A DNA stretch of 63,308 bases, the filler included, from Reticulomyxa filosa (lineage: Eukaryota; Protista; Foraminifera), in NCBI GenBank assembly GCA_000512085.1. It is 8 parts of 8 records of this genome, joined end to end, with 100 filler letters (N's around TTAATTAATTAA, not from the genome) between each part and the next. Parts side by side here need not be neighbours in the genome. Positions count along the whole stretch, not along the records: positions 25,511 to 41,951 come from ASPP01005991.1; positions 42,052 to 46,819 come from ASPP01021806.1; positions 46,920 to 51,235 come from ASPP01013386.1; positions 51,336 to 53,438 come from ASPP01024199.1; positions 53,539 to 60,728 come from ASPP01004689.1; 3 more parts are not named here. One strand, 5' to 3'. Shown piece by piece: positions 1-63,308 of the stretch (position 1 is the first letter of the stretch; each line of letters starts with the position of its first letter). Under the pieces are notes generated by a model that ran no database searches, was not told where the DNA came from, and saw only the letters and a program-made list of their open reading frames with translations. The position numbers were made by a program, and so were the translations under genes.

Positions 1-146
1 AAAAAAGAGAAAAGTATGAACATTGCATTTTGTTGTATCTTTGATCATGGAATGAAAGAATGAAATTATTATTATCTTTTTTTTGAGAGTGAAAATGCAA
101 TTGGGATAGGACATAATGGATGAAGATTGGGTTCACTGGACCAAAG

Positions 147-2330
147 TTAATTTTTTGGTTTCTTTTGCACGGACCTTTTTTCTTGTTCTTGTCTTTGTTC
201 AGCGATTTCCTGTACACGCGACAACACGTACTCTTGCTGCGAACTTCCAGAAGACATAGTGTCTGTTTTGGTCTTGGTGTTGCTTGGTCGACTACCAGCT
301 ACAGCTTTGCTTGTATCGTCATCTCCATTCTTTGATTCAATTCCCAACTGTTTCCACAATCGTTTCGGCACAATTGTGTGCACAATTTTGCGCTGAGTTG
401 CTAACTCGATTTCTTCTGTTGTAAAATTGAACAGGTTTGGTCCCTTTTTGCAACCGGGAATTCTTCAATATATACAAACAAACCAATTTATATGTGTAAA
501 TATATACATAATACATATATATCATAATATGATGGTAAAAATATAAAAAAACAAAACAAAACTCCAAATCAGGTTGTCTAAGCTCATCAAAATATGAGTG
601 TGCCAAAGCATCAAAACAATCTAATCTCTCCGATGGAGTAAACACTAAAAATTTAGACAAGATGTCAACGGCATCATCGGGAACAGGTTCATTTTCATAA
701 GTAACACCACTAAATACCATTTTCCATGGCAATGCTTTGATTGCAGGGAACTCGGTGTATGTGTAGTGCGGATTCATTGCCATTATTTCACGGCGAGTGG
801 GAGTGCCCAGTACTTTTATTATTTCGATCAGTTGATCCACGCTTTTTTCCCTTGGAACAATGGTGTTGTTAAAACAGCTCACCCATTACACATCCCAATG
901 ACCATATATCTTTTTTATGTATTTATCCATTTATGTATTTGTCCATCTCAACGACAATACAAACAACAAAAAGAAAAAGAAAAGAGGGGACTTACCAATG
1001 GTAGTGTGATAAAAAGAAAACTCAAATATCAGTTCTGGAGCTCTATAATATCGACTACATATGTACGCTACATTGGCTTCGCCTTCTTTTAATTTCTTTG
1101 CACTGTCGATATTCATTCAAGTCATGCACAACCCATATTTGTATTTACACAAATAGGTAATGGTCAAAACAAATACCTTCCAAAATCACACAGTTTGACG
1201 GTATGAGTATCGGGATTCAACAACAGATTTTGTGGCTTGACATCACGATGACAGATTCCTCGGCTATGGCAATATGCCAAAGCACGGCATATTTGATACG
1301 AGTACAACTGTGTTTACAACAATCAAATATCATCATTTTTTTTTTTTGAAGTGAGCCCCTCCCCTTTTTTACCTCCCAGTAGTTTTTATTTTTATTTTTT
1401 TTTATGTTGGGATTCTGATTTTTTGGAACGTTCATTTAGAGATAAGTACATTCAATTTCTTCCTTACCTCCCTTCTTCTTTTCACGTACACTCACTCCTT
1501 ATCCTCTTTTTTTTTTTTCCCCACTGCAAAAAAAAAAAAATAACAATGTTTGGAAAACTTTAGTCAGAATAAAAGGGATCGTTTGTCCAGCTTTTGCATG
1601 GTTCTGAATTGTCACATAAAGTGTTTCCGGAATAAATTCCATCACCAGATTTAGAAAGATGTCTTGATTAATCTAATTTATGTGTATTTCATACGAGTTT
1701 GTTTTTTTTTCATCACGTATACATACTCTTCCCCCCCTTTTACACTTTTTCGTATTGTCTCTTGAAAAAACGTACACGTAAATTTTTGGGTGAAAAATAA
1801 CAAAAAATTTTTTTAATTTTTATTTGGTTGACTAAACTCGTGAATAAAAACAATCTTTTAACGTGACGACATTAGGGTGCTTGACTATTTTCATTATTTC
1901 CAACTCTCGATTCTTTTTGTCATTGTTGTTGTTTGTGATGGTTCATGTTTTAGTAAGGGGAACAACATAGAATGTGAAAAGCCAAAGGGGAGAGGGGAGG
2001 AATTTTTTTTTTTTTTTAAAAAGGGGGAGGATTGAGCAGTTCTAGTTTTTATTTGGCTAGTTAAGTTAGTCAGTTAGTTGGTTCAAGATACAAAACTTTG
2101 TATCTACGATCCTCTTTGACCTTTTTGATTGCGACAACATCTTTGGTGGTTGTTGAGACTGCTTTATACACAACGCCAAATGTTCCACTGCCAATCACTC
2201 GCTCACTCGAATACCGCAACTTTTTCTTATCTCCTCCTTGGTTCGAATCTTTGCTGCTGTTGGATTCTGTTCCACCATTATTCGATTGCTTCTCGTTTGC
2301 TTCGGTTGATGCTTGCTTGTTTTGAGACAT
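147..2330 (-). CDS. GSK3: GSK3/shaggy-like Ser/Thr kinase, multi-exon; two homopolymer indels at ~843-874
   Basis: Spliced translation gives [24 protein letters not shown]|[41 protein letters not shown] and [20 protein letters not shown]. Introns are GT-AG (e.g. 1558..1308). Confidence 0.95.
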
Positions 2331-2959
2331 CGAGCTTTAGGTTGATCTTGAGTGCGACTTACCAAAAAAAAACCAAAAACAAAAAACAGAATTATTTTGC
2401 TCCTCTAAGCAAACAAAAAAAAATGGTAATAGATTTTGGTTACTCGGCTGCTCAAATTTCAATAAAATTTGAACAGGACTATTATCATGCACCCGCTACT
2501 CTCAAAAAAACCCCTTGAATCGGTTCAAATGTTACTATTTACCCTCATTGAATTCGGCATTCCTCTCACCGAATGAAGTGTCTCTACGTTTTGGATGTTA
2601 TTTGTTTTACATTTAAACTTAAAAAAAATATTTATTGTAAATACAACTTTGCAGAGTTTGAATTTGTTGTTTGTCATTATTAATTTCTTTGGAGCCCTTT
2701 CCATAAACTACCACCAGAGAAAAAAAAAAACAATGTCTAAATTGACTCGAAATTTTGAAATCTTTTTCGCCTCTCATATGAAACAAAGTTTCCAAAACAA
2801 GACAAAGAACAAAGACACTTGTATGGGACGCAAGTACATTGAAATAAGCTTTGCACATTAGCCTTTTGAAGACTGCCGCTTCTACAAAATGATAGGAGAG
2901 TGAGTATGTGTTTTTGTGTTTGTGTTTTGTGTACGCTAAGTAACGATCAGCAAAAAAGG

Positions 2960-5403
2960 TCAAGTTTTCTTGATAAACTCAGGCTGAACTTGAATGAGCG
3001 AAGGATCTTCAAGGTCCCTCCATTTTCCAGTGCCATTGGGGTCCAATAAACTGAACAACGATCCTTGGACCCGACGAGCACGAGGACTTTTGTGTTGAAA
3101 CTGAGACGTTTTTTCCTCGTTCGAACATTGAGCCGAATTATCCATATTATTATTATTGTTATTATTATTATTGTTATTATTATTATTATTATTATTGTTA
3201 TTACTATTATTATTATTGTTATTATTATCATTGCAATCGTCATCATCACTGGACACATAAGTGGCAACATCTTCAGGAATGCTAGTGTTTCTAGACCAAT
3301 CTTGTCCGTTCAATCGTATTTCAACATTGGTAAAGTTTTCTTTCTCTTCTAATTTCAAATCCAAGTCGGGAGATGAGGCAACGTGAGACACATATCCACT
3401 TGTTCATCACAAGCAAGCAAACAAACAAATAATCAAATAAATATTATTAATTATTTATTATAATTATTGTTATTGTTATGTTGACAAAATAGAATGTGAA
3501 ACTCATTGGAAGCACAATAGAACGCTTTGAACCATTGATTCAAAAGCAGCTCGGTGTCACACGCAAAGTAGTACTTGCGTTTTTCCGCGACGATTTGAAA
3601 AACGTACGGCTGGTAGCCATTGTATGTGATAAAGTTTTTATAGTTGGCGTGGCTTTTCTTGGTAACGACGAGCGACGATGAAGACTTGTGTTTGGTCGAG
3701 GGCTGCTTCCCACGGTTCACCTCGTCGCGATTGGCGTTTTGAACCACGGCATCGGACAAGCAAATGCTCCCTTTCACGTACATTTGCATCGCCTGTTGGA
3801 AGAACAACTCGTCGAAAAACACAATCGATTTGAATTTCTCACAGTAAAAATTCGTGCTAAAGTAGAATAGCCACCCTTTCGACAATGCGAAATAGCTCTT
3901 TTTCCACATTTCTGATTTCCTCGAGCTTTTTCTCCACATATACCCTTCGTGGCAAGTTATCAATTGTTTGGCCCCGTTCATTGAGTTTTTCAATCGTACC
4001 AACCAATCATTCTTTTTTTTTTTTTTTTTTTTTTTTTAAGTGTTGTATACGTTATGTATATGTTTGTGTTTATGTTTGTGTTTGTGTTGCACATGAACAC
4101 AAAACAAAAAAAAAGTTTTTGATAACTCTAGCAACAATAACACTATAAAACATACATTGGGCTAAAAATTAACTCTTTCTGTTTCTGTTTCCGTGGCAAT
4201 TACCCAATTGCGAAGGGGGGTTAGGAGTTGTACCGTATATGGTAATCTATTTTTTTTTTTTTTTGAATAAAAAAAAAGCAACACAATATACATTATACAT
4301 ATATATATATATATATATATGTATAATGTATATTGTGTTGGTTTTGTTTGTTTGCATTTCAAATAAAACTAAAACGTGTATTGGTCGCGGTCCCCAGGAC
4401 ACATCAATAACACTTGCTTCAGTTGGATAAGTCCAATTGGACACATATTTCGTTCGTTATCGTAATAACGCAGCTCATGCGTGTCGAACAAGACAAACCA
4501 GCGTTTCTTCCAAGACTTGCGTCTTGCACCGCGCTTGGTCAGCCACCCTTGGTGCAATCGACCACCAAAGGCCGCTTTTTCGATCACACTGCGCCAATTG
4601 TGCAAGTCCGAGTTATCACTTGCACACAGCACATACGTGCGCTTCGACGTGACTATTGCAAATGCAAACTCCTTATCCACATACGCTGTTTGGCGCATCG
4701 ACTTGCGCAAACTGTTTAAAACTTTGTCCCGTGTCGATGTTATTGTATTTTTTTTTTCTTTGTTGCGACTGCCGTTTTGGATTCATATTATTATTATTAT
4801 TATATCCATTGCTTTTAACACTTTCAAGACTTGGTGAATTCACCATATCCATCTTTGTTTCGTTTCCATTGCCATTGCCAAATTCTTCAGTGCTTGTCCC
4901 TCCATCTGCTAACATTGTGTTACTGCCTTCCAACCAGCTTGAAAATATGGTTTCATTTAGATTTCCATTATCTTCTCCATCTTTTTTTTTAAAAAAAAAA
5001 AATATGTGGATTGATACAACAACTTTTTTTTAGAAGGTCAATTTTTTCCCCCTCCTCTCTCCTTTTTTCAAAAAAAGATTTGACATAACTTACCCACACC
5101 ATAAACTGCACTTTTCATATCCCTTTTGGCTTGATCTTGTTGGCTGTCGTGCGTGCTTTTGTGCTCTTCTCTGCTTGGGATGAGATGGACAGATTGCACG
5201 CTTGACAGATCAATCTCTCGAATTGGATATTTTGCATTCACAAAGTCTTCTTCTTTTTCAAAATATGCCAACTTGCGTCCTTCGTACAACACAAAAAATC
5301 TCTTTCTCCACGATTTGTTTATGTTGCCCTTCTTCGATAGTATCCCTTTACGGATTGGCTTGTGCGATGTGTCTTCGCTTTGCAACGACATTTCTTGAGC
5401 CAT
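2960..5403 (-). CDS. Multi-exon protein with three PH domains and an Asn-rich C-terminus
   Basis: PH starts: KGILSKKGNINKSWRKRFFVL, QGWLTKRGARRKSWKKRWFVL, EGYMWRKSSRKSEMWKKSYFAL. PH end helices: DLHNWRSVI, LLNQWFKAF. One indel at the T10 run 4748-4757. Confidence 0.85.
3146..3232. repeat. (ATT/GTT)n trinucleotide repeat encoding poly-Asn on the minus strand
   Basis: Direct sequence. Similar Asn-coding tracts occur at 14088-14146 and 19133-19190. Confidence 0.9.
4279..4340. repeat. 62-bp perfect palindrome inside a PH-gene intron
   Basis: caacacaatatacattatac-(at)11-gtataatgtatattgtgttg. Confidence 0.95.
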
Positions 5404-6036
5404 TCGTATTACTAAGGCTGTTTACCAAAAAGAAAATGACGACGGAATGCGTGTTCACAAATCCAACCAATGGATTTTTAAGAAAGATTAGGATCTACCA
5501 ATAGAGGATATATCTTCTTTATATTACTTAAAATATTTTATCCCTTACAAACCTAACAGTAGTCATTTGTGCACTAGCACAAAAGATTTTATGCCGCACA
5601 GAAATAATTTGGTCCTTACTTCTTTTTTTTCTGTTAAAACATTCGAGATATTTTCAGATCCAGGCTGTCAATTTTTAACATGTGTAATATAAGTTGATAA
5701 TTCTCTTTTAATGTACCATGTCAAATACAGACTCGTTATCGATATAATTATAACTTACTTTGTCAAGCATAAGCAAAAAAAATTGTAAGGATGTACTCGC
5801 TAATTTAAGATAAAATTTACTTTATCAGACAAGAGAGATTGGTAAAAGTGACTTCACAAGTTTAAAATTTTTATTTTAAGGACTGGTCGATAAGAACAGT
5901 CTCGTTTTTGATGTTTCACACAACGACAGCATTCAGAAGAAGGTCGAACTAAAAAAAAACTTGTAAAGCTTTGTTGTTTTAAAGTTGCCAAATACCACGT
6001 TTTTAGTACCGCTATAATTTCATTCGGTGACGAATA

Positions 6037-9000
6037 ATGGAGAAAACTGCTGAACGAACGTTGGTAAGATAACTTTCAATTTTTGTTTGTGGTTCTTTTT
6101 TTTTTTTGTGGTTTTTTTTTATTGATCCACATTTAAAAAAAAAAATGTGTAGATAACTATGGAAATTTCGACAACAAGCAAGACGCGAGATGAGGAACAG
6201 AAGAGTTTGTTGTCAATGGATTGGCATTTGTTTCCATTAGAAGACTTAACAAAGCGTTTGGGGTGCTATGACATCAAAGGATATGTGGACCTGCAGAACG
6301 CAAAGAACAGCTTTGGATTGCCAAATGATGAAGCTGAAAGACGACTGGAGAGAGACGGAAAGAATATGTTGACAGGGCAAAAAGAACCATCTCCAGTGAT
6401 CCAGTATTTGAAAAAGTTTCTTGACCCTTTAATTATGGTGCTGAATATTTGTGGCGTGGTATCGTTTGTAATTTATGGGTTGGACCCGACGCAGTATGTG
6501 AACTTGTACCTGGCCGTAGGAGTGGTTATAGTTGTGCTTGTTTCCGTGACATTAGGATATATCCAGGAAGGACGTTCTCGTGCCGTGATGGCACACTTTA
6601 TGAAACTGATGTCCGCGAAATGCACGGTTATCCGTGAGGGCCGAGAGATAATCATCGAGACTGCAAATTTGGTTCGTGGCGATGTAGTGTTTTTGCGAGT
6701 GGGAGACGCGGTTCCCGCAGATGTGCGCTTGTTGTTTGTCAACGAGATTAAGCTGGAAAACTCTGTGTTGACAGGAGAATCAGTACCGGTGGCATGTCAA
6801 GACACGTGTCCTGATGACAAAACACCATTATTTGAAGCATCCAATGTTGCCTGGTCCAGCACCAATGTGGTTGAAGGAGAAGCCTTAGGCATTGTTTTTG
6901 CATGCGGAAATGATTCGCGAATTGGTTCCATCAGTGCATTGACGGACAAGACAGGAAGGGTGGAATCTACATTACAAAAAGAGATCAAAAGATTTGTATA
7001 CATAGTTGCTTCATTTGCCCTTGCCCAATCGATTTTGTTTACGTGATTGCGCTGGCGACAGGAAAAGATCCATTGCAATCGTTTGTATTTTGCTTTGTCG
7101 TGATTATGGTGGCCAACGTCCCGGAAGGATTACCTACTACAGTGGTGTCGCTGTTAACCATTATTGCAAAAAGATTGGCTGAAAAGAATGTAAATGTAAA
7201 ACGATTGCAAAATGTAGAAACACTTGGCAGTTGTACCGTTATTGCTTCGGACAAAACAGGCACCATTACCCAAAACAATATGAGCGTTTCTCAACTTTGG
7301 ATGGATTTGCAATGTTTTACTGCGGATTATGCACGAGCGGAAATGCCTTCATCGACAATGATAAATACCTTAGCAGAATACGTGCGAATGCCGTTTTTGA
7401 TGGAAACACAAGTTTCTTCTGTTGATGTGTTGCAAGGTGTTCGTGGGCAATCGTCACCGAATGTGATTTTAGCGGCTAGTCAAGATGCTGCTACTTATGC
7501 TAAAGATCAGGAAAAACACGTGTCGTTTACCTCGGATTCGGAAGCGGTAATGCGCTTGGTGCGCACTTTCGCAAACTTGGAATTAGTGGCGGCTATTTGC
7601 AATCGTGCCAGGTTCGATGATGAACATATGTTGGGCGACGAAGAGGCGACGAAATTGATGCGAATGCAACATATCCCTGTGGGAAGAAGTCGAAAATACG
7701 AAAAGCAAGGGCTGAAATTGATGGAAAAATTAAGCAAGATAGCCAGCGCAAAGTGCTCGGTGATGCATCGGATAAGGCATTGTTTCGGTTTGTAAGCAAT
7801 CGACAAAGCGTTGAGCTGTTGCGCTACCAGTATCGTATCCTTTTTGAAATTCCATTTTCTTCGTCCAAAAAATTTGCCTTGGTCGTGGTCCAGCCATTGG
7901 GGTCCCAACGTAAATTTATTTTGATGAAAGGCGCCCCGGAAATTGTCTTGGAAAAGTGCAAACATTTTCAGCTTCACGGCGCATCGCATGTTATTAACAG
8001 TGAGTTTTTGCAAGCCTTTGATGTTGCGTATGCATCCTTTGCACGTGATGGTGAACGTGTATTAGGCTTTGCGATGTTGGAAATGGCCGATTCATTTGCT
8101 GAAGAAAAGGAAAAGACAGAAGACAGCAGCGTAGCAGATGCGGAGGAAAAGAAGCCAGAGACAGGATTGAATGCTGCTAATCTCCCAATGACAGGTTATA
8201 CGTTTTTGGGAATGATATCGTTGGTTGACCCGCCGAAACCAAAAGTCGCAACTGCTGTGGAAGAGGTCCGCAATGCCGGAGTGAAAGTGATAATGGTGAC
8301 GGGTGATCATCCGTTGACTGCAGTGGCAATTGCAAACCAAGTTGGAATTATGAAACATCCATTACGCTCGGCCATGGCATTGGAAATGGGTTGCAAAGAG
8401 GAGGAAATTGATGAAAAAGATGTCTTAGCTGTCGTTGTTACCGGAAGAGAACTTAATTCATTTAAGGAGGAGGATTGGACTCGAGTGTTGTCCAAGGAAG
8501 AAATTGTGTTTGCTCGTACAACACCAGAGCAAAAATTAGCGATTGTGGAACATTTGCAAGCAATGGGACATGTTGTCGCTGTCACTGGTGATGGTGTTAA
8601 TGACGCACCTGCATTAAAAAAGGCTGATATTGGAGTGGCAATGGGTATTAATGGTAGTGACGTTGCTCGAAGTGCTGGGGCCATTATTTTAATGGATGAT
8701 GATTTCAGCTCAATTGTTGTAGGAATTCGAGAAGGCCGGCTGTTGTTTGATAACATTATGAATACGATTGCTTACACCTTGACGCATTTGTTACCCGAAG
8801 TAATGCCGACTGTTTTAAACATTGTTTTCGATTTACCATTGGCCATGGGTTCGGTACCAGTACTAGCAATAGATTGTGGTACCGAATTAGCTCCCGCGAT
8901 TGCCTTGGCGTATGAAAAAGCTGAAAGTGATGTCATGCTCCGCAAACCTCGTGACAGCAAAAAAGATCGTTTAGTCACTCTCCGATTAATGGCATACAGC

Positions 9001-9521
9001 TATGCCGTATGTGGAATTGTTGAATTCCTTGTTGGTTGGCTTGGATTTATGCTAGTGTTCAAGTATCATGATATTCCAATGAAAGACTTGATCTGGTCTG
9101 CTACCGATTATTGGGCTACAGATAGCAATGATTATCATTTATCAAATGGTAAAGTTTTATCGGCCTCGCAACAGGTTGAAATATTAAATCAGGGTCAAGC
9201 TATGTACTGGTTTTTGATAGTATCTGCCCAATTCTTTCATGTGTTCTTTGTGCGAACACGAAATCAATCAGTTTTCACTCGTGGTCTTTTTATAATGTCG
9301 TTCTCAATTATGGAGTGACGGTGGAACTTAGTTTGATGCTGCTTTTCCTCTTTGTCCCTGTTGTACATGACGATGTTTTAGGCTTTAATTACGAATTTTA
9401 CCGGCCATTGTGGTTTTTGTTTTTGGTTTCATGGGCTGCCTTATTCATTATTATTGAATCCTCCAAATGGATTCTAAGAAATCAAAAGCCTGAGTGGCTT
9501 GCAAAGAGGGTTGGGTATTGA
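6037..9521 (+). CDS. P-type ATPase, P2C (Na+/K+- or H+/K+-ATPase alpha-like); intron 6064-6152; three single-base homopolymer indels
   Basis: Motifs LTGES, VANVPEGL, DKTGT, KGAPE, MVTGDHPLTA, VTGDGVNDAPALKKADIGVAMG, AIALAYEKAESDVMLRKPR. The ORF pieces join when one base is added at ~7040, ~7730 and ~9290. Confidence 0.93.
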
Positions 9522-12121
9522 TGGGATCTTTGCGTTTTTTTTTGGTACTTTCTTGCTGGCGTGTGGAAGGTTGTGTTCTGCCAGTGCGCACCAGATGAAA
9601 GTACAGCCAAGTTTGAGATATATCCTTTTTCTTTTTTTTTCCCCCTTGTTTTATCACTTTGACATAGTGTCATTTTTTGGGATTTGGTTCGGTGTGTGCC
9701 AGACCAAATTGTGGGGAGTTCAAGGACAAAAATTGTAGCAGTTTTTGTTGTTGAATGTGACTTTGTTTGAGCAAGGATTTGTGTGAACTCGTATATTGCA
9801 ATTTCTTTCTTTGGAAATATTTCTGCAAATTTTAAAATTGCCGCAGTATTATCACAAATGAATGGAGGAAAATTATTTTTAATAGAGGAAAAATGTGCAG
9901 ATTGTGCAAAAAAATTTGTCACTGAGAATATTTATAAAAAACAAAACAATTTACTCAAACCTTTGGTAAAATATGCCTTCTCCAAAATTTCCTCATTGTT
10001 GTAATGTGGAATGGAGCGTATCATAATCATGTGTGATTCAACACAAATATCGAATACCTTATTTCAAACCAACAAGCTCATTGATTTTTTGTCGAATTGG
10101 ATGCGGTGAAGAATTTCTTCTTTTGCAGCAAATCATTTAATTTTTTCAATCAAGCCTTTTTTTTCTGAATGTTCATAGATCATTGATCAAAATGAAAAAA
10201 TTTTAATATCATAATAATCAAAATGTTTCTTAACACAAAAAAATGACAACAACCAAACATTACAAAGACTAAGAAAGAACGCTTTGTGAACTGCTTGTTG
10301 AAACAAAGAATGCGATTTTAGTAAGTTGTTCCAAAATGTCTTCGATATCGGTCTAAACTCGATCATGGAAATTAACTATCTTTTTCAAAACAAACAAGCA
10401 AACAAAAAACATACACGATGTAGGTACGTGTGAATATATGTTTGAGTGTATGTATATGTGATAGAGTGTGGAAATATATGTCTGTGTGCAAGCTTGTTTC
10501 TTACGAAACTAGTGTGCATACAGCATAATAATAGGATCGTTGTAATTAGTGATATTATAATTACTGACTGTCTGTTTGTGTTAGTCTTCTGGTTGGTCGT
10601 TTTATCAGGAGCACATATAACAAAAGACATGTTACTGCTTCTGAAGATAATGTTCTAAATAGTCGCAGTAATTAAGACTTTAATTATTGATACAGTATCA
10701 TTGATTGGATCAATTACAATCTTAACTACTGTGTGGACATAGTATGCTTTGAGTGATAACTATTTAATAACTTCCAGAAACTATTTACTTAATTCGTAAT
10801 TTATAATTATACGTTAAATTCAAATCAAAAAATACAACTTTAGTCGAATTGTCAACGATCATACACAAACAATTTGGTAAATTGCTAAAGTTGATGTTAA
10901 TAAAATCAAAGATATACATTTAAATATGTACTTTATCAACTGAATCTGACAATGTTTGTTTCCAGTTATAATTGTATATTCATTTTCAATTTATACAATT
11001 TTATTTTTTTAGCTTCAACATATACACTATAAAAAAAAACATAATTAAATATTAATGTGTTAAATGAACATAATTGTTATATACTTATGCCACAAGAAAT
11101 TCAAACAGCATTTCTATCTTTGTTTGATCACAAAGGACTTGCTACATAATCATTTGTAGCAAAGCACGTACAGTTCCAGCATTTGATATTCCAACGTATG
11201 ACTATATGATCAAATCAGAAGTCAACATTCATTCAACTAAAGTTCTATCATACTTCAATCAATTGTAAGATATAATATCATTTGAATCTATGACAAACAC
11301 ATCTCCAAAATCTGTGACTGATTGCAATCTGTTAAAGGTAACGTACAAAACTTATTCTAAAATTTGTTCAATCAAATTATCAAATACAATCAGATATAAT
11401 TTTTTTTAGAAAAGATAAATGAGAAAAACGTATAAAAAATAGAAATAGAAAAACATATAAAAAAGATATTACAAAAAAAACTTACAAATATCTTAGAATA
11501 TGAATTCCACTCGCAAACAGAAGTGGCACTGCAAGCAGATGATTTTGTGTATGAAGAATACGCCGATACATTACTTGATGATAAAAAAGCGCTTTATTTT
11601 ATAGTTTATTTTACTGTTTTATCTTACAACACGTAAGATAAAAAATAAAAAACTTGAAAAAAGTCTTTTTTCTGAGCCTAGCATAGTCAAGGCTCCAACA
11701 ACGAAATTGACAGTTAACATTGGACAAATTCTACCGATTTGCAATGTTTAGACGTTTGATCAAACACGTGAAAAAAAACAATAAGTATTATTTTATCTCC
11801 AAACCCCTGGTTTTCTTTCGTGAGTTTTTGTTCGTCATTTGGAAAGTTATATTTGGAAGCAGTTATACGAACAAAGAAACAAAAAATGTCTCAGAACGTC
11901 CTTTCTATTTAGATCTGTTATACTTTTTTCCAAACGACACTATTTTTTAAATGGGCATAAGAAAGCAACTTCTCTTGTACTCAATGGATAACATTTAAGA
12001 AGTATAGTACGACCGAAATTTACAGTATAAACAACGAACAAAAAAGTAAAAAAAACTATACGTAATTTAAAGACAAGGGAGGGATTAGTTTATTTGGTAA
12101 CACCACCAAAGGTGGAATAGG

Positions 12122-15100
12122 ATGAAAAGTTTTCGTTTGAAAGTGAAGAGCCCATTTTTGGGTATGTCAACGCGACAAATGAAAGAACTAGTAGGAGTGA
12201 TTCGAGAGAACGTGGACGTAACAGTACATAAGCAATTTTTGAAATCCTATGGAAATACATTTGTGGGTAGTGAATGTGTGTCATGGATGGTGGAAGGAGG
12301 GATAGTCGGAACACGTGAAGGAGCAATAGAATTGGGGAACCGTTTGTTGGAAGTGCGATTGATTATGCACGTGAAAGGGAACGAAATTTTCAAAGACGAC
12401 AAAGACTTGTATTACCTGATCGACCCTGTTGCTGGAACTGATTTAGCACCTGTAAGAAGCAAGCCCAATTTTCACCTTATTGCCAACACATATAAAATAC
12501 GAACAATACGTTTCTACGTTTGATTGGGTGTCTTTGGATCAAAAAAAAAAATGTAATAAGAAAGTATACAAAAAAAAAAAAGTTCAAGTGGACGTAGAAA
12601 GGGCAATCGCGTTCATTGAGATGCGACGAGAATTTCCAAGAACAGATGGAGATATTCGACAACTATTGAAAGAGCTGGGCAGCAAAGGACTGGAGCCACC
12701 AGAAATTAGCCGAGCTCTATGTTTACTTCGACATAACAAAGGCAACAACAATAGCAACGAAAATAATAGAAAATCACATCAATATCAATTATCACAAGCT
12801 ACGACCATGAGCATTGTTAATAATAATAATAATTTTTTTGTAATGTGCTTACATTAGGTGACCTCTTTTTTTTAAAAATTTTTGTGTATTCAACCCAGTT
12901 GGTGTTGTTGAGTCATTGCCAGTGTGATAATAATGATGGTGATGTGAGGGCATGAAAATAGACAACTCCAGAAGTGTTGATGATATCAGGCACTGACAAC
13001 ACGAAATCCAGAAAGACAACTGCATATCACGAGATCGACAGTGATAACGACAATGGCAAAGAGAAGATGAAACGTGAGCAAAAGAAAAAGACAATAGACA
13101 TGGAAGAAAGACCGAATTCGGGTGAATTGGACAATGTGGGCCATATGAAAAACAACTCAGGTTTGACTGAGATAACGCGGAGAACAACCCTGACGATGAC
13201 GTCGAATTCGAAGACAAAGAGAAAGTCGATTGGCAACAACAAAGAGGACAAAGACCAAAAGTGGGTGGAAATGCGCCAAAAGATAAACGAGATCTTGAAA
13301 ACGGCCTTCAAGCAGGCGGACACTAACAACAGCAACGACCTGGACGCAACCGAGTTTGGGACGTTGCTTTCCAACCTGGGCATCCATGTCAGTGAAAAAG
13401 GGGCCCTGTTGTTGTTCCAAGAGATCGCAGACCGCCATCAAAAAACTTGTCTGGGTTTTTTTGAATTCAAGCAGGCATTTTCTGTCCCAAATCCGAGTTA
13501 CTTTGTTCAGACTCCAAATGACATCCATCCGATCATTATTTTGCGAAAACACGTCAAGCAATACTATCAAGTTTTTTTTTTACAAACATAAAAAAATCTT
13601 TTATTTTATCTTGGTTTTGAAAATGTTGAACTTTCGGAATAATGTAAAAACAACAATAATAAGAATGTGACGAAAGATTTTCAGAACAAACGGAATAAAA
13701 TATTGGACACGAGCTGGAACTTGTTTTCATCATATGGCAAGTCGATGAATGCAAGGGAGTTCAGAAAAGGGGTGGAATGGCTGGGCGTGGACTTGGACGA
13801 TGAGGAAATAGACTTTGTGTTCCATCAAATGAATGTGTCCCAATCAGGCGTGCTGACTTGGAGAGAGTTTAAAAATGATATCAAGCGTGACGTATCGATC
13901 CCATTGTCCAGCGTTGTCAATGTTCGAGCCATTGTCATTCGCGCCTTTCAAAGGCATTTGCAAGCGTTTCACGGCCCGTCGTTTTCTATTTCCCCGCGTA
14001 TTCGTCGTCCGACCACCGTGTCGCAATCGGGCAATCGTCATGTCGCTATGAGTCCTTCCTTGGCATTTTCGATTGATGTCACTACCAATAACAATAACAA
14101 TAATAATAACAATAATAATAACAATAATAATAACAATAACAATAATAAGTCATTTAACCATATAACCCAGCTCACACAAGCAAAGGAAGCTGATATGCAA
14201 AGCCAAGGAAAACCCAAAGTCAAAACAGATATGACATCTGCATTTGGCAATGCCCTTTCCGAATTCGCTGATTTGCAAGACGAAGTCCTCAGTGACGCCG
14301 CAACTGATAAAACGCGTGCCAACACAGTCGCTAGTCACACCCTTGCCGACGAAGAGAAGCATGACAGATTGCAACTCTCGCAACAGCATATGCTGCAATC
14401 CAACAGGTAACGCCTCACTTTGGTAAGGAAAAGGGGGGGGGGAGATGGATTCGTTGATTCATTATTGTGTTATATACATATGTAATTACGTATACATGTT
14501 GTGCAAACAAAAATTGATTCGTATTTGGTAAAGTAAAACAGTAATCAGATTCGTTTGTTGGGTTGTTTGAGTGTTCCCGCCTCAGGATACATGCGTAGTA
14601 TGCAGTCTGCGACGACAAGCGAGTTTCCCAATCGACTGAGTGACCAGGTATCGTCGTCGTCACTCACTATGCATCAAGTCCACTCACAAGTGAAAATAAT
14701 CCAACCTCACAAGCAAGAAGAGGAAATGGGAGAAGAAGAAGAAGAAGAAAAACAAGAAGAGGAAAAAAATAAGAAGCAGGAAGCAAATGAAGAGCAAGAG
14801 CAAGAGCAAGAAGAAGAAGACAGAAAATCCAATTCTCAAACGAGATCACGGTCACGATCGGCAACAGATTCTCCTCCTCCTCCGAGCGAATTGGATTACA
14901 TGCCATCGCCTTGGGAGGTGTTGGAACAAGCAAAAAAAGACCCTTTGGAATTGACGGACGACAACATTGACATGGATGATGTGTTAGACCAAGAAGAACA
15001 GAGACATGATGACGTTCTTTACGGCGATGACGATAACAATCACAATTACAACGAGTCGCAATGGACCACAATTGAACATCAATTGTCAATGGAGAGCATT

Positions 15101-17126
15101 CCCGTCGTCACGGTCACATTGCACGATGCAGCAATTGACGAGAAGGCAAAAGACAGCGAAATCGATCGCCAAAATGTATTGCGTCCTTCTCTCTCTAGAA
15201 AGTGCAGTAGCAAGGTCAGAAGCAATCGAGACAACAAGGAAGCGAGACTGTCAGCGGAGAATCAGCACGCAGCTTTGGAAAGCAAGGATACGACCTTCTT
15301 TGATCCGCATGCAAGTGATCAAAACAATCACAATGATAATGTTGATAGCAATGACAATGACAATGACAAGGAAAGGGAGAAACAAATAGATAAAGCAAAG
15401 CACAAGGAGAACACAAAGAAAGTGGTTCAATTGGAGATTACCGAAGACATTGCGACGATGACAATTGTCCCAAAATCACGTGGTATACTTGTATCAAATG
15501 ATAAGAACAACAGCACGGATATGAATGCACCACCTCCTCCTTCTCCTCCTCTTCCATCCAATGCAAAGGCATTGGAAATAAGTGAAAATATGACATCAAC
15601 GACGATGACAACAGCCACAACAAACGCGACAACCACAACAACTACAGCGACAAGAAGAACAACTGTTGCAAGACATCACGAACAGATTGTGAAAGATATT
15701 ATCCACGCAAATTCGAACGTAAATGGCAATCAGCCAATGAGTGTCGTCGAAAAACAAGAAAAAAAGGAAAAGGAAAAGGAAAAAGAAAGAATGAACAATA
15801 GATCGAGTGAGCCGTCGTCTCCGTTGCCATCACCGATGTCAACATCGATAGAATTCGATCAATTGCCTTCGATACCGGGAGTGTTTACATTGAAGAAATG
15901 CATTTGCCATGATCTGCCAAAGAAGGCATTTGGCACCGAACAGTATTATTTGCGTGTGTACGAAGGGATGCCCATTGCCTCCGAGTCCCAAAAGAAATCT
16001 CACAATGGCACAATGTCCATCAATCCGCCATTGAGTCGTGTCTCTTCCATTCGAAGTGGAGACGGCACGCCACAAATCAAGCCGCGATTATCCAATGACA
16101 GCGTCTCTGGCAGAGCGTTGCCTGCCTTTCCAGTCATTAGATCATATCCGCTGTTTTGCGATGATAACGAGTCCAATATTGAATGGTCCAACCTGCCGAG
16201 CAGCACTTGCAAGGATGTGAAGCAATTGAGACTGTCCATTTATGTCAAACGTGAACTCGAAATTGTCTTGGTCGCCCAAGCCAAACTGTTTCGCTCACTC
16301 GAAGATGTCCTCCCTCCTCCACGACAGGGAATGAAGACTGTCGTATTACGGCTCTTTGAGTTGCAATGCGAACCTGCTTGGGTCGATTGGAATGGTCGTT
16401 CGCGCGTGCAGTGCACGTACTCATTTGTTGCCAGGCAATTCGCGGTTGACTCGGTCGTTTTGTGCAGCTATAAGCTGCCGCAGTATCCTTTTGTGATTCC
16501 TGCCATCATCCAGATGATGAAGTTGCACATTTTACAAGATATTCAGGCGTTTGATGAACTTACTCATCCCATTGACCTGTCCGAAGCTGACGTGCATAGT
16601 AAGGTCGAGGAGCTAATCACAAGTTTGAATAATGGACACTACAAATTCACTGGTATTCCTATTGCTATTATTTGGCATACACTACTGCGATGGTTTGCGT
16701 CTTTGCCAAAACCTATTCTTCATTCCACGTCCATCAGTTGGAATGATATTGAATCGTCAGTCGATCAAAATGTTTTGTTGACTTTGTTTTTTTCTCTTTG
16801 CACTTTTTTGTTCGAAGATAACACTACATGTGTAAATGCTTTTTTAAAAAAATGACATGTAGGATGAATTTGTTGCAACAATCGTGCTGTCTATGAAAGA
16901 GCCTTATAGCTCATTGCTATTGTGGGTCTTAGACTTTTGCATTGAAATGCATCAATGGCTCGCAAATGACACCACTCAAACTTTAGAAAAAATTCTTAGT
17001 GCATTTGAAGATGCTCTGTTTGGTATTCGCAAAAAGAATTATCAGTCCAAAAAACCCAATAATTCGCTATTATTCGTGCAGAGAATTGCAATGCTGAGAA
17101 AAAATGGAGCTATCAAAATTCAGTAA
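12122..17126 (+). CDS. Large multi-exon signalling protein: DEP, Pex14_N-like, EF-hands, low-complexity region, C2-like, RhoGAP-like (5' end uncertain)
   Basis: DEP: YGNTFVGSECVSWMVE...REGAIELGNRLLE...FKDDKDLYY. EF loops: DTNNSNDLDATEF and NVSQSGVLTWREF. RhoGAP-like: IPAIIQMM...LLRWFASLPKPIL...YSSLLLWVLDF. Exons link by GT-AG introns. Confidence 0.7.
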
Positions 17127-17802
17127 ATCCCAACAACTGTTAGCTATTTGAAGTATTTATATTTCTCGTGTACATTCGTGTATTATTACGCACAGCGTAT
17201 GCTGTAAAGAATATTTTTTTCCGATGATACCAACTAATATACTATTTTCTTCAAAGATGTTTTTTTAAATCAGGTCATTTCTAAATTGTAATAAGGAAAC
17301 TTTTTTTGATGTAATCTTCAACTTGAATTTTCAAAATACAGACAATTACACCTTTAAATAGTTTGAAACAATTGTTAAAACAGATATTTGTTCTCATTGT
17401 CCCGAAACAAGAACACACGTACTGTACTATTGATATTGCCTGAAATGTCTGCAAGCATTTGTCTTTTCTGCAGTTTTTTCTTTTTTGAAAATTTTAATAA
17501 TTGTTGTTAAAAATGTTAAAAGTTTTAGTTTTTCTTGTCATCCGTTTCAAATACCTGCTTAAGATACACTACCAACAAAATTGTATTTTTCCAAAAATTG
17601 CTTCCTTTTACGTTTGGTGTCCATATTTGAACATTTTGTCAAATTGTAATTTGGTGTGATTATTTCCCTTAATTGCATTTTTATTGTAAAATAGGCACAA
17701 CATTAATTAGAAAGTGATTTCAAGGATTAAAGCTTTCCAAAGTTTAAACGGCCTTTATAAAGAAAGTTGAGAGATAAAGAAAAAAAAAATCAAAATAAAA
17801 TG

Positions 17803-18413
17803 TTAGTTACCAATTTTCTCCATAAGCTTAATTGTGGACAAAATATTAGTTTTATTTGTTTCAACAATATGGCCATTCATAACCATTTCTTCCAAAATGA
17901 AATGTGCTTTTTCGATGTTGAACATTATATCCAGTTCACAGACGTTTTCAAAATATTTATCCAATGTCTCGACCATTGTATGAATAAACTCTAAAATTGA
18001 CAATTCATTCTCTTTCCCGCTGTTGTCCACGCCTACCACAAAAAACAAGGATGCATAGCGACGGTAAACTGCTTTGTAATTACGATACTCAATAAATGAG
18101 CACTGTTTTTGATATTTTCCAAATAATTGTTAAAGTTTATTTTTGTACTTTTTTTAATGTATTTAGAACAAACACAGTTGAAAAATGCTTTGTTGTCCTT
18201 CATTTTTTTACATATTCGTCTTTTTCCCTCTTCACGTATAATTTTTGGCGCTGTTTCGCAAAAGTACAAAACTTGGTGTTCTCCTCGGGCCAGACATTTA
18301 CGCACCACTTCTGCTTCCATTGATTCACGCTCCTTAACAGTGAAATGTTCAAAATACTGACACAAACGAGTTTGTCCTTGCTTGTTCACCATCAAAATGA
18401 ATTTAATAGGCAT
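17803..18413 (-). CDS. AP4S1: Adaptor protein complex AP-4 sigma subunit (2 exons, intron 18272..18103)
   Basis: [17 protein letters not shown]...KCLARGEHQ|[26 protein letters not shown]...ELSILEFIH...[15 protein letters not shown]. Confidence 0.92.
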
Positions 18414-19011
18414 TATTATCAAGTTTTGGACAGAATAAAGTGCACAAATTGACAAATGATACAAAAAATTTCCTCAAATATTTTTTTTCCCCTTTCTTCC
18501 ACAAGTTTTTTTTTTAGAATGATGAACCCATTTAAAATAATTTTTGTTAAAAAGCAAACTCAAAAACTAAAAAAGGTAAAAATTTTTATTATATTTTAAT
18601 ATTTAAATTAACTTAAAAAAAAAGATATAACGCCGTGTGGCGTTCTGTCGAACTTTTAGGTACAATGGGTTTGACCCGCCAAATGAATTGATGAGCTACT
18701 TCCCCAACGATAACAGAGAACCTCCGAAAAAATGCGAAAATGATGTCCCAATGCAAGATGTAGTTTTGAAGTCAGCCCTCAAACATCGTGGAAGTTAAAT
18801 ACATGAAGTTCAACATGGAGCCCTTTTCAAACAGTTGTAACTCTTCCTATAACCATTGCCCTGCATTTGCCTGTATTTGAGGACGGGACGAAGAAGGGGA
18901 AAAAAAAAAAAAAGTAAAAAAATAAAACCAAAAAAAAAAAAGTAAAACCAAGGGCGAAAACGCGTATCATTTGACACACAAAGCAAACAAGATGACGGCG
19001 ACACAGCAAAA

Positions 19012-19159
19012 ATGTACAACCGAGAAAATATGCTTGGCAATTCAGTTTGGAAAACGCAATTCAAGACATTGGAGGAAGATAGCAAAGAATGGTACGAGTT
19101 TATGGAGAATGAGGAAGAATCAGGGGGTTTAGATAATGATAATAATAATAATAATGATA

Positions 19160-19190
<31 letters not shown>

Positions 19191-19892
19191 TGAAAATACA
19201 AATGAGAGTGAAATGAACAAACGCAATAAATGCTTTTCGTCATTATCAAAAGAGGCGATGATCTCTAAAGTTGCCAATGGCGAGTGCAATGACCACCCAA
19301 GCAACTCACTTTCGGATGAGCGTTGTCAAAGGAAAAGTGGTCGAGGAGATATCGATCGCAAGAAAGATCGTGATCGAGATTTGTCCCGTCAAAAGGATCG
19401 ATTCTTTCATTATGATGAAGACAAAGAAAGGGACAGAGACAGAAATAGAGGTAGAGATAAAGATAAAGATAAGAGTTGCAATTGGGATTGGGACAAAACT
19501 AAGGCAAGTGATATCAATGCAAATCGATATGAAAACAAGTCAACTCGTTCTTCTTTGAAATTTACTTCTTTTGGTAATCTCTTCTTTCTTTCTGTTTATT
19601 TTTCTCTTTTTGTTCTTGAGCGTAAGGATGGTGATTGGAATGGGACAGACAATTTTGGGGACAGACATACGCATTGGAGTGGTATCTCGGATAATGACTA
19701 CGCCGGGTCAAAGCTATTCCATCACACACCATCTTCTCTTCCTAACAAACATATATTACTCCAATCTGACCACAAACTCGGACAGCATGCGCAGGAATCG
19801 AAAGCCTTGTTCACGTCCTTCAACAAACAGAATACACTGACTATCTCACAAGACCCATCGCCCGTGCTAAGAATACAAGTCATTTCCTTTTT

Positions 19893-19923
<31 letters not shown>

Positions 19924-20269
19924 AATTCAGATTTTGCAAAACACAAACAAACAAATAATAATAATAATAATAATAATAATAAACAACACTCAGAATATGG
20001 CAGATAAAAATTGTGTCGATTCAAATTTGAAAACAGAAACAGTTGTGGAGTGTAGTAAATTTGGCTTAGTGTTGGAATGCATGGTCTTTAAATCCGAAAA
20101 ACAAGACGTAAAACCAGAACATGCTGTTTCTGTATTTGTAAAGTTTGACAGCGTTCGCTCTGCTTCCGTTGCAGTTCAAGTCTTTGATGGTAGAACTTTT
20201 GACGGAAGGGTTGTATCTGCTTCATTTTTTCCTTTGAAGAGATACCAAGAACGAGATTTCGATGTTTGA
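19012..20269 (+). CDS. SPF45/RBM17-like splicing factor with a C-terminal UHM (RRM) and an RD-rich region; true start probably further upstream
   Basis: PSPVLRIQ|NMADKNCVDSNLKTETVVECSKFGLV...VFVKFDSVRSASVAVQVFDGRTFDGRVVSASFF matches the UHM consensus. Confidence 0.75.
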
Positions 20270-20914
20270 ACACTAAACAAGGGAACAAACAATGGACTTT
20301 GAGAGGCCCCATTTCCTATTGTTCACAACATGCAAGCAAAAATTGTCGGAACACACTTTAAAAAATCTTTTTTATCTCTTTCAGCAAAGGCAACATGAAA
20401 TTGTTTGTGACAAACCATTATGTCAAACGCTGCACTGATTATAATTTGTTTTTACATTTACTGGCCTTAGACAATTTTCTAAATCAATTTTGCTCTTGTT
20501 TGTGAGTAACTCCAACAAATGTAATACGAAAAGTTTTGTTCCTTTGAGTAAATTAAATAATAAGAACAGCAAAAACGCAAGATACTAAGTGAAAAGATTT
20601 GATAGAAAAACAATTACGAATAAATCAGTATTTGAACAAATATTATGAACGTGAACATAGCAATTTTTTAGATAAAAAGTGCGAGTTTCCTTTGTATGCC
20701 GAACGATTAAAATTTTACTACTGAGGCAATAAATTGGAATAAAAGAATATGATTTTTCTCAAATACTACGAATGATACAATGCTAATCTTTTTTTTAAAA
20801 AGTATCTACGTGACTTGGAGATTCCTAAAATGAAAACAAAAAGATTTAAAAATTTCTTATTTTCAATACAGGTTCAATTTATGTGAAGTCCTTCGAAATT
20901 TTTAAAAATCATTT

Positions 20915-21014
20915 NNNNNNNNNNNNNNNNNNNNNNNNNNNNNNNNNNNNNNNNNNNNTTAATTAATTAANNNNNNNNNNNNNNNNNNNNNNNNNNNNNN
21001 NNNNNNNNNNNNNN
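20915..21014. other. Artificial contig spacer (six-frame stop linker)
   Basis: 44N-TTAATTAATTAA-44N. Confidence 0.99.
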
Positions 21015-21022
21015 AATATATA

Positions 21023-21054
<32 letters not shown>

Positions 21055-21086
21055 TATATATTTATTTATTTATCTTCTCTCATCAA

Positions 21087-22014
21087 TTAACAACTAACCA
21101 TGTTTTCAATCGGCTTGAAACAGTCCACGGCAAACGTCATAATCAAATGCCACAGCTCATTTGGCAAACGACACTCTCCTTGCAAAGTGGCAATGGACTG
21201 CGTCGTTGCAATGGTGGAGCCGACAAACGACAGCACCGATGGATCAAAATGATGCGCGTTGGCAACGCTCCACGGGACGTTGTAAGTGGTGGCCATCGAA
21301 ATGATATCGTGAAACTTTCCATCGCCAAATTCAAAGTTAAACTTTTGGTACACTCCTGCAATACATTGCAAATCTCTTTCCGATGACTCTTTTTTTGACC
21401 TTTTTTTTTTGGATTTTCCATTGCTACTTGTTTGTCTTGATCCTCCAGATCTCTCTGATGGCGATGACACTTCTTTCGGGGTTGCCTTGGTTTCTCCATA
21501 CTTTGTTGCCAATTCGTCCATTGAAAATTGTCCTTGTGGAGAACCTGGACATGACAATGGTCCATCACCGTATGGTGTATACACAACCCATTCTAATGAC
21601 TCGTCACTTATGTACAATACTCGGATCCGACAATGCTCAAAAGCACTTCGGATTTCCACAAAGTCCTCAAACGGCCATCTTTGTAATAATAATTCACGCA
21701 CTCGATATCCTACGTTCTCTAAAAATTCTTCTTCTATCTCGTGGCTTGCTTTTGGCGCAATCACAAATAATCCGTCACTGCGTTTTTTTTTTTTTTTTTG
21801 TGAAAAGAAAATTACTTTTATGTTCTTTGTTTGTTACTATGTATATTGATAATATTCTTGTTTCGCACTCTTGTCTCTTTTTTTTTGTAAGTATACTTGT
21901 TTTTATTGAATAGTGTGCGCACATCTTTGCGAATGAGAGCACCTAATGCTCCAAGCATTTTGGCTTTTTTGCGGGGTCTGCATCCCAAAAGAAAAAAACT
22001 ATAGCTGACGACAT
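21087..22014 (-). CDS. Hypothetical protein (2 exons) with a C-terminal F-box-like motif
   Basis: Exon 1 reads MSSAIVFFFWDADPAKK/AKMLGALG (indel at 21965-21970). The long exon 2 ends PWSVANAHHFDPSVLSFVGSTI...RLPNELWHLIMTF. Confidence 0.65.
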
Positions 22015-22482
22015 TTTTTCAATCAAATTTATTACTAATACTTGTTGTTAATTGGAGTCCAAACTTCAATGCTTTGAAATATCTTCAAAAAAAAAGCTTT
22101 CCTGAAGCCTCAACTTTAGTGTAATCCTAAAAAAATTTGAACTTTAAACAAAAATTACACGTTATCATATCATAAAATAGGATTTTTGACTTATAAGTCA
22201 TTTACAATTACATCTGGTGTTTTAATTTGCTTTAAACTGCTTTATGTATCCTATATTTTCTTAATTTTACCGTTTCCGTAATCTCCGGTAATCAGTTGAG
22301 TTATATTTACACTCACAATTGTTCAAGCGATTTTTATAATGCACAGCTATAATCAATTATAAATCTTTGTCAAAAATGCAATGTATTGATGTTACACTAA
22401 AGTTCAAAGAAACAGCTTGAACTTAAGCGAGTTACACTTTTTATGCCCTTGCCATTTTCAGTTCAAATCATTATTGAGAACA

Positions 22483-23412
22483 ATGTGTTCATCAAATAAC
22501 CATCGTTGGTTGAAGATTGTGGCTCGTTGGTCGTATTTTGTATTTTCTTTTCTGGCAATTTTGGGATCATTTGTTCATTTAAACATTCAGTTTGAAGACA
22601 CAAGTTGCACAGGAAGCGGAGGTTCCGGCTATAATTGTGTTGGAAGAAATTTGGCATGGCTAACCCGTAAAGAACTCAGTTTTGAAACAGAAAGATTAGA
22701 AAAGGTTTGTCTGTAAATTCTATTTACATAAATAACAGAAAAGGATATCAATGCAACGTACTGGCGTTCAGTATTTTCATTAGAACCAGAGATATTTGTG
22801 AACATTTGGACTCCTTTTGCCTTTGCATTTTTGGCTTTTTCTCAAAATTTCCATGGTTACAAATGGGACTTACTTACAGGCAGCTGGATGAAATGTTTAA
22901 TATTCATTTTATTTTGGAATATATTTGGAGTTATTGGTTATGCTGCAAACTGGGGAGTTGAGTTTTGTTTGTATGTATTACAGTGCACAGCATTAACAAA
23001 TCAAAAAAATGATTGCTTTATTGTTTTTATGAAAAATGTATTCCTGAAATAGGTTTTTGTTGGACTTTGGGGGATTTTATGGTTGGGTTTGTTGTATCTA
23101 TCACTAGCAATTTTGAAAATATTGAAAGGAGAAGAAAGTGAAGAACCTGTGCTACAATTAGAAGTCTCTTATTATTTGTATGTATGGTTTGGTATTGGTA
23201 AAATATCATTGCATCATGGAGAAAAAATAAAAGATAGCTTTGTTGCTACAAATGATCAGTCATCCTTTCACACTAGCAATTCTGATATTACACCCACGAC
23301 CACCTCCAATTATCAAAATATAAGTTATCAACAAGTCGCAGCAGAAAATGTTTCGCCTATTCAAAAGACTGGTGAACATGAATATGATCAGTTCACTGCT
23401 CCTGATCAATAG
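22483..23412 (+). CDS. Hypothetical multi-pass membrane protein (3 exons)
   Basis: Spliced frame: ...WSYFVFSFLAILGSFVHL...RLEK|DINATYWRSVFSLEPEIFVNIWTPFAFAFLAF...IFGVIGYAANWG...GLLYLSLAIL; about 4 hydrophobic segments. Confidence 0.6.
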
Positions 23413-24176
23413 CAAAGTTATAAAAGGACGCAACAAAAGTGAGAAGAGGGAAAAAATTCAAGCTGTGATTTTGTTTCACCCTATCTTGACTTGGAAACAA
23501 TCAATCCGCACTGTAGACTAATTTAAATACCTCTTAACAATGTTGCAAAGTTAGATCCGGAGGGTAATTTTTTAATTTTTTTTACGACAAGTATGTTTTT
23601 TAACACGGATTAAACATCAGTCTACTTCTTTTCTATTTCAATCAAAGTAATGAAAAATTCCACTGTTTTTTGAATGGAGACCGTACTTTTTTTTGGAATA
23701 GTTATAAAATCTTTGTAAATCTATCTACTACAATTTGATTTATAAGATCACCTTTCGCAAATAACTCAGCTACAAAAAAATTGCGTTAAAATTAGTTGTT
23801 CTTTGATGAAAAACAGGATCATAAAAACTTATTTAGCGAAATAGAAATTAGTCTTGAAACATTCAAAATTGTTTTTTTTTATCGTTTTGCTTAAAATGAA
23901 ATTAACAGTACGCTAAAAAGGAAAAGAACCAACATACGACTTGTCACAAAAAAGCTAGTTTTTTTATCAGTATCAACGGAGGGATAAAGACACATAGAAA
24001 ATACACAACAAAATACAATTGCACGCACAAAAAGCAGGACTTAATGTATTCTTTTTGAGACGTGCACGAACACACAGAAAAACAAACACACAAAACAAAT
24101 AAAACAAAAGACGATCAACACAGAAAATAGATATCATCCCTCTTCCTTAAACGCTCAGTCAGCTTCCCTAGTTTTT

Positions 24177-25410
24177 TTATTCGTTCATTGGAAGGACGGT
24201 TTCATGTTGAATCAACTTACTCCCGTTATTATCACTTCCGCTTGAATGTACAGTTGTGGTTTTGTCGCCAGAAGGGCAAGCGGAGATGCACTGCACTTGC
24301 ACTTGCATCGGCGTTTGCACTTGCATGTTTTTATGTTCTTGCTTATGCGCGTACTCGGCTTCTCTATCCATGTGTTTTCGGCGATAATGACCACGCAAGC
24401 TACCCGCATGCACAAATTTTTTATGGCAATACCGACATTGATAAGGCTGTTCTCGGGTATGAACTCGGACATGATTGTTCAATGTACTACGCTGTGTAAA
24501 GCAGTGACCACATATCCCGCAACGATAGGGTTTTTCACCTTTAGATTTTTTTGTTCAAAAGATCAATTTTGTTAAGAAGGCAGCCAAAAATTAAACATGA
24601 AAATTCATATTTAAAAGAAAAAAAAAAGTAAATACATAAAATAACGAACCTGTGTGAATCCGTTCATGTCGTGTAATATCTACCTTTCTTGCAAACTTCT
24701 TGCCACAAAACGAGCAAGCGTGTGGTTTTTCGCCTGTATGTATACGTTCATGGATCATCACGTCATACCGTTTGGTGAAACCTTTTTGACAAAATCGACA
24801 CGTATACGGCCGAGTGCCATTGTGACTACGCACATGAATCTTCAAGGCGGCATCACTAGAGCATCCTGAAATATACATACCCACATGACTTGATTGCTAG
24901 TATTTGTTCTTGTGTTTTCTTTGAAATAGAAAATATATATAAAGTATTTGAACATGCATGCAAAGGATTGCCCATCTTATTAATGCGTAGCAGATCTTGC
25001 TAACAAAAAAAAAAACAGTTTTTCGATCCTTATTTTATAAATATGGGCGTTTTTGTACAGATGTACCATTTTTCAACTAGTAAAAACTTAGTGTTCGTCA
25101 GGATTGTCAAAAAAAAAAAAAAGTATATCAAAAGCGAAAGGTGTGTCTGTTGCGAATTTGTACCTTTATGACACAGAGCACACCGAAACGGCCACATTTC
25201 AGTATGAATGTATTCGTGAGACTTCAAAGCTTGCAGTGTGCTTAATTTACGGCCACAATACTTACATATCACTCGTTTAGATTCGCTGTTCGATTTCAAA
25301 CACGCCGACGTGTCAGAAACAACGCGGCTGTCATTTGATGCCACTACCTGTTTTATTCCTTCTTGATTTTGATTTTGGTTTTGATTTTGGTTTTGATTTT
25401 GATTTTGATT
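24177..25410 (-). CDS. Multi-C2H2 zinc-finger protein, 5' end truncated by the spacer
   Basis: CKYCGRKLSTLQALKSHEYIHT, CRFCQKGFTKRYDVMIHERIHTGEKPHACSFCGKKF, CRYCHKKFVHAGSLRGHYRRKH; Asn-Gln repeat at 25360-25410. Confidence 0.9.
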
Positions 25411-25510
25411 NNNNNNNNNNNNNNNNNNNNNNNNNNNNNNNNNNNNNNNNNNNNTTAATTAATTAANNNNNNNNNNNNNNNNNNNNNNNNNNNNNNNNNN
25501 NNNNNNNNNN
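25411..25510. other. Artificial contig spacer
   Basis: 44N-TTAATTAATTAA-44N. Confidence 0.99.
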
Positions 25511-25669
25511 AAAAAAGTTATTAAAAAATCAATATCATATTTAAAAACTACAAGACTTGTAGATATTTAAAAAAAAAAATTAGGTCTAAATGTTGATTTT
25601 TCATTGAGAAAATCAATTATCATCACAAGATATGTTTTAGGCGTTCAGTTTTCTTTGCAACCTACTGTA
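25511..25669 (+). mobile_element. 3' end (TIR) of a Tc1/mariner-like element, cut by the contig edge
   Basis: Aligns by eye with the reverse complement of 57886-58040 (shared tttaaaaactacaaga and attgagaaaatc). Ends ...tgcaacctactg-TA, i.e. TA-CAGTAGGTTGCA on the other strand. Confidence 0.7.
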
Positions 25670-26067
25670 TATAAATGGCTACATTTCGAAGTATTAATCA
25701 TTTAATTTTTTTCAGTACTTAATTTAATAAAACTTTTATTTTTATTTTAATGTTTCGGTGATTGTGTTGATGCAAATATAAATAAAAAATATGCAAAATT
25801 GATTATTTTAATTAAAAAAGGAATATGGTGATAATGATAACTTTTTGTAAGATAGTTCAAGCCACAAAAATATTTTAGCTTGTCTTCATTCCTTATCAAA
25901 TGATAATTTGATGGATTAAAAAGAATCATAGAAGGAAGTCAATCTGCAAAAATGTTGCATTACGGAATACCATATTTAATTTAAGATAGTGTAGGTAAAC
26001 GTAAGTTTGAGGGCCAAATGTTGATGTAAGAAAGTAATCTATATTAATATTAGAGAAAAAGAAAAAG

Positions 26068-28882
26068 ATGTCTGCTTTCCGGTCTTTGGATATGTCTTAT
26101 GTTCAAATTCTGTTACCAGCAGCCGTAGCAGAAGAATTTGTAGATTGTGTTGGGCGTGAAGCGTGTGTCCAGTTTACGGATCTAAATGAAGGCGTGCAGC
26201 CGTTTCAAAGACCTTACACAAAGGAAATTATGCGCATTCAAGAAGTAGAACGAAGGATCAAAGACATTGAAAGTCAATTGAAGGACTTCAAAATATCGTT
26301 TGACGCATCGATAATAGCATCAGAGCTTATAACCCATCAAAGACGATCAACCATAGATACTATTCAAGTAAAAGGATGTTTTCTTCTTTTTAAAAACAAT
26401 ATAAACAAAAAAAACATAAAAACATAAAAAAAAGCGTGATGTGAACAAAGCATTCCAAGAGCTGAAAGAGCAAGGAAATGCGGAAAAAGATTTAAGAAAG
26501 CAGCTACGTGAGCGACAGGTGAAATTAAAATATATTACAATTTTATTTTGTTTATGAAGTGCTTGTAACAAATGAAACAATTTGCAATTAAAAAAAAATT
26601 ACTTTGTTCAATTTTGCGTATGACTTCTTTTTTTTTTGCCCTTTTCCAAGGATAAAGTCGAAGTGCTGTCACAAATGGATGATTTTCTCTCAGAAGGCGA
26701 ACCACTAGTAAAGCAGCGCCTTGCTGGTATGTATATGCATAGTTGTCTACTAAAAATGTTCAAAACAAGTTTGTTGCATCAGGGTTTATTTCGCATCTCG
26801 CTTTGTATAATGTCGCGTATATATTTGCGTTTCTCCCTCCCCCTTTTTTTTGTTTTTAAAAAAAAGACAGCCAACAACAAATGTTGAAAGACGAAGTGAA
26901 ATTTTCGTGCCTTGCAGGCGTTGTGACAACAGCACAGCGCGCATCATTTGAACGCCAAGTGTTTTTGACAAGTCGTGGGAATTCATTGGTTCGATTCAAA
27001 GAAACGAAAGCAGGGTCGTCTGTATTTGCGATATTTTTTTTAGGTTCGCAATTGCAACGGTCGCTAAAGCGCTTGTGTCAGTTTATGAATATTCAAATCT
27101 GTTACGAGTCGGACAGCGAGCTATCGCGTGAGATCTTGTTGGAGCAAGCAAAGAGCGAGCGCGAGGAAGACAAGCGCGCACATGTGGCGACGCGCAATTT
27201 GTTGGTTCAATTGATGAACGACGTGGCCGGTCAAGTGAAAGATTGGAAGGCGACGTTGCTGCAAGCGCATGGCATTCACACGACGATGAATCGTTTTCGC
27301 GCGCATAAAGGCAACTCGGTGTTGCGAGCCGAAGGGTGGTGTCCTTCCAAGGAAAAGGAGAGGCTGTCGGATATTTTGGAACACGTGGTTCGTGATAAAG
27401 GAGTAGGCCAAGCCGTGTTGACCGATATGCAAGTGGGAAAGGGCGTTCCTCCAACGTATTTCGAGGAAAATGATTTCACCACGGCATTCCAACAAATTGT
27501 CGATACGTATGGTGTTCCAAGATACAAGGAATTCAACCCGGCCGTCCCTACCATTATCACCTTCCCCTTTTTGTTTGGTGTTATGTACGGTGATATATTC
27601 CATGGAAGTTGCTTGCTGTTGTTCTCTTTTATGTTGTTTGGCATGGGTTATTTGAAATCGGATATTCGCCACTCCTCGTGGGGCGATCTGTACTTTTGCA
27701 AGATATGTACTGCTGTTCATGGGAATCTTTTCGACGTATTGCGGAGTGATTTATAATGACTGCTTGTCCATAATGATCAATGGATGGAATGGAAGTCAAT
27801 GGCAACATGGAGATGTGGATGGACACGCTGTGATGGTCCAGAGAAATGTATACGCGGTGGGAATTGACCCAGCCTGGAGTGGTGTGGACAACCAGTTGGC
27901 CTTTGCCAATAGCTTGAAAATGAAACTGTCCGTAATCATTGGCGTGGGTCAAATGACCTATGGATTGTTTGTCAAGCTATCCAATCATCTCCAAGAACGT
28001 GATTACTTGTCTGTGTATTTTGAATTTGTTCCGCAACTGGTGTTTATGCTTTGCTTTTTTGGATACATGGTGTTTTTGATCTTTTATAAGTGGTGTCTGG
28101 ATTGGACCACTTCGATGCTCCCAGACACTCCGTCGTTGATCACCGTCATGATTAAAATGTTTTTAGCACCAGGAACGGTAGACCAATCGGTTCAAATTTT
28201 TCCCAATGCGAATGCACAGGCGAAAGCGCAAATGGTCTTTTTGGTCTTGTTGATGATCAGTGTCCCGGTCATGTTGTGTGTCAAACCTTGTATACTGAAA
28301 TATCGAATGAGCCATCAACACCTTGCTTCTCATATTCTTTTAACTAATGAAGCTGATGTGCAAATGTCGCACATGGACGATACCGGCGAAGAACGAGAAC
28401 CAGAACATGAAGAGAAAACACAACCTGACCAGCCTATCGATTCAATCAATACAGAAGCTTCTTCCTCTGAACTTGCTGCCGAAAGTCATAGTGACCATGA
28501 GGAATCATTTGGAGACATTATGATCCATCAACTCATTCACACCATTGAGTACGTGTTAGGCACCATTTCCAATACTGCTTCTTATTTACGTTTGTGGGCT
28601 TTAAGTTTGGCCCATGCAGAGCTATCCGAAGTGTTTTTCAGCAAAACGTTGGGATCAACCTTGGCTTCAACTGGGGCAGGGGCTGTCGTAATAAATGTGG
28701 CGTCGACGTTTATGTTCTTGATGTTCACATTTTGTGTGTTATTGGTCATGGATGTTTTGGAGTGCTTTTTGCACGCACTTCGATTACATTGGGTGGAATT
28801 TCAAAATAAATTTTATTATGGGGATGGACGTGCATTTCAACCTTTTTCCTTTGCTACTTTGATCAAAAAGCACAACGCTTGA
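26068..28882 (+). CDS. ATP6V0A: V-type H+-ATPase V0 subunit a (Vph1/Stv1 family); multi-exon; one extra T at 27694-27697
   Basis: FRSLDM, FQQIVDTYGVPRYKEFNP, FPFLFGVMYGD, NSLKMKLS, HTIEYVLGTISNTASYLRLWALSLAH, FLHALRLHWVEFQNKFY. Confidence 0.96.
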
Positions 28883-29587
28883 TCAGACCAACTTTTCGAA
28901 AGAGGGGTATAATGGTAGTGCATGTGTGTGGGGTTCGCTCGTCTTTTTTTTTTTGTTTGTGTTTGAGACATTCATAAAGGTCATTTTCAGTAGTTTATTA
29001 AACTATTCAAGCACGAACCCAGTGTGCTCGGTGTGTTAGGTTTTTCTTATCAATTAAAAAAAGTGACTTTTTGTTTAGGAGACGCACTTGAGCCACTATC
29101 ATATGCCCATCATACAACTATTTTATGAAAAAATTTTGTTCAACTTTGGAGTTATATCCGTTTTTACGTGTATCATTGCGATGATCAAATACTACATTTT
29201 TGTTCTTTTCAGTACTCTTCTACAAAATACTTTTAACACATAAGTGTACCAAAAGAAAAAAAAAGCAAAATTATGGCATACTGTAGAGAGGCACAATCAG
29301 TTGTAATACAAAGATTGATCTTTGAACAATTTCCGCAATGAAATATAAAGAACTTCGACTTCGTTAATATTATAAGACATCACGTCATAACATTTGTTAT
29401 ATAAGTGATGACAGATTTTCAGCACAAAATAGTACATAAACTGCACAACTTTTCACAATTTCCAAATTTGTAACTCAAGTAAACCGCTTTTTGACAGTTT
29501 TAAGTTAAAAACGTTCCGTTCAGTTTTCAAAAGACGTTATTTTGTCCAAATTTTTTGGGGATTGTTTGTAAAAGATTTACAAATATA

Positions 29588-30365
29588 ATGACAAAACCGC
29601 TTTCTTCTCAACCAGTTTGTTTTAGACCATATCTTACCAAATTTTTGTGTATAATTCACACGTGGCTGGATGTTGAAAAAAAACAAAAAGACAAAAACGC
29701 GAGCACAACCATTCCAATATTTGGTAGTCCTAGACTTTGAGGCAACATGTGATGATAAAAATTTTGGACCACAAGAAATAATTGAATGGCCGGCAGTAAT
29801 AATAGATACAACAACAATGGAAATGATAACATCTCCGGTGATTGAATCTGCTGAAAAAAAAGACGACGGATTAAATAAAACAAAGGAAAATTCTGTCCCT
29901 GACGAGTTTCATTACTACATAAAACCAAAAGTAAATCCAGTGCTAACAAAATTTTGCACAGAATTGACAGGAATAACACAAGACACGGTAAACAAAGGCA
30001 CAGATATAGAAACAGTAATTAGTAAATGGAATACGTTTGTTTCGGAGCATAAATTGACCTCAAAAAATGCGTGCGTGATAACATGCGGAGACTGGGACTT
30101 GAAAAAAATGTGGCCAATTCAAAAACGACTTTTAAAAAATCAAACTGATCCGTTGTTGTTCCAGCGATGGATTAATTTGAAACTCATTTTTGCCAAATTT
30201 TTTCAATGTAAGCCTAAAGACATGGTTGGTATGTTGAATTTTTTGAATTTGAAGCTATTGGGTAGGCATCATTCTGGAATTGATGATGTCAGAAATATAG
30301 CGAGAATTGTCCAATTCTTGCTCAAATCAGGAGCTACTTTTTACTGCACATCCGTGGGTGGCTGA
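29588..30365 (+). CDS. ERI1/ERI3-family DEDDh 3'-5' exoribonuclease
   Basis: VVLDFEATC, EIIEWP, FCTELTGITQ, TCGDWDL, GRHHSGIDDVRNIA. Confidence 0.92.
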
Positions 30366-31035
30366 ATATGACCACATGTCTTTTTAGTCAATGAGGAAAA
30401 CTAGAGATCTTGGGAATATGTGATGCAAAGGCTGATTTGCACTAACGAACTAAGTTTTTGCTTGTTTTGGGCCAATGTTCACTCGTAACCGCATTTACAG
30501 CGTAAAATCCTTTTTAATCTTTTAGCGTTTTTCTAAATGGACATAAGAGAAAATTTGTTTTGGTTTAATTGATTTTATTTCCATTTCGGCCAATGAAGAA
30601 CTAGCGCATTTTTAACTCTACAATTTTTAACATTCTGACAGCAAAAACCAAACAAAATCTTTTTTTTGATTCCCAAGATTTTTCTTATATTTTCTAACAT
30701 TTCGATAATACGATGTCGTTCGGAAAGTTTCGGTCTGATGATCCTCAAGAGACAAGCTGGCAAAGGTGAGTATTTCTGGATCTCTCCCGAAGTAATGGAC
30801 TGGCGACTGTTTTTGTTGTTTTTGCTTTGAAAAGCTAAGGACTGACCAGAACTAAAATTTTTGTTTTTGTTTTGTTGACGGTCTCTGGCACGAAAGGCTA
30901 TCTTTTCATCCCATGGATACCTCCGCTGTTTCGCACAAGCACAGAACAAAATGTCCAAAGAAAGAAAACAAACTCATAAACACGCAAAAAACAAACAAAT
31001 AAATTTTGAGGGGAAAAAATACAAACAAAATGCAG

Positions 31036-31746
31036 CGCGGATCAAGAAGAAGAAGTGGATAAAAAATGGTCTCGTGGCGACTTCATAAGCGGCAGTGGGA
31101 TCAGCAAACAAAGATCCGTAGAAAATCGAACACGGTTAATGAATAACAGGTTCGAACAAAACCGAGGTTTTAACTTCGGACAACAAAAACGCAACAAATT
31201 GAATGAGTCCAAAGGCTATCAATCCCGGTTCAATAATGACCAAAACTATCACCAGTACGATCAAGCGACGGAGTTTCAGGGGCGTTCGTTTGGCAACAGA
31301 GGTCAAAGACGAAGTCCTGACCGAAACCGTGGCCGAGCCTGGGGCCGTGGACGTGGGGTGGAGGTGGTCGTGGTCGTGGTCGCTCTTGGAATAATTATAG
31401 TCAAAGGAACAGCAACAATAGAAACAGTGGGAAACGATGGGTCGAAAAAAAAAAGCCAACTGAGTTTCGTTGCACAAGGGCATCTTAGATAAAACAAGTG
31501 CAGTTTTCCGTTTGTTTGTGGGACAGAAAAGAGTTAGATAAAGAATTGGAAAAATATTATACTGGAGGAGGTAATGATGGCAAAGAAAGAACTGAACAAA
31601 TGTTGGATGACGAATTGAAAGACTACTACAAGGTACAACAAGATAACGAAAATGTGGCAACCAATTCTACCCAAAATGACAAAGACACAGACGCACACGT
31701 CAATACCAATACCAACACCAATACCGACCAACAAGACAAAAAATAA
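31036..31746 (+). CDS. RG-rich Chtop/FoP- or Aly/REF-like mRNA export adaptor (5' exons unresolved; indel at G run 31355-31358)
   Basis: RGRAWGRGRGGGGRGRGR after correction. Duplicated C-terminal motif PTE|KELDKELEKYY...TEQMLDDELKDYY resembles the FoP duplication/UAP56-binding motif. Confidence 0.65.
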
Positions 31747-32602
31747 CCCAAACAATTCATTCCACTTTGTTAAAATACTTACATTGTCACAAGCGTTTTT
31801 TAAAATTACAAAATCAGAAACCACGTAATTATCCCCTTCTCCAACTTTTTGATACTATTCGAAAGTCTTGCTTAGTCTTTTCATAATTTAAAAACAATTA
31901 CATGGTTTTCGAAAAATTTCGTTTTTCCACACGATCCTTATCTCTTCAAACGTGAGCATTGGCTCATTTATTTCTTCTGAGGCTTTGTGCTTGTTTAGTT
32001 TGACTAATAAAACGATCGTAGAAACAAATCCAAGGCACTTTGGATTTGCTCTATCGATAAAGCAGTATTCTGGAGCTAAAGGGTTCAGCTCACCCTTTTT
32101 TTAGTAAATTCAAAGAAATATTTTGAAGTATGAATAGATAAGATTGTATTTTCTATTTTTCCTTTAAACATGTGCACAATGAAAAAGTCACACCGCTTTC
32201 AAAACAAAATGATTTGGGATCAAGCAAGTACTCGAAAAGAGGCAGTTTGTTTTTTGTTTTTGTCTCCTCAAAAAAAAATTGAACAACAATACGAAGTTAT
32301 GGGCATAAAACGAACAGGATATCTATGACCTGTGCGGTCATCACTCAAATTGTTTATTAAAACAAGATGATCAGATGTGTTTTGTCATGCATAGTGAAGC
32401 AAATCCTTTCACCGGTACATTATCCCCTCATTTTAGAAAAATTCGAGTTTGTGGGGGAATGAATGTTATGAGTGTAATTAGAAAATTTATCTTCAACGAA
32501 ATCAAATATTCGGTAATTGAATTCAAAATCAAATGAATACAATATAAAAATCAAGTTTATAACATAATGTTAATTTTTTTAAAAATAACAAATATTGTAT
32601 AG

Positions 32603-33679
32603 AGTGAAAAAGAAACTTATCTCGTTTTAGAAAATTGGGTTCGATGTTTGGCAATTGATCGAGGGTGGATTGGGGATTTTAACAAAATTATTGCGCGATA
32701 CGTTCCGTATTTTTTTTTTTAAATCAATTTCTAGTATTAAAGTAAAAAAAAACAAAAACATAAACTCAGTTGAATAAAATAAACAACTGAAAAGGCAAAA
32801 TATTTCAAAGAATCAAAAATATTTCAAGGGCATTCAAGATTTGTAAACTGTGTGAACTTTTCTCCAGATGGTGCAAACATTGTTTCCTCTTCAGATGATA
32901 AAACAGTTCGGATATGGGATGTAAAATCGGGAAGAGAAATAAAAAGACTGAAAGGACATTCCCATTGGATTTCCAACGCCCAATTTTCTCGAAACGGTGA
33001 CATGGTAGTGTCATGTTCAGATGATAATACAATTAGGTTATGGGATGTGAAATCAGGACAAGAATTAAGAAAATTTGAAGGTCATTGGGCTGCTGCTAAA
33101 GGTGTTCAATTTTCACCAAACGGCCACATAATTGCGTCTTGTTCATTGGATACAACAATTCGAATATGGGACATAGAGTCTGGGGAAAATATAAAAACAT
33201 TGGAAGGGCACACAAAAGTAGTGAATGACGTACAATTTTCATCAGATAGTAAATTTATTGTGTCCTCGTCTTTTGATCAAACGGTTGGAATATGGAACGT
33301 AAAATCCGGACAAAGGGAGCAGAAATTGATAGGACATTCAGGTGCTGTGTTAAAAGCACGATTTTCACCAAATGGTCTCGCAATTGCTTCATGTTCGAGT
33401 GATACTACAATTCGGATATGGGATACTGCATCAGGTAGAGAAATACGAAAATTAGAAGGACACATAGATTTGGTAAATGATTTCCAGTTTATGGCAGATG
33501 GGCAAATTATTGCTTCGTGTTCAAGTGACAAAACAATTCGATTGTGGGATGTGAAATCTGGTAAAGAGTTTCAGAGATGGAAAGGACATGCTGTTCCAAT
33601 AACAGGAATAGATATCTCACCAACTGGAAACAAAATTGTATCTTCTTCTGAGGACCGAACTATTCGGTTATGGGGATGA
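32603..33679 (+). CDS. Seven-bladed WD40 protein with an N-terminal GW-box exon (32603-32701); upstream exons unresolved
   Basis: 99-nt exon SEKETYLVLENWVRCLAIDRGWIGDFNKIIARY, intron 32702-32794, then seven GH...WD repeats. Confidence 0.9.
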
Positions 33680-34456
33680 CAAACTTACCTTAGTCAATAA
33701 CAATGTCGAAATTTTTTGTGAAAAAGAAAGTTGATTAGCCGTATGTGCATTTATAGGACGAATGGCTTACTGTAAATTTTGTCAACTTTCTTTTAAGTAG
33801 AGTGTAGTCAAAATAAAAATACTTCAAAGTGAAAAAATCAAACTAATTACTTTAAAATTATTTTCTATTGTCTAACGTTTTACATTTAATGTTTGCTTGA
33901 TTGTTTTGATCTGCAATCGACTTCAAAAAAAAAGCCCCCTAAAATGAACTCGTCAGAAACAAAAAGCCAGTTGCAACAAAGCAATTAATATGAATAAAAT
34001 CAAATGTCAAAAACAAACAAAATGATAACATAGTCGCAGAAAAAAATAACTATTTACAATTGCAAAAAAATACGAAAAAAGGATATATTTCAAATGCTTG
34101 ACACTTTTGCAAACTTTTTTTTAAATGAAAATCAAACATTAGTAAAAAGTCAAAAAATCGATATCCTTGTAAAATGCAGTTTTATGTGTAAATATTTTTG
34201 TCTTTGCGGTATTGATTGTACACCATAAATCCAGTCATTGTTGTTAGTTTATAAAAAAAGAAATATATCTTTTTGTGAGGAAAAAAAATTATTATTCGTA
34301 TTCGATAAATTGAAAGGCCAAGTTTCTTTCTTGTGCACGTATAGCATGTTTCCCACACCCTTTTAAGATATCCATTTATGATTTCAATAATCATATATAA
34401 ATGTGATTCTTTGGCCTTATTGCTTATTTTTGTTGGTACTGTAGTCGAAAGAGAAT

Positions 34457-35630
34457 ATGTCAGTTGGGAAACTTGCAATTGAAACAATGACAACGGATTC
34501 AGCGTTTGAAGTCTTAAGCCCACTTCTGAGACCAGCAGCAATGCCACAATGTGTGGTAATTGGTGACGAAATCGTGATATGTGGAGATAGCACAATGTCA
34601 GGCAGATGTTACTCTTATCATACATCAAAAAAAGATTACCGATTGATCTGCAGTTTTCCAGAGAAACAGATTCGCACGAGATTTACGATGATGAAATGGG
34701 AAAAAAAGAGCAAAAAAGGGAATAAAAAATACACCTTATTTGCGTTTGGAGGAAATTCCTACAACTCGAAAAAAGAAACATTGATGATGAAATATCGAAG
34801 TGTGTGGGAAGAAGAATACGCTGAAAATGAGTGGATACCAGTAGAGCACGCATACAAAAATAGTATCCGATGTGTTGGTGATTACTTTTCTCCGCTTGCA
34901 GTGATTGGTGGAACAAATAACTCATTACTGTTTTTAATTCATCTTCCCAATCACTTTGATGTGATTGACATCAAATCGTTACAAACAGTGACAAATCTGA
35001 CATTGCCTTTTTATGTCAACGGTGATGCTACTATTTTTGTAAAAGGGAGCCAGGAAATGTTGGTGTTCACCCAAGACAACGGAGCATCCATTCAATATGA
35101 TGAAGTTAAAAAAGAGTTTATATATCATGATGTACCTCTTCCGTCTGAACTTACTGGAATAAGACAGTATTGTTTTCTTTGCATTCAAGATGTTGTCATC
35201 GTGTTTGGAGGCTATCATAGCAACTTCATTGCGACTGATCATATTCATTTGTACTTTATCAATACACTGACATGGAAGAAATGTCCTTACTCTTTACCTT
35301 GGCCTATGTTTGGGGGTTTTGCCATTCTCAGTCCTGATCAAAATTGGGTTCATATCATTGGAAGAGATAAGCCTTATTCGGGTTGGGAAAAGCGAGATTT
35401 TGATGACTTCAGACAGCACATACGAATAAGAGTGCGGGAGCTTATTGGGGTTTCGTTGTATATATTCTTTTCTCCATAAATTCTTTAAAATAGAAATAAA
35501 CAAAAAACAGTGGAGCTTGAAAGAGGTCAGAAAGATTGTTGGATTTTGGGTATACCATTCCAAATTGAGAAGATTGGGATGGATTAACGAGTTTTGTGAA
35601 ATTGTTGCCCAATTTGTTGACATTTATTAA
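34457..35630 (+). CDS. Kelch-like beta-propeller protein with a C-terminal GW-box exon (35511-35630)
   Basis: PQCVVIGDEIVICG, CYSYHT, FAFGG, AVIGG, IVFGGY, WKKCPYSLP; phase-0 intron 35450-35510. Confidence 0.8.
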
Positions 35631-35941
35631 CAGTTTTTTAACAACTTTGTTCTGTCCCGACAATGTAGGACACACCTCTTTTTACTAACAGTGTTCAAAA
35701 ATTGGACTACAAGTGTTTTGACATAAAATTTCAGTTGAATAGCTTTGCTTCCCCAAAAGACTTAGTATTTTTGTTCTCCCTTGTGCAATTATGAGTTTAA
35801 ACAAATAAAACAGCCAAATAAAAAAGGATACAATAATCTTTTGTTTTTTTAAAAATGTCGGTCATGGAGAAGCAAGAAAAATATGGCTTAACGTCTCATA
35901 AACATTATAAACCAAATAACAACATAACTCAAAAAAAAAAA

Positions 35942-38546
35942 TTAGTCTTTTTTCTCTAAAAACTCTTGGTATTGTTTTACAAGCGACTCTTGTGCCTGGC
36001 TATCAACAAATTGATGATCTTTGTATTCCATAGTGAATTCTCCCTTACCCTCAGTCAAAGATCTCAAATCGGTAGCATACCCAAACATACGATCCAATGG
36101 ACCATAGGCACGAATAACACAGTTTTTGCCACTGTAGGAGATGCCATTGATAATCATTCCTCGAGTAGACAAATCTCCTACAATAGCTCCTTGATTTGCC
36201 TCTGGGACGCAAATTTCAATATCCATGCACGGTTCACTGACGCGAGAGCCCAGCTCACTAATCAACGATCGAAAACATCCTTGGGCAGCGTTTCGAAAGG
36301 CGAGATCACTGCTATCTACTTCATGAGTGACACCATCTTCCAGCACAATTTTGAGTCCAACAACAGGTCCACCCACCAATGGGCCTTTATCACACAACTC
36401 TTTAAATCCAACTTCGACAGATTTAATAAACTGTGGTGGGATCGCTTGTCCTCGAACATTGTTAATAAAAACAAAAGGTTTAACAGGATTTGGAGTTCCG
36501 TCGACAGGCTCGAAATAGCCAATGATTCTAGCATATTGACCACGACCACCAGTTTGTTTTTTGTGCAAATAGTCAAACGGAACTTTCTTGGTGATGGACT
36601 CGTGATATTTGACACGAGGTTTTCCAGTTTCACATGGGACTTTATATTCTCGTAGAATGCGTTCAATGTAGATATCCAAGTGTAACTCTCCCATACCACT
36701 GAATATACAGCTACCCGTGTGATCGTCAATCTCCACATGGAAAGTGGGATCTTCTTTTACGAATCGTTCAAAGGCTTTGCCAAATGCATCCATATCCGAT
36801 TTATTCTTTGGTTTCACCGCCAATGACACCACAGGATCGGGCACGTGCAGAGGGGATATCACATGAGAGATACGTTCCGTCACTAAAGGTCGTCCCAGAA
36901 GTGCAATCAACACCAAACATAGCACATATATCTCCGGCATGTGCGGTATTGATATCTTGCAACTCATCACTGTGCATACGAACAATTCGAGATAAACGTA
37001 ATTTCTTTCCTTTTTCATTGTTTGGTTGAATTGTCAAGCTTTTTCGCAAAGTTCCTTGATAGACACGAACCCAAGTCAATTGTCCAAAGGGATTTTGTTC
37101 CAATTTGAACGCATAAAATAAAAGTGGATCGGACTTATTTGTTGACAGTGGTACTTTTCGATTTGGGTCATCCTCGCCCTTATTTTTTTTTTTTTTTGTT
37201 TGTTGTCCGTGGTTTCGAATGCATGGAGTATGTACATACATATACACATGGATCAAGCCTACCTTCGTGAGATCAATGGCATAATGAGTCAAGTCCAATG
37301 GCGAAGGTAAATAATCGATCACTCCGTCTAACAGCGTTTGCACACCTTTATTCTTGTATGCGCTGCCCACAAAGACCGGTACGAGCTTGCGTTCAATCGT
37401 CATCGCCCTTATCACATTTTTCAGTGTTGCCTTGTCTGGGAATGTTTCTTCTAAATAGTGTCCTTCCATCTCAGAATTCACCTGTAGGAGTTGCAATGAC
37501 ACCTCAAGTTATTGAATATGTCATAATACTTTTATCATTCTCTAATAATAATAATAAAAAAAGAGAGGGATTAACCTCACCCAACACTTCGAGTAATTTC
37601 AATCGATATTTGTGCACTTGTTCTTTGTAATTCTCTGGAATGCTTGCCTTTCGAATGGTATCACCATGTGCACCATCAAAATAAATCGCAGTTTCTTCAA
37701 TCAAATCAATAAGTCCTTCGTGTGCGTCTTCCACGCCTTTTCATTTTAATTTGTGTTTGACATAATGCTTTTCATATCAGATTTGAATCGAAATTTATAT
37801 GTATGCATTTATACATATACATATACAAAATAAAATAAAATAAAATAATTTCAAAACCGATAGGAATTTGCACCAAAGCACAATGCAGATTCAATTCACT
37901 TCTCAATTCGTCTACTGCTCGATAAGGATTGGCGCCAGTTCGATCGCATTTGTTGACAAAGCAAATGCGTGGGACATTGTATCGTCGCATTTGTCGGTCG
38001 ACTGTGATCGTCTGCGACTGCACTCCACTTGATGCACATACTATCATTATTGCTCCGTCCAATACCTGAAGCGACCTCTCTACTTCAATTGTGAAATCTA
38101 CGTGTCCAGGAGTGTCGATTATGTTTATATGATGCTTCCCCCACTCCGTGTGTGTTGCTGCTGATCGGATTGTTATTCCTTTCTCTCTTTCCAATTCCAT
38201 ACTATCCATTTTTGCTCCCACACCATCTTTCCCACGCACTTCATGCATCTCTCTTATTCGTCCTGAATAAGGAAAGAGGGGAGAAGGGTACAATTTTTCA
38301 TATAATTTCCAGAAATTTCAAGGACAAACACAGAAATTTTTTTTTACCTGTGTAATACAGAATACGTTCAGTGGTGGTTGTCTTCCCAGAGTCGATGTGT
38401 GCAGATATGCCAATGTTTCGAAGCAACGCCAAGTCTTGGGCACTGGCGTACTCAGTTTTTGCCACCGAAGCAAAGTATCGGAATATAGAAGGTGTTCGCA
38501 CTGGGATGTGCGTGAAATGATTGCGCAATAAAGTCGAGAAAAACAT
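35942..38546 (-). CDS. GFM1: Mitochondrial elongation factor G1; multi-exon; one extra base at 36852-36855
   Basis: Presequence-like N-terminus, [82 protein letters not shown]. Confidence 0.95.
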
Positions 38547-39009
38547 TGCTTCTCAATAATCTGTTGCACTTCTAATGGAGACCTTTGGTGGTCAACAGAA
38601 GATCAAGGGAGCCACAAATTTCTTAAAAAAAATAGTTTTTTATCTCTGTCTCCACGACAGTGTTTCCGTAGTGCATTTCGATGTGTTTCATTTATTTACA
38701 AACTTTATGGAACAAAATTAAGCGATACTATCTCCAACATGGTCGATATAAACCAGAAAAACATAAGTTGCCAAGATTTGTTATTTTTTTTTTACCAGAA
38801 CAAATATCAACTGGAAAAACTATTTCCAAACAAAACTTGACAACAAACAAAACAGAAAAAAAAAATCCATAAAAATGTACGTTGAGTAGTAACTACTTTT
38901 TGCCTCTTCTTGTATGCAGCAAAGGCTTTCAGGTGAAGAGAAACCTACGATAATCAGAAACGCCTCCCCTTCCTTAGATCTAAACGCAAATTAAGTTTTT
39001 CTCGAACGA

Positions 39010-41119
39010 TCAGGCCCAGCCTGAGATTTGCGTGTATAATTGTAAAATGGAGCTGATGCCAAAAAACACACCCAAGATTGTGGTGATCCATCGTTGAGAC
39101 AATGATAGTGAGTCGGTCCTCCAAACGACCGCAGCAGGAAAAATGAAGCAGCCTGTGAGGATCCCCCCGATGGCACCATTTGAGACAGCAAAGTCGTATA
39201 TACACATATATGTAAATATAAATATAAAATAAAAAGCACAAAACAAATTGGTAAAGTGGTGGAACCCATTAGTGCATTGACTTGACCAATGTTATCTGCG
39301 ACCAGAGCAACTCCAGCAGCAGACAAAACAAAAGACAGCGTGACGATGATGTGCTGTCTTTCTGGCAGTTGAAACGACATGTTTGCAAAAAAGCTTTTTG
39401 GTGTTCGTGCAGACTGAAGAGCGGTGCTCGTAGGGGGTTGACTTTCGGCCACTTTCTCCTTCGGTGCAGTTGGATTTTGTTCCAAGGAGAGTTGCCCATG
39501 CAAGGCGTGTTCTTTTTCTCTTTCATGCACAACCGCAGCCATTTCAACTTTCGCATCTTCGTTCTTCGCTGTCTCCACGTTTGCGCGATTATTATTTGTG
39601 GCATTGTCTATTTCAGTTTTTTTGGATTCCGGTCCGACGGCTTCTCGGTCCATTTCGACATAACTTCTTCGAACTTCGGCCGGCACTTTCAATGCCCCCA
39701 GAGACCTCTAAAAAAAAAAAAAAAGGAGGTACCCAAATGTCACAAAAAGACGCAGATACATATACGTTACATGTTTTCATAAAAAAAAAAAAAAAAAAGA
39801 CCACTAAACCGATCGAGCAGCAGAAAGTAACAACTCTGCCAACGATTTTCGAAAGGCATGGGCAAATAATGGCACGTCACTGATGACGTAGAGGGACAAC
39901 AGGATCATGGCAGCCAGCATGGCCTTGTTCTTTCCATAGTCGGAAGACAGTAAGTTGGGTTGCACCGATTGCGGGAATGTAAAGTATCCAAAATAGGCAA
40001 CGGAAAGATATAAGAAGAATGAGAATCCATAACTGTACATCATACTTTTCTTTAATCGCTCAATTCCTCTGTCTTTCATTTCAAAATATATTGGCAAAAA
40101 GGTTGGTTGCGCTGCAAATCCACCGGCCATCAGGACAATCGCATACGTATGCTAATGCAAAAAAAAAAAACATACGTATACATATATACATACATGTATG
40201 TATGTGTAATATGCATATATGTATCTATAATTAACACAAATGATTAGGTACATGCATACACATTATACGTAATTCATTAAAAAAAAAAAACAAAACTTGC
40301 AGGAAATCATTAGTTGCTGCATTCAAATGTGAGACACTTTGTGCAAAACATTTGCGATTGTGTTCAGTGGCAGTGGAGTTGCACCAATCGAAATAAATGC
40401 CGGTGACAACAGCGGCAGTATAAATCAAAAAGGCAAGGCCTGCCATTGAGTTGTAACGCAATTCACTCATTCGTCGGAACAGCGATAATGGTATTACAAT
40501 GATGATAACACAAAGTGGCAATAGCACGTATTCGCTGTCCCATACACCGTTGTGACTTGATCCGGCGATAATACGGATCGCCGGAATCAGCAATGTTTTC
40601 ACTAACGTCATGTACGATACACATGCACTCCACAACAAACCTATCAATGTACATTGGATCGCTATTGCTACTCGATCTCCATACAATTTCTCGCCCAGAC
40701 GTCGAAAACTACGGCAATTGTTCAGTTCGCAACATCTTGCCAGTATTAGTACTACATATGCACAGCTCCAGCCACAAAACAATAAATAAAATAGGCCCAT
40801 TACTGTTCCGCATTGTCTGGGGTTATTGTTTGTTTTTTTTTTCCCTCAGTATTGATTTGTACCTCACCGCTTTGTTTGCTTACACATACGTCTTACTCTT
40901 TTCTTTCTCCCTCCTATCTCTCGTTTTCCAAAAGGGTTGGAATAGACCCCGTTATAACACAAACGATTATCCGTACTTTATTGCATAAGACAGCGTCAGA
41001 GTCCCCGGACCTACCATGCCTGATATCATCTCAAAGGTCGAAGCCTCCAAAGATCCAGGCGTTGGATTTAAAAACTCGAGGCTTTCGCCAATCTTCGTCC
41101 ACCAAGAAGTAGAAGCCAT
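39010..41119 (-). CDS. Amino acid/auxin permease (AAAP/SLC38-like) transporter, multi-exon
   Basis: STFEMISGMVGPGTLTLSYAIK|QCG, IIVIPLSLFRRMSELRYNS, FAAQPTFLPIYFEMK, YFGYFTF, LMGSTTLPI, CFIFPA. Confidence 0.88.
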
Positions 41120-41394
41120 CTTTGCCAGAAGTAAAGCTCAAACAACTTTTTAAACTGGCCCACTTAAAAAAAAAAAGAGCAATATTTCATGTTATAATAG
41201 CAGCACGCGTATCCCACTGCTTTATAAACAAGACATGTCCTTGTTTTATGTTAGTATTATCGTCTTTTTGCGAAAAAAAGTTTCTGTTTTCCTTACAGGT
41301 GGCTGTCAAGTTATTTTTTTTTCCACGTGATTAGTAGTATTTAACTGAAGTTATACCAATATATCAGCGTTTTTTTTGCGTTTCAACAATCAAA

Positions 41395-41907
41395 ATGACT
41401 GAGTCTCCTCTCGAAGAAGAAAAGTGTAACGACAGTATCAGCAATGTAATCGTGCGCGAAGTAATAAGTAGCGAGAAGCTGTTCCGTGAGCATCCACCAA
41501 AATTCACGAACAAGAATAAGCAATATTTGTGGGAAAAGTGTGTGAAGATTTATAATAAAGAAGAGAGTGAAGCAACGAATAGCAAACGCATAGATTTGGT
41601 CTATGCAAGGTATGCAGTACAAGCGCACGAAGCATTGAAAGCGGTGACAAGCCCAAAAAGTTTCATCGAAAATAATATGTCAGTGAAAGAGGACATTTAC
41701 GACTACGTACGAATAGAAGCAAAAGACACGTACGAGTTTTACGTGAACTTTGCAGATGCCAATTTGTTTGGCTTTTACGCGGGACCGTTGTTTGCTCAAG
41801 ACGAAGTGATGACAATGGAGCATCCTGTCCTCTGTTCGTTGAGAGAAGGGCTACTGACCCGCACTGCATGCGATGATGAAAGGATCAAAAGTATGTTTTC
41901 TACGTAA
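41395..41907 (+). CDS. PARG-like macrodomain protein, 3' part lost at the spacer
   Basis: FYVNFADANLFGFYAGPLFAQDEVMTMEHPVL aligns with the PARG loop VDFAN...GGG...VQEEI...PEL. Confidence 0.55.
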   Translation: MTESPLEEEKCNDSISNVIVREVISSEKLFREHPPKFTNKNKQYLWEKCVKIYNKEESEATNSKRIDLVYARYAVQAHEALKAVTSPKSFIENNMSVKEDIYDYVRIEAKDTYEFYVNFADANLFGFYAGPLFAQDEVMTMEHPVLCSLREGLLTRTACDDERIKSMFST

Positions 41908-41916
41908 TTTTATTTC

Positions 41917-41951
<35 letters not shown>

Positions 41952-42051
41952 NNNNNNNNNNNNNNNNNNNNNNNNNNNNNNNNNNNNNNNNNNNNTTAAT
42001 TAATTAANNNNNNNNNNNNNNNNNNNNNNNNNNNNNNNNNNNNNNNNNNNN
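41952..42051. other. Artificial contig spacer
   Basis: 44N-TTAATTAATTAA-44N. Confidence 0.99.
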
Positions 42052-42747
42052 ACTTATCATAGCAAATACAATTTAATGGATTAAAAAACAATAATTAATT
42101 TAACAAAAACTTAAAAAAATTCGAAAAAAAAAAAATTCATTCTCTTCGTTTCTTGGTATTGCGGCCTTTTCTTGGCATTAGGTGGTTTTTTCATTAATTT
42201 CCTGCTCCGAAGCGTTATTTCTTCTTTTTTTCTGGCATCGGTCCTTTTCATTAGATATCTCGATATATCTTCATTTCGATCTTGACGTGACAGACATTTC
42301 CATGGGAAGTTTCTTTTAAAACTACACTAGCCAACTGACTATGCATATGTCAGACGACGAGAAAGTGGTTTGAATTTTTTAAAATTATGTTAATATCATT
42401 TCAACTCCACTCATATTTATCGAAACATTCCTTTTAAATGAAACAAGCAGTGTTTTATAGCATATAGAAAAGTTTTTTAAATTTTCTACAAGCATCGTTT
42501 GATACTAGGACTGTCTTGTTTATTGCATTTTATCGTGTCTGTTTTCGAATTAAATTATCCTCATCAAAAAAGAATTGTCATAATGTTTTATGGTTTAAAT
42601 TGCTTTTATATCTATTCCTACTTCAAATTTCATTTTAGGAAGAAAATTGTTCCTTTTTTAAAAAAACTATTTAACAAAAAAAAAAAAAAAAAAAGCAATT
42701 ATGACGTTTGTAAAAGAAAATGTACATATCTTATTTTCTATTATAAA

Positions 42748-44848
42748 CTAAAACGAAGATTCGTTATGTTCATGTAACTCTTCGTTTAATTCTTTTGCCC
42801 TTATTTTTGCTGCTAGTGTTTCTTCATGGCATTCTCCCAGTAATGCACTGTATCTCTTCCAAGCCTCTTCATAGTATTTGTAAGCTTTTTCCTTTTCTCC
42901 TTTTCCGTTAAACACAATTGCTAAATTCCAGCATGAATCACCAATATCTCTGTTTGCATTTTTAAATGTCTCCATCCGTATCTTTAGCGATTTCTCATAG
43001 CACTCTATTGATCCTTCATCCCCTTTACATTGATAGGAAATCCCTAAATTATGGTATAATTGAGCAACAAAAGCGTAATTGACTCCAAATATTTTCAATG
43101 CTATATCGAGTGCTTTTTCAAAGAATTGAATTGCAGTGTCATATTCCCCTTTATCATTGTATGTAATGGCAAGCAAATTGTATGCAATGGCGACATAAGG
43201 ATGATCCAATCCAAATGTGTCAGCACAAATTTTCAAATATTTTTGTAAATGAAGGAGAGAGGTGTTAAACAGACATTTCTCTGAACATTTTTCCTCTTCG
43301 CATTCAAGATCTTGAAGTTGCGCCGGAATGTCATAATGCATTTTCGTATTCCATTGGATGGGAGAAGGGATGGATAGCTCCAACTTTTGATCAACGATAG
43401 TATTTTTTGTGACAAACAGTTGTGTTGTAATGCACACATTTCTTTTGCATTGAAGTCTGCAATTGATGACATATGCATTTCCATCTACACTCACTTCATC
43501 CAATGTTATTACATTTCCTTTGATAACATACAAAAAGTAATGTCCAATTTGTTTCTTTTCAATTTGTTTATAATTCAATAAAGAAGAAAGATGGCCATCA
43601 TTAAAGACAAGGATCAATCCTCGTTCATTATCTTTCATCATTTGCTCGACCACTTTTGCAGCCTCCATATTTGCCTTTCTCCAATATCTGTCCCAATGTC
43701 TCTTAAAATCCAAAGTTTCTATGGCGTTGTCTGTCAGTTGCGAAAGTTTGTCATTGATATCGTTATCACATGTTTTTGGAATCAAACAAATATCAAACTC
43801 TTTGCTCAAAGCCATTTTAGCAAGTCCCTTTTCGAATAATGGACCAAGTATTGCATTAGCGACTTGTTGGATGACAACATTCAAACTCGTGTTCATATTG
43901 CTTTGAAGAGTGTGACAAAAAACTTGGGTGAAATAACTGCACCTTTTTTCATTTTGATTTTCTAAATTGTCGATATTTGGCTTTTGTAAAGTATTCGCAA
44001 ATATTGTTAATACATTTGTATCTTTTTGTTGATCGATTTGAATCCCATGATTACTTTCGTCTTGTTTGCCATTTTCTTGTTCATCACATATCACCATACA
44101 TATTTTGGGCTTCTTTTCGAAATAACCAGTTTTTATATCAATTTCGTGTTGAATGTCTTTGATATCTTTGGTTTTATTGTCACTGGTGATTACATTGGGG
44201 CCATTGCTTCCAAACTCTCCATGTCCGCACCACACAAATATCAATCCATCATACATATTGTTGTGATTACAATCACTGGCGACATCAACATGATCGGAAA
44301 TGAAATCAATTAGGTCTTTCAAAGTCAATGATTCTACATTTGGGTTTTGGATGTTACAAGTGCTAAACACTTGATAACCAAAGTTCGTTTGGAATAACGA
44401 TTGCAACAAATGAAGATCTTGCATTACACTTTTTAAATATGATCGTTGCTCATATTTCAACGCTCCTGCCAGTAACACCAATGGATATTTCATTTCATAC
44501 AATGACGGTGATCGTAATTGTTCATTTGTTTTCCCTGTTAATTTTGTGCATCGTTTTTTTTTTTTTTTTTTTTTTTTTTGTTGAAATTGTACAATGGAAA
44601 GTCAAAAACAAAAAACCTTGAAAATAAGCCTTGAAATCAAGCTGACCACATTCAACACACTTTTGAAGCTGTTGTTCTGTTTCAATGTCACATTCATTAC
44701 CGTCAGTCACTTTAACTAAAACGTTACCTTGTTGGTCGTGCGTACTGACTTCGATGATCTGTTGTTTTAGGATTTCAATTGTCAATTTTGTCAATTCAAC
44801 CCGATATTTTTTTGTCCCGATTGTCACGAAAGCTTGCAAGGTTGACAT
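42748..44848 (-). CDS. PB1/ubiquitin-like, caspase-like (C14 fold), unknown middle domain and TPR repeat protein (2 exons)
   Basis: Exon 1: KYRVELTKLTIEILKQQI...VTDGNECDIETEQQL. Exon 2: PLVLLAGALKY, DLHLLQSLFQTNFGYQV, YDGLIFVWCGHG, KKPKICMVIC, SYFTQVFC. TPRs: GLDHPYVAIAYNLLAITYNDKGEYDTAIQFFEKAL. Confidence 0.8.
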
Positions 44849-45213
44849 TGCTTTAATGTTCAAATAAAAATTTTTTTTTGGACATGATCAACAACCGGGG
44901 CGTTTTTTGTCGGACCCAACCCACACTGCTATCAATTCAACAATTTATATTTGTGTCTTTATTACGTCAAAATCAAGAACCATTACCAAAGCAAAAGGAT
45001 AGTGACATTTTAACAAATGGACACATAAAAAAACCCACACTGTTGAAAAACATACATTGTGAACCAAAATAATTTAAAGAAAAAAAAAACCACCAAATCA
45101 AAACCAAAAAGGTGATTGAAAACAAATCCAAATAAACAACAAGGAGAAAAAAAAAAGACAAATACGGCTACTCTACAAATGCTGGATTTTCGGATAATCT
45201 CAACAGATTGACA

Positions 45214-46758
45214 TTATTTCGTGTCAGGCATAGTTAATGTAGTGTCCTTAAGATTTCCTTTCTGTGTTATCGCAGATATCTTTCCAACAGCTTCCATTGT
45301 TTTAACATTTTGATTACTTCTATTCTTGCGAGGTGAATCCGGTAGTAATGCTTTAACGTTTTTTTGCTCATTCGTTTTAACAGGAATACTAACCACTGCT
45401 TTTGGCTGCACTTTCGAACTTGAGCATTTGTTAAGATTGGTTGATAACATTGACAATGTTTTGTCATGAACGACTGACGAACTAAATCGTCGAGGTGCTG
45501 GAGAAACACTACAAGTGGATTTTTCAGCACGATCAACACGATTGGCATTAATTTTCGAATTGATATGGCCAAAGCTGGTTTGTTTGACTATATTTTGCGA
45601 TTTTGTTAAGGGCAAAGATTTGAGCGAAGTTGAATGGCATAACTTTGCACGTTTGTTTGTTGGAAAAATATTTGGCGTGATGGAAGGAAATAGCACAACG
45701 TCATCTTTTTTTTCCTTGCGTGCCGACGGGGAACTAACAAGTGAGTTTTCATCCGTTCGTAATTGTGAACTTTCTGTCGACATGAGGTGTTGATGAGACA
45801 TCTTTTCATCATCAATCCTGTCCATCTGGCCATGGGTTGGCTGAATTTGTTTCTCAATATGTTTTTGATTGTTATTATTGCCGTTGTTGTTCTTTTGTAG
45901 TTTTTCTTTTTCTTCCACTTTTTCTTTTTCAACTTGTTTCGGTTTAGTTGTGGGAGTTTTCACAACTTGGTTTGACTTAACAACATTAACTTCAGAAATT
46001 TTCGTAATGATAGAAGTTTCATTTTTTTTCAAAACATTGGGTCGGCGAGACAAAGAGGAAGAAGGAGGGCGCACTATCGCAGCACTATGTCGTCTTGTCC
46101 TTTTTGCGTCTGCCACTGATGTCTGTTTGGAAAGAGAGGGGGAATTAGTACTAGGTTGAATAAAAGAGGAAGTTTTGTTTACAGCTGATGACAACGTAGA
46201 TGTTGTTGTTGTTGCAATAACCATTGCTGATGGCAATGAACTACGTTTCTTTGGAAGATCGTGACTTTGCTTTTTTTCGACAGTCGCAATAGCTTTTCGT
46301 TTTGTATTCACCACCAATGTGTCGGTAGTTTTGGTTGACACCGGTTTTGGTGTATTCACCTTGGCTGACATTTGGATCTTTGTCTGTGTCTCTGCAAACA
46401 AAGCGCTGGAAGACACTTTGTTTGCAGAGAAGTTACCCAAACCTGTGGGTTTGGAATAGCCGTGAGCCAAAGATACAGCATTTGTTTTGCTTGTCTTGGC
46501 AGTTGCTTGTTCTTTTTTCAACTTGACAGAAGAAGAAGGGAGGACCACTTTTTTTTTTTTTTTTTTGTTTGTGGAAGAGACAGTCGAATTTGCGTGCAGT
46601 GAATTTCTTCGGACTTTCGATGACATTTGTGCGGTCGTGTTTTGTTGCTTATCTGCAAGGGTCTGTGTTTTCCTTGTTGTTGTCATTGCTATCAATGGCA
46701 CACTGTTTTTTCGTTGTTTCTTTTCTGCATTCATTTCTATTCCTTTCGCCGTGGTCAT
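45214..46758 (-). CDS. Ser/Thr/Lys-rich low-complexity protein, probably 5' truncated
   Basis: 514-aa open frame in AT-rich DNA; no recognisable domain. Confidence 0.55.
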   Translation of the reverse strand: MTTAKGIEMNAEKKQRKNSVPLIAMTTTRKTQTLADKQQNTTAQMSSKVRRNSLHANSTVSSTNKKKKKKVVLPSSSVKLKKEQATAKTSKTNAVSLAHGYSKPTGLGNFSANKVSSSALFAETQTKIQMSAKVNTPKPVSTKTTDTLVVNTKRKAIATVEKKQSHDLPKKRSSLPSAMVIATTTTSTLSSAVNKTSSFIQPSTNSPSLSKQTSVADAKRTRRHSAAIVRPPSSSLSRRPNVLKKNETSIITKISEVNVVKSNQVVKTPTTKPKQVEKEKVEEKEKLQKNNNGNNNNQKHIEKQIQPTHGQMDRIDDEKMSHQHLMSTESSQLRTDENSLVSSPSARKEKKDDVVLFPSITPNIFPTNKRAKLCHSTSLKSLPLTKSQNIVKQTSFGHINSKINANRVDRAEKSTCSVSPAPRRFSSSVVHDKTLSMLSTNLNKCSSSKVQPKAVVSIPVKTNEQKNVKALLPDSPRKNRSNQNVKTMEAVGKISAITQKGNLKDTTLTMPDTK

Positions 46759-46819
46759 TGTTTTTGCGTTTATTTTTTTTTTCTCTCCGACTTGTTCTAA
46801 TTTTTTTTCCCCCCCCCCC

Positions 46820-46919
46820 NNNNNNNNNNNNNNNNNNNNNNNNNNNNNNNNNNNNNNNNNNNNTTAATTAATTAANNNNNNNNNNNNNNNNNNNNNNNNN
46901 NNNNNNNNNNNNNNNNNNN
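46820..46919. other. Artificial contig spacer
   Basis: 44N-TTAATTAATTAA-44N. Confidence 0.99.
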
Positions 46920-47822
46920 AAAAAAAAAAAAAAAAAATCAATAAATAACATGACACCTGATGCGAGTTCAAATTCAAATTGTCTTGTTGTTGTTTTAGAA
47001 GTTGATTCTTTAACACAGAGTTATCATTGAGTAATCTTGCAATTTGTTCATCTTTTTTCCCGTTTAATTGTGCCTGCAGTTTTAGCATTTCATTTTCCAG
47101 TTGCAATTGTCTCGTCTCTTCCTATTTTGCAAGCAAAGCTTTAACTTATTTCAGAATATGCTCCCTCAGAAAGTAAAGAATGGATGCACCTGACCAAGTT
47201 GAATGGAATGCTGTAACGACTCAACTTTCTTAATCACTAAATCAAAATGATGTTTTATGTTCGAAACCAAGTGACAATTCAATTCATTTTTTAAACATGA
47301 ATAATTACATCCAAATAATTTAAACCAACAATTTGAGAGTCTCAAAAAACATGAATTCTCTATGTGCTCCTTTACATCTTTTATTTTTCCTTTGAAGTCA
47401 CACACAGCAGCTCCAGATGTTTGCCCGGCTCTATTTCTTCCAAACTTTTGCAAGTCTTGTTGAAATTGCAGTGGACATGTTATGCACAAATCATTAATAA
47501 GGCGCTGCAGTGGTTTTGTTTTGCTGTACCGACAGCCGTCATGAGGTTGAACGGGGCAAGTATTATTGTTATCTTTGAGAAATTGCTTCAAGCAATTTTC
47601 CCCAACAATTAATGATTCATTCATGTCCTCGTGTTCAGGGCAACTAATCTCAAGTGGATTGTTGGCAACCTGCTTACAAATTAAGCAAATAAAATAATTA
47701 ATATTTTCTTGTCGGTTCGACTGTAAAATCCAACACTTATCAAAACACGACGACTGTTCAAGAGAATCCGGATCCACTCCAGTTTTAAAATCTTCCACAT
47801 TTTTGTATTCTACTTTTTCCAT
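46920..47822 (-). CDS. RING-like + TRAF-type zinc-finger + coiled-coil protein, 3' truncated
   Basis: [21 protein letters not shown]...GENCLKQFL...TCPVQPH; ITCP...[18 protein letters not shown]; [12 protein letters not shown]...[13 protein letters not shown]; coiled-coil exon [14 protein letters not shown]. Confidence 0.8.
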
Positions 47823-48679
47823 GTTGATATTCTCTTTGTTTGTTTAATATTGAATTTCAAATATTATTAATTTCGGTAAAGATCTCTTTTGCTGTTGTCG
47901 AGTTTTTGGGAAAAACCTATAAAACTTTGCTTGCTTAAAGAGCAATGGAACGTTAAACGTAATTTTATAGCAATATTATTATAATATAAAACATTTTATT
48001 CGTTTTCGGCTAAGAGGATATAGATTTAGCCACCAACACAGGTGAACAGATTTTTACCAGTTTCGTGAATTTTGACACATTTTTTTTGAAATGGGCCAAA
48101 CAAAGCAAAATTTGTACTTAAGGTTAAGGTTTTTCCTTTTTTTGTTGTGAACTGCGGTAGATACTGAAGCGAAGACTACACGGGAAAAAAAGAGAAAATT
48201 TCAGTTCAAAAATGTAAACTTGTGATTGTAAAAATTTTGTCTTGCGTTTTGGATATATCTATAATATTATCATTTTGTTTGAAAAGAGAGTTCCAAAAAT
48301 GCAGCGACTTATAAGTAACGTTGTCTGGGCTCTTTACAATATCCAATTTTTCAAAGTCAATGCATGATTATTCATCCAATAAAATGTGAAAGCCATTTTA
48401 TTGACTTAAATTTCATAACAAAGATACAAAGAAAGAAGTAGTTTGTAGACAATTGCTGTTGCAATGTAAAAAACCACTGTTATTGGATGTACGACTACCA
48501 TTTGTAGTAAACAAAGTTATTCAATATCTTTTTGTTGATTAATTGGCGTAGACACAACAAATAAGATATTATTGAATTGTTAGACTTAATATCACAGACA
48601 AAAGTGAAAAAAAAAGACAATTCCTTTGAATCAATAAATTAAAATATTTTCCATCTGAACAACAATATTGATATGTTGT

Positions 48680-48826
48680 AAAGATAATATTATTCGTTTA
48701 TGGGACATACAATTAAGAATGAAAATACAAGGATTAGAAGGACATTTAGAGAGAATAAAAGGATTTGATATTTCATCAGATGGAGATGTTATTGTATCAT
48801 TTTCTGATTATAAGCAACGAAAGTAG
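48680..48826 (+). pseudogene. WD40 gene relic (last blade), same style as 32603-33679
   Basis: KDNIIRLWDIQLRMKIQGLEGHLERIKGFDISSDGDVIVSFSD; upstream frames are broken. Confidence 0.7.
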
Positions 48827-48969
48827 TGAGTGGTAAACTGATTATGATATCACCTTTCAACAAAGAAATAAATAGGTAATCTATTTGAGATTTTTTTTCT
48901 TTTGAATTATCTTTGGAAAATTTCATAATTATCAAATAAAAATAAAAATCAAAACATAGTTAATTTATT

Positions 48970-50042
48970 TTATCTGCTATATCTAATAATCATTTTATCA
49001 AAATCATCAATCCATCCTAAATTTATCTTTAAAATTCCAATCCAATATTGAATAGTAAATTTTATTTCTTTTTTTGACTGTTCACAATTTATTATTTAAT
49101 ATTTAATATTTATTTGTCAATTCGTTTCATCAAAACAAATAAATAAACAAATCATTGCCAACAGTGAAGGATCTCATATACGCACTTCAGTCTTCATGTG
49201 AGTTGATACTGTTGTATTTTTATCATCATCTCCTCCAATGATGTGTAGATAATTATCTTCTTCACTCAGTATTGCAGCACAATGATATAATGGACCAGGT
49301 AAAGCGTTTTGAAACGTAGTCCATTTGTTTTCTCGAATCGAATACTTTTATACTGATTTTGAAGCAGTATCTTTATGAATATTCCATCCACCAAATAACA
49401 AGATGATATCATTGATACACACATATGTATATCCACTGAATATTGAAATATCCTTACAAACAGATAGTTTATGAAATTGAAAAGTGTTATTATCTTCATC
49501 ATATTTAATTGATAATCCTGTATCTTTACAAAACAACAGCATTTAATAATTTTGTTTATTTATTTTCATCATTTCTTATTCTTGTCCATTTTCTGACCTT
49601 GATACAAAGCAATGATAATTAATATTATTCTTAGCTGATAAAATATCATGTTTAATAAATTGAAATGTATTTAAATCAAATACACTAATATTATCTCTTT
49701 GATAAATGATAAATAACAAATTATTGTTGAGTCCACCAATTATTGCACGCGCTCCATAATAATTATCATTATCTGTGATTGTCTACAAAAGGGACCCATC
49801 CATATAATTTAACATCAATTGAATAGTCACAGATAAGCTTGTATTCGTTTTTGATTGTATGATAAGAGTAACAAGCTCTTTTGTTCCAACCACCACAAAT
49901 GAGGAGTTCGTGTTTATGTAGCGCATATTGAGGATTAGAAAGTGGATTGGGCAATTTCTTTAAAATTTGAAAGGTTTTTAAAAAAGGGTAATTTGACCAG
50001 GAAGACAAAAATTACGATCAGATTACAATATTGATTGTGCAT
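48970..50042 (-). pseudogene. Kelch-like propeller pseudogene with a C-terminal GW-box exon (49077..48970)
   Basis: Homologous to 34457 (ELLICGG...CYSYHTIKNEYKLIC, ARAIIGG, ILLFGGW). TAA at 49578, 49545 and 49350; TGA at 49176; internal deletion plus frameshift; GC donor at 49158. Confidence 0.85.
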
Positions 50043-50447
50043 TTTTAAAAGTAAAAAAGTCTTTGGGACATCTCAAATGTGATAGCCAGATTGAAAAAAA
50101 ATCACACAAGTTATTTTATGAATGTAATTCTTAGGTGATAATAATTATTTCTTATTTAAGTATTAAGTTTTTATTTTTAATCTTTTGCTGCAATTACATT
50201 TTTAAATTGTTTGAATTTATTTTATGTGTGAAATGATATCTGTTTTTTACAAAGGAAACAAATTCTTAATCTTATTACATTTACATACAAAAAGAAAATA
50301 AACTGCTAAAACATAAAAGCAACAAAACTTCTCAATATTAAGAATAATTTATGTTTGACAGCACTTTTTCATTGATTTTGAAAGAAAAGAGCTCAAACAT
50401 TTTTCATCTTGCATCATCTAAGACTACCCCAAAAAGAAAAAAAAAGA

Positions 50448-51235
50448 ATGACCACTCAAAGCAATGAAAAACAAGCTTCAATACAACCAGTATTAGTAAG
50501 CTTTATTTCAATGTTTCAAAAAATTTATTGCTTTTATCATATTTATTTTATTTGTGACTTATGGTTAAACCAGTTAGAAGAAGATATCCAAGTGATTATT
50601 TGGAATTGGATTCGAATATTAAATATTAAATTAGGATGGGTCAATGATCTTGATAAACTTGTTTCCAATTATGTTATGTTTTATTTTCATTCAATCACAA
50701 ATGTATATTTGTTTACAATATTTATTATTACATTCTAAACACAGACAGGAATCTTCTTCATGCTTGATACATTTCGTTCATCATCCAAATTAATTAATAC
50801 ATTCAATGGACATACTGATATTGTGTGTAGCATTGATTATTCAACATTTGATTGTAGTCAATTTATTTGTTCTGGATCATACGATAAAACAGTTCGTATA
50901 TGGGATATTGATAACAACAAACAAATTCAATCATTCAATGGACATTCATCTTTTGTGCATTGTGTGAAATTTTCACCATATCATTATCATAATTATCGTC
51001 AAAATGTCATTTGTTCTTCATCAAGTGACAGCACCATTTGTTTTTGGGATTTCAAACATAATAAACAATTACAAATATTTAGTGAACACACTGATGGTGT
51101 TTGTGGTATTGAATTTTCACCATTTAATTATGGTAGATATTTGTGTTCTGTATCGCATGACAACACTATTTGTTTATGGGATGTTGAAACATCAACACCA
51201 TTACATATTTTCAATGGACATACAAGTACCGTTTG
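50448..51235 (+). CDS. WD40 protein with an N-terminal GW-box exon (50574-50672), truncated by the spacer
   Basis: Exons 50448-50495, 50574-50672 and 50745 onward, all phase 0; repeats GHTDIVCSIDYS, GHSSFVHCVKFS and others. Confidence 0.9.
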
Positions 51236-51335
51236 NNNNNNNNNNNNNNNNNNNNNNNNNNNNNNNNNNNNNNNNNNNNTTAATTAATTAANNNNNNNNN
51301 NNNNNNNNNNNNNNNNNNNNNNNNNNNNNNNNNNN
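51236..51335. other. Artificial contig spacer
   Basis: 44N-TTAATTAATTAA-44N. Confidence 0.99.
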
Positions 51336-53438
51336 AAAAAAAAAAAAAAATGTACAAAGATAATATCGAAACTAACTGCTGAATTTTGATTTGATCCAAT
51401 TTATTGATATTCGTTATTTGTGATATTGCAATTGTTAGAATATTCATTATAATTGACAAAACGTTGATATATTTATAATAAATATATTTATATTTTATTT
51501 ATATGTATATATTTTCTTTATTAATATTGTTTAATATTTATTTTGTTGTTGCATTAGTCATCTTCGTCGATTTTGATATTTAATACATTTTCATTTTCGA
51601 TCGATATTGTCTTTTGTTGTTATATAATGAATAATATTTTTATTAACTCAATTTTATAATTTTTTATTTTTATTTTTATTTTTATATAATAAATATAGAT
51701 AACCAATCAATTACTTGTATTATCTATAAAAAATACTTTTATATTTAATTAATGTTTTCATCAATAATTGACATTATATTCAAGTCACTATCATGTTTAT
51801 AGACACTTTCTACATGATATTGCAAGTCTCCTGCAATATAAATATGACTGTATATATTCAGTATGGACATTCGAAATTGATCTATATGCTCTCGATTTGA
51901 TATTTGACTTTAAATTGTCATTTGCATTCAGCGAGAATCACGATTCAAATCAAATATTGTATTTTTTTTCACTTTATAATGCTAATTTAATCTTTGAACA
52001 ATCTTTGTGCAAATTTCGATTTCGATCGTTAACAATAATTTTATTTCAAATATATTTTTATATTTATATACTCATATACATTATTTTTCTTTACACAAAT
52101 TTCATCTTCTCTTTATGTTATGAATTTTCTTTTGTAGACAACTATCAATTCATTACTTATTCGATTGGATTTGTCGTGATGGATTTTGCATTGTGGTAGT
52201 ATTGTAAATTGTAGTTGTTATTTCGTGTTATTGTGTATCATTCTGCAATATTGGAATTGATGGGTAGAGTTTGCTTTCTTGTGGTGAGTGATAATTACGA
52301 ATTTCGAACTATTAAAAAAAACATAAGCAAGACCTTTGTTTTTATGATTTTTTTCCGTTGGTTATTTTGGTCTCGAAAAGGTAAAATTGTTTTTCTTTTA
52401 AAAAAAAGATATGATGCAAATTTCAAAATCTTATTAAAATTTATTTTCCTCTACAAAAAAAAGGTGTTACTAGAATTTGAAACAGAGACTTCACAGAATG
52501 TAAAGAAGAAAAGGATATTGCAGAAACATTTCTGGAATAACCAACTTTGGACTATCCTTTTAAGCCGAAACTTACAACAAACAATACTTGAAGACCCTTG
52601 GAGAGAACGTTTTTGTTGAAACGTTGAACGTAAAATTTAACGAGTTGGAAACAATTATCAAGCAACAATTCCAAGTATTCAATGTAATTCTAAAGTATTG
52701 AGATGTTCTCATCAAAATAGAATATATTGAAAAATAAGTTTGTTCCAAATCTCCGGAAAGCTATAATGACTTTAATAACAAGAAGTATTACTTAATAATG
52801 AATCTAATTTCTCAAGCAGCTGGATGATCTTTTTTTGGCAAAAAAAACAAACTTAAAAAATTTATTGTCATATTTTTAAATACTGTTTACTTTTTGATCC
52901 AATTAACTTTTTCATTATAATTTTTTCTTTTCATGCTTGTTTAGAGCAGTGTGTCTTTTGTCATATCTCTTTTTTTTTGAAATATTTCCAGAGCACATTC
53001 CTCCATTTTTTTTACAAATTGATTTTTATGTTATCATTTTCAATTATTGAGAACAAAAAACGGGCTATCAACAAAAAAACCCAAAAATCCGACACGAACC
53101 AATTATTTCCACATATATTTTTTCAATTATCTGTTAGCATGGAAAAAGGCTGATTCAACAATGAAATGGAGAGATGTTCACAACAAATTAATGAAAGAGC
53201 AAAATATTTCACAAAGCAAAGCCACCAAATATCTGTATTATTTTCTTTGAGAAGCCACCAAACACAGTTACAGAACCGGTTCGACGCGCGCGCACGTGTG
53301 TGTGCATAATGTGCACAAGTTATTTTTTCAAGGATTTATTGTTGGCACTAAGTTGTTGAATGATGGCCCTATGATAAGCCGCGATTTGCACACACAACAA
53401 CAAAATTAACACCTAAAAAAAAAAAGGGGGGGGGGGGG

Positions 53439-53538
53439 NNNNNNNNNNNNNNNNNNNNNNNNNNNNNNNNNNNNNNNNNNNNTTAATTAATTAANNNNNN
53501 NNNNNNNNNNNNNNNNNNNNNNNNNNNNNNNNNNNNNN
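53439..53538. other. Artificial contig spacer
   Basis: 44N-TTAATTAATTAA-44N. Confidence 0.99.
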
Positions 53539-53610
53539 TATTACTTTATGAAGTGATTGATATATAATTTTAATCCAAGAAATCAGAAATGATTTGAATG
53601 ATTATTATCA

Positions 53611-54258
53611 TTATTTGTAATATTCATAAATATAATTTTTAATATTTTGTCTTTGAAATCCAATTACATTAAATTTCCTTAATTTATTATCCAAATATGA
53701 ACATATTGCATTAGGAAGACTTGCCATAAGTATAAAATAATTTGGATTTACAGTACAATGTTGTAACCATTGTTTCAAAACTGGCTTTTTTGTATTCAAT
53801 TCATTTTCAATTTCATCAAATCAATCAAATACCAACAACAGTTCATTCTTTTCATTCACTACACATTTTGTGTAATCTGTATTCCATTGTGGAATATTCA
53901 ATTCTTTTATTATCTTTGACCATTGTCCTTCCATGTTATCATCGTTTTTGTTCATTTCTTTTTCAAATATATTTGCAATTTTCTTCAAAGGAATTTGCAA
54001 TAATAATTCAAATCTATCATTCCACATTTGTTTGCATAGATATGCAATCTTTTGTACAAATATACTTTTTCCAGTTCCTGCTTCACCATGGATACTAATA
54101 TAACGAACTTCTAATTCTTTTTCTTTTCTTCCTCTTCTTCTTTCTCTTCAACTTCTTTATCCTCAGCGTCTGCTGTTTTTTTATTTTCCAAATATCTTCT
54201 AATTCTGTTGTTTTTTGCTGAGTATAAATCAATGAATAGTCCATTGTGTTTAGCCATT
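53611..54258 (-). pseudogene. NACHT-type (STAND) NTPase pseudogene or fragment
   Basis: One frame from 54120: VRYISIHGEAGTGKS (Walker A)...FELLLQIPLKKI...LLLVFD*FDEI (Walker B, TGA at 53823)...FILMASLP...FNVIGFQRQNIKNYI; frameshift near 54120. Confidence 0.85.
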
Positions 54259-54538
54259 TTTCATTATTTTTATTATTTCTTTTTCGGATCAGTCGAACAG
54301 GACAGTGTTATATGAGTGAAATTTGATTTAATTTTTTATTTCAATAAGTATGAATATTTACAAATGGTGACAGACTGTTAATGTATTATTATATACTCAA
54401 CATATTTTTTTATCCAATTATCATTTAAAATCAAGTTATTATTCACATTTGCCTATGCTATTCTTTCCTTTTTTTAGTTCTCTGTCCCTTCGTTGGTCTT
54501 GCGAGAAAAAAGTTCATCTAAGACCAGCTTAAAAAGAA

Positions 54539-55903
54539 ATGATCGCCCATAGCAAGGAAAAACAAACCCCAACACGACCAGTATTGGTAAGCTTTCATTT
54601 CAACCTTTCAAAAAAACTAATTGTTTTTAGGTTTTTATTGTACTTGTCAATTAAACCAGTTAGAAGAAGAGGTCCAAATAATTATCCAACATTGGATTCG
54701 AACATTAAAGATCAAATTAGGATGGATCAATAATTTTGACAAAATTATTGTCAATTATGTTATGTTTTTTTATTATTTTCATTTAACCACAAATGTATAT
54801 GTGCTAATTACAATGTAACACAGATAAGTACATTCATCATGCTTGACACATTTCTATCATCATCTGAATTAATCAATACATTCACTGGACATACTCATTA
54901 TGTATGGAGTATTGATTATTCAGAATTTGATAGTTGTCAATTCATTTGTTCTGCATCAGAAGATAAAACAATTCGTGTATGGGATGTTGATAATAACAAA
55001 CAAATTCAATTATTCGATTTATACTTAGACGAAGTGTATTGTGTAAAATTTTCACCTTATCATTATCATAATAATCATCAAAATATCATTTGTTTTTCAT
55101 CACAGAACAACAGCATTCGTTTTTGGGATTTTGAACATAATCAACAATTGCAATCATTCAAACAACACACTAACTGGGCTGGTGCAATTGAATTTTCACC
55201 ATTTAGTGGGGGTAGATATTTGTGTTCTGGATCACATGATAACAAAATTCGTTTATGTGATGTTGAAACATACAAAACATTACATGTTTTCGATGGACAT
55301 ACACAATGGGTTTGGTGTGTGGATATTTCACCATTGCAAAGTAACAACAACAGCAATAATGAAAGTAATAATATTGGTGTGATTGGTGGTAATGGATATA
55401 CAATTTGTTCTGGATCATTTGATAAAACCATTCGAACATGGGATATTGAAACAACTAAAAAATTAACTTTATTCAAAGGACATACAGATTATGTGAAGAG
55501 TGTAAAATATGGATCAAATGCATTAGCAAATACAATATTATCTGGATCAAATGATAAAAGTGTCCGTTTGTGGGATACTCGATCTGGTAAACAAATTCAA
55601 GTATTCAATGGACATTCAAAGATGATAAATAATGCTGAATATTCACCATTTGTAATTAAGAATAGTAGTAAAGTAGTTGATGGCAATTCAAATGTGATAT
55701 GTTCTGTATCAGATGATAATACAATTCGATTTTGGGATATTCGATCAAATAAGAATGAATTGTATGTGATTGAAGGAGATAAAAAGGATGAAGGAATAAT
55801 ATGTATTAAATTCGTATTATTAAAAAAGAAAGTAAAGAACAATAATCGCAATGTTCATTTATTTTATGGTTCATGTGGAGGCCCAATTCGTGTTTGGGGG
55901 TGA
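54539..55903 (+). CDS. WD40 protein with an N-terminal GW-box exon (54660-54758); complete paralog of 50448
   Basis: Exons 54539-54586, 54660-54758 and 54824-55903, all phase 0; about 7 WD repeats ending PIRVWG*. Confidence 0.92.
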
Positions 55904-57885
55904 ACATAAATAAATAATTTTTTGAATTTAAAACAATTTTTTTAAAAAGAAAATATTGATAAAATTTTTGTTTTATTTTTCAATATAAACACAGTTTTTG
56001 AAAGATTTAAGAGTTCAAAGAAATCATTTTTTTTTTTGATGAATTAATTTTTTTAAACAATAAAGACTATTTTATGACATTTAACAAAAAGAAAATGACG
56101 TATATTTTTTTTAGAGTTGCGCATTCGCGAAGCGGTTAAATAGAAAAAATTTTAATTCGTAATTAAATGTAGAATGGAAGTATGAAATGAAAATGAATGA
56201 ATTGAGTGATTATTGAATCGTATGTTTGATATAAAAAAAAAATAAAATAACAGGCTAAATATGTGCTAATAAATAAAATTAAAAAAAAATTGCAAATGAA
56301 ATTTTTTCGACAATGTGAAAAAAATTTATAAATGAAATAAAATGCATTAAAACAAATTTAAAAAAAAAGCAAAGTAAGGAAAAATCAAAAAATAAAGATT
56401 TAAATCAGGCAGCGCCTTCAGGAACATTCTAGCGCCGCCCGAACTAATTCTTTCTTTTTGGTTTTGTATTCATTTGCTTTTTTTTAGCTTTCCAAAGGTG
56501 TACTTGGTTGGTTTTTACGACAAATAGAAACGAGTAAATCTCGAATGCAGCGCTTCCCAGAACAAATACAGTGTAAAGTAAGCAATTTGCTTCTAGAGTA
56601 TCCATAACGGACAGTAGTCACAATAGCAGCAATTATTTAAATGTTATATATGACGTAGAATCAGGGACATACTTGAATTGTAGATTTGTTGAACGCATGA
56701 AACTGGACCAACGGACGAATATTGTGTTCTTTCAAAACAAGAATAGCAATCATTGTAATGGCAATAGCAATAGCAATGATAGTCATAAAAAGACTAAATT
56801 CATTTCAGTCATTATTATTGCAAGTAGATTTCTTTCAAAAAAAAGATGTTATCGCTTCAAGTTTTTCAAATGTTCATCAAAAAATGAAGATATGAAAGGA
56901 TATGTGCTAAAGCGTCAAGGAAAAAGTGCAGCTTGACATGACAGCCAAAAAAAGAGTTTTGTACTTTAGAATATCATCATAGTTGTATAGAATCACAACA
57001 GAATAAATAATACATTTGATGTTCAAAATATTTTTTAAAAAATTTTAATCGATTTAATATCAAGGTTCAAGTGAACACTGAAATCCCTTTTAACAAAACT
57101 TCTCCAACAACCAGTCACTTTTTCTTTTGCTATTGTCATTTATTCTTTTAGTTTAAGTTACTTGTTTTTTATTGAAAGGTTTTTCACATAGCAATACTTT
57201 TGTCGCGTTACATTTTGTGGCAGTGAAAGTGACAGTTAGTACTTCACACAGTCATAAGTACTTATAAGAGAATGAAACGTCATAAAAAAAAATTGCATTT
57301 AGATATTATTTGGCTATTACTTTGGTTGTGTAAATAAACAATTTAAATAAAATTAAAAAGTATCTGTCCTAAAAAAAATTTAAAATAACAATAAATAACT
57401 TACATCCAGTGACCAGATGATGCCTTGATTTTAAAATGTTAAATAAATAACAAAGCAAGTAATCAATTATATTTTAAAAAAATTGAAAATTCACAATGTT
57501 TTGATCATCAGTTATGTACAGTATCAAGTTGTTGTGGTTTCTTGGGAAAAACCAGTGTAAATTTGATCTTTCGGTTGGTGGATGATACAATTTTTTTTTG
57601 ATTTGAAAAATAATAATTGAGTAATATCCTTGGACAAGTACAAATTTTCAAAATCGAGTAAATGCGAACTGTTGTGAATATCGCGTTAAAGTATTCACAT
57701 TCTCATTATTTTCGAAGACTATTATAAAATGTGCTTTTGAATGAAATATCTTTGTTTAGAATGATAAAATTGTGATTTGTAATTAACAGCGAATGGTTTC
57801 TCTTGAAGAAAGATTTTAGCTAATTTTATGTATTTATTTTTCAAACAAATTTGCCAAAGTGTAAAAGCATTTTATATAAAAAAAA

Positions 57886-58570
57886 TACAATAGATTGCAC
57901 AAAAAACTGACATACCTAATGGCATTATATGAGAAGAATCGATTTTCTCAATAAAAAATAAAGATTTAAACATAATTTTTAAAATATATACTAATCTTGT
58001 AGTTTTTAAATATTAAATTGGTTTTATAATAAGTTTTTTCTAGGTTGATCAAAAATATGATTTTTTAAAAACTATTTTTTTGTTAAAAATTTGTTTTTTT
58101 GTAATGTTTTTACCATTTTGTTGGTTTTCCTTGTGCATTGATTAAAGCTTCAATTCTCATTGGCATTGACTCAACTAGAGCTTGACATAGTTTAGTGTCA
58201 GTTTTTTCCAATATTTTTTCAAATTTTTCACAAGTTCTTGTTTATTGTTAATTTTTTTGCCTTTGTATAATTTTACATTAATTATCAACTAACTTTTTTA
58301 ATTGGATTTAGGTCTGTTGAATTGTTATGAAAATTTAAGTTCTATATTGTTTTCTATAAACAATACATTATTTCTTTAGCTTTGTGATATGATGCATTGT
58401 CTTGTTGGAACATCAAGTCATTTTCATCATTTACACAGTAATTTACACTATTTAACACGTACTATTCTAATACATCTTTATAAATTTCATTAAGCAATTT
58501 AATTAACAAAAGAATTTATAACTTGACAAAAAACAATCAAAACATCCAATTAATATCTAATTTCCCCATC
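57886..58570 (-). mobile_element. Decayed Tc1/mariner DNA transposon: C-terminal transposase relic (~58570..58110) plus 3' TIR ending at TA 57886-57887
   Basis: Broken frames give IGCF, NEIYKDVLE*YVL...LMFQQDNASYHKAK, NSTDLNPIK and LCQALVESMPMRIEALINAQGKPTKW*. Terminus is TA-CAATAGATTGCA. Confidence 0.88.
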
Positions 58571-59676
58571 GAGTAATATTTTTCAAAAGTTATTAATAAG
58601 ACAATCCGAATCTATTATTCAAAAAAAAGTTTTATATTGTGATCGACAAATTGTACAAATATATACAAATATAAAACACATTATAATAATTTTTTTTTTC
58701 GAATATTTTCCGTTACAAACTGTTTGCAAATTGCTATAAAGTGTTGAATTATAATTTTTTGTTTGTTTTGTTTGCTGTCATTGTGATATTACTAACTCAA
58801 GTATTTGCATCATCACATATATTTGCATTATATATTTATTTATATAAATATTTTCAACTTTTAAAAACAAAATGATTTTTGCATCATGCTTGAGCATTCG
58901 TCAAATGATTGATCTTTGTGATTAATGCAACAATAAACACTAAGTGCATCAGCAATTGAAAGGCAAAAATATGTTATCGTCATTTTTTTATGAGTTGAAG
59001 AATGTGCTTGTACTTCATCTTTCATTAGAAGCTGGACCATTAACACCAGCTAGATTGATGCAACTTGCCAGATTTCGTTGACATCGCTCAACATGATATG
59101 GGACAAAGGCAGCTGATGTAAAATTTAGTTATGTATATTTACATCACACAAACAGCTTTCTACATTTCATTGTCTGCGAGCAATCATTTACCAAATTAGA
59201 ATATATGTTATTTTACTTCTTCTTTCTTTTATAATAATCGTTATCACTACTGGGCCATGTTAAATGCTTTGATGATTCAGTTTAATGAAGTTTCTTGGAA
59301 ATTATTATTTGAAAAAATTACATTATTTTTGATGTTATTTTATATTTGTAAATATTTTGCACTTTTTTTACACTTATTTGAAATTTTTTCAATTTTTTTA
59401 TTTTTTTTCTTTGATTTTTTTTAATGAAGGAATACAAAAGCCAGACTTGTTCTACGTAGTTTAAAGATATAGCTATTTTAACAGATATTGCAAACACAGT
59501 AAAAGATGTTTGATATGTGGAAATACAAAACTTTTTTTAGTACATAATAAAATTTAAAGTTTCGTTAGAATAATATATCAAAAGCTGTTCTTAAGAGTTT
59601 TTTTAAAGTAAAACGCCGTCGTATTTCGGCCTTCCAAAATTTAAGCAAATCAAGAAAATCAAGTTCTTGTTGAAAA

Positions 59677-60694
59677 ATGTCTGATGATGATAAAGAAGAA
59701 GAAGAAGAGAAGAAACAAACAAGCACAAAAGATGACAAAACTTTTATTCCCAACCCAAAAGAGCTTGATGGCGTGCCAGATTTGTCGATGTTGGTGTACC
59801 TAGAAATGCGTCATGTACTACATAACTTGCATTTCAGGTTTAAATGCATGTCACGAAAGAACTGTTACACCAGTGTATCTACCATTTTGGTAAACTAAAA
59901 AAAAAGCACGTTACATAAATCAAAAAAAAAACAATAGTATACGTGTTGTTGTTTTTTTTTTTTGCAATGAGTGTACGATGTTGGAAAGAAAACTTTGAGT
60001 ATCGTAAAAAAAAAAAATTTGGAATAGGTTGCCATTAACCCTTATGAACGATTGCCAGTTTACGGTCAAGATGTGATTAATGAGTTCCATGAAGCTTCAA
60101 AACAAGGAAAGCTTCCACAAGGACGACCACATCCTTATGGTGTGTCAGCGCGTTCCTACATGAGAATGGTCCAGCGAAAGTGTAATCAATCCATCATCGT
60201 GTGCGGTGAATCAGGAGCCGGCAAAGTTGATAAATCTTAGAACATTCCTATCTGATGCAAAAAAAAAAAAAAAAAAAAAACCAAACTACTGTATTGTATT
60301 AAAACAGGGAGGATGAGGAGGGGAAACATAACCGCTTGTTTTGTTTTTTTGTTTGTTTTTTTTTTTTTGGAATAGACGGAAACAACGAAACTGTTAATGC
60401 GTTATCTGGCAATGACGGCGCCATCGACATCAATAGAAACGTCGATTGTAGAGCAGCAGATCATTGCGGCGAGTCCGCTGTTGGAAGCGTATGGCAACGC
60501 CAAGACGGTGATGAACAATAACAGCAGTCGCTTCGGCAAGTTTACGAAACTGTTGTACAACGTCCCTGACAAAGCCAAGGAGGGACACATTTTGGGATCC
60601 TATTTGGAAACTTATCTCTTGGAAAAGTCTCGTGTGGTGTTCCAAGCTGGCAATGAACGCAACTATCACATCTTTTATTTTTTGCACAAAGGTA
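59677..60694 (+). CDS. Myosin heavy chain, N-terminal part of the motor domain, truncated by the spacer
   Basis: [25 protein letters not shown]|[42 protein letters not shown]. Confidence 0.96.
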
Positions 60695-60695
60695 A

Positions 60696-60728
<33 letters not shown>

Positions 60729-60828
60729 NNNNNNNNNNNNNNNNNNNNNNNNNNNNNNNNNNNNNNNNNNNNTTAATTAATTAANNNNNNNNNNNNNNNN
60801 NNNNNNNNNNNNNNNNNNNNNNNNNNNN
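60729..60828. other. Artificial contig spacer
   Basis: 44N-TTAATTAATTAA-44N. Confidence 0.99.
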
Positions 60829-60894
60829 TTTTTTATACGTTTATATATGTACATCTTTTCTATGTGTGCATATACAAGTGTTGTGTGATGGGAT

Positions 60895-61290
60895 GTGAGG
60901 AAAGGATGGATTCGAAGACGTTGGACAGATAAGCAAATAATGCAGGGAGCGTGCATTGTGGAGGCTCTATGTTTAGGTGTAATGGGTTATATTTGCACCA
61001 GTGATATTGGACTGAAAGGCATGTGCGTTGTTGCCGTGCCACAGGCAATTGCCAGTGGTCTGCTTTATATTATGACCAGCAGCTGGATGTCAAAGGTTGT
61101 TCAAAGTGATGAAATTGCTACGTCAATTGCTTTATCTCATGCGCTAAGAGCGTTCGTGCAAGTATTTTCGCCGTTTCTTGGTGGCGAGTTAATCACTCGC
61201 TTTGGTTATCATTCCCTTGGATATGTGGGAACTTTGACAGGTTTTTGTGCCTTCTTGTTATTTCGTTTTTTTTTGATTCATTCTTTGTAG
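60895..61290 (+). CDS. C-terminal exon of an MFS transporter (5' truncated)
   Basis: Hydrophobic helices and the MFS-like MSKVVQSDEIATSIALSHALRAFVQVFSPFLGGELITRFG. Confidence 0.7.
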   Translation: MRKGWIRRRWTDKQIMQGACIVEALCLGVMGYICTSDIGLKGMCVVAVPQAIASGLLYIMTSSWMSKVVQSDEIATSIALSHALRAFVQVFSPFLGGELITRFGYHSLGYVGTLTGFCAFLLFRFFLIHSL

Positions 61291-61874
61291 CGATCTCTTT
61301 GTAAAGCATATTGCTGTTTGGACTCCTTTTTATTCCAATTTTTCCAGTTATTAGTTACTTCAGAAGCAAAAAAAAACTTTTATTTCGAAACTTTTCAAAC
61401 AGAATTTGATCTTTTTTTTTTTAAAATGAGCCTTACTAGCGAGGGAGATTATTAAAACAGAATTTACTTTTCTCCAAGCAAAGAAACAAAATTGTTTGCA
61501 ATCGTTGGCTGAAAAAGAAATTGAAGTACTTTTTTTGTTTATGTTTGAATGCAAGAATTCCACAATGATGTTGAACATATGTACATAAATATGAGTTAGT
61601 TTTTTTTTTTTTTTTTAGCTCCACAAAAACAATCGACCCGAATTTTTTGTCCCATTGATGAACAAAAGAAAAGAGAAAGCCCAGAGGAAGCAGAGTCAAA
61701 GTTTGTGAAACACGCATACACGAAACAAATAAAACGAAAAAAAATTCAAAGAAAACAGTTATTTGAAGCTTGATCATCAATCTTCCCCCAATATAATACA
61801 TATGTATACCATACATATATAATAAGTATTGAGGCAAAAAAGGTCGCAAATGGGGTCATGTTCCTTCTGTCAAG

Positions 61875-63150
61875 CTATAGATCGAGTTCCAAAGGCTGAG
61901 TCAAGTCATGTGGTGGTCCAGCACGGCTGCGTTTATATTCACCAATTCTAAGATACCAGCGAAATCTTCCCCTGTGAATATCACACGGCAAAAACGACAT
62001 AGTGAGTTTTGCAAGATCTGCGCCGAGGATATCCTCAAGATTTTTTTCAATAATGGGTTTGGAGATAGTCATATTGTAGATGAGATGAATATCGTTTAAT
62101 AGGACATCTTGGCAGTTGGTGATTTGATAAGTGGGGATATATTCATCCTCACCTAAAACAGTGTGTGTCCCCCCCCCCCGTTCAAAAAAAAAAAACCAAA
62201 GTAAATTGCGAAAAGGGGGAAAAAAAAAACGTATACATATACATGTATAGAAACAAGTTAACCAGGCAAAATATGCCAGGACAGCCAATACCACCAAAAA
62301 GCGCGTGGCAAGATGACGAAGATGAGGAGTAGAATGAGAATGGTGTACATGATGGTGAGAGCGAGTTGCAAGAGACTGAGATGAGCGAAGCCGAAGACGG
62401 TGATATGATAAGCCAAAGCAATGTAAGGAAAGAGCGGCGTGAGCAAGCGTCCGACGAGATACAAAGGCAAAATGAAGTAGGTCATGACAGTGAGCCAAAG
62501 GATGACAATCTTGGCACGTGATATTTCCTGGGGACGATGGTTGTCGATGGCCCTTTGCAGATCGATGTATTCAGATTGAAGAGGTTGGAAATAGATTTGT
62601 TTCACTTTGCTGCACAGCGACGAAAACTCAAAGGCCTGACTATAATAGCGTAAGTGAGCAAACGTTAGTCTGTCCCACGGCACGATACGTTCGGAGTGGA
62701 TTCCGATTTTGACCCCACTGGAGGAATCACGATTGTGAATGACTGATTCCGGAAGCGTCGTCAGTTCTTTCTGCATGTCGACGTCAAACAAGCTATCGGT
62801 CAAGAAGCGACACAACTTCACATCGTGTCGCACGCGCGGAGAAGCGAGCACCCAATTCACCAGCGTCAAGCGCAGCAATGTATCTCGAAAGTGTCCATTC
62901 CATCGATTCGACGTCAGCTGGAACTCAGGATACGTCGTCACTGACGTGGCTGCCACTTTGGATGTCGATGTCGATGTCGATGTCGATGTCATGTTGATAG
63001 TGTTGTTAATGTCGGCAAAGCTGGATACCCTTCCAACGGCGGCATTTTGTCCCTTTGGTACGAAGTTGGCGTTACGTACTGCCCGTGCTTGTACTCGGTC
63101 ACTAGTTTCTTCGGCACGGGCGCGCAGCAAGAGTAGCTCATCGAACACCT
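61875..63150 (-). CDS. Hypothetical membrane protein with a PX-like segment, 3 TM helices and a C-terminal box-like motif; 5' truncated
   Basis: RDTLLRLTLVNWVLASPRVRHDVKLCRFL (PX-like C-terminal helices); TM segments at 62290-62510; last exon ...IEKNLEDILGADLAKLTMSFLP. Confidence 0.55.
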
Positions 63151-63308
63151 GCGATTGCAGATGCACGCACAGAGCATCAGCGACAAGACGTGTCCGTGGT
63201 CCACCTTATCATTCGACGTGGACACAAACCGAAGAGCCTCTTTCCAAAACACCGATTCGTTTGTACTTTATATATACGTATACATTGGGTTTTTTTTTTT
63301 TTTTTTTT

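What the first reader, a model, noticed from the sequence alone, without database searches (positions are those of the whole stretch)
32603..54758. Portable ~33-codon 'GW-box' exon shared by WD40 (N-terminal) and Kelch-like (C-terminal) propellers: candidate new ubiquitin-ligase adaptor system
Seen, five copies on three contigs: 32603-32701 SEKETYLVLENWVRCLAIDRGWIGDFNKIIARY; 50574-50672 LEEDIQVIIWNWIRILNIKLGWVNDLDKLVSNY; 54660-54758 LEEEVQIIIQHWIRTLKIKLGWINNFDKIIVNY; 35511-35630 WSLKEVRKIVGFWVYHSKLRRLGWINEFCEIVAQFVDIY*; 49077..48970 SKKEIKFTIQYWIGILKINLGWIDDFDKMIIRYSR*. Each starts right after an AG in phase 0. In all three WD40 genes it is an exactly 99-nt phase 0-0 exon, even across two very different WD40 subfamilies. 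In the Kelch-like genes it is the last exon. Established: symmetric exons are the units of exon shuffling, and cullin-RING substrate receptors pair a short helical box (F-box, SOCS/BC box) with WD40 or Kelch propellers. The core W-h-x-D-F-x-K-h-h-x-x-Y is in register with F-box LPxEhxxxIhxY. Inference: a shuffled docking module that plugs a large, fast-evolving library of propeller receptors into one common partner, plausibly for defence or non-self recognition. I know no named domain for it.
Basis: partly seen in the sequence, partly recalled or inferred. Interest (0 to 1): 0.85.

Follow-up and report, generated by a model that had tools for sequence, protein, structure and literature searches.

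The report
Shared helical dock on foram propellers
A 33-residue segment, predicted to form two helices, is attached to hundreds of WD40 and Kelch propeller proteins of the foraminiferan Reticulomyxa filosa and likely plugs this large receptor library into one shared partner, most likely (untested) the ubiquitin-ligase adaptor DDB1.

Summary
The motif is real: five copies at the stated coordinates, an exact 99-nt phase 0-0 exon in the three WD40 genes and the last exon in the two Kelch genes. One Kelch host (49077) is a pseudogene. Database hits identify Reticulomyxa filosa; 260 of 303 fetched proteins carry the box, as Kelch-box, box-WD40, Kelch-box-WD40 and Kelch-coil-box-WD40. No named hit came from another species. 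No Pfam or PDB family matches it. AlphaFold gives helix-loop-helix, outside both propellers, at pLDDT 30-35. The box is mostly inherited with its partner (nearest box in the same class for 165 of 188), so a few propeller swaps plus mass duplication fit better than a hopping exon; phase 0 is common here anyway. The best fit is a DDB1-docking helix-loop-helix as in DCAFs: same size and position, the H-box L-x-x-R/K pair in 153 of 218, two WDxR motifs in 14 of 18 type-1 WD40 partners. Binding was not tested. New variant of a known kind; interest 0.62.

The parts
32459..32512 (+). Inferred 18-codon leader exon of gene A (phase-0 donor)
   Evidence: ATG to GTAATT donor, 90-nt intron; ends like the leader of P0237; inferred
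32603..32701 (+). Box exon of gene A, 99 nt, phase 0-0
32795..33679 (+). Type-2 WD40 exon, seven repeats, open frame
   Evidence: Pfam WD40, 7 stretches; stop
34457..35449 (+). Divergent Kelch-like propeller exon of gene D
   Evidence: weak Pfam Kelch hits; aligns with the family; phase-0 donor
35511..35630 (+). Box as last exon of gene D (34-residue core variant)
   Evidence: annotated as P0004
48970..49077 (-). Box as last exon of Kelch pseudogene E
49159..50011 (-). Broken Kelch exon of gene E: frameshift near 49780, stops at 49578, 49545, 49350, 49176, GC donor
50448..50495 (+). 16-codon leader exon of gene B
50574..50672 (+). Box exon of gene B, 99 nt, phase 0-0
50745..51235 (+). Type-1 WD40 exon of gene B, cut by the contig end
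54539..54586 (+). 16-codon leader exon of gene C
54660..54758 (+). Box exon of gene C, 99 nt, phase 0-0
54824..55903 (+). Type-1 WD40 exon of gene C, open frame, two WDxR motifs

Best explanation
The box is a conserved 33-residue segment, predicted to form a helix-loop-helix, that sits next to hundreds of R. filosa WD40 and Kelch propellers and likely docks them into the DDB1 adaptor of a CUL4 ubiquitin ligase, as the helix-loop-helix of DCAF receptors does. Shown: sequence, exon layout in five genes, family size, architectures, inheritance with the partner. Predicted: two helices, not part of either propeller. Inferred: the helices would order on binding a partner; a propeller's two ends lie close together, so a box before a WD40 or after a Kelch would reach the same face and leave the top face free for substrates; the variable propellers would pick targets for degradation. 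Inferred history: a few joins or swaps of propeller exons at the phase-0 introns around the box, then mass duplication and decay. What the targets are (own proteins, prey, parasites) is open.
For: AF2 of a Kelch-box-WD40 protein (P0142): helices 343-356 and 364-374 at pLDDT 30-35 between propellers whose cores score mostly 85-98, first WD40 strand at 380. Core W12, R14, G21, W22, I23, F26, Y33 kept in 197-216 of 218 unique boxes across unrelated partners. DCAF1's DDB1-binding helix-loop-helix spans 30 residues just N-terminal of its WD40 (PMC6821201, passages); such motifs share structure but very little sequence (PMC13061254, passages), which fits the lack of a profile hit. The two DCAF1 H-box residues needed for DDB1 binding, L1054 and R1057 (PMC3928422, passages), have counterparts L16 and K/R19 in 153 of 218 boxes; in that register the DCAF1 H-box scores in the top 3.6% of background 13-mers and top 1.9% of its shuffles. 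Type-1 partners carry two WDxR motifs in 14 of 18, at least one in 17 of 18. DDB1 complexes are ancestral in eukaryotes, elongin complexes younger (PMC2785787, passages). Recalled, not from a call: several H-boxes end in a basic residue, Leu, Gly. Gene C stays open where about 8 stops would be expected under neutrality.
Against: The H-box register was chosen after the fact and is only second best of 21; one H-box was scored. No DCAF chain aligned into the box among the top 60 rows of either box-plus-first-strand profile search. WDxR is rare in type-2 partners (one motif in 4 of 18 BW2, 1 of 10 KBW2, 0 of 5 KcBW2), and WDxR is neither universal nor a direct DDB1 contact. DCAF5 (8tl6_B) aligns from model residue 359, but WDR5 and WDR33 do too and that region is low-confidence. 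Folded alone the box gives one long helix. I know no Kelch DCAF with a C-terminal helix-loop-helix (recall). The box is only 6-8 points more conserved than its propeller, and dN/dS between genes B and C is about 0.7 in box and WD40 alike. DDB1 and CUL4 of R. filosa were not fetched.
Confidence: 0.4

Rival explanations
1. The box docks into a lineage-specific adaptor or scaffold that is not DDB1, for example a diverged Skp1 or Elongin C paralogue on a diverged cullin, or a non-ligase signalling hub; this would be a new docking system.
For: No Pfam, PDB or Atlas family; named hits only from R. filosa; two near-invariant Trp and a GW turn unlike any signature tested; protists in other groups have highly divergent cullins (PMC2785787, passages); Kelch plus C-terminal docking box is the KLHDC10 layout, reported in stramenopiles and alveolates (PMC10591846, passages).
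Against: No candidate partner was identified; size, position and the L/K pair are explained by the DCAF reading without a new partner.
Confidence: 0.25
2. The box is a degenerate LisH-like dimerisation hairpin that pairs Kelch-box and box-WD40 proteins in many combinations; the Kelch-box-WD40 fusions would mirror such pairs.
For: LisH is about 34 residues, a two-helix hairpin that pairs between chains, and occurs with WD40 (WDR26) and Kelch (muskelin) propellers in the CTLH ligase (PMC12648486, PMC9180843, passages). Helix 1 has a capping box and hydrophobic spacing like LisH helix 1, and a Gly-aromatic turn follows (recalled consensus).
Against: Recalled LisH helix-2 signature absent: T/S in 1, A in 0, E in 2 of 218; Gly lies four residues later; no Pfam LisH hit in two alignment scans of 22 and 24 members; no CTLH or CRA segment follows, since 47 of 65 Kelch-box proteins end within 4 residues.
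Confidence: 0.15
3. The box is a degenerate or permuted F-box, or a BC/Cul2-box, binding ordinary Skp1 or Elongin BC.
For: Helix 2 has the hydrophobic spacing of F-box helix 1: in 2 of 6 giant-virus F-boxes the best-scoring 12-mer is in that register (top 1.5-1.6% of background, not significant after scanning). The C-terminal position in Kelch proteins matches KLHDC10.
Against: Pro at the L-P position 0 of 218; BC-box Cys 0 of 218; S/T/P before the first hydrophobic 2 of 218 (BC-box signature recalled). hhalign probability 0.3 against the six F-boxes, a small template. No Pfam F-box or SOCS hit.
Confidence: 0.1
4. The box is not a protein dock but a cationic, Trp-rich amphipathic membrane- or lipid-binding tag, or a passenger exon carried along in a largely decaying gene family.
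For: Basic and aromatic composition; single amphipathic helix when folded alone; introns of genes B and C are as alike as their exons (78-88% versus 77-80%); one of five hosts is a pseudogene.
Against: Seven near-invariant positions across three unrelated partner folds argue for a specific interface; dN/dS of boxes between classes is 0.24-0.31 in three of four comparisons.
Confidence: 0.1

Closest known systems
DCAF substrate receptors of CRL4 (H-box helix-loop-helix plus WD40; DCAF1, DCAF5, DDB2)
   Same: About 30-residue helix-loop-helix directly N-terminal of a WD40; L-x-x-basic pair; two WDxR motifs in type-1 partners.
   Different: Hundreds of copies in one species; also C-terminal on Kelch propellers and between two propellers; own exon; near-invariant W..GW core; no sequence-level match; DDB1 binding untested.
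KLHDC2/3/10 CRL2 receptors (Kelch plus C-terminal BC-box and Cul2-box)
   Same: Kelch propeller with a short helical box at the very C-terminus.
   Different: BC-box Cys and the L-P are absent; two predicted helices rather than three; the same box also leads WD40 proteins.
F-box proteins (FBXW, F-box-Kelch) of SCF
   Same: Works like: short helical tag plus WD40 or Kelch reader; helix-2 spacing resembles F-box helix 1.
   Different: No Pro, no following helices, C-terminal use, no profile match.
LisH proteins (LIS1, TBL1, muskelin, WDR26; CTLH/GID ligase)
   Same: Length, two helices, association with WD40 and Kelch.
   Different: Helix-2 signature missing, longer turn, no CTLH-CRA.

Membership tests
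DCAF (CRL4 receptor) | Helix-loop-helix of about 30 residues directly before the WD40 | tested here: met
   Predicted helices 343-356 and 364-374, WD40 from 380, low pLDDT; DCAF1 layout
DCAF (CRL4 receptor) | H-box Leu and basic residue three apart | tested here: inconclusive
   L16 plus K/R19 in 153 of 218; register picked after the fact, second best of 21
DCAF (CRL4 receptor) | WDxR motifs in the propeller (common, not universal) | tested here: inconclusive
   Two in 14 of 18 type-1 partners; rare in type-2 partners
DCAF (CRL4 receptor) | Binds the DDB1 BPA-BPC cleft | not tested
F-box | L-P at the start of helix 1 | tested here: not met
   Pro in 0 of 218
F-box | Further helices after helix 1 (40-50 residue domain) | tested here: not met
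   47 of 65 Kelch-box proteins end within 4 residues of Y33
F-box | Profile match | tested here: inconclusive
   No Pfam hit; hhalign 0.3 against only six F-boxes
F-box | Binds Skp1 | not tested
   Stand-in Skp1 sequences fetched but not folded
BC-box / SOCS / Cul2-box | (S/T/P)LxxxCxxx-hydrophobic helix (signature recalled) | tested here: not met
   Cys 0 of 218, S/T/P 2 of 218 in the best-fitting register
BC-box / SOCS / Cul2-box | Binds Elongin C | not tested
   One stand-in fetched, not folded
LisH | Helix-2 signature T/S-A..F..E after G-aromatic (recalled) | tested here: not met
   1, 0 and 2 of 218
LisH | Antiparallel dimer of hairpins | tested here: inconclusive
   See Tried and rejected
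Shuffled symmetric exon | Borders coincide with phase 0-0 introns | tested here: met
   Three of three WD40 genes in the window
Shuffled symmetric exon | Same borders genome-wide | not testable with these tools
   No genome held; intron read-through in annotated proteins suggests the 3' border sits about two codons later in the Kelch-coil-box-WD40 class
Shuffled symmetric exon | Moves independently of its neighbours | tested here: not met
   Nearest box in the same class for 165 of 188, shuffled mean 53, maximum 76

The most novel reading that the evidence does not exclude
R. filosa has built a library of several hundred to more than a thousand ubiquitin-ligase receptors on one unnamed exon-encoded dock that works from either end of two different propeller folds, including the first Kelch-type DDB1 receptors or an adaptor unknown so far, and it sits among NACHT, TRAF, TPR and caspase-like families as a protist innate-immune or surveillance arsenal.
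Probability: 0.3. Interest if true: 0.85.

Novelty: new variant of a known kind. Interest (0 to 1): 0.62.

Why it matters
If the box docks on DDB1, it is a far larger CRL4 receptor set than the 49 high-confidence human ones (PMC13061254, passages), the first used on Kelch propellers and from the C-terminus, and a compact transferable degrader tag. If the partner is something else, it points to an unknown adaptor. Either way it gives one testable handle on a large share of the WD40 and Kelch genes of this foraminiferan, now annotated only as hypothetical or repeat proteins. I found no description in print: full-text searches for Reticulomyxa with WD40 and expansion, kelch (32), F-box (47), pseudogenes and gene families (63), cullin (86), lineage-specific expansion and propeller (100) and immune terms (101) listed nothing on it, judged from listings. 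The genome paper and most subscription papers are not in that library.

Tried and rejected
Homodimer prediction of the box, two copies: no answer, score 0.02 against a mark of 0.32; my alignment was not used and no controls were run; no evidence either way. RNA runs: none was listed, so splicing was not checked on reads. No whole genome held. Box-only AF2 gave one continuous helix and its Foldseek search listed nothing. Fold searches of the full model returned WD40 chains only; absent families are not excluded. PDB profile searches with the box: 0 hits and 2 chance hits at E 0.47 and 1.8. Atlas: no feature hit; the top structural row for P0013 was a 55-member Foraminifera WD40 cluster, the rest generic helices. 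Viral contigs: 48 pattern hits, none confirmed. Metagenome pattern: 4 hits, all in closed frames, chance. P0303 (E 3.5) is an unrelated repeat protein. Pfam FBA_2 on one box (E 0.077, 1 of 24) taken as chance. No LisH template found in two virus records. An alternative genetic code for gene E was rejected: neighbouring genes end in TAA and TGA, and the gene also has a frameshift. Earlier-findings look-ups returned nothing. The original H-box paper is not held; the HLH alignment in PMC13061254 is a figure I could not see, and its one supplement held no such sequences under my search terms. PMC12475580 (passages) names Reticulomyxa only in a species list.
Full report
Observation. The window is a chain of contigs joined by spacers. 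The five peptides are exactly as reported, each after an AG; the three WD40 copies are 99 nt and end at GT. Held-out copies score 15-61 bits against a background under 10. Genes B and C have a 48-nt leader, the box and one WD40 exon, with phase-0 introns of 65-78 nt; gene A is the same with an inferred 54-nt leader; gene D is one Kelch exon plus the box. Gene E is broken by four stops, a frameshift and a GC donor. Every recognisable full WD40 or Kelch gene in the window has a box; a short WD40 remnant at 48565-48808 has none.

Source and family. All 43 hits of the first box search are Reticulomyxa filosa, including this window's own genes B and D. A Kelch profile gave 573 hits; the 120 listed are all R. 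filosa, 78 have the box, and 31 of the other 42 end in what looks like intron read-through, so their box exon was probably missed by annotation. The full-library search found 213 clusters at 50% identity; 150 were listed, 63 were not, and 20 of 20 looked up are R. filosa. A divergent-box profile gave 36 R. filosa proteins of 37. So no homologue outside this species was seen, but short-motif searches are weak and the unlisted hits are unknown. Of 303 proteins fetched, 260 carry 262 boxes: Kelch-box 79, box-WD40 type 1 75, type 2 38, Kelch-box-WD40 16, Kelch-coil-box with or without WD40 12, box without a recognised partner 42 (the set is biased by my queries and many gene models are faulty). 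Some add TRAF-type or other N-terminal domains, and some Kelch proteins continue into a caspase domain with no box.

Is it a hopping exon? The nearest neighbour of a box has the same architecture in 165 of 188 cases (shuffled mean 53, maximum 76). In a tree of 31 type-2 WD40 domains the 11 Kelch-box-WD40 members form one clade (SH-aLRT 100) inside box-WD40 genes, and the Kelch-coil-box-WD40 members lie on the other side of a branch at 99. In a tree of 69 Kelch domains (31 of 66 Kelch-box and 8 of 44 Kelch-only rows sampled, plus the window exon) the same fusion proteins are mixed with Kelch-box and Kelch-caspase proteins, with weak support. Propeller exons were therefore joined or swapped at the box borders a few times, then duplicated. 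Symmetry is weak evidence: 8 of 14 junctions I could place by eye in four housekeeping genes are phase 0 (some junctions skipped).

Selection. Genes B and C differ as much in exons (77-80%) as in introns (78-88%), with dN/dS 0.74 for the box and 0.67 for WD40, yet gene C has no stop where about 8 are expected if neutral. This fits a live, fast-evolving family with decaying members. The box is only 6-8 points more conserved than its propeller within classes, but seven positions are held in 197-216 of 218 unique boxes across all classes.

Structure. AF2 on P0142 (52-row alignment) gives two confident propellers and, between them, helices 343-356 and 364-374 at pLDDT 30-35: the box is not a propeller blade and has no confident packing in the chain. 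Alone it is modelled as one helix. Pfam, PDB profiles and the Atlas name no family.

Which dock? F-box: Pro absent in all 218, no room for later helices in 47 of 65 Kelch-box proteins, no profile match to six fetched F-boxes. BC-box and LisH: recalled signature residues are absent. DCAF helix-loop-helix: papers read in passages describe a 30-residue motif just before the WD40 that enters the DDB1 cleft, has very low sequence similarity between receptors, and in DCAF1 needs L1054 and R1057. The box has that size and place, L16 with K/R19 in 153 of 218, and type-1 partners have two WDxR motifs in 14 of 18. DDB1 ligases are ancestral in eukaryotes. Against this: the register is post hoc and second best, no DCAF aligned into the box by sequence, type-2 partners mostly lack WDxR, and binding is untested.

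Mechanism. I put about 0.8 on a protein-docking module that couples a propeller library to a partner, split as DDB1 0.40, unknown adaptor 0.25, self-association 0.15, with ordinary Skp1 or Elongin 0.10 and membrane tag or passenger 0.10 as the remainder. It works like a cullin-RING receptor tag; it is not filed as an F-box, BC-box or LisH, and DCAF membership is open. A defence role is inference only, helped by NACHT, TRAF, TPR and caspase-like neighbours in the window.

Verdict. Real, unnamed in the resources searched, so far species-restricted; new variant of a known kind; interest 0.62.

Noticed in passing
window 48565-48808 (+): Decayed WD40 remnant, 55-68% identical to the C-terminus of P0302, with a frameshift and stops; no box beside it.
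   Followed up: partly
window 47843-46980 (-): TRAF-type zinc-finger gene with a phase-0 intron; its relative P0302 is annotated as a TRAF-Kelch-coil-box-WD40 fusion.
   Followed up: partly
window 53824-54147 (-): NACHT NTPase fragment, divergent from gene C (Pfam E 1.7e-6); P0253 is annotated with NACHT and a box in one model, possibly a gene-model artefact.
   Followed up: no
window 42751-44601 (-): 617-codon frame with TPR repeats and a region similar to the caspase domain of P0134.
   Followed up: no
P0290, P0299 (fetched proteins): N-terminal region that looks ADP-ribosyltransferase-like by eye, fused to Kelch-coil-box(-WD40); not tested.
   Followed up: no
P0108, P0134, P0116, P0118, P0130, P0106: Kelch propellers that continue into an acidic linker and helical region in place of the box, with a caspase domain in P0134: the same reader wired to another output.
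   Followed up: partly
L005:1036-1536; L016, L019-L021, L024; L025-L030: Viral-contig records carry an Elongin C-like gene, Skp1-like genes, and in one giant-virus bin (G003) Skp1 together with six F-box-like genes.
   Followed up: no
window 150-2200 (-), 17806-18473 (-), 26038-28879 (+), 35945-38500 (-): Housekeeping genes resembling a GSK3 kinase, an adaptor-complex sigma chain, V-ATPase subunit a and elongation factor G (named by eye), used only for intron phases.
   Followed up: partly
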